Of a stretch of DNA of 64,000 bases, positions 1-64,000 are shown piece after piece. How positions within the stretch are numbered: the first letter of the stretch is position 1; each line of letters starts with the position of its first letter. This DNA is from Bacteroidales bacterium. Its GTDB lineage: Bacteria; Bacteroidota; Bacteroidia; Bacteroidales; JAEINX01. The notes beneath the pieces were generated by a model. It saw only the letters and a program-made list of their open reading frames with translations. It had not been told where the DNA came from and ran no database searches. Location of the stretch: assembly GCA_016342645.1 (NCBI GenBank), contig JAEINX010000003.1, forward strand, positions 667-64,666. The letters are read 5' to 3'. The position numbers and the translations under genes are program-made.

Positions 1-1373
1 GCTTCTTCAATTTCATGGACTATTAAAGTTCCGTCTTCATAATAAACATTAAAAATCCCCTCCTCAGGTTCCCAAAATAATGTAATCTCCTCAATTCCCG
101 GTAAGGCATCAATGATTACCGGAGCCTCGGGGGGGAGTGGAATATTGCATAAAATATTTGAGGGTAAGGATTCCTCACCATTGCTTAAGATTTGTGTAAC
201 ATAATAACAGTATTCAATTTCAGGGTCTAAACCCGTGTCCGTAAAAGATGGGCCTCCAACATTCCCGGCTACTAAATCACCGTTTTCATAATAAATATTA
301 AAAAAGAATGATGCAAAATCAATTTCAACAATGCTGTAATTGTTTGCTTCGGGAGGGAAAAATGCTTCAACCCATGCACCTCCGTAGGGGTCGGAAAAAC
401 TTATATCGAATTTTGAAAATTCCTCTCCTTCGCTATCATCCCAGCACTTTAAAGAAATAGGATTTCCCGGTGTATAGCCTTGGCTTGAAACAAGTTCACT
501 ATAAGCTATTAAAGGATTGGATAAAAAATTCTGAGGTGTTAAAACTTCGGTAAGAGTGAAAACTCCAACCAAAATATTCCCATCGAAAATTCCGATTTCG
601 TCGTTTGGATCAAGATCGACTTCATCAATAAATGCTGATGATAAATAAATTGTCCACGCTGGGTAATTTGAATTTCCTCCTTCAAAGTTAAAATGTCCAT
701 CGCTGCTTTGCTGAATCGACTCCCAAACTATTGTTATTTCTTCATTTCCTTGAATTGTTTCAACTAAAACAGGTGTAAGAATATGCAATTTAAAATCGCA
801 AATTGTTGGTTCGCCTTCTAATACGATTACATTCATTTTTGTTTTCGAGAAATATCCGTTGGCTTGGACTTTTAAATTGAATTTCCCGATCGGGATTTCG
901 TCCAAAAAATATTCGCCTTGTGAATTACTTGTTGTTGAATAAGGTTTATTTTCGATTGAAATACTTGCGTTTGCGATAGGTTCACCGGTGATAGTATCGG
1001 AAATTATTCCTGTAATTGAACCTTTTGCTGTATGAAAATTAATTATCGGAATGCTGTATTTATTTTCTCCTTCGGGAAAAATATTTTCAGTCCATGCTCC
1101 GCCATAAGGATCGGTATAAATAATTTCAAATTCATCGACCTCTATTTCTTCATCTGCTTTCCAACATTTGAAAGTGACGTTATTTCCGGGGGAATATCCT
1201 TGATTTCCATTGTTTAAAAGCTGCCATGCTATTAAAACATTTGCAAAAGCATTTTCGGGAGTACATTCCTGAGTGAGAGAAAACACACCAACCAAAGTTT
1301 CTCCGTCGAAAACAGCAATTTCGTCGTTTTGAGATAGATTTAAGTTATTCAAACTTGCACCCGCAAAATACAT
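1..1373 (-). CDS. Secreted mosaic protein, 3' end cut by the window edge (paralogue of 6941..11032): two HF/GDEIAxFDG modules separated by a carboxypeptidase-regulatory-like domain
   Basis: Absent from the ORF track because it has no in-window stop. My minus-strand translation gives YTMYFAGASLNNLNLSQNDEIAVFDGETLVGVF...KCWKADEE...DPYGGAWTENIFPEGENKYS, then GSITGIISDTITGEPIANASISIE...GEYFLDEIPIGKFNLKVQANGY, then HFNFEGGNSNYPAWTIYL...NDEIGIFDGNILVGVF...DPYGGAWVEAFFP. The first in-frame ATG is at 1373. The signal-peptide ATG at 1484 is separated by frame breaks (see finding). Confidence 0.6.
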   Translation of the reverse strand, partial: MYFAGASLNNLNLSQNDEIAVFDGETLVGVFSLTQECTPENAFANVLIAWQLLNNGNQGYSPGNNVTFKCWKADEEIEVDEFEIIYTDPYGGAWTENIFPEGENKYSIPIINFHTAKGSITGIISDTITGEPIANASISIENKPYSTTSNSQGEYFLDEIPIGKFNLKVQANGYFSKTKMNVIVLEGEPTICDFKLHILTPVLVETIQGNEEITIVWESIQQSSDGHFNFEGGNSNYPAWTIYLSSAFIDEVDLDPNDEIGIFDGNILVGVFTLTEVLTPQNFLSNPLIAYSELVSSQGYTPGNPISLKCWDDSEGEEFSKFDISFSDPYGGAWVEAFFPPEANNYSIVEIDFASFFFNIYYENGDLVAGNVGGPSFTDTGLDPEIEYCYYVTQILSNGEESLPSNILCNIPLPPEAPVIIDALPGIEEITLFWEPEEGIFNVYYEDGTLIVHEIEE

Positions 1374-1672
1374 TGTATAAAAAGGAGCTTCGGGATTTCC
1401 TCCTGGAAAATCAAAATGTTGGGCTTGTAAATTCGTTCCGATAAAAAACAAAAGAAACGAAAAATAATATGTGATTTTTTTCATTGAAATTAAGGCGTTT
1501 TCATAATAAATTCTGAATTAAAGATTCTTGTCAAAATTAATAAAAAAAAATAACTATCTATTAGAAAGATTATCCCGGATTAAAAGGCTTTTAATTTGGA
1601 ATTAATTAATGAGTGCCCGACAATATTGTTTTACTGAAACACCATTAATTGCACCTTAAATTTGTGAAATTC

Positions 1673-1704
1673 TAAAAAAAAATCCCAAACAAAATGTCTG
1701 GGAT
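1673..1704 (-). terminator. Rho-independent terminator candidate downstream of 1750..2355
   Basis: On the minus strand: stem ATCCCAGAC / GTTTGGGAT (8 of 9 pairs), a 5-nt loop, then a run of 9 T. Confidence 0.55.
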
Positions 1705-1749
1705 TTATAAGAAAGTTTTTTTTGAAGGACATCAATACTATTAAAATAT

Positions 1750-2355
1750 TTACTTAAGGTCTTTAAGATTTTCTTCCATTCTAAGAATGTTTTCATCGTA
1801 ATATTTCAAGTATTTCCTGAAGACTGTAAATGTTACGATTGCCCCGATTAAAACGCCGAATAATAAACCCCAAATAGACTCAGTTTCATCGAATACTGTG
1901 ACAAAGAATTTATTTTCAAAAAATACATGTATCGAAATTATCAGTAAAACAAAGTAGAATCCGACCACAACAAATCCATATTTAAATCTTTTTGTTGAGT
2001 TTCTGAGCATGTGAATTTTATCTTTCATTGTTTCTTTCAGATTTCCTTTAGTGGTATCAAATCCTTGAATGTTTTTAAAATACCTTAAATACGAAATCAG
2101 AAACGCTAATGTCATTACAAACAATATTGAATTAATTGTAAGGAGATAATAATCAGAGAATCGAGAAATTGAAGTAATGACTAAGTAGGTAATCATTCCT
2201 AAAGAAAGAACAATACTTAAAGCAAGGTTTAATTGAATTTTTTTCATGATTTTTTTGTTTTTTTTGATTAATATTTTATTTATTTCTTGATAGTTTATCT
2301 TAATAGATGAATCATCAATATTTTTCCAGATATTTTTTATTTCCTCTTTTTCCAT
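1750..2355 (-). CDS. Multi-pass membrane protein immediately downstream of the ECF sigma factor (possible anti-sigma or partner, function unknown)
   Basis: 201-aa ORF starting 2 nt after the sigma gene stop, with several hydrophobic helices (LALSIVLSLGMITYLVI, FVVVGFYFVLLIISIHVF, GLLFGVLIGAIVTFTVF). Confidence 0.5.
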   Translation of the reverse strand: MEKEEIKNIWKNIDDSSIKINYQEINKILIKKNKKIMKKIQLNLALSIVLSLGMITYLVITSISRFSDYYLLTINSILFVMTLAFLISYLRYFKNIQGFDTTKGNLKETMKDKIHMLRNSTKRFKYGFVVVGFYFVLLIISIHVFFENKFFVTVFDETESIWGLLFGVLIGAIVTFTVFRKYLKYYDENILRMEENLKDLK

Positions 2356-2356
2356 T

Positions 2357-2860
2357 TTAGATATTTTTTAATAATTGTTTAAGTTTATTTTTTGATCGCA
2401 TAATTTTTATTCCAACATTTGATTTTGATATTCCGCATATTTCCGAGATTTCGGAGTAAGATTTTTCATCAAGATACAATATTATTATTGCCCTCTCAAC
2501 TTCATTCAATTTATTGATTGCAGCATATAATTGTTCGATTCTATCTTCTTTATTATTTTCTTCATAATCTTGGTATGCCATATCTTTTTCAAAAATATTT
2601 TCTTTATAGACAATCTTTGAATTTTTTTTAAGCCTTACAATAGAGGTGTTTATAGCAACTCTATATATCCACGAAGCTATTTTAGATTTATCTCGTAAGT
2701 TATCTTTTGATACCCACAATTGATAAACAACTTCCTGAAAATTATCTTTTCTGTCTTCGGAATTTGAAAAATATGCCCTGCTGACTTTATTAATTATCCC
2801 CTGATAATTGTCAATTAGTTTTGAAAATTCCTTTTGACATGTATTTGTGTGTTTCAACAT
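2357..2860 (-). CDS. RNA polymerase ECF-type sigma-70 factor
   Basis: 167 aa. Region 2-like QEVVYQLWVS...WIYRVAINTSI and region 4 HTH LNEVERAIIILYLDEKSYSEISEICGISKSNVGIKIMRSKNKLKQLL. Confidence 0.85.
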   Translation of the reverse strand: MLKHTNTCQKEFSKLIDNYQGIINKVSRAYFSNSEDRKDNFQEVVYQLWVSKDNLRDKSKIASWIYRVAINTSIVRLKKNSKIVYKENIFEKDMAYQDYEENNKEDRIEQLYAAINKLNEVERAIIILYLDEKSYSEISEICGISKSNVGIKIMRSKNKLKQLLKNI

Positions 2861-3001
2861 TTTTTTTTTTGATTATATAGTATCAAAAACTTGCAAAAAA
2901 TTACAAAAAAAAATTATAATACTGAAATTATTTAATTTTATGAAAAAATAAATAATGAAATATATTGCAAATCAATAAAATAGTAAATAAAACAATTTTT
3001 T

Positions 3002-6000
3002 CTAATATAATTTTATAAACTTAGCTTCATTAGCTTTGAAAAAAAGCTTGGAAGCTATTGGTTGCAAATCATATTCAAGGGCATTAACAACAGAAGCATT
3101 GTTATACTTATTGTTTTTTAATACTTCGCTGATTTCAATTTCAGTTGATTGCCCTGAAGTTTCACGTAAAAGCAGAATTATACCATTTCCATCATTTGAA
3201 GGTTTCGCATTGATTAGGAGAATGTTTGAGGAATTTACATTAAGTAAAGAATTGTTTGAAAGTAATTCTTTGCTGTTTCCGGCAGGTAGCACACGTGAAA
3301 GAAAAGGAATCCGTGAACCCCAAGCAAACCTTGTAGCCACTGAGCTGCTTTCATTGTCAGTTGAAGTTATATAATAACTCCATTTTAATTCTCCTTCCTG
3401 ACTTGCCAAAAAATTTGTTGTCCAATAATTATTTAAAACCCAAGAGAAAATATGAGGTTTTTCGGGATTGGAATAATAACTGAACTTACCCATATTTAAT
3501 CCGCCAAGCTGAACTAAGGGGATTTCTTCGCTTCCAAAAATTATTTGATTTTCATTATTTTTCACACAAGCGAAGTTTTGGATCACATTCCAGTCGGATG
3601 ATGTTCCCGGAAGCTGATCTCTGCCCGGTTTAATAATTCCTCCCTGTCCTTCAAAAAATAATTCGCCATCGGGAAGCCTAAATGGAAAAGCTATATAAAC
3701 TGCTTCCGGTTCAAAAACAGGTAGTTTGTACATGTCATATAAAAATTCAATTCTTTTTTCTTTTTTGTAAAGTCGTATTTCGAGATTTACGCCATGTGAA
3801 TCGGCACAAATAGGCGATTCTCCATGAATGAATAAGCTTTTCCAAATGGGGCCGTCAATAAGAGATTTTATTTCAATGTTTGTTAATGTTGACCGCTCGG
3901 CTTCTTCAAGTTTAAATTGCTCTATTTGTTGGCGGTTTGATAATTCTTCATAAATAAATTGCCCGATTTGCCATTTGCTTGATGTATCCGATAATTCAAT
4001 TTGCAAGATTTTATCGAAAAGGCTGTTTACTGCTCCTGTGTTTTTATCAATTCTCAAACTATAATAATCATTTTCAAACACATTAGAAAAATTCTTAATT
4101 TCAGGAAGCTTTCTGTTTTCATTCAACACTTCAATTCTATAGCTTTTATATCCGAATGCCGGAATGTTTTCAGCCCAAATGCCCCAATAAGTTCCATCTT
4201 CGCGACTTTGAAATGATTGTGCTAAAATTTCATTATTAATTTCATCTACGATCCTGATTTTCTTATTTACGGGTAAAATCTCATGATCAATATATACATC
4301 AAGCAATCCTGAACGTTGCCAATTAAGGGTGTTAAAAACACTTATTACAGGCACATCGGTTTTGTTAATAAAAGGCTGAATAAAACCCATAGCTTTTTCT
4401 TTTAGCAATGCTGATTTTTTTACTGCTTCCCAAACATAAGCTGATTTTTCGGCCCATTGTACCATTGTGTTTTCGCATCTTGGATCTGTAATACTCTCGG
4501 CAGCAGTATATGTATGTTCGTCATAAAATAAAAGATTATCCATAATTTCTTCAATATCTTTATTTATTTCCGAGGGTAATTTGGCACCTGAGAGTTTTGC
4601 CATCGAAAGCAAACCTTGATTAGCAATCAATTCGGCATGAGTTTTTCGTGAAGCTCCTGCTTCACGGCAAGCCGATCCTGCACCATCGGTCCACCAATCG
4701 GGCCATGCGGCTCTAAATACCGGAAGTTCGGCAGAATGGTTTTTTTCAATGCTTTTCATGAATTCATTTGCAGTAGCAATTTTTATTTGAGGCCATTCGT
4801 ATTTATTGTTCCACCGTTTTACTAACTCACAGGCTGTAAGTGCCGGAGGTGAATTATCAGTAACATAACCAGAGTATTGTAAAGAAATGCAATTAAAAGG
4901 ATATTCCTTTTCATTCAATTCATCAAGGTAATTTAACAGATTAGATTCAAAAAAATCAAGGTTTTTAGTATGAATTCCGAGTTTATTTCCTAGCATATAA
5001 TGCTCGCCCCGAAAAGCAAGAATGCGTTTTCCTGAGGGCGATTCCCACCAAAAAGTTGTGGGCTTATCGAAAGGCAATAAGGCGCGATGGCTATGTTCGC
5101 CCATTATCAAATATTTAATACCTATATCACTAAAATATTCTGCCAAGGCCCATCCGATTCCATTAACATCATTTTGCATTACGGTTTCTACCTTTAAGCC
5201 ATTTTCTCTGAATGTTCTTATAGGTTGAAGTTGTGCTGCAAGCGAGGTTTCATCTAATAATTCCGACATATTGAAAAACATTCCGGTTATTTCAATTCTT
5301 CCTTCATTTACACGTTTTCTTAATCTTTCAATTTGTTCAGGCGGCCTGCTTTTAAGGTATTCCCTTACTGCCCACGATGCTTCACAGGTCCAGCGGAATT
5401 TAGAATTTTCGGGATAATTATCCGTAAGGTCACAGAAATCGAGAGCGTAATCAATGAACCTTAAATGTTCGGGAAGTATCTCGGTTTGCGGACGAGTATA
5501 ACCAATGTCAGTATGAGTATGTTGGACAAAATATATCATCCATTCTTTAATCGGTTTAAGCTTAACAGGCAATTCGACTACCTGATTTTCTCCAATTTTA
5601 ACTTTAACTAAATATTCGATTTGAGTTTTTACCTCAGGAATATTAATTGTAAATGAGTTGTTTCCGGGAACAAGTTTAATAGTTTTGCTAAGAAAATCAT
5701 CAATAATAATTTCCCCTTCAATATTGTCGTCAAGAATCACAATACTAAATCTCAGGCTATGAAAGGGTTTGTTATTTATTTTAATTAGAACCGGATCTTG
5801 TTTTATCTCAATTTTTTCCAAAACTTGAGTTTTAAAAGTCATATACCATGAGTTGCTGTTTTTGTTATCTCCCGAAATCAGAATTTTAGCAGCCTCTCCC
5901 GGTGTAATAAATGATGTTGGGACTTTCAAACTTGCGAAACCCATAAAATCGCCATACTTATCCGTCATAGTCGATCGAAATAAAAGTTCCGAACCGGCTT

Positions 6001-6373
6001 TTCCCTTTACTTTCCAAACTTTATCTTCATTGCTTTTCGGGTTCGAGAATGTGAGTATTTTTTTTTCATTAATAAATAAGTCAAATTCATGACTATCAAC
6101 ATTAACATCAATTCCGAACATCCAGATAAATGTGAGAGAATCATTGCTATAATTCTTTGGAATTGTTTCGGTTTCCCATTCTATTGAGTTGTAAAGTTCA
6201 TTTGCCCGCACCAAAAGCGAAGTTTTAACATCAGGCAGTGGAGAATGGTAATTTAATTCATTGCCACTTATGGTTTTCGCATAAGCCTGAAAATAAGTAA
6301 GTTTGTTTTGTTGTGAAAAAGTCAAAGATTGAAATAATAGAATTATGATTGTGAAAAAAACATTTAATTTCAT
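3002..6373 (-). CDS. Secreted glycoside hydrolase, GH38 (alpha-mannosidase)-like
   Basis: 1123-aa ORF with a signal peptide (MKLNVFFTIIILLFQSLTFSQ). The FVQHTHTDIGYT metal-binding-type motif and the overall size recall GH38 N-terminal domains. Family assignment is from memory only. Confidence 0.5.
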   Translation of the reverse strand: MKLNVFFTIIILLFQSLTFSQQNKLTYFQAYAKTISGNELNYHSPLPDVKTSLLVRANELYNSIEWETETIPKNYSNDSLTFIWMFGIDVNVDSHEFDLFINEKKILTFSNPKSNEDKVWKVKGKAGSELLFRSTMTDKYGDFMGFASLKVPTSFITPGEAAKILISGDNKNSNSWYMTFKTQVLEKIEIKQDPVLIKINNKPFHSLRFSIVILDDNIEGEIIIDDFLSKTIKLVPGNNSFTINIPEVKTQIEYLVKVKIGENQVVELPVKLKPIKEWMIYFVQHTHTDIGYTRPQTEILPEHLRFIDYALDFCDLTDNYPENSKFRWTCEASWAVREYLKSRPPEQIERLRKRVNEGRIEITGMFFNMSELLDETSLAAQLQPIRTFRENGLKVETVMQNDVNGIGWALAEYFSDIGIKYLIMGEHSHRALLPFDKPTTFWWESPSGKRILAFRGEHYMLGNKLGIHTKNLDFFESNLLNYLDELNEKEYPFNCISLQYSGYVTDNSPPALTACELVKRWNNKYEWPQIKIATANEFMKSIEKNHSAELPVFRAAWPDWWTDGAGSACREAGASRKTHAELIANQGLLSMAKLSGAKLPSEINKDIEEIMDNLLFYDEHTYTAAESITDPRCENTMVQWAEKSAYVWEAVKKSALLKEKAMGFIQPFINKTDVPVISVFNTLNWQRSGLLDVYIDHEILPVNKKIRIVDEINNEILAQSFQSREDGTYWGIWAENIPAFGYKSYRIEVLNENRKLPEIKNFSNVFENDYYSLRIDKNTGAVNSLFDKILQIELSDTSSKWQIGQFIYEELSNRQQIEQFKLEEAERSTLTNIEIKSLIDGPIWKSLFIHGESPICADSHGVNLEIRLYKKEKRIEFLYDMYKLPVFEPEAVYIAFPFRLPDGELFFEGQGGIIKPGRDQLPGTSSDWNVIQNFACVKNNENQIIFGSEEIPLVQLGGLNMGKFSYYSNPEKPHIFSWVLNNYWTTNFLASQEGELKWSYYITSTDNESSSVATRFAWGSRIPFLSRVLPAGNSKELLSNNSLLNVNSSNILLINAKPSNDGNGIILLLRETSGQSTEIEISEVLKNNKYNNASVVNALEYDLQPIASKLFFKANEAKFIKLY

Positions 6374-6465
6374 TGCAAATTAATTATGATTATTGGTGTG
6401 CAAATTATAAAAATACTTTTGTTCAGGGGAAATTTTTGGCTGATATTTTTTAATTCATGTGAGGC

Positions 6466-6606
6466 TTACTGTCGATTCCGAAGTTTTGACCACAATAATG
6501 CTTCTGCCGGCGTTTGCTCCTGACGCAATTCTTTAGCCCTTTCAAAAGTTAAGGGTTTTGCTCCGTAATGATAAATGTGATTTGTTATTCTTTTTAATTT
6601 AGCCAT
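6466..6606 (-). pseudogene. N-terminal fragment of a DUF559-type (Vsr-like endonuclease domain) gene
   Basis: My translation gives MAKLKRITNHIYHYGAKPLTFERAKELRQEQTPAEALLWSKLRNRQ then a stop. The QTPAE.LLWSKLRNRQ signature is typical of DUF559 N-termini. The ORF ends after 46 codons, so the nuclease domain is missing. Confidence 0.5.
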
Positions 6607-6616
6607 ATTATAATAA

Positions 6617-6650
6617 CCTCACCCCCAGCCCCTCTCCTGTGGGAGAGGGG
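6617..6650. repeat. GC-rich palindromic intergenic element (cccctctcc-tgtg-ggagagggg plus acctcacccccagcc arm)
   Basis: Perfect 9-bp stem at 6629-6637 / 6642-6650. Related copies lie at 11083-11140 and, inverted, at 11214-11245. Confidence 0.7.
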
Positions 6651-6781
6651 AGCGTACTCTCTTTGTTTTTGTTTTTATAATTCATTACAACAAAAGTATA
6701 AAAAATTGCAAGCAAAACAACTCCCCATGCAAGAATATTCCCCATTCTCTAATTTGAAGAAGGTCCCAATAGTATATTTAT

Positions 6782-6812
6782 GGGTTTCCAGCCCCCTTGG
6801 GGATTTGAAACC
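6782..6812. repeat. REP-like hairpin (GGTTTC...GAAACC), inverted copy of the elements at 15367 and 16732
   Basis: gggtttccagcccccttggggatttgaaacc closely matches (a few mismatches) the reverse complement of gggtttcaaatccccaaagggcttggaaaccc. Confidence 0.6.
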
Positions 6813-6919
6813 TCAGCCGTCAATAAGCCATCCTATAAATTTGAGGTTTCCAAAAATGTTCAGGATATGAAATCTAATTGAAATATTTTTTTTATATAAT
6901 GTATATTCAAAAAAAACGT

Positions 6920-6927
6920 TATATTTG
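6920..6927 (+). promoter_or_regulatory. Bacteroidota-type -7 box TAnnTTTG (tatatttg)
   Basis: Exact TAnnTTTG match 13 nt upstream of the ATG at 6941. Confidence 0.3.
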
Positions 6928-6940
6928 AACCATCAATACG

Positions 6941-9900
6941 ATGATTATGAAAAACCTTTACAAAATATTTTTATTTCTCCTGATACTACTATCATCAACA
7001 GTAACTTTCTCCCAAACAAACAAAATAAATACACAAAAAAACTCTACATCTCCAAGAACAGAGATTGCACCTATCCTGCTAAGTGCCACTCCCGGCATTG
7101 AAGAAATAAGACTTGAATGGAAAGCAATACCCGAAAACGGCAAAACAAATCAAACCCATTTCGGAATTGAAGATGAACATTGGACTATATCCCCTAACCC
7201 TTCAGGAGATACTTGGGATATTTATATAGGAAATGCAAGATTTGACGCAAAAGATATGGAAGCAGGCGATGAAATTGCAATTTTTGATGGTGACTTAGTA
7301 GTGGGTGTTTTGACCTTAACTGAGGTTCGCACACCGGATAATCAATTGAGTAATCCTTTAATTGCATTCGAATTATTACAGTTTGAACCGGGATATGCTG
7401 CCGGAAGTCCTTTCACCTTGAAAGCTTATGATAAAAGCCAACATATTGAATCAATAGGATTTGAATATACATTCAGTAATCCCTGGGGAGATGCATATAC
7501 AGGTGATGTTTTCCCGTATGGAAATGCAATATATAGCCTTGCTGAATTAGAATTTACAAGCGGTATTTATATACCTGAATTTAACATCTATTATGAAGAT
7601 GGGACATTGGTAGCCGCCGAAATAGAGGGGACATCTTATGCCGATAAGTTCTTATTTGCCGGACAGGAATATTCATACTATATTACACAGATTTTGGAAA
7701 GTGGCATGGAATCCAATCCATCAAAAGTATTATGTGCAATACCGGCGCAACAGCCTTTCGGAGTAATTGATGGTGAAATTACTAATGGTGTTGATCCTCT
7801 AAAAGGAGCAATTATTACAATAGAAGGTACTGAATATATAGCTACAACCAATAAATACGGTGAATATTTTATTAAGAATGTAGAACCGGGAGTATATCAT
7901 ATAAAAGCAAATGCTGAAGGATTTAAAACCGAAATACAATATTACAGTGAAGTAATAGCAGGAGAAATAACAAAAGCAAACTTTATATTAACAGGATTAC
8001 AAACATATCCACTAAAAACCGGTTACCAATTTATATCGTCACGCCTTATTCAGGAAAACCCCGATATGCTTAATGTACTTGAAAATAATCTAAACGATAA
8101 TCTTAATTTTGTAAGAAACACAGCCGGCCAAACATTGACAAAAATCGGATCGAACTGGGTAAACAATATTGGAGATTGGGTGACAACCGAAGGTTATTTA
8201 TTTAAAATGAATAATGAGGATGAACTAATAATTACTGGACAGCCCGTTAACCCTCAAACTCAGGTTAATTTATCAGCAGGCTATCAAATGATATCATATT
8301 TACAGCTAAGGCCTAATAATGCACTTGAATTGTTTGAGGGAGTATTGGATAATCTTGATTTTGCAAGAAATACCGATGGGGATATGCTAAGGAAAATAGG
8401 ACCTGAATGGATAAACAGTATAGGTGATATCCAAGCCGGAGAAGCTTTACTCGTAAAAATGCTTGCAAACGATGTTTTAATATATCCGGCTATTTTCAAA
8501 ACCTGTGGCGATCCCTTTACTGATGCGCGCAACGGGCAAATTTACAATACCGTATTAATAGGTGAACAATGCTGGATGGCCGAAAATCTTAATATAGGTG
8601 AGATAATAAACGGTATAGAGGAAATGACAGACAATAGCATAATTGAAAAATATTGCTATAACGATAGCACTTTAAATTGTGATACCTACGGAGGATTATA
8701 CCAATGGAACGAAATGATGAAATACACAGGCGATACTGCAAGGCAGGGTATATGTCCTGCAGGATGGCATTTGCCTACCGATTATGAATGGAAAATACTC
8801 GAAGGTAATGTTGACACCCAATATGGTGTAGGAGATCCCGAATGGGACGAAGAAGGTAAAAGAGGTTATGATGCCGGTTTTAATTTAAAAGCAATAATTG
8901 GTTGGACTACTCATGGCAATGGTTCTGATGTTTATGAATTTGCTACAATACCTGGTGGTATGTGGTACAAAAATGAAGGATACCTAAACATAGGTTACAA
9001 CGCAAGGTTCTGGACTTCTATGGGGTATAATTATAATAAAGCCTGGACTCGAAGCTTCTCACCGGAAAAGAAAACTTTCCGTTACGGTCGGAAAAAGGAA
9101 AATGGTTTATCAATACGTTGTCTGAAGGGTATTTACATATATCCACCCTCCTCGCCCGATCCTGAAGATGGAGCTGAAAACCAAAGCATAGAACACGATA
9201 TTTCATGGTTATGCACCGATCCTGAAGGTAATGCTACTTATGATGTTTATTTTGGAACCGCAGATACTCTTAAATTGGTTTCATTTGGGCAATCTGAAAT
9301 AACTTACGATCCGGGAACATTGAAACATAACAAGCAATATTTTTGGAAAATTATTGTCCGCAACATTCATGGGAATACTACCGAAGGGCCTCTTTGGACT
9401 TTTGTTACAGTAGATGAAGGGCCATGGGAATGCGGCGATCAGTTTTATGATTCACGAAATGGAGAAACTTACAACACTACTTTAATCGGCTGGCAATGCT
9501 GGATGGCCGAAAACCTGAATATAGGTAAAATGTTAAACGGTAATGAAGAAATGGCAAACAATAATATAATTGAAAAATATTGCTACGATAACGATCCTGC
9601 AAATTGCTATGAATTTGGCGGGTTATACCAATGGTTTGAAATGATGCAATATAATGCTATGCCCGGTACACAAGGTATTTGCCCTGACGATTGGCATATT
9701 CCAACTGATGACGAGTGGAAAATATTGGAAGGTACGGTTGATAGCCAATACCCGATTGGCGATCCGATTTGGAATAACAATGGTTCGAGAGGATTTGATG
9801 CAGGTTTAAATCTTAAATCAACAATCGGCTGGCGCGATAATGGAAACGGTTCCGACCTTTATGATTTTACAGCGCTTCCTGGAGGGTGGCGTTTAGAAGA

Positions 9901-11032
9901 TGGTAGTTTTGGCAGTCTTCTTAATGGTCAGACTATATTTTGGTTGTCGAGTGATTACTTTCAGGAGGCTTGGTACAGATCATTAAGGTATAGTAATGAC
10001 AAAGTAAGTAGAGGCTTAGGTTATAAGACTTTTGGTCGATCAGTTCGTTGTTTGAAAGGTAATCAACCACCCCTTGGTTCACCATCCTCTCCCAATCCTA
10101 TAGATGAATCGGAAAACCAATCCATTGAAAGTTATATTTCCTGGTTATGTTTTAAGCCCAAGGGCGAAGCATTAACTTATGATATTTATTTTGGCACTGA
10201 TACTACTCCACCTCTATTAGCCTCAGGGCAATCGGAGACAACTTACAATCCGGGGGTATTGGAAAATAGCAAAGAATATTTTTGGAAAATTGTTGCCCAC
10301 GACTCCAATAACAATTCTTCTGAAGGGCCTCTTTGGAGTTTTATCACCATAGTATCAGGGCCATGGCAATGCGGCGATCAGTGTTTTGATTCACGCAATA
10401 GCAAAACTTACAACACTACTTTAATTGGCTGGCAATGCTGGATGGCTGAGAATTTGAATATAGGTATTATGTTAAATCCTCATGAAGAAATGACTAACAA
10501 TGGAATAATTGAAAAATTTTGCTACTATGATGTTGTTGAAAGTTGTTACGAGTTAGGTGGACTATATAAATGGAACGAAATGATGCAATATACAAACGAC
10601 ACAGCAAGTCAGGGTATCTGTCCTGCCGGATGGCATTTACCTACTGATTATGAATGGAAAATACTTGAAGGTACAGTTGATAGTCAATATCCTGTGGGAC
10701 ACTCAATTTGGGAGCAGGTAGGAGGGAGAGGCCATGATGCAGGTCACCGATTAAAATCAACATGCGGCTGGCGTAGTAATGGAAATGATCTTTATGGTTT
10801 TACGGGTCTTCCCGCTGGTTTTCGAAGCACCAATGGTAATTACTACTACATTACTCAGGATGCTATTTTTGGATCTTCTTCTGAGTACGATAATAATAAT
10901 GCATGGTCTCGGGGTCTGGCCTACAATATCCCCGGAGTTTACCGATATAATAATAAAAGTAAGGGCAACGGTTTTAGTGTTCGATGCTTGAAGGATTTTC
11001 CCGGAAAAGGTTCAAAAAATAATATTGATTAA
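6941..11032 (+). CDS. Giant secreted mosaic protein: module A, CarboxypepD_reg-like domain, 2x module B, 3x Fib_succ_major (TIGR02145) domains with Fn3-like linkers
   Basis: 1363 aa with a signal peptide (MKNLYKIFLFLLILLSSTVTFSQ). Module A: HFGIEDE...GDEIAIFDGDLVVGV...NPWGDAYTGDVFPYG. CarboxypepD_reg-like: GEYFIKNVEPGVYHIKANAEGF. Module B pair: NWVNNIGDWVTTEGYLFKM and PEWINSIGDIQAGEALLVKM. Three CGDxFxDxRN...IGxQCWMAENL...YCY...GGLYQW...GICPxxWHxPTDxEWKILEG...S[VI]RCLK domains start at nt 8504, 9431 and 10370. The linkers read ENQS...YD[VI]YFGT...YFWKI...GPLW[ST]F. Confidence 0.85.
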   Translation: MIMKNLYKIFLFLLILLSSTVTFSQTNKINTQKNSTSPRTEIAPILLSATPGIEEIRLEWKAIPENGKTNQTHFGIEDEHWTISPNPSGDTWDIYIGNARFDAKDMEAGDEIAIFDGDLVVGVLTLTEVRTPDNQLSNPLIAFELLQFEPGYAAGSPFTLKAYDKSQHIESIGFEYTFSNPWGDAYTGDVFPYGNAIYSLAELEFTSGIYIPEFNIYYEDGTLVAAEIEGTSYADKFLFAGQEYSYYITQILESGMESNPSKVLCAIPAQQPFGVIDGEITNGVDPLKGAIITIEGTEYIATTNKYGEYFIKNVEPGVYHIKANAEGFKTEIQYYSEVIAGEITKANFILTGLQTYPLKTGYQFISSRLIQENPDMLNVLENNLNDNLNFVRNTAGQTLTKIGSNWVNNIGDWVTTEGYLFKMNNEDELIITGQPVNPQTQVNLSAGYQMISYLQLRPNNALELFEGVLDNLDFARNTDGDMLRKIGPEWINSIGDIQAGEALLVKMLANDVLIYPAIFKTCGDPFTDARNGQIYNTVLIGEQCWMAENLNIGEIINGIEEMTDNSIIEKYCYNDSTLNCDTYGGLYQWNEMMKYTGDTARQGICPAGWHLPTDYEWKILEGNVDTQYGVGDPEWDEEGKRGYDAGFNLKAIIGWTTHGNGSDVYEFATIPGGMWYKNEGYLNIGYNARFWTSMGYNYNKAWTRSFSPEKKTFRYGRKKENGLSIRCLKGIYIYPPSSPDPEDGAENQSIEHDISWLCTDPEGNATYDVYFGTADTLKLVSFGQSEITYDPGTLKHNKQYFWKIIVRNIHGNTTEGPLWTFVTVDEGPWECGDQFYDSRNGETYNTTLIGWQCWMAENLNIGKMLNGNEEMANNNIIEKYCYDNDPANCYEFGGLYQWFEMMQYNAMPGTQGICPDDWHIPTDDEWKILEGTVDSQYPIGDPIWNNNGSRGFDAGLNLKSTIGWRDNGNGSDLYDFTALPGGWRLEDGSFGSLLNGQTIFWLSSDYFQEAWYRSLRYSNDKVSRGLGYKTFGRSVRCLKGNQPPLGSPSSPNPIDESENQSIESYISWLCFKPKGEALTYDIYFGTDTTPPLLASGQSETTYNPGVLENSKEYFWKIVAHDSNNNSSEGPLWSFITIVSGPWQCGDQCFDSRNSKTYNTTLIGWQCWMAENLNIGIMLNPHEEMTNNGIIEKFCYYDVVESCYELGGLYKWNEMMQYTNDTASQGICPAGWHLPTDYEWKILEGTVDSQYPVGHSIWEQVGGRGHDAGHRLKSTCGWRSNGNDLYGFTGLPAGFRSTNGNYYYITQDAIFGSSSEYDNNNAWSRGLAYNIPGVYRYNNKSKGNGFSVRCLKDFPGKGSKNNID

Positions 11033-11082
11033 TAGTAATTGTTCTACGATTAATATTTCGGAATAATTACCTCTCTCCCAAC

Positions 11083-11245
11083 CCCTCTCCAATCCATACG
11101 GACTTCCTTAGGTTGTGGGAGAGGGGAGCGTACTCTCCAAATATTTGCCTATTTATTTATTGCAGTAGAAGCTGTTAAGTTATGCAAACAAAATCATCTC
11201 TCATGCAAGAGCCCTCCCCTTCTCTTTTTAGGAGAAGGGGCCGGG
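11083..11245. repeat. Two further copies of the GC-rich palindromic element between convergent genes
   Basis: 11083-11140 reads cccctctcc...tgtgggagaggggagcgtactctc. 11214-11245 reads ccccttctc-tttttag-gagaaggggccgggggatgaggt, the inverse orientation of the 6617 copy. Likely also a bidirectional terminator region. Confidence 0.65.
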
Positions 11246-11379
11246 GGATGAGGTCGAAGAATAAGATTGAGACTTGTTTATTTTTTAATCCAATCAAAAA
11301 AGGGAAATACACCATGTATTTCCCTTTCTCCCCCTCATATCCAAGGATACCATTTTAACAATGCTTATACATAAGCATT

Positions 11380-13251
11380 TTATTTAATAACCACTTTCTT
11401 TACGGTATTAAAATTCTCTCCTATACAACGTACAAAATAAACACCCGGAGTTAGATCACTTAAATCAAATTGAGTTGAATTTTCACTCATTTTGAAATTA
11501 CGACATGCTTTACCCTGCATATTGGTAATTATTAATTGAATATTACCGGAATGATTATTAATGGAAATATTAAATATTCCTTCGGATGGATTAGGACTGA
11601 TTGTAATTTCATTCTCCATTTCAATTGTAGATGATTTTTCGAATTTTGCAGAATTTATTAGAGTATATTCCATATCACCTTTCGGGAATGCTTTTCTAGT
11701 GTATGCATTTCCATAAGGATTTGCACACGAGAAATTATTAATTACAAATTCTTTCTCAAGGCTTTTATCCCAAACTTTTATTGTCGGTGTCATTCCCACT
11801 TTATAAAGATTGCTAAAAACAGGGATAGAATTATCTAATATTGAATCGGATTGAATAACCCCTGCACCGGCAAGAGTTTCTCCAAAATAAACGCCTATTT
11901 CATCTCCTATTTCAAATTCACCTTTATCAAAAAAAATAGTCCAGATATCTTGTGATGGATCACCAAATTCAACAATAAAATGTTTTGGTGAAAGCCTGGG
12001 TTTACTATTTTTTGACCGTTTTGATGATTTGGTTTCTTCGGCATCTTTAATACAGCGTAGGGATCTTCCCTCTAACTTTGAAACAGCAGTACGTTCCGAT
12101 CCATCTTCCACATCTTTTAAAGATCTAACAAACACTTTAGTAAGATCCTCGGGATTACGGTCAGATGTATAAAACTTACCCCAAGTTCCTTCATGACCAA
12201 AACTTCCACTACCAGTATTCCATGATTGGCCACCCGGAAGAGCCGTAAATCCTCTTGTATCTTGTCCATAATCGGTATTCCAATGGGTGTCGGTTTTCTC
12301 TTTTAGATTCTCTCCAACGTCATCACCTCGCCAGTTCCAAGAGTTCGCAGTAATAGTGGTAACAGTTTCTACTTCATTTTCTAAAGTTAACCACTCCGTA
12401 TCAGTTGGAATATGCCAACCTGATGGGCAAATACCTTGTGTGCCTGATGTTGTAACATATTGCATAATTTCATTCCATTGATATAATCCTCCGTAAACAT
12501 CACAACTATCTTCTATATCATCATAACAATATTTCTCAATAGTGGAATTGTCAGTTTGATCAGTATCAACATCAATACGAGTACCAACATTAAGGTTTTC
12601 CGCCATCCAACACTGATCACCTATTTGTACTGTTAAATAAACTTTATCATCACGGCTATCCGTAAAAGCATCACCACAATTCCAGGGGTAAATTAAGTCT
12701 TCTTCAGATTCCCTACTAACTAAATAGCCATCGCCCGGTATGCAATCTCCAATACCATTTACCCAGTTAGGGCCTATTTTACGCAACATATAACCGCGAG
12801 AATCTTTTACATAATTTAAATCATCGTCTTTTATTGTTGCAAAAGCTACCTCAGCGTCAAGATCATCAAAAGGAAGATAACTTACGTAAATAATATCATC
12901 ACAGGTAATAGGTGTCGTAACATCTATTACTTGCCCACTAAGTGTTAAAGTATGAGGTGCATATGATTTTACCAGATAACCCTCGGTAGTTACCCAGTCA
13001 CCGATATTGTTTACCCAGTTACCTCCTATTTCAACTAACTTCTGACCAAGTGAATTCTTTACATATTCCAGATCACCTAAATAATCATCAAATACAACCT
13101 CCATATCTTGATCAGTCATATCAATTCTGGTAGAAACGAAGGTAAAACCAGTAATATAACCAATTTCTTGAGGTATTTCTACAACTTGTGCATAAATAAA
13201 TTGTGTACTGATTAGGGTCAGTACTAACCCAATTCTTAATAATTTTTTCAT
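11380..13251 (-). CDS. T9SS-sorted mosaic protein: 2x module B, Fib_succ_major domain, module A, T9SS C-terminal domain
   Basis: 623 aa with a signal peptide (MKKLLRIGLVLTLISTQFIYAQ). Module B pair: GNWVNNIGDWVTTEGYLVKS and PNWVNGIGDCIPGDGYLVS. Fib_succ_major: CGDAFTDSRDDKVYLTVQIGDQCWMAENL...YGGLYQW...GICPSGWHIPTDTEW...SLRCIKD. Module A: HFIVEFGD...GDEIGVYFGETL...KVWDKS...NPYGNAYTRKAFPKGDMEY. CTD: ISPNPSEGIFNISI...LTPGVYFVRC...VVIK. Confidence 0.85.
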   Translation of the reverse strand: MKKLLRIGLVLTLISTQFIYAQVVEIPQEIGYITGFTFVSTRIDMTDQDMEVVFDDYLGDLEYVKNSLGQKLVEIGGNWVNNIGDWVTTEGYLVKSYAPHTLTLSGQVIDVTTPITCDDIIYVSYLPFDDLDAEVAFATIKDDDLNYVKDSRGYMLRKIGPNWVNGIGDCIPGDGYLVSRESEEDLIYPWNCGDAFTDSRDDKVYLTVQIGDQCWMAENLNVGTRIDVDTDQTDNSTIEKYCYDDIEDSCDVYGGLYQWNEIMQYVTTSGTQGICPSGWHIPTDTEWLTLENEVETVTTITANSWNWRGDDVGENLKEKTDTHWNTDYGQDTRGFTALPGGQSWNTGSGSFGHEGTWGKFYTSDRNPEDLTKVFVRSLKDVEDGSERTAVSKLEGRSLRCIKDAEETKSSKRSKNSKPRLSPKHFIVEFGDPSQDIWTIFFDKGEFEIGDEIGVYFGETLAGAGVIQSDSILDNSIPVFSNLYKVGMTPTIKVWDKSLEKEFVINNFSCANPYGNAYTRKAFPKGDMEYTLINSAKFEKSSTIEMENEITISPNPSEGIFNISINNHSGNIQLIITNMQGKACRNFKMSENSTQFDLSDLTPGVYFVRCIGENFNTVKKVVIK

Positions 13252-13282
13252 TTTAATTTTTTTTGTTAATAATTAATTTATT

Positions 13283-14248
13283 GAGGTGTTCAAATAATTT
13301 CTTATATTGTAAGCCTAAGTTTGATTAAAATCTAATCATTATGAAGTTTAAAGGAGAAAATATTTTGAAGTTCACAAATAGGTTTCCAGATGACTACTCT
13401 TGTTTGGCGTATTTATCAGAGCAAAAATGGACTGAAGGTTATAAATGCAAAAAATGTGGGCATAACAAATTTACAATCAGGAAGAAAAATCTTGCAAGGG
13501 ACTGCAATAGATGCCATCATGTAGAGAGTCCCACAGCCGGTACGCTTTTTCACCGTGTACGGTTTGGAATCAGAAAAGCATTCGGTATTGTGTTTGAAAT
13601 GAGCGCAACAACAAAAGGCTTATCTTCCTCACAAGTGGCCAAGCGGTATGAAATAAGCAGAACTACTGCCTGGACTTTTATGCATAAAGTGAGAAATGCC
13701 ATGAAAAGTAGTAAAAATCATCCGATTAGTGGCGATGTTCAGGTTGATGACTTTGTGTTTGGGGGAAAGGAAAGCCTGAAGCAAGGAAGAAGTACTAACA
13801 GTAAGAAAAAGAAGATTGTAGGAGCAGTTGAGATTACTGAAGAAGGAAAGGTTAAGCGAGCTTATTTCAAAAAGATATGTGATTATTCATCAAAGTCATT
13901 GAGCTGTATTTTTGATAACCATATATCGAAGGAAGCATTTGTTCTGACAGATAAATGGACTGGATATGTTCCTATATCAAAACGTTTCAATATAGAGCAA
14001 AAATACTCGGATAAAGGAGGAAGTATGAAGCAGATGCATACTATTATTCATCAGCTAAAATCATGGTTGAGAAGTACTTATTCATGGGTTCATGAGGAAC
14101 ATATTGAGAAATATTTAGACGAATTCAGTTTTAGAATAAATCGCTCTATTTACAAGCAAATGATCTTTCACAACCTGATTTCTCGAATGATAAATTCTCA
14201 ACCTATTACATATAAAATGATTAAAATAAGTACCTAATTGAACACCTC
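13283..14248 (+). mobile_element. IS1595-family (ISXO2-like) insertion sequence, 966 bp
   Basis: Terminal inverted repeats gaggtgttcaa (13283-13293) and ttgaacacctc (14238-14248). Flanking 12-bp direct repeat aattaatttatt (13271-13282 and 14249-14260). Uninterrupted paralogous copies of the target site exist at about 15611 and 16972. Confidence 0.85.
13341..14237 (+). CDS. IS1595-family DDE transposase with N-terminal zinc ribbon
   Basis: 298 aa with CKKCGHNKF...CNRCHH then ...TAGTLFHRVRF...GLSSSQVAKRYEISRTTAWTFMHKVRNAM, the ISXO2-like layout as I recall it. Confidence 0.8.
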   Translation: MKFKGENILKFTNRFPDDYSCLAYLSEQKWTEGYKCKKCGHNKFTIRKKNLARDCNRCHHVESPTAGTLFHRVRFGIRKAFGIVFEMSATTKGLSSSQVAKRYEISRTTAWTFMHKVRNAMKSSKNHPISGDVQVDDFVFGGKESLKQGRSTNSKKKKIVGAVEITEEGKVKRAYFKKICDYSSKSLSCIFDNHISKEAFVLTDKWTGYVPISKRFNIEQKYSDKGGSMKQMHTIIHQLKSWLRSTYSWVHEEHIEKYLDEFSFRINRSIYKQMIFHNLISRMINSQPITYKMIKIST

Positions 14249-14440
14249 AATTAATTTATTTGATAAAAATGGCATCATGCTAATCAATAGCATTACATAT
14301 ATATAATGGGGGGATTTTAAACAAATTAATAGCATTATTTGTTTTTTATTTTTCTAATTACTAAACGGAATTATTCCTACACTAATTTTCAAATCTATAT
14401 AGGATTAATGATATATAATAATCCTTATATTCCCAATTTA

Positions 14441-15160
14441 TCAATTGGTACTCATTTTCCCCGTCTTTGATTTTGTATTCACAAATTCAATCGGTGTCAG
14501 ACCTATTTGTTTGTTAAAAAGTCTGTAGAAAGACGATTTGGAATTAAAGCCTGATTCCTTTGCTATTCCTTCCACAGTGTACTTTTCCCAAACCAAAGGG
14601 TCGGATAATAATATGATCGCATGATTTATTCTATACCCATTAATAAAACTTGTATAATTAATTTCGCACATTTTATTTAAAACAGCCGACAATTCACTCC
14701 TGTTTGTTTTCAGCAGTTTTGAAAGTTTTCCAAGACTCAGGTCCTTCTTCCTGTATATTTCTTCTTTCTCAATTAATTCAATAAATTGCGTATAAAGCTT
14801 ACGTTGTTTTTCAGAAATACAATTATTACCTTCATTGAGTAACTTTCTATGGTGTTTTTCTGCTAACTCCCTGTTTTCCTCGCATAATTTCTTTAAAGCA
14901 ACTTGCTTTTTCCTGTATAAATTTCCAAAAATTATAAAACCTAAACTCGTAGCAATTAGTAAAATGAAGTATAATTTATTTTTTTCATCTTTTCTTTCTA
15001 ACTCAAGTTTATACAATTCTAAAACCCTGTCCGTCTCATTTAGTACCGTACTACTTCTATCCTGCCCAATACCGCTATATCTTTCTTCCGGTATTTGTCT
15101 TTTGTTACTAAAAGCCAAAAGGCTTAATATAATTACTGAAATCACTATTTTTTTATTCAT
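14441..15160 (-). CDS. Membrane-anchored AraC/XylS-type HTH regulator (copy A)
   Basis: 239 aa. N-terminal hydrophobic segment MNKKIVISVIILSLLAFS, a second TM segment LYFILLIATSLGFIIFGNL, a coiled region, then a C-terminal AraC HTH (LSKLLKTNRSELSAVLNK...INGYRINHAIILL...VEGIAKESGFNSKSSFYRLFNKQIGLTPIEF). Confidence 0.8.
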   Translation of the reverse strand: MNKKIVISVIILSLLAFSNKRQIPEERYSGIGQDRSSTVLNETDRVLELYKLELERKDEKNKLYFILLIATSLGFIIFGNLYRKKQVALKKLCEENRELAEKHHRKLLNEGNNCISEKQRKLYTQFIELIEKEEIYRKKDLSLGKLSKLLKTNRSELSAVLNKMCEINYTSFINGYRINHAIILLSDPLVWEKYTVEGIAKESGFNSKSSFYRLFNKQIGLTPIEFVNTKSKTGKMSTN

Positions 15161-15346
15161 ATTTTCTCTATTTTTTCTTTTAATTGCAGAAAATGAATTT
15201 TGTTAGCGCTATTTTTGTAATTTAAAAAGAGTATAAATAAGGAATGCTAATATTAGCGTGTAGATCATCATGTTAAAAGCTTTATAAAACAGAAAAAACT
15301 TTCTTCACATCTAATCACATCCCATATATATTAAAGATTTTCAACC

Positions 15347-15398
15347 CCCTCGAGGGCCAATTCAAAGGGTTTCAAATCCCCAAAGGGCTTGGAAACCC
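15347..15398. repeat. REP-like hairpin pair (ccctcgaggg palindrome + GGGTTTC...GAAACCC stem-loop)
   Basis: 10-bp perfect palindrome at 15347-15356. The 32-nt hairpin at 15367-15398 has a 7-bp terminal stem and an inner CCC/GGG stem. Confidence 0.6.
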
Positions 15399-15547
15399 AA
15401 CGACCCAACGACTATCAGAACCAGTTTTTAACATATTCTTGGCAACTAATGAAATATGAAAACATTTAAGCGCTTTAACGGTTTATAAAAATAAATCTAT
15501 TTTCCTGACTCTCTTTGTCGTAAGTCTAATCTTGAACGATATATTCT

Positions 15548-15593
15548 TACTGATTAGGGTCAAAACTAACCCACTTTTAAATAATGTTTTCAT
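15548..15593 (-). pseudogene. Decapitated 5' stub (start codon + signal-peptide codons) of a family gene
   Basis: The minus strand reads MKTLFKSGLVLTLIS, matching MKKLLRIGLVLTLIS of 11380..13251. Homology ends at about 15548, and the frame then runs into unrelated sequence and stops after 37 codons. Confidence 0.6.
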
Positions 15594-15805
15594 TTTAAAT
15601 TTTTTTGTTAATAATTAATTTATTTGATAATAATGGCATCATGCTAAATAATAGCATTACATATATATAATGGGGGGACTTTAAACACATTAATTGCATT
15701 AATTTGTTTTTTATTTTTCTTATAATAAATGGAATTATATCCTACACTATTTTCCAAACCTATGTAGGATAAATGATATATAATAATTCTTGTATTCCCA
15801 ATTTA

Positions 15806-16525
15806 TCAATTGGTACTCATTTTTCCGATCTTTGAATTCATATTCACAAATTCAATTGGTGTGAAGCCTGTTTGTTTGTTAAAAAGTCTGTAAAAAGACG
15901 ATTTGGAGTTAAAGCCTGATTCCTTTGCTATACCTTCCACCGAGTACTTATCCCAAACCAATGGGTCGGATAGTAATATGATCGCATGATTTATTCTATA
16001 CCCATTAATAAGCCTTGTGTAATTTATTTCACTCATTTTATTTATCACAGCCGACAATTCGCTCCTGTTTGTTTTCAGCAGTTTTGCAAGTTTTTCAAGA
16101 CTCAGCTCCTTCTCCCTGTATATTTCTCCTTTCTCAATTAATTCAATTAATTGCATATAAAGCTTTCGTTGTTTTTTAGAAATACAATTATTACCTTCTT
16201 TGAGTAATGCTCTATGGTATATTTCTGCTAACTCCCTGTTTTCCTCGCATAATTTCTTTAAAGCAACTAGCTTTTTCCTGTATAAATTTCCAATAATTAT
16301 AAAACCAATACTCGTAGCAATTAGTAATATGAAGTATAATTTCTTTTTTTTATCTTTTTTTTCTAACTCAAGTTTATACAATTCTAAAACTCTGTCTTTC
16401 TCATTGAGTACCGTACTACTTCTATCCTTCCCAATACTGCTATATCTTTCTTCTGGTATTTGTCTTTTGTTTTCAAAAGCAAATAGGCTTAAGATAATTA
16501 CTAAAAGCACTATTTTTTTATTCAT
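15806..16525 (-). CDS. Membrane-anchored AraC/XylS-type HTH regulator (copy B)
   Basis: 239 aa, collinear with copy A. My hand count gives roughly 36 differences in 239 residues. Confidence 0.8.
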   Translation of the reverse strand: MNKKIVLLVIILSLFAFENKRQIPEERYSSIGKDRSSTVLNEKDRVLELYKLELEKKDKKKKLYFILLIATSIGFIIIGNLYRKKLVALKKLCEENRELAEIYHRALLKEGNNCISKKQRKLYMQLIELIEKGEIYREKELSLEKLAKLLKTNRSELSAVINKMSEINYTRLINGYRINHAIILLSDPLVWDKYSVEGIAKESGFNSKSSFYRLFNKQTGFTPIEFVNMNSKIGKMSTN

Positions 16526-16711
16526 ATTTTCTCTATTTTTTCTATTAATTGCAGAAAATGAATTTTGTTAGTGGTTTTTTTGTAATTTATAAAGCTTACA
16601 AATAAGGAATGCTAATATTAGCTTGTAGATCATTATGTTACAAGCTTCAAAAAACAGAAAAAACTTTCTTCACATCTAATCTCATCCTATATATATTAAA
16701 GATTTCCAACC

Positions 16712-16762
16712 CCCTCGAGGGCCAATTCAAAGGGTTTCAAATCCCCAAAGGCCTTGGAAACC
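16712..16762. repeat. REP-like hairpin pair (second copy)
   Basis: ccctcgaggg at 16712-16721 and gggtttcaaatccccaaaggccttggaaacc at 16732-16762. Confidence 0.6.
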
Positions 16763-16912
16763 TAACGACCCAACGACCATTAGAACCAGTTTTTAATATA
16801 TTCTTGGCAACTAATGAAATATGAAAACATTTAAGCGCTTTAACGGTTTATAAAAATAAATCTATTTTTCTGACTCTCTTTGTCGTAAGTTTAATTTTGA
16901 ACGATATATTCC

Positions 16913-16958
16913 TACTGATTAGGGTCAGTACTAACCCAATTTTTAATAAAGTTTTCAT
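16913..16958 (-). pseudogene. Second decapitated 5' stub of a family gene
   Basis: The reverse complement of tactgattagggtcagtactaacccaatttttaataaagttttcat reads MKTLLKIGLVLTLIS, which is closer to the intact gene than the first stub. Confidence 0.55.
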
Positions 16959-17436
16959 TTATTTTTTTTGTTAATAATTAATTTGTTTGATTAAAATGGC
17001 ATATTATCCTACATATTAGTATAATATGTTTATGTTGGTGTAATTTTGTTTTTAAACATCTGTTTTCTTTATTGTTTATATCCTATTTATTAGAACATCC
17101 TAAAAATCTTTGTAAATCGGTTTCTTAAATATTTGTAATGTCTTTTTATTAAAATAAATTAATATTACTATCCTATATTCACGCATTAATTCTGTTTTTT
17201 GCAAAAAGGTAACCCTGTTATATTAGAAATTTTGTAATTTAAAATAAATCTAAATCACAATCACTTATATTAACCAATATATCATTATGTTAAAAGTCGG
17301 AATTAAATAATTCTTTTTTGAAATTATGCAAGAGTATAGACATGCAATAAAGATTTTGATTCGAAACAGGCCTATTTTTCAAAAAGAATCTTTTTTATTT
17401 GTGCTATTTTGGGAAACCTTAGCCGTCATAAAGGCT

Positions 17437-18301
17437 AAATAATATTTTGATGTGCTGAGTATTTTAATAATTTGATTGCTTTTATTCCATCTTCTTTAAG
17501 TTTTGTTTTGATTTGATAAAACTATAGAAGTTCGTACAACCCGTACGGGTTTAACATGAATAGCCCTGTACGTAGTGCAGGGTAATATGATAATAATAAA
17601 AAACCAACCCTGAAAGGGTTTAATACTAACAACAGTCATGAGTACTTATACACAAATTCTTTATCAGATTGTTTTTGCCACAAAAAGTTATGAAGCATGC
17701 ATGATTGAATCAGGCCGGGAAAAACTCTATAAATATATTTGGGGGATACTAAAAAACAAACAATGCCATTTGTATAGAATAGGAGGAGTTGACGATCATT
17801 TACATATTATCACTCATATACATCCAACTATAGCAATAGCTAATTTAATAAAAGATATGAAACTTGCCTCAAGCAGTTTTATAAAATCTCAGAATATTTT
17901 TCCTAATTTCAATGGCTGGCAAGATGGTTATGGTGGGTTTACTTATGCAATCTCGGCTAAAGATAAGTTAATTGAATATGTAAAAAACCAGAAAGATCAT
18001 CACAAAAAAATAAGTTTCCGTGAAGAATATTCCAATTTGCTAAACGAACATGGGATAGAATTTGATGAGAAATATTTATTTTGATTTATTAAATCCCTTT
18101 GGGATTATTAATATGGGTTTCATCTTTTTAACCACAGGTTTCACCTGTGGCTATTTACCTTTAACCACTTCGTGGTTTGAAATCCTATGATATATTATTC
18201 ATTTCTAAAAGGGTTCAGTAATTAAATATACGCTCCTTCTTGATATTTAAGCAAGTGCATTGTATAGACAAAAATTTCCTCAGCACATCAAAATAATATT
18301 T
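17437..18301 (+). mobile_element. IS200/RAYT-type unit: Y1 transposase gene bracketed by inverted repeats and multiple short hairpins
   Basis: 16-bp perfect inverted repeat attttgatgtgctgag (17444-17459) / ctcagcacatcaaaat (18279-18294). Upstream hairpins: AACCCgtacGGGTT, CCCTGtacgtagtgCAGGG, AACCCtgaaaGGGTT. Downstream hairpins: ATCCCtttGGGAT, CCACAGGtttcaCCTGTGG, AACCACttcGTGGTT. Confidence 0.6.
17638..18084 (+). CDS. IS200/IS605-family Y1 (HUH) transposase, REP-associated tyrosine transposase (RAYT)-like
   Basis: 148 aa. MSTYTQILYQIVFATK..., an HUH motif DDHLHIITH, a GWQDGYGGFTY tyrosine region, and ...KNQKDHHKK.SFREEY.... Confidence 0.8.
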   Translation: MSTYTQILYQIVFATKSYEACMIESGREKLYKYIWGILKNKQCHLYRIGGVDDHLHIITHIHPTIAIANLIKDMKLASSSFIKSQNIFPNFNGWQDGYGGFTYAISAKDKLIEYVKNQKDHHKKISFREEYSNLLNEHGIEFDEKYLF

Positions 18302-18349
18302 AATCGTTATAATTTTTTTAAAAATAATTATGCTTACTAAAAAATTTAC

Positions 18350-18357
18350 TATATTTG
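18350..18357 (+). promoter_or_regulatory. Bacteroidota-type -7 box TAnnTTTG (tatatttg)
   Basis: Exact match about 95 nt upstream of the 42-bp repeat array and about 490 nt upstream of ORF 18849. Confidence 0.3.
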
Positions 18358-18450
18358 CCTTCTCTGAAAAACTAAATACGTTTTAGGAAATGTTTTTTTT
18401 ATTGAAATAATTATTATAGCAATAGTTTATGCCAATAATATATTTTATGA

Positions 18451-18786
18451 TAGCGGAAACAATGAGCCGGGCAAAGGAAAGCCTATATGGAGCAGCGGAG
18501 ACCGTATGCCGGACAGCGGAAAGACTATTCGGGATGGCGGAGACCGTATGCCGGACAGAGGAAAGAGCATACGGGATAGCGGAGACCGTATGCCGGACAG
18601 AGGAAAGAGCATACGGGATAGCGGAGATCGTATGCCGGACAGAGGAAAGAGCATACGGGATAGCGGAGATCGTATGCCGGAGAGTGGAAAGACTATTCGG
18701 GATAGCGGAGACTATATGCCGGAGAGTGGAAAGACTATTCGGGATAGTGAAAACGATAAGCCGGATAAAAAAATAATGAACGGAGC
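18451..18786. repeat. Tandem array of eight 42-bp units (GC-rich), coding status unresolved
   Basis: Units start at 18451, 18493, 18535, 18577, 18619, 18661, 18703 and 18745. The core unit is tagcggagaccgtatgccggacagaggaaagagcatacggga. The first and last units are degenerate. ORFs are open in at least 4 frames across it. Confidence 0.9.
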
Positions 18787-18848
18787 AACGGAAGATTTGA
18801 AAATTAGTATGGTTTAAATAAATTATAAACAAATTAAATTTTAAAACA

Positions 18849-19517
18849 ATGAGTAAAATAAAACGAATTTTAAAGAAGTTCAAAGGTACCGATGCCGAAA
18901 TGCTTGAAGAAGCCCGCATTAAGGCAAACGCATTAAAAATTGATATTGATTTGTTTGCAGCTTTTGATCCCAAATTTACAATTGAATATGTAAATGCATT
19001 TGATGCAAAAATTGTAAAAGCCGAGGCTGAGATAGTTGATAATGTTATCAAAGACCAACTTGCGGCAAAAACCGCTACTGTGGAAAATATATTGGATTCG
19101 TGCCGCAAAAAGTATCGTTCGGTAAAGTACTTTGTGGGAATAGCTTTTGAAAATAATAAAGCTGTACAAAACGAATTTGGTTTTAACGATTATAATACTT
19201 CTCGACGTAGTCAGGTAAAGATGCTTGTATTTATGCGTCAGCTTGGTATTTCGGCAAAGCGTTATCAATCGGAACTAATTGCAGCTGGCATGACCGAAGA
19301 AAGTATTAATGAAATTGAAACTCTCAGCAATGATTTGAGTTTATCCAACGAACAACAGGAAGACTTTAAAAAACAACGTGTATTGCTAACACAAAGCCGC
19401 ATTATTTTATATAATGAAGTCTGGGATTATGTTAGACAGGTAGCTCGAGCAGGTAAAATAATTTTTGAAGACAATCCTGCAAAATATGCTATATATCTTC
19501 TATCGGATGAAAACTAA
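18849..19517 (+). CDS. Hypothetical protein (no family recognised)
   Basis: 222-aa ATG-initiated ORF with host-like AT-rich codon usage. Helical and charged, with no signal peptide. The overlapping minus ORFs are artefacts. Confidence 0.6.
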   Translation: MSKIKRILKKFKGTDAEMLEEARIKANALKIDIDLFAAFDPKFTIEYVNAFDAKIVKAEAEIVDNVIKDQLAAKTATVENILDSCRKKYRSVKYFVGIAFENNKAVQNEFGFNDYNTSRRSQVKMLVFMRQLGISAKRYQSELIAAGMTEESINEIETLSNDLSLSNEQQEDFKKQRVLLTQSRIILYNEVWDYVRQVARAGKIIFEDNPAKYAIYLLSDEN

Positions 19518-19873
19518 GAAGTGCTTTTATGGAAAAATAGTTTACTTCCCTGACAACTTAAACATAAATGAATCTGTCTATATATTATAGAAATTAAATT
19601 GACAATGAAAAAATAAGCCGCTAATATGCGAATAAAAAAAGATGAAAGTGTAAAGGCTAAAGTATGAAGAAAAAAGTGAAATATTTTCTGCAGATAAAGC
19701 AGATAAGCTATCAGCGAAAATCTGCGTTATCTGCGGGAAAGTAATTTTAAACAGATGAAACACCCATGGCAAGGCAAATTTGACCAACAGGAGAATGATA
19801 AATCATTACATCCATTATTCCTTATATTTTCTTATTTGCCTTATATGGTTTAATTTTTAACAAATATAAACAC

Positions 19874-22800
19874 ATGAACAAACAAAGCTTTATAATTTTT
19901 TTAATGCTTACGCTTTTTGGTAGTTTTTCTTTTTCTCAAACTATTACAAAGACAATTAAATTTGATATACCCGAAATTATTTCCGAAGACGATGGATTTT
20001 CGAGCATACTTTACAAAGATTCTAAAAACTTCGAAAATGAAGGCAAACCAAATATCCCTCATTTCGGTGTTAGTATGTTATTAACGCAAGGACACGAAAT
20101 CGCCAATGTAAAAATCGTATCGCAAACATATTATCCGGGAGTTGATGGAAGATCAATTAAAGCTGCATCAAGACAATTTCCCTTGTCGAATATACCCGAT
20201 AAGGATGATTATAAAGTTATTCCAAATAATGAAATATATTCATCAAACATAGCATATCCTGTTAATGCAATTGAAAACATCTCTACTCATTTTCTAGCCG
20301 GCCATTCAATCGGATCATTTTCAATTTGCCCGATTAGCTTCATTCCAAAGGCTAAGCATATTGATTTTACGAAAGAAATCGTATTGGAAATTACATTGAA
20401 ATCAACTTCACGGGCCACTAACGCACAGCAATTATTAAGAAATTCAACACTAATCGAAAATCGAATAAAAAACATAGTTGATAATCCTGAAAAGCTTTCC
20501 GATTATTCTTATGATGCTTCTAAGGATAACAGCCAAATGGATATTTTATTAATCACACAAAATAGCTTTGTTGATTCTTTTGAGCCATATCTTGAATTCA
20601 AACAATCAACAGGTTTTATATGTGGTATTAAATGCGTTGAAGAAATTTATTCAGAATACACAGGGCAGGATGATCAGGAAAAAATAAGAAATTGTATAAT
20701 TGATTATTACGAAAATTATGGGATCAGCTACGTAATTCTTGGCGGTGATGGCGACAATGATGGACTTGGCCAGAAAATTATCCCTCACAGAGGATTTTAT
20801 GGTTTTGAAGGTTTAGAAGACGAATATGACATTCCTGCCGATATGTATTATTCAAACCTCGACGGAAACTGGAATACCGACAATGATGGCAGATGGGGCG
20901 AAGTAAATGAAGCCGATCTTTATGCTGAGCTTGGTATAGGAAGAATTTGTGCAGATAATATCTCAAAAGTTGAAAATCATATTAACAAACTTCAGCTTTA
21001 TCAAAATGCTCCCGTAATTGATGATATTGAAAAAGCATTATTTCTCGGTGAATTATTATTTGTATGGAATGATTCAATATGGGGAGGTGACTATAAGGAT
21101 GAAGTTGCATACGGAAGCTCAAACAACGGATTCACCACTATTGGTTTATCTGATAATATAAGCTGTAACCGATTTTATGAAAGAGAAAAGAATTGGGAAA
21201 AACAAGAGGTTTTCGATGAGGTAAGCAACTATGGTGTAAACCTACGAAATCATCTTGGGGGCTCATACCTTAATTACAATTTAAAAATGTATAACTCTGA
21301 TTTGACAAGTTCAAACTTTCAAAACAATGGAACTAACCGTGGTTTTATGGTTTCTTATTCACAAGGTTCATATTGTGGTGCTTTCGATAATCGAGGGTTT
21401 TCCGGTTATCAAGGCGATTGTTTTGCAGAAACAATTACCTGCATAGAAACTGCCGATGTTGCTACTATTGGAAATTCAAGAGATGGTTGGGCGGATATTT
21501 CCGGCACCAATGGGTCCTCACAATATTTCGATCGCCAATTTTTTGATGCAATTTTTGGAGAGGATATCACAGCAATCGGTATAGCTAATGCCGATTCAAA
21601 AGAGGATAATGTTCCGTTTCTTGATGATTATATTATGAGATGGTGTTTTTATGAATTGAATTTATTTGGCGACCCTTCAATGGATATTTGGACTGCTGTT
21701 CCAACTGATATTATTGCTCAGTATCCTGAAAGTATTCCATTAGGAACAATTCAGGTAGAAGTTCAAACCGACGTTCCTTTTGCAAGAATTGCTCTTTTTC
21801 AGGATGAGGTTTTGAAAGGGCGTACTGTAGCCATCGAAAGCGGAGAAGCAATTATTGATTTGTTCTCTCCGATTATTAGTCAGTCAACGGTTTCAATTTC
21901 AATAATAGGGCATAATAAAAATCGGCTTCAGGATAATATTGAAGTTACATCCGATACACCTTATATTGTTTTTGATTCAAATGAAATTAATGATATTAAT
22001 TGTAATGGGAACGGATTACTTGATTACGGTGAAAATGTTTTTCTGTCATTGGGTTTATTTAATGTAGGAAATCAGGCCGGAAGCGGAGTTACAGCCACAA
22101 TTTCATCCGAGAACCCTTATATAACAATTACCGATAATACCGAATATTATGGAGATTTTGATCCCCAAGAGGTATCATTTATCAATAATGCTTATGCTTT
22201 TTTTGTTTCAGCAGATGTGCCTGATGGCGAAGCTATTTTATTTAAAGTTACGGCTGAAAGCGGAGAAACTATATGGGAAACTTATTTTTCAATTATAGCT
22301 CATGCACCCATATTGAACTTTGTTGATTTCGAGATTCTCGGCAATGGAAAAATTGATGTGGGTGAAACAACAGAAATTTCAATTAGTATCACCAATGCCG
22401 GATCAGCCGATGCCTATAATGTTATCACCGAACTTATCTCAGAAAGTCCATACATAACAATTAACAGCGAACCACAATCGCTCGGAACCATTTCTCCCGA
22501 CAACTTAGTTGAAACTGTTTTTAATATTACTGCTTCTGAAAATACTCCCCCCGGTCGGATATTTGAGTTGATTGTGGATATTTCCGATTATCTTGGAATC
22601 ACTTCAAGCAGCGAATTCACAGTATTAGTTGGACAAATACCGGTTTTCATTCTTGATTATGATGGAAACAATACTTCGGCACCTGTCATTAGGGATGCCT
22701 TATTTGAATTTGGTATGAATTGTGAGTCGGATACCTTAATGCCGCCCGATTTAAATAAATATTCAGCGGTTTTTGTTTGCCTCGGTATGTCTTTCGTTAA

Positions 22801-24391
22801 TAATCATATATTAACTTCTGCCCAGGGATCAATTCTCGCTGAGTATTTAAATAACGGAGGTAATATTTATATGGAAGGAGGTGATACCTGGTATTATGAT
22901 CCTCAAACAGCAGTACATCCAATGTTTAATATTGATCCTGAAGCTGATGGTAATGGTGACATTGTTAAAGTTTTAGGGAAAAACGGAACATTCACCCAGG
23001 GAATGAGTTTTGATTATATCGGGGATAACAGTTATGTTGATCATATTGATGCAATCTCACCCGCTGTTTTGATTTTTAAAAACCCTAATCCAGATTATGG
23101 AATGGCCGTAGCTTATGATGCAGGTGATTATAAAACAATCGGTGCATCCTTCGAGTTTGGAGGCCTTGTCGATGGCGTATCTACAAAACTTGAGCTTATA
23201 AGCAAATATATTGACTTCTTCGGTTTTTGGGATTTTAACACCCAAACACAAAATATTGATTTAAATGCAGGCTACCAATTTGTTTCATCAAGAATTGAAA
23301 CTGAAAACCCTGATATGCTTATTGTATTCCAGGATATTTTAAACGAAAACCTTGATTTTGTCAGAAATTCAAACAGTCAGTCCTTGAAAAAAATTGGGCC
23401 TGTGTGGGTAAATGGAATCGGAGATTGGATCACAACTGAAGGTTATTTAATTAAAATGTCTGATGACGAAACATTGACATTAAGCGGAGATGAAGTAAAT
23501 CCTTTATCTCCAATAAATTTATCGATGGGCTATCAGTTTGTCAGTTTTCTCCCCGAAAATCCAATTGATGCATTGATAGCATTTAGTGGTATTCTAACTA
23601 ACGATCTGGATTATATCAGAAATTCAAATGGCGAAACCATACGAAAAATCGGGATTACCTGGGTTAATGGAATCGGTAATGCGAAACCTGATGAAGCTTA
23701 TTTGATTAAAATGTTTGCCGATGATCAATTAATCTATACTATTCCTACCAAAACCACTAAGAGTGCTACTCCTGCAAAAGTAATGAATCACTTTGTTTTT
23801 GAAGGTGGTAATGCAGCCGATCCGGTTTATTCAATTTATATTGGCGGTTTAAATATTGGTAATGAAGTTGCTGTTTTTGATGGAGAAAAAATGGTTGGTG
23901 CAAACGTCATTGTTTCTGAAAATGTTCTCGAAAACTCAGTTCCCATATTTTCTACTCTAAGCAATAGAAAAGGATTTGAAGCAAACAGCCCAATTTCTCT
24001 TATTGTTTGGGACTCACAAAAGCAAATTGAAGTTCCGGCAACTTATACTTTTGATAATGAATATTCAAATTATTACACAAAAAACGTTTTTCCTGAAAAT
24101 GATGGTGAATTAAGTGTAATAAATATTACAAAAGAAAGCTCTGCTATGATGGAAAATGCAGCAATTGAAGTTAATATTTATCCAAATCCGGCTACCGAAG
24201 TGTTGAATATTGTTTCCGATAATACCATCAAAAAAATTAGAATAATGAACCTGATTGGACAAACAATGTTTGATAGCGAAATAAATAGAAATAAAACAGT
24301 AATATGTACATCCGCATACAAAACAGGTATTTATATTTTAAGGATTGAAACATCTTATGATTTAGCAATTCAAAAGATCATGATTAAGTAA
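19874..24391 (+). CDS. T9SS-sorted peptidase C25 (gingipain-family)-like protein carrying CARDB-like domains, 2x module B, module A and a T9SS CTD
   Basis: 1505 aa with a signal peptide. C25-type stretch: ILLITQNSF...YVILGGDGD...IPHRGFYG...IPADMYYSNLDGNWNTDNDGRWGE...LGIGRI...SYCGAFDN. Two NVGN/NAGS CARDB-like segments. Module B pair: GYQFVSSRIETENPDM...PVWVNGIGDWITTEGYLIKM and ITWVNGIGNAKPDEAYLIKM. Module A: HFVFEGGNAADPVYSIYI...NEVAVFDGEKMVG...VWDSQ...FPENDGE. CTD: IYPNPATEVLNI...GIYILRI...IMIK. Confidence 0.8.
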   Translation: MNKQSFIIFLMLTLFGSFSFSQTITKTIKFDIPEIISEDDGFSSILYKDSKNFENEGKPNIPHFGVSMLLTQGHEIANVKIVSQTYYPGVDGRSIKAASRQFPLSNIPDKDDYKVIPNNEIYSSNIAYPVNAIENISTHFLAGHSIGSFSICPISFIPKAKHIDFTKEIVLEITLKSTSRATNAQQLLRNSTLIENRIKNIVDNPEKLSDYSYDASKDNSQMDILLITQNSFVDSFEPYLEFKQSTGFICGIKCVEEIYSEYTGQDDQEKIRNCIIDYYENYGISYVILGGDGDNDGLGQKIIPHRGFYGFEGLEDEYDIPADMYYSNLDGNWNTDNDGRWGEVNEADLYAELGIGRICADNISKVENHINKLQLYQNAPVIDDIEKALFLGELLFVWNDSIWGGDYKDEVAYGSSNNGFTTIGLSDNISCNRFYEREKNWEKQEVFDEVSNYGVNLRNHLGGSYLNYNLKMYNSDLTSSNFQNNGTNRGFMVSYSQGSYCGAFDNRGFSGYQGDCFAETITCIETADVATIGNSRDGWADISGTNGSSQYFDRQFFDAIFGEDITAIGIANADSKEDNVPFLDDYIMRWCFYELNLFGDPSMDIWTAVPTDIIAQYPESIPLGTIQVEVQTDVPFARIALFQDEVLKGRTVAIESGEAIIDLFSPIISQSTVSISIIGHNKNRLQDNIEVTSDTPYIVFDSNEINDINCNGNGLLDYGENVFLSLGLFNVGNQAGSGVTATISSENPYITITDNTEYYGDFDPQEVSFINNAYAFFVSADVPDGEAILFKVTAESGETIWETYFSIIAHAPILNFVDFEILGNGKIDVGETTEISISITNAGSADAYNVITELISESPYITINSEPQSLGTISPDNLVETVFNITASENTPPGRIFELIVDISDYLGITSSSEFTVLVGQIPVFILDYDGNNTSAPVIRDALFEFGMNCESDTLMPPDLNKYSAVFVCLGMSFVNNHILTSAQGSILAEYLNNGGNIYMEGGDTWYYDPQTAVHPMFNIDPEADGNGDIVKVLGKNGTFTQGMSFDYIGDNSYVDHIDAISPAVLIFKNPNPDYGMAVAYDAGDYKTIGASFEFGGLVDGVSTKLELISKYIDFFGFWDFNTQTQNIDLNAGYQFVSSRIETENPDMLIVFQDILNENLDFVRNSNSQSLKKIGPVWVNGIGDWITTEGYLIKMSDDETLTLSGDEVNPLSPINLSMGYQFVSFLPENPIDALIAFSGILTNDLDYIRNSNGETIRKIGITWVNGIGNAKPDEAYLIKMFADDQLIYTIPTKTTKSATPAKVMNHFVFEGGNAADPVYSIYIGGLNIGNEVAVFDGEKMVGANVIVSENVLENSVPIFSTLSNRKGFEANSPISLIVWDSQKQIEVPATYTFDNEYSNYYTKNVFPENDGELSVINITKESSAMMENAAIEVNIYPNPATEVLNIVSDNTIKKIRIMNLIGQTMFDSEINRNKTVICTSAYKTGIYILRIETSYDLAIQKIMIK

Positions 24392-24496
24392 CAATAAAAT
24401 GCTTATTAAATAATAAACCGAAAACTTACGCCTCAACTTATTACTTTATTATTATGATATGATTCCAAATGATGTTATTAAATTACTAATAATGGG

Positions 24497-24626
24497 TCCG
24501 GTAAAAAAAGAGTTGAAAATGGTTCACGCAAAGCACGCAGATGAATCGCAAAATACGCAAAGCGTTGATTATAAGTATAAATAATTTGCGTTCTTTGCCC
24601 TAAAACTTTCCGATCTTTGCGTGAAA
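24497..24626. repeat. MITE-like intergenic element with terminal inverted repeat ttcacgcaaag/ctttgcgtgaa (copy 1)
   Basis: Inverted repeats at 24522-24532 and 24615-24625. About 80 nt are collinear with 60315-60440 (ggttcacgcaaagcacgcagaYgaatcgcaaaaWacgcaaag...ttgattataa). Confidence 0.65.
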
Positions 24627-24650
24627 ATAGTTTTTACAATACACTCAATA

Positions 24651-25238
24651 ATGAAAAATAATCAAATTAATAAAATAATACTTTTAATTTCCTTAACAAT
24701 GATCTTGTTTTCTTGTGGAAATAAAAACCCGAAAATTGCAATTAAAACAGAATTTGGAGATATTATTATTGAGTTATATCAAGAAAAGGCACCTTGCACG
24801 GTATCAAATTTCTTAAAATATATTAAGGAAAATCGTTTTGATGAAGCTACTTTTTACAGGGTTGTAAGAATGGATAATCAGCCTGATAACGAAAATAAAA
24901 TTGAAGTTATTCAGGGAGGGTTGTTTGAAGACGATCATCCAAAAGCACTTCCTCCCATAAAACATGAATCAACTCAACAAACCGGAATTCTGCATAAAGA
25001 CGGGATTATTTCAATGGCAAGATATGAACCCGGAACTGCAACAAGTGAATTTTTTATTTGCATTGGTGATCAACCCAGCCTTGATTTTAAAGGTGGAAGA
25101 AATTCCGACAAACAAGGTTTCGCTGCTTTTGGAAAAGTGATAGAAGGGATGGAAATTGTAAGAAAAATACAAACGCAAAATGCAGTTGGGCAATACCTTG
25201 AACCAAGGATTAAAATTATTTATATGCGAATTATTTGA
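24651..25238 (+). CDS. Cyclophilin-type peptidyl-prolyl cis-trans isomerase, exported (lipoprotein-like signal)
   Basis: FGDIIIELYQEKAPCTVSNFLKYI...FYRVV...GIISMAR...TSEFFICIGDQPSLDF...FGKVIEGMEIVRKI. I prefer the ATG at 24651 over the track's GTG at 24621, which lies inside the repeat element. Confidence 0.8.
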   Translation: MKNNQINKIILLISLTMILFSCGNKNPKIAIKTEFGDIIIELYQEKAPCTVSNFLKYIKENRFDEATFYRVVRMDNQPDNENKIEVIQGGLFEDDHPKALPPIKHESTQQTGILHKDGIISMARYEPGTATSEFFICIGDQPSLDFKGGRNSDKQGFAAFGKVIEGMEIVRKIQTQNAVGQYLEPRIKIIYMRII

Positions 25239-25399
25239 ATTTTATGATAAGTATTACTTACATAAATTCATTGATGATAATGTGGCAGTTGATTCTTTGC
25301 TGAGAGCAAATTATGCCGTTGTTGACGTGAATCATAGCAAGGAAAATAAAAACCTTGAACTTTTAAGAAAATTGAAATTTCAAATTATAAGGATTATAA

Positions 25400-25990
25400 T
25401 TAATTGAAATTCGGATTTGTTGGAAATTTTGTCCAAATTTCATAATCTTTACTAAGATTTAATAAGGATTTTTCCCAAAGAAGGTTGTAATCAACATTTA
25501 GCATAAATTTACTATTCGTATTTGAAACAACCCATGAATTTCTTTTCAATTCCTCTTCAAGCTGATTTGGATTCCAACCCGAATAACCTAGAAAAAACCT
25601 GATTTGGTTGGATTTAATGTGGCCTGAAATAATCATTTCTTTGATAATTTGAGTTTCTCCGCCCCAGTATAATCCATCAAATATTTCGTAACTGTTTTCG
25701 ACGATATTTCCGAGAGTATGGATGTAAAATAAATTGTCGGATTTAACCGGACCACCTAAAAAAATATCTCCCGTAAATTTAGGAAAGTCTTTTACAACTT
25801 CATTAAAATTAATATCTAAGGGTTTATTCATTATTACGCCAAATGAACCATCCTCATTATGTTCGGCAAGAAGTATTACAGAGCGACTAAAATAATAATC
25901 ATTTAATAATGGCTCGGATATTAATATCCTTCCTCTTTTTGGTTTAATATTGTTAGCCCTTATTTCAACTATTTTTTTAAAATCGGTCAT
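25400..25990 (-). CDS. YqgE/AlgH-family protein (UPF0301)
   Basis: 196 aa with GRILISEPLLNDYYFSRSVILLAEHNEDGSFGVIMNKP...GGPV...LGYSGWNPNQLEEEL, typical of the family. Confidence 0.75.
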   Translation of the reverse strand: MTDFKKIVEIRANNIKPKRGRILISEPLLNDYYFSRSVILLAEHNEDGSFGVIMNKPLDINFNEVVKDFPKFTGDIFLGGPVKSDNLFYIHTLGNIVENSYEIFDGLYWGGETQIIKEMIISGHIKSNQIRFFLGYSGWNPNQLEEELKRNSWVVSNTNSKFMLNVDYNLLWEKSLLNLSKDYEIWTKFPTNPNFN

Positions 25991-26026
25991 CTGTGTAAAA
26001 ATACTAAATTATTTACAATTATTTGA

Positions 26027-26034
26027 TACTTTTG
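26027..26034 (+). promoter_or_regulatory. Bacteroidota-type -7 box TAnnTTTG (tacttttg)
   Basis: Exact match 35 nt upstream of the ATG at 26069. Confidence 0.3.
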
Positions 26035-26068
26035 ATTTTTATTTTACAAAAATAATACCATTTTTAAA

Positions 26069-27454
26069 ATGGAAATAAAAGATAAAGGTACAATTTTTTT
26101 TTCTTTTAGGAAGCAATATCCTCATTTTGTTTATGAAAAATATACTATAATAAAAGCCAAAAAATCAATTCACTTGAGTTTTGAGTTTAAATTGTCCGAT
26201 GAAATTGTTTTCAAACCGGAAATAAAAATCTCAATTAGAAACTTCTTTCATGTTGAAGATTTATCTGATTCAGATTTAAACAATTTTGCTTTCCATGTCG
26301 GAATGATAGAGTTGATAAGTTATTGGAAAGCTACGTGTTCACCGCAAATTATTGTCCGTCCTAATAAATTGAACGAAGACCAGATCAAATGGTGGAAAAA
26401 AGTATATTTTTTTGGTTTGGGAGAATTTTTCTATTTAAATAATATTAAAGTTGATCAGGAAAACTTTGTTGACATTGTTTCAAATTCAGATTTTGAATTA
26501 AAACCTGTTTTAATTCCGCTTAAAAATTCAATTATAGTTCCAATCGGTGGTGGAAAGGATTCAATCATAAGTTTGGAAATGTTAAAAAATAAAAAACAAA
26601 TTTATCCTTTTTTATTAAATCCTATTAAATCAAGCCTAAACACTGTCAAAAAGGCAGGTTTTTCAAAAGACGAATTGATAACTGCATCAAGGTTAATTGA
26701 TCCTAAGCTTCTTGAGCTAAATAAAAAAGGCTATTTGAATGGCCATACGCCTTTTTCGGCATTATTGGCATTTGTTTCTGTTTTCATTGCAGCTTTATCA
26801 GGGGTTAAAAACATTGCTTTATCAAACGAATCAAGTGCTAATGAAGCAACAATAATTAATACAAAAATTAATCATCAATATTCAAAATCAATTGATTTTG
26901 AAGCTGATTTTAGAAAATATGTAAGTAAATATATTTCAAAAGATATCAATTATTTTAGTTTTCTCAGGCCTTTAAGCGAATTACAAATAGCAAATTTGTT
27001 TTCCGGTTTTCCAAAATATTTTCCTGTTTTTAGAAGTTGTAATGTAGGAAGCCAAAAAGGTATTTGGTGTGGCCAATGCCCCAAATGTCTTTTTACTTTT
27101 ATCATTTTTTCTCCTTTTATTTCACAAAATGAATTAGTTAATATTTTTGGTAAAAATTTATTTGATGATAAAAATTTATTGACAATTTTTAATCAACTTA
27201 TTGGAATCGATAAAGAGAAGCCTTTTGAATGCGTTGGAACTACAGAGGAAGTTAACGCAGCTTTAGTGTTGACAATAAATAAGCAAGCTGTGGAAGAATT
27301 ACCGTTTTTACTTAATTATTATAAAAATTCACCTCAGTACAAAAACTATAAGAATATCGAAATAGAAAAGGTATTAAATAATTTTGATGAAAATAATTAT
27401 TTAGGAAACGGGTTTTCTAATGTGTTGACCGAAAATTTAGGCCAATGGAAATAA
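26069..27454 (+). CDS. PP-loop ATP-pyrophosphatase-like protein with a Cys cluster; candidate MurL (UDP-MurNAc-L-Ala-L-Glu epimerase)
   Basis: 461 aa. PP-loop-like VPIGGGKDSIISLEML, a Cys cluster CNVGSQKGIWCGQCPKC, and position directly upstream of a stand-alone MurD-like ligase. The MurL call is an inference from context. Confidence 0.45.
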   Translation: MEIKDKGTIFFSFRKQYPHFVYEKYTIIKAKKSIHLSFEFKLSDEIVFKPEIKISIRNFFHVEDLSDSDLNNFAFHVGMIELISYWKATCSPQIIVRPNKLNEDQIKWWKKVYFFGLGEFFYLNNIKVDQENFVDIVSNSDFELKPVLIPLKNSIIVPIGGGKDSIISLEMLKNKKQIYPFLLNPIKSSLNTVKKAGFSKDELITASRLIDPKLLELNKKGYLNGHTPFSALLAFVSVFIAALSGVKNIALSNESSANEATIINTKINHQYSKSIDFEADFRKYVSKYISKDINYFSFLRPLSELQIANLFSGFPKYFPVFRSCNVGSQKGIWCGQCPKCLFTFIIFSPFISQNELVNIFGKNLFDDKNLLTIFNQLIGIDKEKPFECVGTTEEVNAALVLTINKQAVEELPFLLNYYKNSPQYKNYKNIEIEKVLNNFDENNYLGNGFSNVLTENLGQWK

Positions 27455-27600
27455 GGAAAATAGGGGAATATGGGAAATAATGAAAAACATGAAAAGCATG
27501 GGAAATAAAGGAAAACAAGGAAAGAAACGCTTTATTATTCAAACACTTATATCCATATACCTTTATACCTCTTTACCTTTTTTGCCCACATTTTATTAAC
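27451..27600. repeat. GGAAATA-rich imperfect palindromic intergenic element (copy 1)
   Basis: The purine-rich arm taaggaaaataggggaatatgggaaataa...gggaaataaaggaaaacaaggaaag faces the pyrimidine-rich arm tatccatatacctttatacctctttacctt. A related element lies at 54100-54262 in the opposite orientation. Confidence 0.5.
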
Positions 27601-27634
27601 TGATTTTTTTTAAAAATACTATTATTTTTTCTAC

Positions 27635-29044
27635 ATGAGCAAGACTGTTGAAAATTTCATTATTGAAAATTTCCAAAACAAGAAAGTTTTAATTCTTGGA
27701 TTTGGACGTGAGGGTAAATCGACATTTAACTTATTACGAAAATTTCTCCCTCAGAAAGAAATATTTATTGCAGATAAAAATGACAAACTTAAGGAAGAAT
27801 TATGCTTTAATCTTACGGATAAAAATATGTCTCTTATTTTAGGAGAAAATTATCTTGATAGTTTGTCTGATTTTGATTTAATTATTAAATCTCCCGGAAT
27901 ATCATTAAAAGATAAGAACTTAGATATTTCAAAAATTATAGTCACTTCTCAAAGCGATTTATTTTTACAAATGTTTTCGGATCAAATAATTGGAATTAGC
28001 GGGACTAAAGGAAAAAGTACTACTGCAAGTTTAATCGAACATATAATTAAACAATGCTCGAAAAATGTTCTTCTCGTGGGAAATATTGGTTTGCCTCCTT
28101 TTGAAATTATTTCAGAGATAAACAAAAAGACAAGAATTGTTTTTGAGTTATCATCGCATCAACTTGAGTTTGTACAATCCTCGCCTCATATTGCCATACT
28201 TCTAAACTTTTATCAGGAACATCTGGATCATTATAAGAATTTTGCTGATTATAAAAATGCAAAACTTAATATTGCAAAATTTCAAAAAGAAAATGATTTT
28301 TTAATTTATAACTCTGATGATAAACAAATTGAAGAGCTAATAAAAGAGAAAAACTTCAAACAAAACATTATTAGATATTCTAAAAAGAATAACCATGAGA
28401 AAAATTGTTATATTTCGGAGAATAACATTGTTTATTCAAATTCGCAGGAAGAGGATGTTTTGGTGGATTTAAATCATAGAAGGTTTTTGAGAGGCGAGCA
28501 TAATATTTCAAATATTCTTGCGGCAGTTTGTGCTTGTAAAATTTTGAAAATTTCTGATGCAGCTATACGAAAAGGCATAGAAAGTTTTAAATCATTGGAG
28601 CATCGTTTAGAATATGTTGGTGAATATGGAAATATTCACTTTTATAATGATTCGATTGCAACAATCCCCGAAGCAACAATTGAGGCTGTAAAAACCTTAA
28701 AAGATGTTGATACATTGATTTTAGGTGGTTTTGACAGGGGAATAAATTATGAGGATTTAATTTATTTTATAAAAGAAACCAAAATTTCTAACCTGATTTT
28801 CCTTGGAGATAGAAGCAATCGTTTGTACGTAGAAATGCAAAAAAACATTCAGGATAAATTATTCTTTACTGTAAAAAGTTTTTCAGAGGCTGCGAAAATC
28901 ATTCAAACCTATACTAAACCAATGTCAGTTTGCCTTTTATCACCGGCAGCAGCGAGCTATAATTTATTTTCGAATTTTGAAGAAAGAGGTAATGAATTCA
29001 AAAAAATGGTGAAAAAACTAAATCAATTTATTATTGTTGATTAA
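27635..29044 (+). CDS. murD: MurD-like UDP-N-acetylmuramoylalanine-glutamate ligase (possibly MurD2-type)
   Basis: 469 aa with VLILGFGREGKS, a Mur ligase P-loop GISGTKGKSTT, and SLEHRLEYVG...FYNDSIAT. It is not in a dcw cluster context. Confidence 0.75.
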   Translation: MSKTVENFIIENFQNKKVLILGFGREGKSTFNLLRKFLPQKEIFIADKNDKLKEELCFNLTDKNMSLILGENYLDSLSDFDLIIKSPGISLKDKNLDISKIIVTSQSDLFLQMFSDQIIGISGTKGKSTTASLIEHIIKQCSKNVLLVGNIGLPPFEIISEINKKTRIVFELSSHQLEFVQSSPHIAILLNFYQEHLDHYKNFADYKNAKLNIAKFQKENDFLIYNSDDKQIEELIKEKNFKQNIIRYSKKNNHEKNCYISENNIVYSNSQEEDVLVDLNHRRFLRGEHNISNILAAVCACKILKISDAAIRKGIESFKSLEHRLEYVGEYGNIHFYNDSIATIPEATIEAVKTLKDVDTLILGGFDRGINYEDLIYFIKETKISNLIFLGDRSNRLYVEMQKNIQDKLFFTVKSFSEAAKIIQTYTKPMSVCLLSPAAASYNLFSNFEERGNEFKKMVKKLNQFIIVD

Positions 29045-29116
29045 CTAATGATAATTGAAACTGTAAAGAAGGATATAAATAACAACCAATTTAAATAGCA
29101 TATAATGCAAGGTTGT

Positions 29117-29464
29117 TTATTCATTTTCAATTGATAATATTTTTGATAATCCAGCTTTTATCTCGTCCATTATTAATACTGAAACTTTTCCTAATCGGTT
29201 TACAAATCTTTTTTGTGATACAGAACGTACCTGAAAACAATCTGCGGAAGATTTTTTTGCCAGTCCATTTCTTAAATTTGGTTCAATTTTAATCATCCAA
29301 GGAGCAATTTCATATCTTTCTTTCCAATCAGTAATCGGAACAATAACTTTTAATGGTAATTTTCCCAATGAATCATCATTAACAATTATCGCAGGACGTA
29401 TCTTTTGAATTTCCGCACCAACTGTTGGGTCAAGATTTATTAACCAAACCTCACCTTGTTTCAT
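29117..29464 (-). CDS. mazF: PemK/MazF-family type II toxin (endoribonuclease)
   Basis: MKQGEVWLINLDPTVGAEIQKIRPAIIVNDD...PLKVIVPIT. I prefer the Met at 29464 over the track start at 29482. Confidence 0.8.
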   Translation of the reverse strand: MKQGEVWLINLDPTVGAEIQKIRPAIIVNDDSLGKLPLKVIVPITDWKERYEIAPWMIKIEPNLRNGLAKKSSADCFQVRSVSQKRFVNRLGKVSVLIMDEIKAGLSKILSIENE

Positions 29465-29663
29465 AAAAATCTTCAAAATCAAGATTTGTAAATACTGTAA
29501 GTTCGCTATTTAGTTCGTAGTCAGGGAGTAAATCGTTAACGGCTTTTTCCATCTGATTTATATTCTCTTGTTTTCTTAACGAGTGAATAGTTTTTTCAAT
29601 TATATAAATCCGTTTTTGAAACGGCAGTCGCTGAATCTCTTTTATTATCTCATTTGTTCTCAT
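29451..29663 (-). CDS. Putative cognate antitoxin
   Basis: 70-aa ORF immediately upstream of and overlapping the toxin start. No recognisable fold from sequence; the call rests on context only. Confidence 0.5.
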   Translation of the reverse strand: MRTNEIIKEIQRLPFQKRIYIIEKTIHSLRKQENINQMEKAVNDLLPDYELNSELTVFTNLDFEDFYETR

Positions 29664-29822
29664 ATCTATTCATTTAATTCTGCAAGACACAAATTTATTG
29701 CCACTTTTCATTTATAAAGTTTTAACTTAAATGCTACACAATGTTTGGCAGCTATGGCAGGTGGCTGTTTGCTACTCAACTTATGATGGGTAACTGTTTG
29801 ATATAATCCATAAATTGAATTC

Positions 29823-30581
29823 TTAATTAATACCTTTAACAATATTTTCTAATATTTTGTAAAAGTTGTTTATTATGCTACTTTCAGCAGAATTTAATTT
29901 TTTTATTTGAGAAACCTTTTCCTTAAATTCATTTTTTTCTATTTTGAGCAATAATAATGGTTTGTTATAAATAGTCTCAAAATCAGATTTCAAAATTTCT
30001 ACTAACTTATTGAGTGCATTTAATCGTATGTTTGGCTTTGCTAAATTTTTATCTGATAGTAGTTTAATAACTTTTTCTTTCAATTCATCAATATTTATAG
30101 ATAACTCACTTTTTTCTTGATAAATATCTTTTTGTTTGGCAGTTTTTACTTCAGCTTTCGCTTTTGGAGTTTTTACTTCAGCCTTTGTTTCTGTAATTTT
30201 TGTTTCAGCTTTCGGTTTTGGAGCTTTTGACTTAGGAGTTTTCGATTCAACTTTCGGTTTTGAAGTTTTTGCCTTGATTTCTTTTTTAGCTTTTACAACT
30301 TTTGCTTTAATTTCCTTTTCAGCCTTTACAACTTTAGCAATGACTTCCTTTTCGGCTTTTAGAACTTCTGCTTTTACACCTTTTGCTTCCGTAATAATAA
30401 CTTCCCTTTCCTTTTTTGGAATATTATCGATTGGGGCAATAATATCGGGGCTTTTAACTTTTACCGATTTTTTTTCTTTTTTATTATTACTAATAGTTTC
30501 TTTACTTTTTCGAGGCCTCAACACTCCATATGAGCCTCTTACAATTTTGCCTCTTTTTGTTTTAATATCACCTTTTCCCAT
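29823..30581 (-). CDS. bTHX-like N-terminus fused to a Lys/Ala-rich (histone H1-like) repeat region and a helical C-terminal domain
   Basis: The first 26 aa, MGKGDIKTKRGKIVRGSYGVLRPRKS, match ribosomal protein THX. Then come KAEKEVIAKVVKAEKEIKAKVVKAKKEIKAK...TPKAKAEVKTAKQK repeats. The ORF is continuous for 252 aa. Confidence 0.6.
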   Translation of the reverse strand: MGKGDIKTKRGKIVRGSYGVLRPRKSKETISNNKKEKKSVKVKSPDIIAPIDNIPKKEREVIITEAKGVKAEVLKAEKEVIAKVVKAEKEIKAKVVKAKKEIKAKTSKPKVESKTPKSKAPKPKAETKITETKAEVKTPKAKAEVKTAKQKDIYQEKSELSINIDELKEKVIKLLSDKNLAKPNIRLNALNKLVEILKSDFETIYNKPLLLLKIEKNEFKEKVSQIKKLNSAESSIINNFYKILENIVKGIN

Positions 30582-30769
30582 ATTAAATAGATTAAATATT
30601 AATTTTTTGTAAAAGTAGTTAAAAAAATGTTAATGATCATTTTTTAAAAAATATAATAGAGAAATTTTAATTTTTTTTCTAAAATTATGTTGTAAAAAAT
30701 ATTTAAAAATTTTTTTAAATTCTAAAAGTTAGAAATCTATTTCGGAAAATTTTAATCAAAGCCAGAACT

Positions 30770-32008
30770 TTATTTGATAATTTTATCTAAAATATTTTTT
30801 GCCCCATTTTTATGAACAATAAAATTCATTATTTTTAATTTTATATAATCTTCGTGAAAAAACCTATAACCTTTATTTTCGCCATCAAATGCGCCGCTTC
30901 CCGAATCTTTTATTAGAAACCAGTAATCATCATTATATACTTTATATCCGACAATATGAATACAATGATCATCGGTAGTGGTTTTGTTGCTTAATCGGAA
31001 TTGCCGCGAATCTTCATTAATGAAATCCGAAGGTATGTCGAAAGTGGGAATTATTGAAACTTCGGCATATCTATCGTGGCCGGGCTCGGAAACATCACCG
31101 CAAATACTTAGCGAATACCCACTTTCAATGGCATCAATCAAGGTTTTCATATAATCATCTAATGAAATATTATAATAATCGTTACTATGCCACCAATTAT
31201 CGGCTTCAACTAATTCACCTTTTTGATTGTATGCCAGTTCTTTGGTTGACATAAAACTATAGTAATCGTCAGGATTTATTTTTAAAATATCCGAAAGGAA
31301 TTCCTTTGGTGTAATTTCTTTTCCATCAAAAATAATCGCTTTTGGTGGTGCGCCCATATAAAAATTCAAAATATCTTTTATTGTTTGAACAACTACTTCT
31401 TCATTCCAAGCATTATTAATTTTAATTGATTCAAGATAAGTGTTCATTTCACTAAACATTTTTGAATGGTCGTGAGATTTTTGGTTTTTTAACATTCCTG
31501 AATAATCGGAGTAGGGGACAGCACCATATGTTTTCATAATTCGTTTAAGAGCATTCGCTTCTGAGCCTTGGTTAAAATAAACATCACCTCTGTTTTTAAC
31601 AAAATAAATGGCACGGTCAACATATTCATAATAAGCCGTAAACATTTCAGAAAGCTTTATTTTTACATTAGAAATTCTTTTTGCCTCAGATTCAAAAAAG
31701 GAAGTTGTTGCAAAGCTCCAACACGTTCCGGTTGAACCTTGTGAACTTGGTTGTGTATGCCAAAAAGTTGTGTATTCATCAATATCGGTAGGAAAATCAT
31801 AGTTGCTTAAATCAACAGTAAAATATTCTTTCTGCTTTTTATTTTTATCCGTTTCATTGTAATCGGAAATATTTTTCAGAATAATATTATGGTAATAACC
31901 TTGTTTCCTTTCTTTAAAAACACCTTTGTCTTTTAGTTTGTTTTTTTGTGCAATTATTGATGGAGATAAAATACAAACAATAAATAATAGGTAAATTGAT
32001 TTTTTCAT
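30770..32008 (-). CDS. Exported papain-family (C1, aminopeptidase C/bleomycin hydrolase-like) cysteine peptidase
   Basis: 412 aa with a signal peptide. Active-site Cys motif QGSTGTCWSFATTSFFESE and a C-terminal His region DHCIHIVGY. Confidence 0.7.
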   Translation of the reverse strand: MKKSIYLLFIVCILSPSIIAQKNKLKDKGVFKERKQGYYHNIILKNISDYNETDKNKKQKEYFTVDLSNYDFPTDIDEYTTFWHTQPSSQGSTGTCWSFATTSFFESEAKRISNVKIKLSEMFTAYYEYVDRAIYFVKNRGDVYFNQGSEANALKRIMKTYGAVPYSDYSGMLKNQKSHDHSKMFSEMNTYLESIKINNAWNEEVVVQTIKDILNFYMGAPPKAIIFDGKEITPKEFLSDILKINPDDYYSFMSTKELAYNQKGELVEADNWWHSNDYYNISLDDYMKTLIDAIESGYSLSICGDVSEPGHDRYAEVSIIPTFDIPSDFINEDSRQFRLSNKTTTDDHCIHIVGYKVYNDDYWFLIKDSGSGAFDGENKGYRFFHEDYIKLKIMNFIVHKNGAKNILDKIIK

Positions 32009-32134
32009 TTTATTTTTTTTTTAATTTAAACATAAAAACCTACGTTACAAAAATAGTATATAATTGAAGATATTGATGACTTCATTTTTGAAAGTAATAG
32101 AATGATTATTTCAGGATATTGAGAAAAATTATAA

Positions 32135-33349
32135 TTAGAATCTCGTGCTTAAAAACTCTCTTAGATGCAGATGATCAACACCTTCAATATTTCCTCCCGA
32201 TGGTTCATCCAAACTAACAACCATCTTTCTATGATTGTCTTTTATTTTTAAAAGGTTACCAAATTCCCTTTCGCGAGTCTTTTCATCGGGGATTAAATAA
32301 GCACATTGAATATAAATTTTATTGCCGGATTTTTCCGATACAAAATCAATTTCCTTTTCACCAAGTTTGCCTATTGTTATTTCAAATTCTTGTTCCAAAA
32401 TATGCCTGAATACAGCGTTTTCTACGAGTTTGTTGATATGCATTGGTTGATACCCAACCCATGCGTTTCTTAAGCCAAGGTCTTCAAAATAATACTTTTC
32501 ATTGATTTCAAAAATTCTTTTTCCTTGAAGGTCAAAACGCCGGGCCTTGATAAGATAATATGAATCTAAAATGTATGAAATGTAATTTGAAATTATGGAA
32601 GCCGAGATTTTCTGTCCCTGTGATTTCAGGAATTTGCTAATACTGGCGGCAGAAAACAAGCAGCCCGTATTATCAGCTAAGTAACGAATCAAGTTCTCAA
32701 GAATAGAAACATTCCTTATTTGATGCCTTTTAACAACATCTTTAAACAATACTGTAGAATTAATTGATTTTAAATAATCAAAAACGGCATTATCTTCCAA
32801 TTGTATGTTTTTTAAATTTGGAAGGCCACCATATTTTAAGTATCGAAACAGGCTTTCATTAGCATTTTTTAATGAATGAAACTCAAGAAATTCAAGAAAA
32901 CTCAGGCTGTGTACACGGATTTCAATATAACGGCCGCTCAACCTGTCAACTAATTCGCCTGATAAGATTTCTGCATTACTTCCTGTGCACCAGATATCAG
33001 TCATGCCTTCATTTAATAAGCTTCGCAGAACTTTTTCAAATTCAAATATTTCCTGTACTTCATCAATAAAAAGATAGGCACGTTTCTTTTTATCTACTTT
33101 TTCTGACAAGTAATTCATTAAGTCTTCTGAATTTCTGATAAAATCAAATGCCATCAATTCTTTATCAATGAAGATGATTTGTGCCTCAGGATGAATTTCC
33201 TGAATTTTGTCCATAACCATCAACATCATAAAGCTTTTGCCTGTGCGCCTTTGGCCGGTAAAAACTTTTATCAGGTTTTTGTCCATGAAAGTGAGGGCTT
33301 TTTGTAAATAATTGGGACGTTTTATATACTCTTTATTTTGTAACAACAT
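32135..33349 (-). CDS. AAA-family ATPase (COG1373 / DUF4143-type)
   Basis: 404 aa with Walker A TGQRRTGKS and Walker B-like YLFIDEVQ, the typical size and layout of the AAA_14 + DUF4143 family. Confidence 0.7.
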   Translation of the reverse strand: MLLQNKEYIKRPNYLQKALTFMDKNLIKVFTGQRRTGKSFMMLMVMDKIQEIHPEAQIIFIDKELMAFDFIRNSEDLMNYLSEKVDKKKRAYLFIDEVQEIFEFEKVLRSLLNEGMTDIWCTGSNAEILSGELVDRLSGRYIEIRVHSLSFLEFLEFHSLKNANESLFRYLKYGGLPNLKNIQLEDNAVFDYLKSINSTVLFKDVVKRHQIRNVSILENLIRYLADNTGCLFSAASISKFLKSQGQKISASIISNYISYILDSYYLIKARRFDLQGKRIFEINEKYYFEDLGLRNAWVGYQPMHINKLVENAVFRHILEQEFEITIGKLGEKEIDFVSEKSGNKIYIQCAYLIPDEKTREREFGNLLKIKDNHRKMVVSLDEPSGGNIEGVDHLHLREFLSTRF

Positions 33350-33788
33350 TTTATTAGATTAAGTATAATTAATATATAATGCAAATATACAATATTTGTT
33401 AACTATACTTTATTTAATATTAAAAAATATTCTAAGAATTAATCGGTTTATGCCCCGATAAATAAAAAGGGTTTAAGCCCTCGAAGTGAAAAAAGCTGGT
33501 GAATCTTGTAATTAACTTCATGGTTTATATAAATGAGGGCTTAGATTCTAATTCTCCCTAAAAAATCATTAATCGTTAATTATTCGGGTCTTAGTCCCAG
33601 TGATTTTATTAGGGATTTTGACTTAAAAAATTCAATGTACGCTTATGGACAATTGATATATAAAAACGAACACTTTTAATTACTATATTTATTAAAAAAA
33701 ATTTTGTAACAATCAGATAAACTGATTGTAATATACTTTGGCATAATTTTAGTAAATATAAAAATCAAAACTTAAAAACTTTAAAATT

Positions 33789-34205
33789 ATGAAGACTTTA
33801 TTAATCCTCTTAACCGCGACTTTAATAATGACTTTTAATTCTCCGGAAACTTCAGGTGATTTCAATATTCAAATTGAAGATGAAACATACATTGACGATA
33901 TTCCATTTAATACCGAAAATGTATTGTATGATTTTGGTATAAATATTAATCCAGTTTTTCCAAATGATGTATTTGAAATCGAACCTGAAAAATATATTAA
34001 TGATATTCCTTTTAAAACAAAAGAAATATTTGAAAATTATCTGGAAAGAAAAAGTTATAATTCTGTTTTTCAACTAAAAGAAGAAAATTATATCGACGAC
34101 ATTCCCTTTTGCACAAATGAAATATTAAATAGTATTGAATTATGCAAAAAGTACACACTACCTGAATCAGAAGTTTGTAAAAATTTTACATTTACTTATA
34201 AGTAA
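33789..34205 (+). CDS. Small secreted protein with three Y-I-[DN]-D-I-P-F-x-T repeats
   Basis: 138 aa with a signal peptide (MKTLLILLTATLIMTF). Repeats: ETYIDDIPFNTENVL, EKYINDIPFKTKEIF, ENYIDDIPFCTNEIL. A strong terminator follows. Confidence 0.6.
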   Translation: MKTLLILLTATLIMTFNSPETSGDFNIQIEDETYIDDIPFNTENVLYDFGININPVFPNDVFEIEPEKYINDIPFKTKEIFENYLERKSYNSVFQLKEENYIDDIPFCTNEILNSIELCKKYTLPESEVCKNFTFTYK

Positions 34206-34287
34206 ATAAAGGTACTCATTAATGATTCTCTGCTTTCTCAAATCATTAATTTTGTAATCATTTTTCTAATTAATCAAATTTTGTTAT

Positions 34288-34315
34288 AAAAAGTCCTTGA
34301 AAAAGGACTTTTTTT
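34288..34315 (+). terminator. Rho-independent terminator
   Basis: aaaaagtcc-ttgaaaa-ggacttttt followed by a T run, downstream of 33789..34205. Confidence 0.65.
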
Positions 34316-34340
34316 GTACATTGGTTTTTTTTTTAAAATT

Positions 34341-37300
34341 ATGAGTTTTACAGTTTATAAATCATCAGCAGGATCGGGGAAAACATACACTCTCGTTAAA
34401 GAATATCTGAAAATTGTTTTGTTAGAACCTTTTAGTTTTAGGAGTATTTTAGCTATTACTTTTACCAATAAGGCTGCCAATGAAATGAAAGATAGGATTA
34501 TCGGGAATCTGCAATCATTGTCAAAATTGGATATCAACAAAATTGATAAGAAAACAGAAATACTTTTAAATGCACTTACCTCAGAAACTGGCCTAAAACC
34601 TGAAATAATCACCCAAAGGGCTACAAAAGTTTTAGAATTAATTCTTCACAATTATTCCGATTTTGCAATTGGAACCATTGATAGCTTTGTTTATAAAATT
34701 ATTAGAACTTTTGCCTTCGACCTTCATATTCCAATAAATTTCGATATTGAATTGGAAACCGATGAAATTATTTCTCAAACAATTGATATTTTATTAAACA
34801 AGGTCGGATCGGATGAAAATCTTACAAGAACTTTGGTTAGGTTCACGGAAGCTAAGACTGAAAACGACCAAAATTGGAATATTGAATTCGATTTAAAAAG
34901 TTTTTCAAGTCAGTTGTTTAACGAAAATGCACAATCTCACATTAACAAACTCAAAGAACTTTCGTTAGAGAATTTTAATTCAATTTATCGAAAAATTAAT
35001 GCCGCAATTAAAGATTTTGAAAACTCAGTTTATACTTGTGCCGTAAAGCCTTATGAATTAATTCTTCAAAAAGCAATCCCTAATAATGCATTTTATCAAG
35101 GTGAAAAAGGCATAGCTAAATATTTTGAAAACCTTTATAATAAACAATTTGATAAAATTGTTCCGAATTCCTACGTCAATAAAACAATTAATGAAAATAA
35201 ATGGTATGCAGGCAAAGCGAATGAATCGGAAATGGCAGCAATTGATAGCGTTAAGGAACAAATACTTTCGGCCTTCAATGATATTTTAGATACACTTTCG
35301 GAGCATTTTGATAATTATAAAACATATTTGATTTTAAGTAAAAACATCTTTCCCCTCGCTTTGCTTAACGAGATTGAGAAAGTATTTCATGAACTAAAAT
35401 CACAAAATAACATTGTACATATTTCGGAATTTAATAAGCGGATATCGGAAATTGTTTTTAACGAACCGGTACCATTTATTTATGAGCGTCTCGGTGAAAA
35501 GTACAGGCATTTTATGATTGATGAGTTTCAGGATACTTCTGTTTTGCAATGGCAAAATCTTCTGCCTTTAATTGATAATTCGCTCGCTGAAGGGAATTTT
35601 AATATGCTTGTCGGTGATGGGAAACAAGCAATTTATCGTTGGCGAAATGGTGAAGTTGAGCAGTTTGCAAAACTTCCCGAAATTTACAAAAAAGAAAAAT
35701 ATCGCTTTTCAGATGAACGTGAACAAAATTTAATTAGAAACTATAAAGCTGAAATTCTTAATAATAATTTTAGATCGAAAGCAGAAATAGTTAAATTTAA
35801 TAATGATTTTTTCAATTTCGTTTCCGAGCTTTTACCTGAGAAATTTAATTCGATATATTCCAACCTTGAACAAGATCATTTAAAGGAAAATGCAGGAGGA
35901 TATGTTCAGTTTAATTTTATTGAAAAAGATAATTCAGAATTTTCATCCGAAGATTTGAATTTTATAAAAATCCATGAAATTATTTTAGAGACGATTGATC
36001 ATAATTTTACTTTTGAAGATATAGCAATTTTGTGCAGGAATAATTCAGAAGCAAGTCGAGTTGCACGCTATCTTATTGAAAATAAAATTAATGTTATTTC
36101 ATCAGAATCTTTGCTGTTGTATAAATCGCCGGAAGTCAGTTTTTTGCTGGCTTTTTTGAAATTTATCCTAAAACCTGATGATAAAATTTCCCAAACGGAA
36201 ATAATAAATTTCTTGTTGCAAAATGAAAAAATAGAAGGTAGCAATCTTAATGCCTACCTTATTAATTTAAAAAATATTTCTGAAAGTATAACTAAAACAG
36301 AAGATTACGATAAAAATTTTATTAATTTAATAAAGAAATCCGGCTTTAAAACAAATTTAAATGAATTAAATTTTTTACCGGTTTTTGATTTATGTGAAAA
36401 GCTTATTAGAGAATTTTTTGATAAAGAAGATGTCAACCCATATTTGCAATTTTTTCTTGATTCGGTTCTTAAATTTACAACTCAAACAAACACTAATTTA
36501 TCAGAATTTCTTGAGTGGTGGGAAAAGAATAAAAAATCTTTGTCGCTTGTAATTCCCGAAGGAATCAATGCCGTAAAAATTATGACAATTCATAAAGCAA
36601 AGGGCTTGGAATTTCCGGTAGTTATTTTCCCTTTTGCTAATGAAAAATTGAATGTTTCACGAAATTCAATTTGGGTTGATTATCAGGATGAGAATTTACC
36701 GGAATTAAAAACAGCTTTGTTTCCGACAAACAAAGATTTGGAAGAAACTAAATATGCTGAATTATATATTGAAGAAAAAAATAAGTCTTTTCTTGATTTA
36801 TTGAATTTATTATACGTTGTGATGACAAGGCCTTCCGAACGTTTGTACGTTTTGTCACCTTTACCTCCAAAAAACAGCAATAATATTTCATTGCCAATAC
36901 TGTTTTCAGAATTTTTGAAAAAAACAGGTGATTGGTCAGAAACAGAATCCGTTTATTCTTTTGGCGAGAAAGCTTTTTATTTAAGAAGCAAGGAAAAACA
37001 TGGAGAAGAAAACTTTAAACTTAATTCATTCATTTCAAACGAATGGAGAAATAAAATGTTGATAAGCAAGTTAGCTCCTGATGTTTGGGATGTCGAATAT
37101 CCCGAAAAAAATAAACAATGGGGTAATTTGGTTCACAATGTTTTATCTCAAATTTTCACCATTGAGGATGTTGACGAAACCTTGAATTCTTTGCTTCTTA
37201 ATGGAATCCTTGATAATGAGGAAAAAATTCAATTGTCTAAAATCACAAACCAACTAATTTCAAATCCCGACATTAATCAATATTTTCAAAAAGGCTTAGA

Positions 37301-37535
37301 AATAAAGAACGAAGTAGAGATACTGCTAACTGATGGAAAATCAATTAGACCAGATAGGCTTGTTTTCAAAGATGATGAACTGATAATTATTGATTATAAA
37401 ACCGGAAGCCATAAAGAGTCTGATACTAAACAAATTAAAAAATATGGAAATATTCTTTATGATTTGGGATACAAAAATATCAAGAAGGTTTTAATTTACA
37501 TCAATAATGAAAATTGTGAAATTGTTGAAATTTAA
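34341..37535 (+). CDS. UvrD/AddA-type helicase with C-terminal PD-(D/E)XK nuclease
   Basis: Walker A SAGSGKTYTL, DEFQDTS, and a C-terminal RPDRLVF...IIIDYKTG nuclease motif. I prefer the ATG at 34341; the track's TTG at 34314 overlaps the terminator. Confidence 0.8.
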   Translation: MSFTVYKSSAGSGKTYTLVKEYLKIVLLEPFSFRSILAITFTNKAANEMKDRIIGNLQSLSKLDINKIDKKTEILLNALTSETGLKPEIITQRATKVLELILHNYSDFAIGTIDSFVYKIIRTFAFDLHIPINFDIELETDEIISQTIDILLNKVGSDENLTRTLVRFTEAKTENDQNWNIEFDLKSFSSQLFNENAQSHINKLKELSLENFNSIYRKINAAIKDFENSVYTCAVKPYELILQKAIPNNAFYQGEKGIAKYFENLYNKQFDKIVPNSYVNKTINENKWYAGKANESEMAAIDSVKEQILSAFNDILDTLSEHFDNYKTYLILSKNIFPLALLNEIEKVFHELKSQNNIVHISEFNKRISEIVFNEPVPFIYERLGEKYRHFMIDEFQDTSVLQWQNLLPLIDNSLAEGNFNMLVGDGKQAIYRWRNGEVEQFAKLPEIYKKEKYRFSDEREQNLIRNYKAEILNNNFRSKAEIVKFNNDFFNFVSELLPEKFNSIYSNLEQDHLKENAGGYVQFNFIEKDNSEFSSEDLNFIKIHEIILETIDHNFTFEDIAILCRNNSEASRVARYLIENKINVISSESLLLYKSPEVSFLLAFLKFILKPDDKISQTEIINFLLQNEKIEGSNLNAYLINLKNISESITKTEDYDKNFINLIKKSGFKTNLNELNFLPVFDLCEKLIREFFDKEDVNPYLQFFLDSVLKFTTQTNTNLSEFLEWWEKNKKSLSLVIPEGINAVKIMTIHKAKGLEFPVVIFPFANEKLNVSRNSIWVDYQDENLPELKTALFPTNKDLEETKYAELYIEEKNKSFLDLLNLLYVVMTRPSERLYVLSPLPPKNSNNISLPILFSEFLKKTGDWSETESVYSFGEKAFYLRSKEKHGEENFKLNSFISNEWRNKMLISKLAPDVWDVEYPEKNKQWGNLVHNVLSQIFTIEDVDETLNSLLLNGILDNEEKIQLSKITNQLISNPDINQYFQKGLEIKNEVEILLTDGKSIRPDRLVFKDDELIIIDYKTGSHKESDTKQIKKYGNILYDLGYKNIKKVLIYINNENCEIVEI

Positions 37536-37626
37536 TAATATAGCAATTCAAAAATTTAACAATTTTTTTAATTATCCAAATATTATCTGTATTTTATCCG
37601 AATATTATATGTATCATACAGTGTTC

Positions 37627-39087
37627 TTAGATGTTTAATTGTTTGGAAGCATCTGCTTTGTGCAAACTTTTCACCTCAGTTGTTCCTCCACCTTTTAATG
37701 TCAAAGCAATAGGTAAGTTAGTTTTCCATTTTCCGCAAGTAAAATCGGGAACATCAACCGAATTTGATCGATTTGCCACCGACCATTCGCTAAGCGGTGC
37801 TATTGAACTCCAAAGAGCAGCATCGTAAACATCCTGATCAAGAGGTAAACCGTTTCTAAGACAGTCTATAAGTCGCCAATCCATGATAAAATCCATACCG
37901 CCATGGCCACCGACCTTCTTGGCCATCTCACCTACTCGTTTAACAATTTCAGGAGTATATTTTTCTTCTGCTTCTTGCATTTCAGTTTCATCCAAATAGT
38001 GGTGTCCAAGAGCAATACGGGCAGGTGAAGGCCATTTGCGAGCCATACCCAGTGTTCCGCTCAAAAGATGAATTCTGGAATATGGACGTGGAGAAGTAAC
38101 ATCATGTTGAATCATAATGCTGCGTCCTTTATAAGTTCTTACAAGAGTTGTATTCATATTTCCACGGTAGGTTTTTCTGGCGAATTCTTTATAAAAATCA
38201 TCCTGAGCTGCAAGTTCATTAGCTTTATCAGCCATCTGAAAATCCTTTGTTGACACTGATGTCAGATATTCCATTTGATCGCCGCGGTTGATATTCATGG
38301 TTTGGCAAATTGGGCCTAAACCGTGAGTAGGGTAGAGGTTACCGTTTCGCATATTTTCGCGCAAACGCCACATATCGGTATATCCATTATCAACTTGTTG
38401 ATCGTCTTTTGGTTTTGCAAAATTCATACCTATCAAAGTATGAATATATGCAGCTTCGCCGTGAACAATATCACCAAAGTATCCCTGACGAGCCATGTTT
38501 AAAGTCATTAGCTCAAAGAAATCATAACAGCAATTTTCTAGCATCATACAATGGCGCTTAGTCTTTTCGCTTGTTTCAACCAATTGCCAGCATTCATCAA
38601 TAGTTTTGGCAGCCGGAACTTCAACTGCAACATGTTTTCCTTTCTCCATTGCGAAAACTGACATGGGAGTATGTAGGCTCCATGGTGTACAAATATATAT
38701 CAGATCAATGTCTTCCATTTTACAAAGTTCCTTCCACGAATCTTCACGGCCATAAAATTCTTTGGCTTTTGGTAAACCGAACGAAGAAAGGGTCTTCTGC
38801 GATTCTGAAACTCCGGCAATACGTTTATCGCATAAAGCTTTGATTTCAACACCGTCAATATGTGCCATTCTGATTACTGCTCCTTTACCTCTGTTGCCGA
38901 GCCCGATAAACCCAATTCTCACAACAGGAAGTTTTGGTGCAGAATAAGCACACATATTAAATTTTTGTTTGTAATTATTTGCCCAAGGAACGGTATTTCT
39001 CTTTGAATTACATGCCCATAATCCGGTGGCTAAGATACCTGTTCCCAGCGCTGCAGTTTTTAAAAAATCACGACGATCGCTAATCAT
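37627..39087 (-). CDS. Tat-exported Gfo/Idh/MocA-family oxidoreductase (GH109-like)
   Basis: Twin-arginine signal DRRDFLKTAALGTGILA and a Rossmann motif VRIGFIGLGNRG. 486 aa. Markedly GC-richer than its neighbours (28/60 in my sample at 37861-37920). Confidence 0.7.
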   Translation of the reverse strand: MISDRRDFLKTAALGTGILATGLWACNSKRNTVPWANNYKQKFNMCAYSAPKLPVVRIGFIGLGNRGKGAVIRMAHIDGVEIKALCDKRIAGVSESQKTLSSFGLPKAKEFYGREDSWKELCKMEDIDLIYICTPWSLHTPMSVFAMEKGKHVAVEVPAAKTIDECWQLVETSEKTKRHCMMLENCCYDFFELMTLNMARQGYFGDIVHGEAAYIHTLIGMNFAKPKDDQQVDNGYTDMWRLRENMRNGNLYPTHGLGPICQTMNINRGDQMEYLTSVSTKDFQMADKANELAAQDDFYKEFARKTYRGNMNTTLVRTYKGRSIMIQHDVTSPRPYSRIHLLSGTLGMARKWPSPARIALGHHYLDETEMQEAEEKYTPEIVKRVGEMAKKVGGHGGMDFIMDWRLIDCLRNGLPLDQDVYDAALWSSIAPLSEWSVANRSNSVDVPDFTCGKWKTNLPIALTLKGGGTTEVKSLHKADASKQLNI

Positions 39088-39135
39088 AATATTTTTTTAT
39101 GTTAATATGTTTCTAAATTGATAGTATTTTATGTT

Positions 39136-40377
39136 TCATACTTTTAATCTTTTAACCAATTTTCCAATCGTTAAACCTTGAACTATAATTGAAAATGCGG
39201 CTACTGAATAGGTCAGAAAAACAATAAAATGTCCACTTAGTTCAGGTGTAATAGACAAAGCAAGTGCAAAGGCTAAAGCGCCTCGTAATCCACTCCATGT
39301 CATTACGCTTATATATTTTAGGCTATACCATGGTTTACTGAATTTATTATTTCTAACTAAAAATCTTGAAATAAACACAGAAACAAAGCGGCCAATTAAA
39401 ACTATAAAAATTGCGAAAAAAGCAGCCAAAAAATCAATCGCAACCGGATCAATTAAAAGAATTGCCAAGCCCATCATAACAAAAACCATACTATTGAAAA
39501 CTTCATCAATTATTTCCCAAAAGATAGTAATTAAGGTTTTTGTATCAAATCCGGCATACTTATGAACCCAGTTTCCAATAGTTAAACCGGCAGAAACCAT
39601 CGCCAAAGCACCCGAAACCTTGATAGTGTTTGCGATTGCATATCCTCCCGTTGCAACTACCATTGTCATAATCACAGCAGTTTTCGGATCTTTTTTTAAC
39701 TTCTTAAGAAAAAACAAAGCACTAAAACCAAGCAATAAACCAAACAATATTCCGCCTCCCGCTTCTCTTAAAAACAGCAGACCTGTTTCGTGAATTGAAA
39801 AACCTTTTTCGTCGCCCGTAATCAATTGTATGATCGTAACAAACACAACGATTCCAATTCCATCATTAAAAAGAGATTCGCCTTCAATTTTTGTTGAAAG
39901 AGTTTTTTTGATATTAAAATTTTTAAATATTGCTAAAACCGCAATTGGATCTGTCGGTGAGATCAAGGCGCCAAATAACAAGCAGTGTAATAAAGGGATG
40001 TTCAAACCAATTAATCCAAACGCAAAATATGATAAATAACCGATTATGATAGTTGAAATAATAGTACCGAATACTGCAAAAACAAAAACAGGGACTCTAA
40101 CTTCATCAAGAGTTTTGATGTCGATATGAACAGCTCCGGCAAACAGCAGAAAGCTTAATAAAATATTCATTAAAAAATCATGGAAATCAAGTTCTTTAAG
40201 AATTTGGGGAAGTTTTATAAACAATTCATTATCAAAGTGCCTCACAAATAAAAGTAAAACAGATAGACACATTCCAAGAATCATTAATCCTATTGTTGTT
40301 GGGAGTTTAAGGAATTTTATGTTGATAAAAGTCAGAAGAGCAGCAACGGCTAGTAAAATTATAAATGATTCGTACAT
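39136..40377 (-). CDS. Na+/H+ (cation:proton) antiporter, CPA1/NhaP-type
   Basis: 413 aa, polytopic, with ALISPTDPIAVLAI...ESLFNDGIGIVVF motifs. Confidence 0.75.
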   Translation of the reverse strand: MYESFIILLAVAALLTFINIKFLKLPTTIGLMILGMCLSVLLLFVRHFDNELFIKLPQILKELDFHDFLMNILLSFLLFAGAVHIDIKTLDEVRVPVFVFAVFGTIISTIIIGYLSYFAFGLIGLNIPLLHCLLFGALISPTDPIAVLAIFKNFNIKKTLSTKIEGESLFNDGIGIVVFVTIIQLITGDEKGFSIHETGLLFLREAGGGILFGLLLGFSALFFLKKLKKDPKTAVIMTMVVATGGYAIANTIKVSGALAMVSAGLTIGNWVHKYAGFDTKTLITIFWEIIDEVFNSMVFVMMGLAILLIDPVAIDFLAAFFAIFIVLIGRFVSVFISRFLVRNNKFSKPWYSLKYISVMTWSGLRGALAFALALSITPELSGHFIVFLTYSVAAFSIIVQGLTIGKLVKRLKV

Positions 40378-40563
40378 AAATAAGTTTTTGTAAAAATAGA
40401 AAAAATGAATTAAAAATTTTGAATTGCTGGGAAAGTTTTAGCGAACAATAAATTGTGAATAATCGTAAAAATACTTTAAGCATTCACTATAAGACTATTG
40501 GGCCAATACATTAGCCTCTTCCGAACGGAATCATTTTTTTATTTGGTTTTTATAAAAAGGTGT

Positions 40564-40571
40564 ATATTTGC
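40564..40571 (+). promoter_or_regulatory. Bacteroidota-type -7 box TAnnTTTG (tatatttg)
   Basis: Exact match immediately upstream of the riboswitch P1 region. Confidence 0.35.
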
Positions 40572-40574
40572 TTC

Positions 40575-40785
40575 AAGTTATGGTGTATTTATTTTTGTTT
40601 TTAAAATAAGTCATAATAGGGAATCAGGTGCCTGATTTTTTTCGGAATTCCTGAACAGTTCCCGCTGCTGTAAGCTCTTTAACTTTTTGAACACACCTTG
40701 CCACTGTCTCCAAATTACGGGGATGGGAAGGCCTTCAAAAAAGTGAGTAAGTCAGAAGACCTGCCATAATTTAAAATAGTTCAGA
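40575..40785 (+). promoter_or_regulatory. Cobalamin (B12) riboswitch
   Basis: Conserved elements in order: AGGGAAtcaGGTG, GAATTCC, CCCGCtGCTGTAA, GCCACTG, GGGAAGGC, and the B12 box aGTCAGAAGACCTGCC. P1 candidate ttatgg (about 40579) pairs with ccataa (about 40773). Confidence 0.85.
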
Positions 40786-40978
40786 GCTTTCGGGTTTAAA
40801 AGCTTAGAATAAAATTTAGGGTAAAACCTTATTTATTCGGTTTGTTTCCGTAAAGTTTTGAAGTTTAAAATATTTATTAATTAAACTTTAAAACCGTTTT
40901 TATGAAAAAAATACCTTTGTTAAATCCCTCTATTGTAATATTATAACAATATAACTATTAAAAATTAATTTTTAAGTA

Positions 40979-42889
40979 ATGAGGGAAGGCTTACTGTATT
41001 TTCTAATTCTTTTAATAACACCTGTGTTTTTGTTTTCTCAGTCAGGAGGCAAAAATAGTATAAATCTTCCTGAATTTGAATTGAAAGAAACCGGCTTGAA
41101 AGATTTTTCAACCACTTTAAAAGTTAATCGAATTGATTCGATTGTTTTGAAACAAAATTCTTTATCGTCATTATCAGAAATTTTAATTTCGCAAAGTCCG
41201 ATTTTCGTAAAAACTTATGGTTCGGGCAGTCTTGCCACCCTTTCATTTAGAGGAACTACAGCAAATCATACAGGTATTTTTTGGAATGGATTTTCAATTG
41301 AACCTCCAAATATTGGAATGACTGATCTTTCACTAATTCCGATAGCTTTTTTCGAGTCGATTGAAATTCAGCATGGAGGCTCAAGCTCGCTTTTTGGTAG
41401 CGGAAACATTGGCGGAAGCATTCATCTTGAAAATAATAATCATTTCGATTCGGAAAATAAATATAATTTAGCTTTATCATCAGGCAGTTTTGGATCATAT
41501 TCCGGTAATATCAAAGTTTTATTATCCAAAAAAAATTGGACTTCTTCAAGTGGAATTTTAGTTCGTAAGATGAAAAACAATTTTAGGTTTAAAAATGTTT
41601 ATGAAAAAAGCGAAAAACAAGAAAATGCTGAATTGTTTCAATATGGAATTTATCATACATATAGTCGTAAAATAAAGAACAACAATCTATTTACGATTGC
41701 AGCTTGGTTGCAGTTTTCTGATCGTGAAATTCCAAAAACTCTTACTTCACGCCCAAGCATTGCTTATCAAATTGATAGAGCTTTTCGTACGTATGCCGAG
41801 TGGAAAAAGTTTCTTAAAAATGGTTCAGTTTCTGCAAAATCAGCCTACTTTGACGAGTTTTTGCATTTTGTTGACAAAAGCGAAAAATCAGAAAATACAA
41901 ATATTGATTCAAAGATATTTATGAAGAGTTTTATTTCGGAATTTGATTATAAAAAATCTGTTTTCGAAATAGTAAATATTAACGCCGGAATTTCTTTTAA
42001 AACAAAAATAGGCGAAACCGAAAGTTATCATGGATTGAAAAGCCGGAATGAAGCGGCTGTTTTTTTGGCCTCGGTAATTAATTTACAAAAAATTCATTGG
42101 TCGGTAGCTTTAAATCTAAGACAAGAATTTATTGAAGAATACGATATTCCATTTACTCATTCAATTGGTTTTGAGGGTAAAATTTGGAAAAATATTTCAG
42201 GCCGAATAAACATTTCACGAAATTTCAGGGCACCGACTTTGAACGATAGATTTTGGATTCCAGGAGGTAACGAAAATTTAAAACCCGAAAATAGTTGGAA
42301 CCAAGAAGCAGGTTTGAATTTTATTTTTCCCTCAAAAAGTAGAAATCATTTTTCTGAATTTTCATTAACAGTATATAATTCAATGATAAATGATTTGATA
42401 ATGTGGATTCCGAATAATAATTTCTGGTCGGTAAATAATGTACAAAAAGTTTGGGCCAGAGGTATTGAATTCCAAGGTAAAACAAATCTGAAGATAAAGG
42501 AGTTTGGTATGATTATTTTAGGAGCATACACTTATTCGAAATCAACAAATAGTAAAAAACTTAGCGAAAGCGACCACTCATATAATAAGCAATTGATTTA
42601 CACTCCGCTGCATAATTTCTCAATTAGTTTGCAGTTGCTTTATAATAGATGGTCAATTTTTTACGATAAAAATTTTGTTGGAAAAGCATTTACAACAAAA
42701 GATAACCTGAACGAAATCCCGTCATATTCAATTTCAAACCTTAGTTTTAATAAAAGTTTTCGGCTTTACGAGAAATTATTGAATTTACAATTTAGAATTA
42801 ATAATATTTTCGATAAAAACTATCAGGTGATTGAATACAGACCAATGCCCGGAAGATCATTCACATTAAGCATAAATTTAGAAATTTAA
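40979..42889 (+). CDS. btuB: TonB-dependent outer-membrane receptor, BtuB-like (riboswitch-controlled)
   Basis: 636 aa with a signal peptide and a plug domain (LSEILISQSPIFVKTYGSGSLATLSFRGTTANHTGIFWNG). C-terminal ...RPMPGRSFTLSINLEI ending in an aromatic/aliphatic residue. Downstream of the B12 riboswitch. Confidence 0.75.
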   Translation: MREGLLYFLILLITPVFLFSQSGGKNSINLPEFELKETGLKDFSTTLKVNRIDSIVLKQNSLSSLSEILISQSPIFVKTYGSGSLATLSFRGTTANHTGIFWNGFSIEPPNIGMTDLSLIPIAFFESIEIQHGGSSSLFGSGNIGGSIHLENNNHFDSENKYNLALSSGSFGSYSGNIKVLLSKKNWTSSSGILVRKMKNNFRFKNVYEKSEKQENAELFQYGIYHTYSRKIKNNNLFTIAAWLQFSDREIPKTLTSRPSIAYQIDRAFRTYAEWKKFLKNGSVSAKSAYFDEFLHFVDKSEKSENTNIDSKIFMKSFISEFDYKKSVFEIVNINAGISFKTKIGETESYHGLKSRNEAAVFLASVINLQKIHWSVALNLRQEFIEEYDIPFTHSIGFEGKIWKNISGRINISRNFRAPTLNDRFWIPGGNENLKPENSWNQEAGLNFIFPSKSRNHFSEFSLTVYNSMINDLIMWIPNNNFWSVNNVQKVWARGIEFQGKTNLKIKEFGMIILGAYTYSKSTNSKKLSESDHSYNKQLIYTPLHNFSISLQLLYNRWSIFYDKNFVGKAFTTKDNLNEIPSYSISNLSFNKSFRLYEKLLNLQFRINNIFDKNYQVIEYRPMPGRSFTLSINLEI

Positions 42890-42902
42890 AAAATTATTTA
42901 AA

Positions 42903-43973
42903 ATGAAAAAAATTGATTCTATATTATTGACATTTTGTTTGTTGCTTATAATAGCATTTCAAGCCTGCAAAAAAAGTAATGAAACAAGCCCTGATTCTCG
43001 CGATTTCAGTAACTGCATTTTTGTTTCAAACGAAGGACCTTTTAATTCAGGAACAGGAACAATAAGTGCTAAGAGTTTTGTAAGCGGGAAAGTTGAGCAC
43101 GAGATTTTTCAACAAGTAAATAGTCGTCCTTTGGGAAATATTGTACAGTCTATTGAAGTTTACAAAGATTTAGCATATATCGTAGTTAACAACATGAATA
43201 AAATTGAAGTTGTTGATGCAAAAACTTTTAAATCGCATGCAACAATTAATGATGTCGTTTTACCACGATATTTTTTAGGGATTTCTGATAATAAAGCATA
43301 TATAACTAGTTGGGATAATGTTGTAGCTGTGATAGACCTCAATTCAAATACTGTTATAAAACAAATTCCTACTGCTACCGGCCCCGAAAAAATGATAAAA
43401 GTTAATAACAAAGTTTTTGTTTTAAATCAGGGAGGATTTTCAACTGATAGTATAATTTCAATTATTGATTGTGAATCTGATACAATTTTGGAAAATCTAA
43501 TTGTTGGTCAGAAACCCTCAGGAATCCGATTAGATAAAAATAATAATCTTTGGGTTTTGTGTTCAGGTTTTGGTTGGAATGGAATGCCGGACGAAAATAA
43601 TACGCCCGGCAAACTGACATGCTTAGATATTGATAATTATTCAATTCTAAAAGAATTTGTTTTCCCTTCTTATGAAAATCATCCCGAAAAACTTATTATT
43701 AATTCGGAAAGAGATTTTTTATTTTACAATTACCCGGGAGGCATATTTCGATTTAATATCAATGATAATGAATTACCGACTACTCCATTTATACAAAGCG
43801 AGAACATTTTTTATTCAATTGCATTCGATAAAATTAATAACAGAATTTATGCTTCAGACGCCCTTGATTTTGTGCAAAACGGAAATATTTTTTCTTATAA
43901 TGCATTAGAAGGAAGTCTATTCGACTCATTCAATGTAGGCATAATACCCGGAAGCATTTATTTTTATTACTAA
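42903..43973 (+). CDS. Surface lipoprotein with beta-propeller-like repeats (YncE/DUF5074-like; BtuG-like candidate)
   Basis: Lipobox LLIIAFQAC. Repeated strand-rich blades (AYIVVNNMNKIEVVD, AYITSWDNVVAVIDL, VFVLNQGGF..IISIID, LWVLCSG, IYASDAL). Co-oriented 13 nt after btuB. Confidence 0.5.
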   Translation: MKKIDSILLTFCLLLIIAFQACKKSNETSPDSRDFSNCIFVSNEGPFNSGTGTISAKSFVSGKVEHEIFQQVNSRPLGNIVQSIEVYKDLAYIVVNNMNKIEVVDAKTFKSHATINDVVLPRYFLGISDNKAYITSWDNVVAVIDLNSNTVIKQIPTATGPEKMIKVNNKVFVLNQGGFSTDSIISIIDCESDTILENLIVGQKPSGIRLDKNNNLWVLCSGFGWNGMPDENNTPGKLTCLDIDNYSILKEFVFPSYENHPEKLIINSERDFLFYNYPGGIFRFNINDNELPTTPFIQSENIFYSIAFDKINNRIYASDALDFVQNGNIFSYNALEGSLFDSFNVGIIPGSIYFYY

Positions 43974-44053
43974 TTATAAAATTCTTAAATTTTATATAAA
44001 AATAATTATTTTTATCTTTACCCATTATTAATCTCATAGAGCCATAAAATAAT

Positions 44054-45079
44054 ATGAAAGAATTGCGATCAAGCAGAAAAAGAATAGCCTTTGCTTTTAC
44101 AATAATGCTTGTTATTTTATTTATTGGGATAATGGGTTATATGTTAATTGAAGGCGATAATTTGCTGGATTCTATATATATGACTATTATAACAATTTCA
44201 ACTGTGGGTTATGGTGAAATTCATGAACTATCAAAGACAGGTAAAATATTTACTATCTTTTTAGTGATTACAAGTTTTGGAACTTACGCTTATGTAGTTT
44301 CAATAATTACAACTTATTTTGTTGAAGGGCAGATGAGGTATATAATTCGGGGGTATAGAGTTAAATCAATACAAAAAAAAATGAAAGATCATGTTATAGT
44401 TTGTGGTTATGGGCGAAATGGCCAACAAGTAATAAAGGAGTTAATCGCAAATAATTATAAATTTGTGATAATTGACAAGGAACAGGAAGGAAATTTTAGT
44501 AAGTTTGATCAGCCGGTTCATTTTATAGAAGGAGATGCTACCGAAGATGAAATATTATTGAAAGCTGCCATACAAAGGGCTGAAGCATTAATCACTACAC
44601 TGCCTATTGATGCCGATAATCTTTTCGTAGTTTTATCAGCAAGATCATTAAATCCTAAAATTAAAATAGTTAGTCGTGCTTCAAACATTAGTTCTGAAAA
44701 AAAATTAAGAGTTGCAGGAGCCGATAATGTGGTTATGCCTGAGCAAGTTGGAGGTGCTCATATGGCTAATCTTATTGCGCGGAGTGATGCTGTTGAATTT
44801 CTTGATCGTCTTTCAATTCATGGGGAAGAACCTGTGAATTTCGAGGAGATTGTTTGTGATCATTTATTAGATTCAATTAAAGATAAAACAATATATGAAA
44901 TTGGTGTTAAAACAAAAACAGGAGTAAATATTGTCGGTTTGAAAACTCCTGAAGGTGAATTTATTTTTAATCCCTCTTCAGATATAATAATTGTTCCAAA
45001 ATCGAAATTATTTGTACTGGGAACTCAGGAACAGATAAAGAAAATGAAAGAGATTTTAAGTCAAAACCATCTAAAATAA
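44054..45079 (+). CDS. K+ channel with RCK/TrkA-N and TrkA-C domains (MthK/Kch-like)
   Basis: Selectivity filter TISTVGYGE, Rossmann motif VIVCGYGRNG, 341 aa. Confidence 0.8.
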   Translation: MKELRSSRKRIAFAFTIMLVILFIGIMGYMLIEGDNLLDSIYMTIITISTVGYGEIHELSKTGKIFTIFLVITSFGTYAYVVSIITTYFVEGQMRYIIRGYRVKSIQKKMKDHVIVCGYGRNGQQVIKELIANNYKFVIIDKEQEGNFSKFDQPVHFIEGDATEDEILLKAAIQRAEALITTLPIDADNLFVVLSARSLNPKIKIVSRASNISSEKKLRVAGADNVVMPEQVGGAHMANLIARSDAVEFLDRLSIHGEEPVNFEEIVCDHLLDSIKDKTIYEIGVKTKTGVNIVGLKTPEGEFIFNPSSDIIIVPKSKLFVLGTQEQIKKMKEILSQNHLK

Positions 45080-45187
45080 ATGGTTTTATAGAAGCAAGTA
45101 AGCATTTTTATATTTTCAAAAATCCTTAAATTGTTATATTGATGTATTGTCACAATTCAGTCATTTTTAAATTCACTCATTGTTTTT

Positions 45188-47083
45188 TCAAGAAAAGGTT
45201 TTAGTTGTTTCCTCGAGGGCAGTAGTTGTTCCAATAACAAACAAAATATCACCGATTTTTAATATACTATCTCCATGAGGTATTTTCATTTCATTATTAC
45301 GTTTGATTAGAATAACTGAAATATTTTGGTGAAAGTGAATTTCTTTTAGATATTTTCCGTTTATTTCGTGCTTAGTAATTTGAATTTCTTCGATATTGAA
45401 ATTTTCAAATGTTTCAACAAGGGTGTGATAGATGGTGGGTCGAATAATCAGGTTTTCTATGGTTGTTGCAATTATTCTTGTAACGTCTAATGCTTCAACA
45501 TCTAATTGAATTAATTGTTGCTCAATGGTAAGACTAAGGGTTTTGCTGATAATTTTTTCGTGCTGGAATTCGTTTCTAAGCATCTTGCATATTGAAATAT
45601 TTTCTTCATCAGAATTAGTTAGTACAACTACATAATTTGTTTTAAGCAACTTAAGGTAGTCAAAAATTTCTTTTTCTTTTCCATCACCGAAAAGGACATT
45701 AATTCCCTTTGATTTAATTTCGTTGAAACGCATTATATTATTTTCAATTATGATTGCTGTTTTGCCATGAATTTTCATCCTTCGAGCAAGTAATACGGCA
45801 GTACTGCTTCCGCCGACAATTATGGTTTTTTGGCTTGAAAAAATATTTTTCGGATTCAAATTATTATAAATTATTGGTGATGTAAAACAAGTTACTACGG
45901 CCATAATTATAAAACACGAGTTAACACCGGGACTGATAACGCCCAAATCCAAACCAATTTGAGAAGCAGCAATTATAAGGCTTAGCCTCGATGCCATTAA
46001 AAAACCCCCTGAAATTGCTTTTTTATAACCAAATAGATTAAACCAAAGAAATGATGGAATTAATTTTACGGCAAATAATAAAATTAAAAGAAAAGTAAGA
46101 AAAATTGAAAAAGTATTATCGAATTCAAATAAAGAAGTTGTGTCGAAATGTGCTCCAACCATGATAAAAAAGATAGGAATAAAAAAGCCATAACCCATTC
46201 CTTCGAGTTTTATCAGAAGCAATGAACGACCTTTATGTAAAAAAATCGAAAGCAATAAACCACTTAAAAAAGCTCCGAGAATCATGATTTCTTCGCCTAT
46301 ATATTGAGCAAGAACAACAAATATTAGTATCAAAAAAATACTCCCTCTTATTGAAATTTGGGAAGCTGCATGCGATAGGTTAAATGACAATCTTTGAAAA
46401 ATACTTAGCTTTATATATTTGTTTCCCAAATAATAGAAAAGATAAAACAATACAAATAATAATAAAATCAGTAATTGTTTTGGATTGGAACCGTTTTTGA
46501 TAATAAAAGCTGTAAAAGAAAATAGAATTATACTTACAATATCAGCGATAGCTGCAGCCAGTACAAGCATTTGACCAAAATTGGTATTAATATCTCCACG
46601 GTTTTTTAAAACCGGAATGATTATTCCAAGCGAGGTCGTAACCATGATTAACGAAAAATACCAAATATTTTGTATCTCGAAGAATACGGAAAGAAAAAAT
46701 GCTCCGGAATAGGATAATATCAGAGTCAGAATGAAATAAATTAAACCAACTAAAAAAGGATTATTTAGAAACTTTTTCAAGTTTATTTTTCTACTTGGAA
46801 AGGAAGCAACTATTTGGTCAACATCAATTTCAAGGCCTCCAAGAAACATTAAAAACAGAAATCCCGTCAATGCCAAAAAATCCATAATCTGCAAGCTTTC
46901 CACTGAAAAAGAGTGAAAAAAAATCTTTCCTATAATAAATCCAACAATTATTTCAACTATAACTGTCGGGATTTTCTCTAAACGCATTATCGACATAAGA
47001 GTCGGGATAGCCCATGCTGCTGCAACTACAAGAAAAAGAGGTAAATAATCAAAATCGAAAGAAATATTTAAAAGAATATTCAT
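45188..47083 (-). CDS. CPA2-type cation:proton antiporter fused to TrkA-N/TrkA-C regulatory domains
   Basis: Polytopic N-terminal 400 aa, then TIIVGGSSTAVLLARRM (Rossmann) and a C-terminal TrkA-C-like domain. I prefer the ATG at 47083 (MNILLN); the track start is TTG at 47089. Confidence 0.75.
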   Translation of the reverse strand: MNILLNISFDFDYLPLFLVVAAAWAIPTLMSIMRLEKIPTVIVEIIVGFIIGKIFFHSFSVESLQIMDFLALTGFLFLMFLGGLEIDVDQIVASFPSRKINLKKFLNNPFLVGLIYFILTLILSYSGAFFLSVFFEIQNIWYFSLIMVTTSLGIIIPVLKNRGDINTNFGQMLVLAAAIADIVSIILFSFTAFIIKNGSNPKQLLILLLFVLFYLFYYLGNKYIKLSIFQRLSFNLSHAASQISIRGSIFLILIFVVLAQYIGEEIMILGAFLSGLLLSIFLHKGRSLLLIKLEGMGYGFFIPIFFIMVGAHFDTTSLFEFDNTFSIFLTFLLILLFAVKLIPSFLWFNLFGYKKAISGGFLMASRLSLIIAASQIGLDLGVISPGVNSCFIIMAVVTCFTSPIIYNNLNPKNIFSSQKTIIVGGSSTAVLLARRMKIHGKTAIIIENNIMRFNEIKSKGINVLFGDGKEKEIFDYLKLLKTNYVVVLTNSDEENISICKMLRNEFQHEKIISKTLSLTIEQQLIQLDVEALDVTRIIATTIENLIIRPTIYHTLVETFENFNIEEIQITKHEINGKYLKEIHFHQNISVILIKRNNEMKIPHGDSILKIGDILFVIGTTTALEETTKTFS

Positions 47084-47231
47084 TGCCAAATTTCATGTTT
47101 AATTAACTTAGTAAAAATAGGAATTATTAGTACATATTTGAGATAAATTTTGTGAATGAGATTATTTTTAGCATTTTTGCTGAAAAAATTGAATTGAAGC
47201 AAACCTTCCCAAATATTATTTAATTTTCAAA

Positions 47232-48914
47232 ATGAAGCATTTTTTTATTCTACTGTTAATAATATTTTCAATTTCTTTTTCATCAGAAATTCAGGCATCG
47301 AAAATTGGCCCAATAAATGATACCACCCGAAGTGTTCGTAAAAATATTGATCAGGAAGTTTCAGATTTAATCAATGTTGAAGAAAAGCATTTCAGTCAAC
47401 GAATTAATGATTTTTTTGAACCCTTTGTTGAAAAAATGGCCTTGGTTTTATTTTGGGATCCATTCGAGGCGTTGAATATTCGCGACCCATATCTTTATGA
47501 TAACAAAGGTAATCCGATTCTTGATGAAGAAGGTAATCATAAAAAGCAAGGCATTCCGATTGTTGTATTATGGCTTATTCTTGGTGCAGTTTATTTCACT
47601 TTTAAAATGCGGTTTATAAATCTCAGAGGTTTCATGCATGGCATCGAGCTTATTAAAGGAAAATATGATAAACCGGGAGACAAGGGAGAAGTTTCGCATT
47701 TTCAGGCATTAACTACTGCTTTATCTGCAACTGTCGGCTTGGGGAATATCGCGAGTGTTGCAATTGCAATTGCAATTGGAGGCCCGGGAGCAACTTTTTG
47801 GATGATAGTTGCAGGTTTATTTGGCATGTCTTCGAAATTTGTAGAGTGCACACTCGGTGTAAAATACAGAAAAATTGATAAAAATGGAGTAGTTTCCGGT
47901 GGCCCGATGTATTATTTAAGCAAAGCCCTCGCAAAAAGAAAACTTAAGGTTTTAGGCCAAATACTTGCAGTAATTTTTGCATTCTTAATAATGGGTTGTG
48001 CCTTTGGTGGCGGAAATATGTTTCAGGCTAATCAGGCTTTTTCGCAACTTGCATTATTTGTACCCTACTTTGAAGACAAAGGTGCATACTTTGGGGTTTT
48101 TCTGGCAATTCTTGTGGGCATTGTCATAATTGGTGGAATTAAAAGTATAGGAAGGGTTACCGGAAAAATTGTTCCGATTATGGCATCACTTTACATTCTT
48201 ACTGCTTTAGTGATTATTATCATGAATATTAGTGAGATGGGAAATGTTATTAAAATGATTTTCGAAGGTGCATTTAATGCTGCTGCCATTAAGGGAGGAT
48301 TTATTGGAGTTTTAGTTATTGGTTTTCAAAGAGCCTCTTTTTCTAATGAAGCGGGTGTAGGTTCAGCATCAATCGCCCACTCGGCTGTGAAAACCGATGA
48401 ACCGATTAGCGAAGGTATTGTAGCTCTTCTTGAGCCTTTTATAGATACTGTTGTTATATGTTCGATGACAGCATTTGTAATAATTTTTACGGGTATGCAC
48501 GAAAATACCGGCGGATTGGAAGGTTCTCAACTGACATCGGCAGCCTTTGGAAGTGTGTTTTCGTGGTTTCCTTATTTGTTGGCTGTTTCAATTTTCTTAT
48601 TTGCTTTCTCAACAATGATTTCGTGGTCGTATTACGGCTTAAAAGGCTTTGATTATTTATGTGGCGGTTTTTTTGAACGAAAATTTGGTAACAGAATAAT
48701 AGGAACAAGAATATTTCAATTCATATTTTTAGGCTTTGCCGTTATAGGCGCTTCTTCCTCTCTCAGTTCAGTAATTGATTTTTCGGATATGATGATTTTA
48801 AGTATGGCTTTTCCAAATGTTTTAGGGCTTTTTATTTTATCAAACGAAGTTAAAAAAGACTTGAAATCATATATGAGGAGAGTTAAAAGTGGTGAGATTA
48901 AGAAACATAAGTGA
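47232..48914 (+). CDS. Alanine/glycine:cation symporter (AGCS family)
   Basis: SHFQALTTALSATVGLGNIASVAIAIAIGGPGATFWM and ...FQRASFSNEAGVGSASIAH motifs, 560 aa. Confidence 0.8.
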   Translation: MKHFFILLLIIFSISFSSEIQASKIGPINDTTRSVRKNIDQEVSDLINVEEKHFSQRINDFFEPFVEKMALVLFWDPFEALNIRDPYLYDNKGNPILDEEGNHKKQGIPIVVLWLILGAVYFTFKMRFINLRGFMHGIELIKGKYDKPGDKGEVSHFQALTTALSATVGLGNIASVAIAIAIGGPGATFWMIVAGLFGMSSKFVECTLGVKYRKIDKNGVVSGGPMYYLSKALAKRKLKVLGQILAVIFAFLIMGCAFGGGNMFQANQAFSQLALFVPYFEDKGAYFGVFLAILVGIVIIGGIKSIGRVTGKIVPIMASLYILTALVIIIMNISEMGNVIKMIFEGAFNAAAIKGGFIGVLVIGFQRASFSNEAGVGSASIAHSAVKTDEPISEGIVALLEPFIDTVVICSMTAFVIIFTGMHENTGGLEGSQLTSAAFGSVFSWFPYLLAVSIFLFAFSTMISWSYYGLKGFDYLCGGFFERKFGNRIIGTRIFQFIFLGFAVIGASSSLSSVIDFSDMMILSMAFPNVLGLFILSNEVKKDLKSYMRRVKSGEIKKHK

Positions 48915-49114
48915 TTGACTATTTTTGATTGACTATTTCATTCAGACAAATAGAAGTGTGTGTTTCGAAATTCATCAGATAGAAATTTTATAAATACTGA
49001 TGTAACTCATTTTTCCCAAATAGTAACAATTTTTAATTCTTCAAATTTCTTTTAATTATATTTCCAATAAAATTTTGTCAATTAGGTGTAGATTAATAGT
49101 CCCAAATCTGAGTA

Positions 49115-50713
49115 TTAATTTTTTAGGCAGCGAACAGAAAAGCAGTGGTATTTAGGTAAACTACTTCGGTAAATATTAAACCAAGAACATCTGAAATCAC
49201 GATAATATGCGCTATCCGAATTATTTTCGGTAGATGACCATAAATAACCATGGGATGTATGGAAATTAAAATTAGCTAAATAGGTATAATATCCGGCAGG
49301 AAGAAGGCGGAAATCATATAAATCAGAACTTTGACCTATCCACCATCCTGTAGTAGATTTAAGATTTTTACCGGCATCGTATCCGCGACATCCCGTATTA
49401 TTCCAAATAGGGTCTCCAACAGCATATTGGCTGTCGGCATTACCTTCAAGTATTTTCAATTCATCATCAGTCGGAATATGCCATCTATCAGGACAAATTC
49501 CCTGAGTGCCGGGTAAATTTGAATATTGCATTAGTTCTTGCCATTGATATAAGGCACCATAATAATTACAATAAATAGGATTATTATCATAGCAATACTT
49601 TTCAATTATTCCGTTGTTTGTCATTTCATCATCACTGTTTATTATTTCCCCGACATTGAGGTTTTCTGCCATCCAGCATTGGTCGCCAATTTGTACACTG
49701 CTGTAGATTTGTCCGTTTCGCGGATCAGTGAAATGGTCACCACAAATAAATGGATAAATCAGAATGTCATTAGAATTCATTTTTACGAGATATCCATCAC
49801 CTGGCTGCATATCTCCAATATTATTTACCCAAACAGGGCCAATTTTCCAAAACATTAAACCTTCAGTATTGCGAACAAACTCAAGATTTTCTAAAACATC
49901 CTGAAAAGCTTCTTCCGTATCTAAAGTTTGTTTGGATAAATATCCTATTAGCTGATAACCGGTAGATAAAGTTATAGGAGTTTGGGATTCGATTGGCTCA
50001 CCGAAAATAACTAAATCATCATCTGATAAAACTTTAAACAGATATCCTTCGGTATTTACCCAATCACCAATATTGTTTACCCATGTGGGGCCAATTTTTT
50101 GAAGCATTAAACCCTGTGAGTTTCTCACAAATTCAATATTTTCAAGCTTGTTTTGTAGTATGTTTTGGATATCAGGGTTTTCAGTAATTATTCGAGATGA
50201 AATAAAACTATAACCTTCTGAAAGTTCAATTTGCTGTTCATTGCTTGCAGAAGTAAAGCTTATTTCTAACATGCTATATTGCCCGTCGCCTTCCGGAAAA
50301 ACATTTTCTGTCCATGCACCACCATACGGATTAAGATATTGAGCTGTAAATTCTTTTCCTTCAACACATTCACTTGCATCCCAACATTTGAAAGATACAG
50401 GGTTTCCGGGATTATATCCACCACATGGATAATCAGGCCCAAAAGCTGGACAAGCATTCTCAAAAACATTATCAGGAGTGCATACTTGAGTTAAATAAAA
50501 TACTCCAACAATCGTATCTCCATCAAATATAGCAATTTCGTCACCTGCTTCCAGATCAATACCATCTAAAGTAATTCCTTGCAAAAATATAGTCCAGACT
50601 ATTCCACAATTAACACCTTCAAAATTAAAGTGCATTGCATTTACTTTTATTGATGATATGCTAATGTATATTAAGCAGATTATTATTAAATAGTTTTTGT
50701 AATATGTTTTCAT
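49115..50713 (-). CDS. Secreted mosaic protein: module A, 2x module B, Fib_succ_major domain (no T9SS CTD)
   Basis: I prefer the ATG at 50713 (MKTYYKNYLIIICLIYISISSIKVNA). Module A: HFNFEGV...GDEIAIFDGDTIVGVF...KCWDASE...NPYGGAWTENVFPEGDGQYS. Module B pair: PTWVNNIGDWVNTEGYLFKV and PVWVNNIGDMQPGDGYLVKM. Fib_succ_major: CGDHFTDPRNGQIYSSVQIGDQCWMAENL...GICPDRWHIPTDDE...SVRCLKN. Confidence 0.85.
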   Translation of the reverse strand: MKTYYKNYLIIICLIYISISSIKVNAMHFNFEGVNCGIVWTIFLQGITLDGIDLEAGDEIAIFDGDTIVGVFYLTQVCTPDNVFENACPAFGPDYPCGGYNPGNPVSFKCWDASECVEGKEFTAQYLNPYGGAWTENVFPEGDGQYSMLEISFTSASNEQQIELSEGYSFISSRIITENPDIQNILQNKLENIEFVRNSQGLMLQKIGPTWVNNIGDWVNTEGYLFKVLSDDDLVIFGEPIESQTPITLSTGYQLIGYLSKQTLDTEEAFQDVLENLEFVRNTEGLMFWKIGPVWVNNIGDMQPGDGYLVKMNSNDILIYPFICGDHFTDPRNGQIYSSVQIGDQCWMAENLNVGEIINSDDEMTNNGIIEKYCYDNNPIYCNYYGALYQWQELMQYSNLPGTQGICPDRWHIPTDDELKILEGNADSQYAVGDPIWNNTGCRGYDAGKNLKSTTGWWIGQSSDLYDFRLLPAGYYTYLANFNFHTSHGYLWSSTENNSDSAYYRDFRCSWFNIYRSSLPKYHCFSVRCLKN

Positions 50714-50763
50714 AATGTTTATTTTAAAATACAAATAATTTATTACAAGGTACTTTTTACATT

Positions 50764-52398
50764 TTAGTTTTTCAGGCATCGCACCGAAAAGCCATATTGA
50801 AACATATTGCCACCCCAGGTAACAGAGTTATCATTATAGTATAGTTTGTAATTATAAGCAGTATTTAGAAAACAGTGTGTAGAGGTCCAAAAGAAACCGC
50901 CTATACCCATAGAGATAAATCCACCAGAATAGTATCTATATCCACCCGGCAAAGCTGAAAATCCATAACTATCAGTTCCATAGCATGCTTCATACCCAAA
51001 CCACCTTGGGTGGTAATAAGTGTTGCAACTATCACTCAGAGGTGAATTCATTTGCCGGCATGATTTTAACTCATCTCCATGAGGTGAGCCTCCTCCTCCA
51101 ATATGGTCGATAAGTGCTATCCAATCGTCATTTGTTGATACTCTCCAGCCTGTTGGACATAGACCATTTGTGTCAATAACTGCATACCAGTTATACAATC
51201 CAGCATATTTATCTTTCCAACTTATATCATTATCATACCAGGCATAAGCTCCGGTTGTGAGGTTTGACCAATTACTATTGTTTGTTTCATTTGGTATAGG
51301 TATGCCGTTTTGATAAGAAGTAGTTTTTAGATTCTCCGCCATCCAGCATTGTGAACCAATTTGTACCGTCTGGTAAATATTGCCGTCAAAATCAGTAACT
51401 GTTGGCATACCTGGGCATGGTAAACCATTAGAAATTTCAAAAATAAGAATATCATCGGCAAACATTTTAACAAGATAGCCTTCACCTGGGTTACAATCTC
51501 CAATCCCATTAATCCAGTTTGGGCCAATTTTTTGTATAACCCCTCCTTGCGAGTTCCTAATAAAATCAAGATTATCTCCGATAATAGTTTCAAAAGCAAT
51601 TAAAGCGTTAATGGAAATTTCAGGAAAATAACTTACAAACTGATACCCTGTTTCCAAAGGAATCGGAGTTTCAGGATCAACTAAATCTCCACCGATAACA
51701 AACAAATCCTCGTTAAACATTTTTACAAGGTAGCCTTCGTCAACAACCCAATTTCCAATACCATTTACCCAATTTGGGCCAATTTTACGCAACATGTCAC
51801 CGTCAGAATTCCTGATAAAATCAAGATTGTCATTTAATAACGAAGCCATAACAATTAATATATCCGAATCTTCAGGAATAATATATGAGGATATAAAACT
51901 ATAACCTTCTGAGATATCAAATAGTTGTTCGTAGGGCGGGGAAGTAAAGGTTATTTCAATTATACTATATTCGCCTTCTCCAGATGGAAAGACATTTTCT
52001 GTCCAAGCATCTCCATATGGATCAAAGTACTCAACTGTAAATTCGCGTCCTTCAATTTCTTCACTTGCATCCCAGCATTTATAAAAGACCTCGTTTCCGG
52101 GATTATATCCATTATAAATGCTAGTGTAAGCAATAAGCTTATTACCAAAAGCATTTACAGTTGTACAAACCTGATCTAAAATATACATACCAACAATTGT
52201 ATCTCCATCAAATACAGCTATTTCGTCACCTGCTTCCAGATCAAATCCATTTAGAGTAACCCCTTGCAAATATATTGACCAAAATGGAGGATAACCACAA
52301 CCTTCATAGATAAAATGCTGTGCATTCAATTTTGTTGATAAAAAGCTAATTGCAACAATACATATTAGTATTAAATAATTTTTGCAATGTGTTTTCAC
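50764..52398 (-). CDS. Secreted mosaic protein: module A, 2x module B, classical-type Fib_succ_major domain (no T9SS CTD)
   Basis: GTG start with signal peptide MKTHCKNYLILICIVAISFLSTKLNA. Module A: HFIYEGC...GDEIAVFDGDTIVGMY...KCWDASEE...DPYGDAWTENVFPSGEGEYS. Module B pair: PNWVNGIGNWVVDEGYLVKM and PNWINGIGDCNPGEGYLVKM. Fib_succ_major: DFDGNIYQTVQIGSQCWMAENL...YAGLYNWYA...LCPTGWRVSTNDDW...SVRCLKN. Confidence 0.85.
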   Translation of the reverse strand: MKTHCKNYLILICIVAISFLSTKLNAQHFIYEGCGYPPFWSIYLQGVTLNGFDLEAGDEIAVFDGDTIVGMYILDQVCTTVNAFGNKLIAYTSIYNGYNPGNEVFYKCWDASEEIEGREFTVEYFDPYGDAWTENVFPSGEGEYSIIEITFTSPPYEQLFDISEGYSFISSYIIPEDSDILIVMASLLNDNLDFIRNSDGDMLRKIGPNWVNGIGNWVVDEGYLVKMFNEDLFVIGGDLVDPETPIPLETGYQFVSYFPEISINALIAFETIIGDNLDFIRNSQGGVIQKIGPNWINGIGDCNPGEGYLVKMFADDILIFEISNGLPCPGMPTVTDFDGNIYQTVQIGSQCWMAENLKTTSYQNGIPIPNETNNSNWSNLTTGAYAWYDNDISWKDKYAGLYNWYAVIDTNGLCPTGWRVSTNDDWIALIDHIGGGGSPHGDELKSCRQMNSPLSDSCNTYYHPRWFGYEACYGTDSYGFSALPGGYRYYSGGFISMGIGGFFWTSTHCFLNTAYNYKLYYNDNSVTWGGNMFQYGFSVRCLKN

Positions 52399-52587
52399 GA
52401 TGTTTGTTTTTTAAGTCTTCTGTAACATATTTTTTTTAAGCTCGCAATATACAATATAAAAATATTAAAGTCAAGTGATTCCTTGCTTTTTAAAATATAA
52501 AATCCCAAATCTTAATTTGTTGTTTGCCTCTTAAGGGGATTTTTGCGATATCATTTTGTGGAAAAACTTGTTGCGTTTAAACCTGAA

Positions 52588-54087
52588 TTATTCTCTATCC
52601 TCAATTCGATTTATCCCCGCTTTTGCCTTCTGCCTGATACTTTTTCTGTATTCATCAAAATCCAAAGAAAGACATTTTTTATAATACGATTCTGCTTTCT
52701 TGAACTCAAGCATGTTTTCATAAATAAAACCCAGTTGAAGGGCAGAATTGGCTGCAAAATAATATGGGTATTCGCTACCTTTTTTTAGAACATTATCATA
52801 ATATAAAATTGCTTCATCTGTCTTGGCGAGTTTATGGTATATCCTTGCTTTGCGATACTCACATTCAAGCGAGTCCTTTGTATTTTGAAGGTAATTTGTA
52901 TCAGGTTCATTAAGTTGATCTAAAGCTTTTTGATAATAACCTCCATCAAACAAAAGCCGTGTTTTTAACAAAACTATATTAGGGATAATATTGCTTTCTG
53001 CTTCTTTTTGAGCTTGTTTGTCAGCTCCAACAAATGTTCTTCCACAGGATTTAACTTTTAAAATATTTTCTAAATATTTATTTTTATTTCCTTTGATTAA
53101 ATAGCTCCATGCAATTTTTCTGTATGCTGATTTAAGATAATTTTTACCCTTGAAATTATTTACATATTTTTCAAAATGTATTATGGCTTCATCATCAAAT
53201 TTATAAAGTTTCGTTTCGCCTAATAAATAATCAAGATAATCGTAAGGATAATATTCATTGCTTCGGTTGCTTTTTTGAAGTATTGCCATTGCTTTATCAT
53301 TTTCTCCGTTTTTCATGTATATAGAAGCAAGCGAATAACACAATAAAGGTTCAGTCATATTTGAATCATGGGAAATTGTGTCAAAATAATCTAATAATTC
53401 TGAAAGGTGCTCACTATTAGCCTGAAGATTAAGTTGAATAAAACTTAAATAATAAAGAGCCTCAATTTTCAAATGCGAATAATTATCGGAAATTAAGGCT
53501 GAATCTAAAACAAATTTTAATTCATTTGCTCCTTGATTTACATTGCCGTCTAACAAGAAAATAGTTGAAACCCATTTGTAATTATCGGGAATACTTCCTA
53601 TTAGGGCGTGCAACAAGCCTGAACAAAGATAATTGGGATGGAAATCAGGGAATTGTTCTATGTTTTTTTCGATAAGATTAAATGAACGTTTTATTTCAAA
53701 AAAGGCAGTGAAATTTTCGCCATAATTTAATTTTGCAAAAGCCGATTGCAAATATATTTCGGCAAGGCAAAAGCGATAATATGGAGATGATTTATCACCT
53801 TTTTCGAGAAAGCGAATTCGTGATGATTTGTTTTCTTTAAGTTTTTCAAAGTCAGATTCTTGTTCACCAATAACGACTGTTAAAAAATCAATATAGTTTT
53901 CGATCAAATACGGGATTAAATTTGATGGATTTGAGTTTTTCTCAATTTTAATGGCTTTTTCTGCTTGTTTGAATTTTAGATTTATTGTGGCTATGTAAGC
54001 ACCTTTGCAGTTTTTATTGAAATCATATTGAGAATAAGAGGAATTTACAAGAAAAAATAAAATTACAGATAAAAAAAAAGATTTCAC
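52588..54087 (-). CDS. Secreted TPR-like repeat protein
   Basis: 499 aa with a signal peptide (MKSFFLSVILFFLVNSSYSQ). Helical-repeat composition with TPR-like pairs (AESYYKKCLSLD, ALQLGFIYENM). GTG start. Confidence 0.5.
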   Translation of the reverse strand: MKSFFLSVILFFLVNSSYSQYDFNKNCKGAYIATINLKFKQAEKAIKIEKNSNPSNLIPYLIENYIDFLTVVIGEQESDFEKLKENKSSRIRFLEKGDKSSPYYRFCLAEIYLQSAFAKLNYGENFTAFFEIKRSFNLIEKNIEQFPDFHPNYLCSGLLHALIGSIPDNYKWVSTIFLLDGNVNQGANELKFVLDSALISDNYSHLKIEALYYLSFIQLNLQANSEHLSELLDYFDTISHDSNMTEPLLCYSLASIYMKNGENDKAMAILQKSNRSNEYYPYDYLDYLLGETKLYKFDDEAIIHFEKYVNNFKGKNYLKSAYRKIAWSYLIKGNKNKYLENILKVKSCGRTFVGADKQAQKEAESNIIPNIVLLKTRLLFDGGYYQKALDQLNEPDTNYLQNTKDSLECEYRKARIYHKLAKTDEAILYYDNVLKKGSEYPYYFAANSALQLGFIYENMLEFKKAESYYKKCLSLDFDEYRKSIRQKAKAGINRIEDRE

Positions 54088-54099
54088 AAAAGACCTGTT

Positions 54100-54262
54100 T
54101 AAGTATTTTTTTATAACATAAGGTATTGGGAAAAATTGTATAAGGGAAATACAGGTATAGGTGTAAGTTATTCAATGGTCATTGGTTGTCTTTCAATGGT
54201 CATTTAGTTTTCATTCTGTGGTTATCTCCTATTTCCTTTATTACCCTTATTTCCTTCTACTT
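54100..54262. repeat. GGAAATA-rich imperfect palindromic intergenic element (copy 2, inverted)
   Basis: The reverse complement reads gaaggaaataagggtaataaaggaaataggag...cacctatacctgtatttccc, the same organisation as 27451-27600. Confidence 0.5.
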
Positions 54263-54267
54263 TCCAC

Positions 54268-55116
54268 TTATTGCAGTAAACTTTCATTCACTTCATCAGC
54301 GATTCCTTGATCTATTAATATTCTACCGCAATATTCACAAACAATAATTTTTTTGTGCATCCGTATATCCAATTGATGTTGAGGAGGGATTTTATTAAAA
54401 CAGCCTCCACAGGCATCTCTTTCGACCATAACTACAGCTAAACCGTTTCTTGCATTTTTTCTAATCCTTTTATAAGCAATTAAAAGTCTGGATTCAATCG
54501 ACTGTTGATTTATTTCTGATTTTTTAAGCAATTCATTTTCTTCTTTTTCAGTTTCTTCAACAATATCTTGTAATTCCGATGTTTTTAATTCCAGATCATT
54601 TTTCCGTTCATCTAAATTTGTTTGCGATACCTCAATATCAATATTGATTTTCTCAAGAGCGGTGCTAAATTCCTTAATTCTTTTATCGCAAAGCTGCATT
54701 TCTAAAGATTGAAACTCAATTTCCTTAGTTAAAGAATCATATTCCCTATTATTCCTGACATTATTTCTTTGTTTTTCGTATTTGTCGATCAATGTCTGGC
54801 ATTCTTTTTTTAAATTTTCTTTTTCAGCAGTTTGAGTTTTATATTTTTCAACATCACTATTATAATTTGCAAGTCTTGTTTCAAGTCCTACTATTTCATC
54901 TTCAAGATCTTGAACCTCGAGTGGGAGTTCTCCGCGAATAATCCTGATTTTATCAACCTGAGAATCTATTTGCTGCAAACTATATAAAACTTTTAAAATA
55001 TCTTCGATTTTTACTTCCGTTTCATCGGGTTTTTCTTCTGCAACCTTTATGATGGTTTTATTTACGGGAGTTGTTTTCTCTTCAGCATTTTCAGATTTTG
55101 GTTCTTCTTTTGTCAT
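54268..55116 (-). CDS. Coiled-coil protein with C-terminal C4 zinc ribbon (COG1579 family, NIF3-associated)
   Basis: 282 aa with a long heptad region and CGGCFNKIP...CEYCGRIL. Sits downstream of NIF3, as in many bacteria. Confidence 0.7.
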   Translation of the reverse strand: MTKEEPKSENAEEKTTPVNKTIIKVAEEKPDETEVKIEDILKVLYSLQQIDSQVDKIRIIRGELPLEVQDLEDEIVGLETRLANYNSDVEKYKTQTAEKENLKKECQTLIDKYEKQRNNVRNNREYDSLTKEIEFQSLEMQLCDKRIKEFSTALEKINIDIEVSQTNLDERKNDLELKTSELQDIVEETEKEENELLKKSEINQQSIESRLLIAYKRIRKNARNGLAVVMVERDACGGCFNKIPPQHQLDIRMHKKIIVCEYCGRILIDQGIADEVNESLLQ

Positions 55117-55138
55117 ATTTTCAATGATTTAAAATTTA

Positions 55139-56233
55139 TTAAGTATAGTAAACTGCATTTGTATTTACTTCTGAAATTTGGAGTGCAAAATTAGGAAATT
55201 TTTTAATTAGAATCGAATATAATAAATCTTTTACAAATTGTTCGCTCTCAAAATGCCCTATGTCGGCAATCACAATTTTATTATCGGCTTTAAAAAAATC
55301 ATGATATTTTATATCTCCGCTAATGAAAACATCAGCATTTGAGGCTATTGCCTTATCTATTAAAAAACTTCCCGATCCTCCGCAGATTGCTATTTTTTTA
55401 ACATTTTTAGCTATTTTTTTTGAATGCCGCAGACAGTCTGCTTTGCATATTTTTTTAATACGATTTAAAAAAACAGTTTCGTCTTCACTATTTTCCAATT
55501 CTCCAATTATACCTGATCCAACATTTGCAAATTCATTTTCAAGCGGATAAATATCATAAGCAACTTCTTCGTAGGGATGAGCATCCAATAGGGCATTTAA
55601 AATTTCAGAGGTTTTATGCGTTGGGAAAATTGTTTCTATCCTAATTTCATCTTCAAAATGTAATTCATTTAATTTCCCAACAAAAGGATTTGTATTATCC
55701 GAAGCTTGAAACGACCCTTTTCCATCGGAATTGAAACTACAAGAGGAATAATTTCCAATATTTCCGGCACCGGCTTCAAATATTGCGTTGCGGACTTTTT
55801 CTGCATGCATGCTTGGGCAAAATGTAACGAGTTTTTGCAATAAACCGCTTTTTGGCGATAATATTTTCAAGTTTTTTAAACCAATTTTTTGAGCCAAAAT
55901 TGAATTCACTCCATTTATTACATTGTCAATATTTGTGTGAACACTATAAATTGCAATATCATTTTTTATTGCTTTTAATAAAATTCTTTCCACAAATGTA
56001 TTTCCGCTTAACCTTTTTAATCCTGAAAATATTAGTGGATGGTGAGAAATAATCAAATTGCATTTTTTTTGAATGGCTTCATCGATAATGGATTCGGTTA
56101 TATCAAGAGTTATTAATGCAGATTTAATAATTTTGTAACATGACCCTAATAATAGACCTGAGTTATCATAAGACTCTTGGAATGAAAGAGGTGCCAGTTC
56201 CTCGATACATTTAGTGATTTCTTTTAATTTCAT
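55139..56233 (-). CDS. Nif3-like dinuclear metal centre protein (YbgI/GTP cyclohydrolase 1 type 2 family)
   Basis: ESYDNSGLLLG...LIISHHPLIF...IYSVHTNIDN...FISGDIKYHDF. I prefer the ATG at 56233. Confidence 0.8.
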   Translation of the reverse strand: MKLKEITKCIEELAPLSFQESYDNSGLLLGSCYKIIKSALITLDITESIIDEAIQKKCNLIISHHPLIFSGLKRLSGNTFVERILLKAIKNDIAIYSVHTNIDNVINGVNSILAQKIGLKNLKILSPKSGLLQKLVTFCPSMHAEKVRNAIFEAGAGNIGNYSSCSFNSDGKGSFQASDNTNPFVGKLNELHFEDEIRIETIFPTHKTSEILNALLDAHPYEEVAYDIYPLENEFANVGSGIIGELENSEDETVFLNRIKKICKADCLRHSKKIAKNVKKIAICGGSGSFLIDKAIASNADVFISGDIKYHDFFKADNKIVIADIGHFESEQFVKDLLYSILIKKFPNFALQISEVNTNAVYYT

Positions 56234-56292
56234 AAGCAAATATTAAATTTATGAAACGACAATGTTATTAAAAAACTTTGTAATTTTAGTGC

Positions 56293-57360
56293 GTGAATAT
56301 AGTGAAAATAATATTACTTCCAATTTCATTTTTTTATGGACTAATTATGGCCATAAGAAATTTATTTTTTAATTTAAAAATCCTACGATCCAAACGTTTT
56401 AATATTCCAATTATTTCTGTCGGAAATTTATCGTTTGGTGGAACAGGAAAATCTCCGCATATTGAATATTTAATACGTTTGCTTAAGGGCAAGTATTCCC
56501 TTGCAACATTAAGCCGGGGTTATGGACGAAAAACTAAAAGATTTATTCTTGCTTCTGAAAATTCAACATCATCAGATATTGGAGATGAATCTCTGCAATA
56601 TAAAACAAAGTTTAGAGAATCTGTTAAAGTTGCTGTTGACGAAAACCGCAGAAGAGGCATTAAGATTTTGTTTAATAAATTTCCGAAACTTGATGTAATA
56701 TTACTTGATGACGCATTTCAGCACCGATGGGTTAAATCGGGACTTTCGATTTTATTAACTGATTATCACATGCTTTATTGTGATGATTATCCCCCTCCAA
56801 GCGGAACATTACGTGAATTCAGATGTGGATCAAGTAGGGCGGATATTATAATCGTAACAAAAACAACATCTGTTCTTTCACCGATCACGAGAAGGAGAAT
56901 GACCAATATTATTAAACCCAAGAATTATCAATCATTATATTTTTCTTATATAAAATATCATGATTTACGATCACTGCAAAATGAAGATATAATTCCAAAG
57001 TCAAAAAAATTTAGTACGATTTTATTATTCACGGGAATAGCAAATTCATACCCCTTGCAAGATAGATTGAGAAACAAATGCACTGATTTAATTGTAATGG
57101 AATATAAAGACCATCATAAATATTCGATAAAAGATATTTCAAAAATTAAAAAGAAATATGATGATATTTATACCAAAAATAAAATAATAATCACGACCGA
57201 AAAAGATGCAATGAGGCTTTTGCAGCCGGAATTAATTAAATTTGCAAAAGATTTGCCAATTTATTATTTTCCAATTGAAATTAAATTGCATAAAGATGAT
57301 GCTAAAAAATTTGATAAACAAATAATTGACTATGTTAAAGAAAATAAAAGAAACAACTGA
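56293..57360 (+). CDS. lpxK: Tetraacyldisaccharide 4'-kinase
   Basis: 355 aa with the VGNLSFGGTGKSP P-loop and ILLDDAFQH. GTG start. Confidence 0.85.
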   Translation: MNIVKIILLPISFFYGLIMAIRNLFFNLKILRSKRFNIPIISVGNLSFGGTGKSPHIEYLIRLLKGKYSLATLSRGYGRKTKRFILASENSTSSDIGDESLQYKTKFRESVKVAVDENRRRGIKILFNKFPKLDVILLDDAFQHRWVKSGLSILLTDYHMLYCDDYPPPSGTLREFRCGSSRADIIIVTKTTSVLSPITRRRMTNIIKPKNYQSLYFSYIKYHDLRSLQNEDIIPKSKKFSTILLFTGIANSYPLQDRLRNKCTDLIVMEYKDHHKYSIKDISKIKKKYDDIYTKNKIIITTEKDAMRLLQPELIKFAKDLPIYYFPIEIKLHKDDAKKFDKQIIDYVKENKRNN

Positions 57361-58141
57361 TTTTATAAAAAATAAAACAAACTTTGTTCCTGAGATTGGA
57401 ATTATTTTAGGTAGCGGATTGGGTGGATTATCAAACGAAATAAAAACCGAATATCATTTACCTTATGAAACTATTCCTAATTTTCCAATTTCAACTGTCG
57501 AGGGGCATAAAGGACAATTGATTTTAGGAACTCTTGGAGGTAAAAAGGTTGTCGCAATGCATGGACGTTTTCATTTTTATGAAGGCTATTCGATGGAGGA
57601 GATTACATTCCCGATTCGCATAATGAAAATGTTGGGAATAAATATGCTAATTCTTTCAAATGCAAGCGGTGGAATTAATCCAGACTTCGAAGTTGGTGAT
57701 ATAATGTTTATTACCGATCATATTAACCTAATGCCAAATCCTTTGATAGGGAAAAATGAAGACGTGTTTGGTCCTCGTTTTCCGGATATGAGCGATGCAT
57801 ATGATAGAAAAATAATTAGAAAAGCAACAAAGATTGCAAGACATTTTAATATTAAGTATCAAACCGGTGTTTATGCTGCTGCCACGGGCCCAACTTTCGA
57901 GACACCTGCTGAGTACAAATACATCAGAATTATTGGGGCCGATGCCGTAGGTATGTCAACAGTTCCTGAAGTAATAGTCGCAAAGCATATGGGATTAACC
58001 TGTTTTGCAGTTTCTGTTATTTCAGACCTTGGTATCGAAGGAAAGATTGTTGAAATTTCACATAAAGAGGTCTTGGATGCAGCAAGTTATGTCGAACCTA
58101 AAATGACTTTGATAATTAAAGAATTAATATTGACTTTGTAA
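57332..58141 (+). CDS. Purine nucleoside phosphorylase (PNP family I)
   Basis: GIILGSGLGGL...STVEGHKGQLILGTLGGKKVVAMHGRFHFYEGY...GPRFPDMS...TGPTFETPAE...GADAVGMSTVPE. I prefer the ATG at 57332. Confidence 0.85.
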   Translation: MLKKIKETTDFIKNKTNFVPEIGIILGSGLGGLSNEIKTEYHLPYETIPNFPISTVEGHKGQLILGTLGGKKVVAMHGRFHFYEGYSMEEITFPIRIMKMLGINMLILSNASGGINPDFEVGDIMFITDHINLMPNPLIGKNEDVFGPRFPDMSDAYDRKIIRKATKIARHFNIKYQTGVYAAATGPTFETPAEYKYIRIIGADAVGMSTVPEVIVAKHMGLTCFAVSVISDLGIEGKIVEISHKEVLDAASYVEPKMTLIIKELILTL

Positions 58142-58161
58142 GAGATTTTAATTTTTGCTTT

Positions 58162-58177
58162 AATCCGCTTGCGGATT
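58162..58177 (+). terminator. Short perfect hairpin after the PNP gene (terminator candidate, no T run)
   Basis: aatccgc-tt-gcggatt. Confidence 0.35.
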
Positions 58178-58330
58178 CTCTAAAGACATTAATTTCACCA
58201 ATTACTACCAGTTTTATATCACTAAAATATATGAAGTTTCTTTATTTAAAGAAATTCGTTTAAAATGGAATTGATTATTAATTTTGCATTTTATTAATGT
58301 AGAAATTAATATATTTCTTTATAAAAAATT

Positions 58331-59503
58331 ATGATAATATTTGAAGATGCATATAAATTGGTTGTAAATTCAGCAATCAAAAATGAAAACGAATACGTTG
58401 ATCTGAATAATTCCTTAAATCGCATTCTTTCGGAAGATGTGATTTCCGATATTAATATGCCTCCTTTCGATAAATCGGCTATGGATGGATATGCTTGCCG
58501 CAAGGAGGATATGCACAACGAACTACAAATAATTGAAGTAATCCCTGCCGGAAAAGTTCCAGAGAAAACAATAAAAAAAAATCTTTGTTCTAAGATTATG
58601 ACGGGAGCAATAGTTCCAGAGGGCGCCGATTGTGTGTTGATAGTTGAACACACCGAAAATATTTCGGAAAATAAAATAAAATTTATCAAAGAATCGAGCA
58701 ATAATAATATTGCTTATGCTTTAGAGGATGTAAAAAAAGGCGATATTGTTTTAAAAAAAGGAATTAAAATCCAAGCTCAACATATTGCCGTGATGGCAGC
58801 AGTTGGATACATTAAGCCCCTTGTTGCAAAGAAAGTTAAGGTAGGAATTATATCAACCGGAAACGAAATTGTTGAGCCACACATAAAACCCGGCATCTCT
58901 CAAATCAGAAACAGTAATGCTTATCAACTTATTGCACAGGCAGAACAAGCCGGAGCAATACCCGATTATATTGGAATTGCAAAGGATGATAAAAAATCAA
59001 GTTATGAATTGATTGTTAAGGCTTTTTCAAGGAATCAGCTTGTGTTAATTTCAGGAGGTGTTTCAATGGGCGACTTCGATTATATTCCCAAAATTCTTGA
59101 AGAATTAAACATTGATATTAAATTTGAAACAATTGCAATTCAACCCGGAAAACCTACAGTTTTTGGAGTAATAGGTAATCAGTTTGTTTTTGGCTTGCCG
59201 GGCAATCCGGTTTCATCATTTAATATTTTCGAGCTTTTGGTAAAACCATTTTTAAATAAAATTATGGGAGCAGATTTCAAACCAATAGAAATCAGAATGC
59301 CTATAGGAAAAGAATACAATCGCAAGAAATCATTAAGAAAATCTTTTATCCCCGTAAAAATAAGTGATGGAAGTGTCTGGCCTCTTGAATATCATGGTTC
59401 GGCACATATTTTTTCGTTTACGGAAGCCGATGGAATAATTTCTATCCCTATAGGAAAAACTTCAATTAAAAAAGGAGAAATTGTTAATGTTAGACAGATA
59501 TAA
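58331..59503 (+). CDS. moeA: Molybdopterin molybdotransferase
   Basis: 390 aa with MPPFDKSAMDGYA, ISTGNEI, LISGGVSMGDFDY and QPGKPTVFG. Confidence 0.85.
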   Translation: MIIFEDAYKLVVNSAIKNENEYVDLNNSLNRILSEDVISDINMPPFDKSAMDGYACRKEDMHNELQIIEVIPAGKVPEKTIKKNLCSKIMTGAIVPEGADCVLIVEHTENISENKIKFIKESSNNNIAYALEDVKKGDIVLKKGIKIQAQHIAVMAAVGYIKPLVAKKVKVGIISTGNEIVEPHIKPGISQIRNSNAYQLIAQAEQAGAIPDYIGIAKDDKKSSYELIVKAFSRNQLVLISGGVSMGDFDYIPKILEELNIDIKFETIAIQPGKPTVFGVIGNQFVFGLPGNPVSSFNIFELLVKPFLNKIMGADFKPIEIRMPIGKEYNRKKSLRKSFIPVKISDGSVWPLEYHGSAHIFSFTEADGIISIPIGKTSIKKGEIVNVRQI

Positions 59504-60287
59504 TCGCAAAATAAATTATTTGCGGATCTCAGTTACCGATCGCTGTAACCTGAGATGTGTTTACTGCATGCCCGAACATGGAATCAAATTGCTTAAACAT
59601 AGCGATATTTTATCTCTCGAAGAAATCACGGAAATTGCAAAAGTTGCCGTTAAATTTGGTATTGATAAAATTAGAATAACCGGTGGGGAACCTCTTGTCA
59701 GGAAAGGAATTGTTAGCCTTGTTTCCAATTTATGGGGTATTGAAGGAATAAAAGATCTTGCTATGACCACAAATGGAATTCTTTTGCATGATTTTGCAGT
59801 GAGGTTAAAAGAAGCAGGGCTTCAACGAATTAATATTAGCCTTGATACAATTAATCCGAAAACTTATGAAAAAATAACACGAGGTGGCGATATTTCAAAA
59901 GTTTTTAAAGGAATTGAAGCCGCAAAAATAGTTGGCTTAAAACCCATCAAAATAAATTGTGTTGTAATGAATTCTTCGCAAGAGAAAGATGCTGTTGAGG
60001 TTAAGGAATATTGCGAAAAGAATGATTTGAAAGTCAGATTTATTCACCAAATGAATCTTACAACCGGTGAATTTTCGGTGGTTGAAGGCGGTGATGGAGG
60101 AAATTGCCGGCGTTGCAACAGGCTTAGGCTTACTGCAAACGGGCAAATAAAACCTTGTTTATTTAACGATTTGGGCTATGATGTAAGAAAATTTGGAGCC
60201 GAAGAAGCTATTAAACTTGCCGTTGAAAATAAACCTGAATCAGGCACTTATAATCTCAGTGGCGATTTTTATAATATAGGTGGGTAG
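59487..60287 (+). CDS. moaA: GTP 3',8-cyclase (radical SAM)
   Basis: LRISVTDRCNLRCVYCMP radical-SAM cluster, a second cluster CRRCNRLRLTANGQIKPC, and a C-terminal GG. Shorter (about 266 aa) than the typical bacterial MoaA. I prefer the ATG at 59487. Confidence 0.8.
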   Translation: MLDRYNRKINYLRISVTDRCNLRCVYCMPEHGIKLLKHSDILSLEEITEIAKVAVKFGIDKIRITGGEPLVRKGIVSLVSNLWGIEGIKDLAMTTNGILLHDFAVRLKEAGLQRINISLDTINPKTYEKITRGGDISKVFKGIEAAKIVGLKPIKINCVVMNSSQEKDAVEVKEYCEKNDLKVRFIHQMNLTTGEFSVVEGGDGGNCRRCNRLRLTANGQIKPCLFNDLGYDVRKFGAEEAIKLAVENKPESGTYNLSGDFYNIGG

Positions 60288-60314
60288 AATCTATGTTATT
60301 TTTTCTTGATGAGC

Positions 60315-60440
60315 CCGGAATAAAAAGAGTTTAAATGGTTCACGCAAAGCACGCAGACGAATCGCAAAAAACGCAAAGTTTTGATTATAAACATAATTAT
60401 TTTGTGGTCTTTCTCCTATAACTCCCAGGTCATTGCATGA
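60315..60440. repeat. MITE-like intergenic element (copy 2, right arm degenerate)
   Basis: cccggaataaaaagagtttaaatggttcacgcaaagcacgcagacgaatcgcaaaaaacgcaaag...ttgattataa is collinear with 24497-24626. Confidence 0.6.
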
Positions 60441-60583
60441 AATGAGTTTATAGACCGGACTCATTGATTATTGATAACTTTTTATTTTCTTATTGTATCA
60501 TATTTTAATTTTTGTTTTCATAATATTTGATTTTAGGTTTTATATTTAAATTTTCATTTTAAAGCTTGCAGGCATCAGGTATC

Positions 60584-63500
60584 CTAATGAATATATATTT
60601 TTCCACTAACAGTTGTCTTATCTGTAAATATTCTAACGAAATAATATCCTTTGGTAAGATCAAGATTTATTGTACTTATATCTTTTGAGTATTGTTTTTC
60701 AATTATAGCTTGCCCAAGTAAGTTAAATAATTGAATTGTTCCATTACTAAATTCTTTATCAATTATATAAATTTTATTATCATAAACATAAAAACTAATG
60801 TTACTATTTTCAAGGCTTTGATCTTCAATTCCCGTTGCGTTATTAAAGTGTAATACAAAACGTTCACGAATTTGTCCTATTTGAATTATGTTAAATGAAT
60901 ATTCTTCAATTTCACGTAAATCAATCAAGCTTCCGGTTTCTTTGTCTTCTAATTTTATTGAAGTTGTTTCGTCAAAGTTCTCCGATTCTATTAATTTAAA
61001 ATTATAATTACCGGTAGTACTGACATCCAAGCCAACTTTTACTTCAACTTTTTCTGTATTTAAAGGAGGCAAAGCCTGAATTGCAAAATCAACTCCATTA
61101 TCTTCGACAAGCTTTGTGTATAAAGCAATATTGGGGTGGCCTTTCATCTTTCCAACATCGTATGATGGATCAAGCCCTAATGTCATGTTTTCATTAAAAC
61201 CAATTGCTGTTGAATTGAACAGCTCATTATTCTCAACAATTAGTTCTATCGAAGGCCATAATTCTTTAGAGTTTTTATAATAATCAACGCTTGAGTGAGC
61301 TTGCATACTTTCATTAAAAGCAAGATTACCCCCACCTGATGTTACTTTAACCATAAATGCCTGGCCGGGCTGAATATAATGTTGATCAATCCTTGTGTAT
61401 TCACCTATTGCAGCATTTGAAATTATTTTATAATCGTTTCTGCTTTCCGAATATTCAGATTGCTCATCCCAAATATATAAAGCTTGGAAGCTGTCGTCAA
61501 GTAATTCGCTGTTTTGGGTAAGAAAATTTTGTGTGGAAGAAGCACTACCCGTAATACTAAGAGCGCATGTAAATGGATTTCCTACCAGATTAAATCCCTC
61601 ACCTTTAGCTTCAGTATAAGTTGTGGCATAATTCAGATCGCTTGTTCTAATAGTTCCCGAAAAATTAAGTACTCCGGTGCCGAGTCTTGATAGACAGTAA
61701 CCTTGTGCCTGAACAAAAGTTTCATCACCAAAAGATTCCGGTTCTCCGATTGAACCATAGATGATCCAGTAATAAGTATCCTCATCCCAGCGAAAAAACT
61801 GATAGTGTCCACTTGTCTGAGCTATTGAATTTGCCGACATCCATGAATTATCGAGTGACTGGCCAGCAACAGGAGAGGAAACATAATGCCACTTGACGCT
61901 TTTACCGATTTCATCAACATGCCTTTCGAAACTTACATTGCCAATGGCATCACCTTTAACTATCATTGAACCTGTATTGCTTGCATCAAATTTAATTACT
62001 AAGCCGGTATTTCCTGCTTCATTTAGAAAATTACCTTCGACATTTAAAGTACCATAAACGTTAAGGCTTGCATGGTTTTCTATACTTAGATTATTGCATA
62101 TTGCTTCTGTTTCGCTGCTAATCTGCGGGAAATTCTCTCCAATCGGGGACTCGGGAACCGTTACATTATATTTTGTTGAAGGAACTGTATTATTATGCCA
62201 GTTAGTACTGACACTCCAATCGCCTGAAGTACTACCTGACCAGCTTATCGGACCGGGTACTATCATTACTGAATAATCTTCAACTTCACCATAATCGGTT
62301 GAACCACATGGGCTGCCGCAGTCGTTATCATCATATTTTACCCTTACCCTCATCCGGGTACTTACTAAGTTTGCATGTGTCGGTACAGCAAATGAACCTT
62401 CATAAGTACACAAGCCATTTACTTCAAGGCTTGCAACACAAATGATATTTTCATCATCATCATCAAAATCACCATCTTTGTTCCAGTCGATCCAAACTCC
62501 CAGATCATTTTGAAAGTAGCAATTTTCGATTGTTACGGTGATATTTACAGTTTCGCCAATGCCTATGTCTGTTGATTGGGCCGTATAATCGGAGTACTCG
62601 TCAGGGTCAGTTCCTGTATTGTCGATTGTTCCCATTTCAACCCCGCTTATATATTCCCATGTGCTAAGTACACTTCCTCCACTTGCTGAACAATAATTAA
62701 TATCGGTCGAAGAAATATAATCTGTTTTAGTTTCCGAATCATTCCCCTGGGCGTTTTCGGCATAAAGGGTAACTGTGTAGTCATCGATGGCATCGAAGCG
62801 TACCTGTGGATTTTGCGATGAGGAAGATGTACCTTCCATATAAGTAACCGTGGCAGGGTCGAAAGTCCATAACCAAGCGGTAGGTGAACCGGTTGAGAAG
62901 TCGGAAAATATTACTGTCTCCAAAATTGTAGGAGAGGGATTATTTACCGAAAATTCGGCTACCGGCGGGGCAGGAGGCAATTCTGTTTCCCATGCCCCAC
63001 GGCCGTATGTTCCTGCCCTCAACCGACTTTGAGCCGGATTGGCTGACATATAAAAAATTTCCAGATCGGTAACTACTACATTGGGAAGATTGGTACTATA
63101 ACTTACCCAATCGGCACTACCAACTTTCTGATAAACCCCCACATCGGTAGCAGCATACAGCTCGGTGGCCATAGTGTTTTGCAAGTTTTCAACTACATTT
63201 AAAACGGGCACGTTGGGCAAACCTGCCGAGATATTTGTCCAGATTGAACCACCATTGGTTGTTTCGTAAACACAATCGCTGTTATAATTGCCCATGCACA
63301 CCCACACTCTGTTTGCATCTGCATTACTAACGGTAAGACTTGTTATGTAAGACGTGCTTACCGGAAGGCTGCCTGTAATGTCGGCCCAGTCTGTACCTCC
63401 ATTTGTTGTTCTTCGTAGCACATCTTTCTCGCCAGCATAAATATAATCAGAGTTCGCGGGAGCTACATCAATTGACCATAAATCATTGCCGCCGAAAAGC

Positions 63501-64000
63501 CCAATTCTTATCCATGATGTCCCTCGGTTGGTCGATTTCCAAACTTCATCATCCGGAGCAAAATAAATAGTATTGTGGGCATTTGGATCAATTACCAAAG
63601 GTGTAACCCAGGCCCCCCACGGCAAACTGCCCGAAATGTAGGTGCTACTGGACCAATGGTCAGTTGTCCTGTACAGCGACCCATATTGTTTTGTTGCATA
63701 CTGTACCCATTCGGTGGTATAATCAATAGCGCAATCCATTCCATCTGCACCCAGTACATCGGTCCATGTGCCTGTAAGCTGTGCCTTTGTCCCATTGTCT
63801 TGCAGGCCACCAATCATTTCGTTCGACATAGTTTGGGCTATTGCAATCCTGTAATACTGGCTTATAACTAAACCATTGCTTAAGTCGCTCCAATTTGCAC
63901 CCCCGTTTGAAGTTTTGTAGATACCCCCATCGTTTCCCTCAAAAAGTACAGAAGTTCCATTCTGAAAGGCCAGGCAATGTTTATCGGCATGAACTGTTTC
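60584..64000 (-). CDS. Large T9SS-sorted protein, 5' end beyond the window: BNR/Asp-box propeller, PKD domain, GEVED-type domain, T9SS CTD
   Basis: I checked that the frame stays open from 63829 to 64000 (...YKTSNGGANWSDLSNG...), so the track Met is internal. BNR repeats: STNRGTSW, TTNGGTDW, TTNGGSIW. PKD-like: AEFSVNNPSP...YTVTLYAENAQGNDS. GEVEDYSV motif. CTD: FYVYDNKIYI...GYYFVRIFT...KIYIH. Confidence 0.8.
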   Translation of the reverse strand, partial: ETVHADKHCLAFQNGTSVLFEGNDGGIYKTSNGGANWSDLSNGLVISQYYRIAIAQTMSNEMIGGLQDNGTKAQLTGTWTDVLGADGMDCAIDYTTEWVQYATKQYGSLYRTTDHWSSSTYISGSLPWGAWVTPLVIDPNAHNTIYFAPDDEVWKSTNRGTSWIRIGLFGGNDLWSIDVAPANSDYIYAGEKDVLRRTTNGGTDWADITGSLPVSTSYITSLTVSNADANRVWVCMGNYNSDCVYETTNGGSIWTNISAGLPNVPVLNVVENLQNTMATELYAATDVGVYQKVGSADWVSYSTNLPNVVVTDLEIFYMSANPAQSRLRAGTYGRGAWETELPPAPPVAEFSVNNPSPTILETVIFSDFSTGSPTAWLWTFDPATVTYMEGTSSSSQNPQVRFDAIDDYTVTLYAENAQGNDSETKTDYISSTDINYCSASGGSVLSTWEYISGVEMGTIDNTGTDPDEYSDYTAQSTDIGIGETVNITVTIENCYFQNDLGVWIDWNKDGDFDDDDENIICVASLEVNGLCTYEGSFAVPTHANLVSTRMRVRVKYDDNDCGSPCGSTDYGEVEDYSVMIVPGPISWSGSTSGDWSVSTNWHNNTVPSTKYNVTVPESPIGENFPQISSETEAICNNLSIENHASLNVYGTLNVEGNFLNEAGNTGLVIKFDASNTGSMIVKGDAIGNVSFERHVDEIGKSVKWHYVSSPVAGQSLDNSWMSANSIAQTSGHYQFFRWDEDTYYWIIYGSIGEPESFGDETFVQAQGYCLSRLGTGVLNFSGTIRTSDLNYATTYTEAKGEGFNLVGNPFTCALSITGSASSTQNFLTQNSELLDDSFQALYIWDEQSEYSESRNDYKIISNAAIGEYTRIDQHYIQPGQAFMVKVTSGGGNLAFNESMQAHSSVDYYKNSKELWPSIELIVENNELFNSTAIGFNENMTLGLDPSYDVGKMKGHPNIALYTKLVEDNGVDFAIQALPPLNTEKVEVKVGLDVSTTGNYNFKLIESENFDETTSIKLEDKETGSLIDLREIEEYSFNIIQIGQIRERFVLHFNNATGIEDQSLENSNISFYVYDNKIYIIDKEFSNGTIQLFNLLGQAIIEKQYSKDISTINLDLTKGYYFVRIFTDKTTVSGKIYIH

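What the first reader, a model, noticed from the sequence alone, without database searches (positions are those of the whole stretch)
1..52398. Six secreted mosaic proteins built from three shuffled modules occupy about a quarter of the window
Genes <1..1373(-), 6941..11032(+), 11380..13251(-), 19874..24391(+), 49115..50713(-) and 50764..52398(-) total about 15 kb. They share the same building blocks in different orders. The orders are A-CarbReg-A-...; SP-A-CarbReg-B-B-C-Fn3-C-Fn3-C; SP-B-B-C-A-CTD; SP-C25 peptidase-CARDB-B-B-A-CTD; SP-A-B-B-C; and SP-A-B-B-C'. Module A (about 120 aa) has the signature HF-x-[FI]-x-G-G ... W-[TS]-I-[YF] ... GDEI[AG]-x-[FY][DF]G ... VG ... [KL]-x-WD-x-S ... [ND]P[YW]G-x-A[WY][TV] ... 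FP-x-G[DE]-x-[YE]. Module B (about 75 aa) has GYQ[FM][IV]S ... LDF[VIA]RN[ST]-x-G ... KIGP-x-W[VI]N-x-IGD ... [EG]GYL[FVI]K[MV]. Module C is the known Fib_succ_major/TIGR02145 domain. I cannot place A or B in a named family from memory. A recurring toolkit grafted onto lectin-like domains and onto a protease suggests a dedicated, expanding surface or secreted system, probably adhesion or substrate capture, rather than unrelated genes.
Basis: partly seen in the sequence, partly recalled or inferred. Interest (0 to 1): 0.75.

Follow-up and report, generated by a model that had tools for sequence, protein, structure and literature searches.

The report
Unnamed carrier cassette on T9SS proteins
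Six secreted proteins in this window share two domains found in no family or structure library searched; in relatives these domains form a fixed block just before the type IX secretion tag on very varied enzymes and lectins of uncultured Bacteroidales.

Summary
Six genes (about 15.2 kb, 24% of the window) share module A (about 130 aa), module B (about 80 aa, always an adjacent pair) and the known FISUMP lectin-like domain. Pairwise BLASTP E-values run from 1e-10 to 1e-143.

A and B match nothing in Pfam, NCBIfam or PDB sequences. Confident AlphaFold models (pLDDT 92 and 90) have no significant Foldseek neighbour in the PDB.

The family is large. An exhaustive profile search finds 6,645 clusters at 50% identity. 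One related Bacteroidales MAG holds at least 49 loci.

Among the 150 best hits, 129 end in a T9SS type-A C-terminal domain (CTD). Their dominant layout is cargo–B–B–A–CTD with fixed short linkers. The cargo is very varied: GH18, peptidases C10, C25, M14 and M28, PAD, PKD, beta-helix and FISUMP. A second class, SP–A–B–B–FISUMP(1–4), has no CTD; g2, g5 and g6 belong to it.

So this is a general carrier cassette of T9SS cargo in one lineage, not a toolkit reserved for lectins and one protease. I infer that it acts as a cell-surface display pedestal. A shared ligand-binding role is the main rival. It is a new variant of a known kind, of moderate interest.

The parts
1..1484 (-). g1 (C-terminus lies beyond the window edge): SP, A (1020-1430), CarboxypepD_reg (786-1019), A (300-707), then further sequence
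   Evidence: It is 87% identical over all 494 aa to the start of P0062 (1293 aa), whose layout is A-A-A-A-B-B-A-CTD.
6941..11032 (+). g2, class II, no CTD: SP, A (7145-7570), CarboxypepD_reg (7772-7990), B1 (8003-8251), B2 (8261-8500), FISUMP x3 (8516-9130, 9443-10060, 10382-10996)
   Evidence: The roughly 100-aa spacers between FISUMP copies have no Pfam match above threshold.
11380..13251 (-). g3, class I: SP, B1 (12919-13167), B2 (12673-12912), FISUMP nested between B-B and A (12043-12666), pre-CTD A (11620-11994), T9SS CTD (11383-11628)
   Evidence: Por_Secre_tail scores 52.5 bits against a cut-off of 27.
19874..24391 (+). g4, class I: SP, C25 propeptide (19985-20434), Peptidase_C25 (20546-21685), C25_C Ig-like (21701-21943), about 430 aa unassigned, B1 (23252-23497), B2 (23510-23755), pre-CTD A (23777-24148), CTD (24149-24388)
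49115..50713 (-). g5, class II: SP, A (50240-50644), B1 (49991-50233), B2 (49739-49978), FISUMP (49118-49732); no CTD
50764..52398 (-). g6, class II: SP, A (51931-52329), B1 (51679-51924), B2 (51427-51666), FISUMP (50767-51399); no CTD. Tandem paralogue of g5 (44% aa identity).

Best explanation
The six genes belong to a very large paralogous family of Sec-exported, mostly T9SS-secreted multidomain proteins of an uncultured Bacteroidales lineage.

Module A is a beta-sandwich of about 125-135 aa. Module B is a beta-rich domain of about 80 aa that occurs only as a B1-B2 pair. Neither has a name in the libraries searched. Together with the type-A T9SS C-terminal domain they form a stereotyped carrier cassette, cargo-B-B-A-CTD. 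A FISUMP lectin domain is sometimes nested between B-B and A.

Proposed mechanism (inferred):
1. The protein crosses the inner membrane through Sec.
2. The CTD takes it through the T9SS translocon.
3. The CTD is cut off by the PorU-type sortase and the new C-terminus, just after module A, is joined to surface lipopolysaccharide.
4. B-B-A then becomes the membrane-proximal pedestal that holds whatever enzyme or lectin sits N-terminal to it on the cell surface.
5. The pedestal probably also stabilises the cargo during transit, as the Ig-like domain next to the CTD does in Porphyromonas cargo.

Class II proteins (SP-A-B-B-FISUMP, with no CTD: g2, g5, g6) carry the same block in permuted order. 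Their route to the surface is unknown.

Shown here: the modules, their fixed arrangement, their link to the CTD, the variety of cargo and the size of the family. Inferred: the pedestal and stabilising role.
For: - Module homology.
- No named family or solved relative. None of 105 homologues shows any Pfam family over the A or B regions.
- Confident folds: A has pLDDT 91.7. B-B has pLDDT 89.8 and pTM 0.83, which implies a fixed arrangement of the two B domains.
- Family size: 6,645 clusters at E<=1e-3 and 596 at E<=1e-30. The 79 best genome loci come from five Bacteroidales MAGs, 49 from one of them.
- Stereotypy in the 150 best hits plus the six window genes: B is present as exactly two copies in 153 of 156 proteins. 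The B1-B2 gap is 2-7 aa. The B2-A gap is 5-19 aa, or 179-247 aa where the gap fits a nested FISUMP domain. The tail after the last A is mostly 71-99 aa, which is the CTD.
- CTD link: 129 of 150 by local HMM, and 94 of 105 by Pfam Por_Secre_tail.
- Cargo variety.
- Position-specific subtype: the nearest neighbour of a pre-CTD A is another pre-CTD A in 125 of 131 cases.
- Precedent: Ig-like domains of T9SS cargo are essential for stability during secretion (Sato et al. 2018, as cited in PMC10202324).
- The account of CTD cleavage and surface anchoring also comes from PMC10202324.
Against: - g2, g5 and g6 keep A-B-B but have no CTD, so the cassette cannot act only together with a CTD.
- A occurs in arrays of up to 7 copies. 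It also has strongly conserved loop motifs (HF..GGN, GDEIAxFDG, NPYGDAWT..VFP). Both features are more typical of ligand-binding repeats than of a passive stalk.
- The high conservation of the B motif RKIGPNWVNGIGD across paralogues suggests a specific partner.
- At least one probable T9SS protein in the window (60584-63829) lacks the cassette, so it is not required for secretion.
- No T9SS machinery gene lies in the window.
- There is no experimental evidence, and I could not model how B-B packs against A.
Confidence: 0.45

Rival explanations
1. Shared ligand-binding (CBM- or lectin-like) modules. A, and perhaps B-B, bind one common insoluble substrate or glycan. Enzymes and lectins that carry them are thereby concentrated on the same particles or prey surface, for adhesion and substrate capture.
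For: - A is found in 1-7 copies per protein, often alternating with CarboxypepD_reg domains, as in adhesin or CBM arrays.
- Small SP-A-CTD proteins exist (P0004, L041), so A can be the only displayed domain.
- The conserved motifs lie largely in loops of the A model that have no regular secondary structure.
- The block works in either order and without a CTD (class II).
- The partner FISUMP domains are C-type-lectin-like binding domains (PMC5758913).
Against: - There is no sequence or fold similarity to any Pfam CBM or lectin family or to any solved structure.
- B-B is never multiplied and never moves away from its fixed place, unlike typical CBMs.
- The cargo includes peptidases, PAD and arylsulfotransferase, which have no obvious common polymeric substrate.
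Confidence: 0.3
2. Homotypic or heterotypic docking system, working like cohesin-dockerin. A and B-B bind each other between molecules. CTD-less A-B-B-FISUMP proteins would then dock onto, or travel with, surface-anchored B-B-A-CTD proteins and build multi-protein assemblies on the outer membrane.
For: - Every family member carries at least one A, and nearly all carry one B-B pair.
- The order is permuted between classes (A-BB versus BB-A), and a FISUMP domain can be nested between B-B and A. C-type lectin folds have adjacent termini (established knowledge). Both facts fit A and B-B contacting each other.
- Class II proteins otherwise have no visible route to, or anchor on, the surface.
- The B motif is very strongly conserved across paralogues.
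Against: - There is no direct evidence of any interaction. The same facts fit packing within a single chain.
- hhalign shows no relation of A or B to each other or to the CTD.
- No cohesin or dockerin match occurs in the six genes.
- Piggy-back export through T9SS has, to my knowledge, not been demonstrated.
Confidence: 0.12
3. Chance similarity, low-complexity repeats or an assembly artefact, so that the genes are really unrelated.
For: None found.
Against: - E-values reach 1e-143 between genes and 1e-65 per module.
- Thousands of independent metagenomic homologues share the same module boundaries.
- A syntenic contig from a related MAG carries the g2-g3 pair at 78-88% nucleotide identity.
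Confidence: 0.01

Closest known systems
T9SS type-A cargo such as Porphyromonas gingivalis gingipain RgpB (signal peptide, propeptide, C25 catalytic domain, Ig-like domain, CTD)
   Same: - g3 and g4 have a Sec signal peptide and a C-terminal Por_Secre_tail / TIGR04183 domain well above the cut-offs.
- g4 also has the C25 propeptide, catalytic domain and C25_C Ig-like domain.
- A beta-sandwich (module A) sits directly before the CTD. In Porphyromonas cargo an Ig-like domain in that position is needed for stability during secretion (Sato 2018, via PMC10202324).
   Different: - The pre-CTD block here has three domains (B-B-A) and matches neither the gingipain Ig-like domain nor any solved structure.
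- It is reused on dozens of unrelated cargo proteins per genome.
- It also occurs, in permuted order, in proteins with no CTD.
Gingipain / HagA cleaved-adhesin (haemagglutinin) modules of P. gingivalis (from my own knowledge)
   Same: Repeated non-catalytic modules are shared between a C25 protease and non-protease surface proteins exported by T9SS.
   Different: No Pfam Cleaved_Adhesin match and no fold match. The modules here sit in a fixed position relative to the CTD and accompany far more kinds of cargo.
FISUMP (Fib_succ_major, PF09603 / TIGR02145) paralogous families of Fibrobacter and Bacteroidota
   Same: g2, g3, g5 and g6 contain true FISUMP domains (E 1e-30 to 1e-116). This is a C-type-lectin-like domain of little-known function that is often extracellular (PMC5758913).
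   Different: FISUMP is only one of many cargo types in this family. The defining features are A and B, which are not part of the FISUMP model. No diversity-generating retroelement (reverse transcriptase) was found among the Pfam-scanned ORFs of at least 150 aa in the window.
Multi-modular T9SS-linked enzymes of uncultured Bacteroidales ('Candidatus Paraporphyromonas polyenzymogenes', PMC5831590; title and abstract only)
   Same: Large multi-domain secreted proteins with T9SS sorting domains in an uncultured Bacteroidales lineage.
   Different: I read only the title and abstract. They describe multi-modular cellulases linked to the T9SS and do not mention a shared unnamed pre-CTD cassette.
Cohesin-dockerin cellulosome scaffolding
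   Same: A possible functional analogy only: one common module on many different enzymes.
   Different: There is no sequence or structural relation and no evidence of binding. This is not a member of that system.

Membership tests
T9SS type-A cargo protein | C-terminal type-A sorting domain (PF18962 / TIGR04183) above the curated cut-off | tested here: met
   g3 scores 52.5 bits and g4 45.6 bits against a cut-off of 27. TIGR04183 gives 53.2 and 39.0 bits against a cut-off of 23. This holds for g3 and g4 only.
T9SS type-A cargo protein | The same CTD in g2, g5 and g6 | tested here: not met
   These three proteins end within 0-11 aa of the last FISUMP domain. No CTD was found by Pfam, NCBIfam or the local CTD HMM.
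T9SS type-A cargo protein | The same CTD in g1 | not testable with these tools
   The C-terminus lies outside the window. The 87%-identical homologue P0062 ends in B-B-A-CTD.
T9SS type-A cargo protein | N-terminal Sec signal peptide | tested here: met
   Judged by inspection only, because no predictor was available. All six have a basic N-terminus followed by a hydrophobic core. Five have Gln right after the likely cleavage site.
T9SS type-A cargo protein | T9SS machinery genes (PorK/L/M/N, Sov/SprA, PorU/V) in the same genome | not testable with these tools
   None lies in the 64-kb window. The rest of the genome is not available.
FISUMP / Fib_succ_major domain proteins | Match to PF09603 / TIGR02145 above the cut-off | tested here: met
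   g2 (3 copies, 276 bits), g3 (114.6), g5 (108.4) and g6 (123.4), against a cut-off of 33.9. TIGR02145 also matches.
Peptidase family C25 (gingipain-like), g4 | Match to PF01364 plus the propeptide and C25_C domains | tested here: met
   Scores of 145.8, 24.8 and 48.0 bits, all above their cut-offs.
Peptidase family C25 (gingipain-like), g4 | Catalytic His/Cys dyad conserved | not tested
   I did not align g4 to a reference gingipain.
Any named Pfam / NCBIfam family for module A | hmmscan match at E<=10 (single modules) or E<=1e-5 (105 full-length homologues) | tested here: not met
   There were no hits for the 7 A copies. No family covers the A regions in 105 homologues. NCBIfam gave only CarboxypepD_reg-type and CTD-type hits.
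Any named Pfam / NCBIfam family for module B | hmmscan match | tested here: not met
   Only scattered single-member hits at E>=0.076, such as HEAT. Nothing in 105 homologues.
Known folds in the PDB (CBMs, Ig-like, pilins, CTD) | Foldseek match at E<=0.001 or a PDB sequence-profile match | tested here: not met
   For A the best hit has E 0.028 and TM 0.33 (a streptococcal pilin). For B-B the best has E 0.016 and TM 0.13. Profiles of 32 diverse members gave nothing better than E 0.025 (SlpX), and Foldseek does not support that hit.
Cohesin-dockerin system | Cohesin or dockerin domains | tested here: not met
   No such Pfam match in the six genes. Cohesin appears only as cargo in 2 of 63 homologues.

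The most novel reading that the evidence does not exclude
A and B-B form a new protein-protein docking pair. Through it, CTD-less A-B-B-lectin proteins (g2, g5, g6) hitch onto or assemble with surface-anchored cargo-B-B-A proteins. This uncultured Bacteroidales lineage would then have a T9SS-based, cellulosome-like multi-enzyme surface coat built from dozens of paralogues.
Probability: 0.12. Interest if true: 0.8.

Novelty: new variant of a known kind. Interest (0 to 1): 0.5.

Why it matters
- T9SS cargo is usually described as a signal peptide, functional domains and a CTD. Here a whole lineage inserts the same three-domain block between cargo and CTD on dozens of proteins per genome. That points to a lineage-specific layer of surface display or attachment that current models do not cover.
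- The two domains make up thousands of database clusters that public records label only 'hypothetical' or name after their cargo. Defining them as families would improve annotation of environmental Bacteroidales secretomes.
- The domains have confident predicted folds with no solved relative, so they are worthwhile structural targets.
- If the cassette proves sufficient for stable surface display, it could serve as a display scaffold in Bacteroidota.

Tried and rejected
- Pfam at E<=10 on every single A and B copy gave nothing usable. The HEAT and alphaRep-type hits for B are short, inconsistent and helical, whereas B is predicted to be beta-rich.
- The NCBIfam 'Kustd1514 S-layer glycoprotein' hits in g1 and g2 fall on the CarboxypepD_reg domain, not on A or B.
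- PDB profile searches with 7-10 and with 32 diverse members gave only A versus SlpX 7qfk at E 0.025. 7qfk is absent from the 50 listed Foldseek hits for A, so I treat it as chance.
- The word-indexed homologue search returned only 13 and 46 short fragments and badly underestimated the family. The exhaustive search corrected this.
- hhalign of A against B, A against CTD and B against CTD showed no relation (probability below 1%). B is therefore not a degenerate CTD.
- tblastn of A-B-B against 50,697 phage records found no match. The single BFVD structural hit is marginal: 'putative hemin binding protein', uncultured marine phage, E 3.5e-3, TMq 0.53.
- 'Cassette-only' proteins among the cluster representatives (P0136, P0197) proved to be truncated gene calls without signal peptides. 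However, loci L003, L026 and L004 (SP, a short N-terminal region, then B-B-A-CTD) and L041 (SP-A-CTD) do have signal peptides.
- The exact-sequence look-up of g6 found no record of it in the collection.
I repeated it with the B alignment.
- I considered a diversity-generating retroelement because FISUMP domains can be DGR targets. No reverse transcriptase turned up among the Pfam-scanned ORFs of at least 150 aa, and I did not look for a template/variable repeat pair.
Full report
**1. The observation**

Gene 1 needs one correction. Reading upstream of 1373 on the minus strand shows that the frame stays open back to an ATG at 1484. This adds MKKITYYFSFLLFFIGTNLQA|QHF..., which is a signal peptide plus the true start of module A.

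All-against-all BLASTP of the six products gives E-values between 1e-10 and 1e-143 for the shared blocks. HMMs built from the seven A copies and ten B copies were run over the six-frame translation. They recover exactly those 17 module copies and nothing else, at 1e-32 to 1e-65 per module.

Pfam and NCBIfam confirm the known parts:
- FISUMP / Fib_succ_major in g2 (three copies), g3, g5 and g6.
- CarboxypepD_reg in g1 and g2.
- C25 propeptide, catalytic domain and C25_C in g4.
- A T9SS type-A sorting domain in g3 and g4.

The genes add up to 15.2 kb.

**2. What A and B are**

Neither module matches any Pfam model, even at E<=10. Neither matches any NCBIfam model or PDB sequence. This holds with the small window profiles and with profiles of 32 diverse members.

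AlphaFold2 on small alignments gives confident models:
- A is an eight-strand beta-sandwich with mean pLDDT 91.7.
- The B-B pair consists of two beta-rich domains, each with one short helix. Its mean pLDDT is 89.8 and its pTM 0.83, which implies a fixed mutual arrangement.

Foldseek against the PDB gives no match at E<=0.001 for either model. The best hits are generic Ig-like pilin domains for A (E 0.028, TM 0.33) and noise for B-B. Profile-profile comparison shows that A, B and the CTD are unrelated to one another.

**3. How big and how regular the family is**

The word-indexed search found only a few fragments. An exhaustive HMMER search of 1.84 billion cluster representatives with an A-B-B profile found 6,645 proteins at E<=1e-3, 3,304 at E<=1e-10 and 596 at E<=1e-30.

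I annotated the 150 best hits with local HMMs.
- 153 of 156 proteins (150 hits plus the six window genes) contain exactly two B modules, separated by 2-7 aa.
- A occurs 1-7 times per protein.
- 129 of 150 hits end in a CTD.
- The commonest layouts are X-B-B-A-CTD (69), X-A-B-B-A-CTD (18) and X-B-B-FISUMP-A-CTD (8).
- The B2-to-A linker is 5-19 aa. In about 20 proteins it is 179-247 aa instead. That length fits a FISUMP domain nested between B-B and A, as in g3.
- The tail after the last A is mostly 71-99 aa, which is the CTD itself.

Pfam scans of 105 of these proteins show Por_Secre_tail in 94. The N-terminal cargo is strikingly varied. It includes GH18 chitinase, peptidases C10, C25, M14 and M28, PAD, arylsulfotransferase, PKD, CUB, cohesin, beta-helix, Sortilin/BNR and other propellers, and FISUMP.

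A splits into two position-specific subtypes. One is a shorter pre-CTD type of about 124 aa. The other is a longer type of about 136 aa found at N-termini and in arrays. The nearest neighbour of a pre-CTD A is another pre-CTD A in 125 of 131 cases.

A second, smaller class lacks a CTD altogether and ends with its last FISUMP domain: SP-A-B-B-FISUMP(1-4). g2, g5 and g6 belong to it, along with P0104, P0105, P0107, P0124 and P0126.

g1 is 87% identical over its whole visible length to the start of P0062. That protein continues as ...A-A-B-B-A-CTD.

**4. Where it occurs**

I scanned one genome per GTDB species for the B motif IG[PSG][NVT]W[VI]N[GN]I. This gave 227 confirmed stretches. The 79 best loci come from five uncultured Bacteroidales MAGs: 49 from CAYWXI01 and 25 from CAZBSL01.

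One contig of CAYWXI01 is syntenic with the g2-g3 pair at 78-88% nucleotide identity, so the window comes from a relative of that MAG. ORFs in these loci show the same layouts, with B-B-A-CTD dominant. They include small proteins with proper signal peptides: SP, a short N-terminal region, then B-B-A-CTD (L003, L026, L004), and SP-A-CTD (L041, P0004).

Public records name these proteins after their cargo ('C10 family peptidase'), or call them 'T9SS type A sorting domain-containing protein' or 'hypothetical'.

In the window the six genes are scattered among ordinary housekeeping genes. g2/g3 and g5/g6 are adjacent pairs.

**5. How it most likely works**

Established T9SS biology runs as follows. 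The protein is exported by Sec and recognised through its CTD. It passes through Sov/SprA and is handed to PorV. PorU then cleaves the CTD, and the protein is either anchored to the surface or released (PMC10202324).

On this scheme the domain just before the CTD becomes the membrane-proximal end of the mature protein. In this family that domain is always module A, preceded by the rigid B-B pair.

Three features fit a carrier or pedestal role better than a role tied to any one substrate:
- the fixed position of the block,
- its fixed copy number and short linkers,
- its presence on cargo of unrelated function.

There is a precedent in the Ig-like domains of Porphyromonas cargo. They are needed for stability during T9SS secretion (Sato et al. 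2018, cited in PMC10202324).

I therefore take 'general display and stabilising cassette of T9SS cargo' as the best explanation, with confidence about 0.45. The descriptive part is close to certain. The functional part is inference.

**6. Rivals**

In its favour:
- A forms arrays.
- A can be the only displayed domain.
- The conserved motifs of A lie in loops.
- A-B-B also works without a CTD.

Against it:
- No similarity to any known binding module was found.
- B-B is rigidly single-copy.
- The cargo has no common substrate.

A more novel rival (0.12) is that A and B-B dock onto each other between molecules, so that CTD-less class II lectins assemble on anchored class I proteins. The permuted order (A-BB versus BB-A) suggests that A and B-B touch. 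So does the tolerance of a nested C-type-lectin-like domain, whose termini lie side by side (established knowledge of that fold). Intrachain packing explains both facts equally well.

Chance or artefact is excluded.

**7. Comparison with what is known, and verdict**

g3 and g4 pass the tests for T9SS type-A cargo. g2, g5 and g6 fail the CTD test, and g1 cannot be tested. FISUMP and C25 membership is met at the domain level.

A and B fail every membership test against named families and solved folds available here. The closest functional analogues are the pre-CTD Ig-like domain of gingipains and, more loosely, the shared adhesin modules of gingipains and HagA. Neither is homologous.

I rate this a new variant of a known kind: T9SS cargo with a previously unnamed, lineage-wide three-domain cassette. 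Interest is moderate (0.5). It is a real, large, unannotated pair of domain families with confident orphan folds and a testable role in surface display. So far, however, it is a finding about domain architecture with no demonstrated function.

Noticed in passing
window 13206-18084: A rearrangement hot spot lies between g3 and g4. It holds an IS1595-type transposase gene (13341-14237) and an IS200/Y1 transposase gene (17638-18084). It also holds a 1365-bp tandem duplication carrying two AraC-type regulator genes (14441-15160 and 15806-16525; copies about 83% identical). Copies of g3's start region (13206-13282) recur at 15548-15624 and 16913-16989. No intact ORF follows the 15548-15624 copy; I did not translate the region after the other.
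   Followed up: partly
window 18466-18747: A 42-nt tandem repeat with 6.7 copies and 90% matches. It is overlapped by ORFs on both strands (18383-19108 minus strand; 18429-18776 and 18506-18817 plus strand), none of which was scanned against Pfam; the adjacent 18849-19517 ORF has no Pfam match.
   Followed up: no
window 24498-24661 and 60314-60477: A 164-nt intergenic sequence is repeated in direct orientation at about 75% identity. It contains a well-conserved core, TGGTTCACGCAAAGCACGCAGA. One copy lies after g4 and the other between moaA and the GEVED/PKD protein gene. Rfam has no match at gathering score.
   Followed up: partly
window 60584-64000 (-): A further probable T9SS protein carries GEVED and PKD domains and a weak CTD (Pfam 22.7 bits, below the cut-off of 27; local CTD HMM E 2.6e-4). 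It has no A or B module. The reading frame stays open to the window edge and the called start has no signal peptide, so the true start probably lies outside the window.
   Followed up: partly
window 40564-40782: A cobalamin riboswitch (RF00174, 103.6 bits) lies upstream of a TonB-dependent receptor gene (40979-42889) and a DUF5074 gene (42903-43973). This is an ordinary B12-uptake arrangement.
   Followed up: no
window 29823-30581 (-): A 252-aa ORF whose first 27 residues match ribosomal protein Thx (E 3.8e-9). The rest of the ORF overlaps two tandem-repeat arrays (27-nt x3.6 at 30135-30233; 33-nt x3.3 at 30267-30374). It may be a Thx with a long repetitive tail or an over-extended ORF call.
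   Followed up: no
signal peptides of g1, g2, g3, g4, g6: Five of the six family members have Gln directly after the likely signal-peptidase I site (..LQA|QHF..TFS|QT..IYA|QV..SFS|QT..LNA|QHF). From my own knowledge this fits the Bacteroidota 'Q-rule', in which the N-terminus becomes pyroglutamate. In g1 and g6 the mature protein starts exactly at module A.
   Followed up: no
P0096 cluster: A 90%-identity cluster of an A-B-B-A family protein includes entries labelled 'Candidatus Magnetoglobus multicellularis' (ETR70945.1, UniRef A0A1V1P8B8) and 'Candidatus Magnetomorum sp. HK-1' (KPA13844.1). These are most simply explained as Bacteroidales DNA (contaminant or epibiont) in those assemblies.
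   Followed up: no
BFVD entry A0A8D9C8P8: The B-B model has one marginal structural match: a 587-aa 'putative hemin binding protein' of an uncultured marine phage (E 3.5e-3, probability 1.00, TMq 0.53, 14% identity). tblastn of A-B-B against 50,697 phage genomes found nothing.
   Followed up: partly
window 1750-2860 (-): An ECF-type sigma factor gene (2357-2860; Sigma70_r2 and r4_2) and an adjacent 201-aa ORF with no Pfam match (1750-2355), possibly an anti-sigma factor, lie directly upstream of g1 on the same strand. A GH38 alpha-mannosidase-like gene (3002-6373) is next to them.
   Followed up: no
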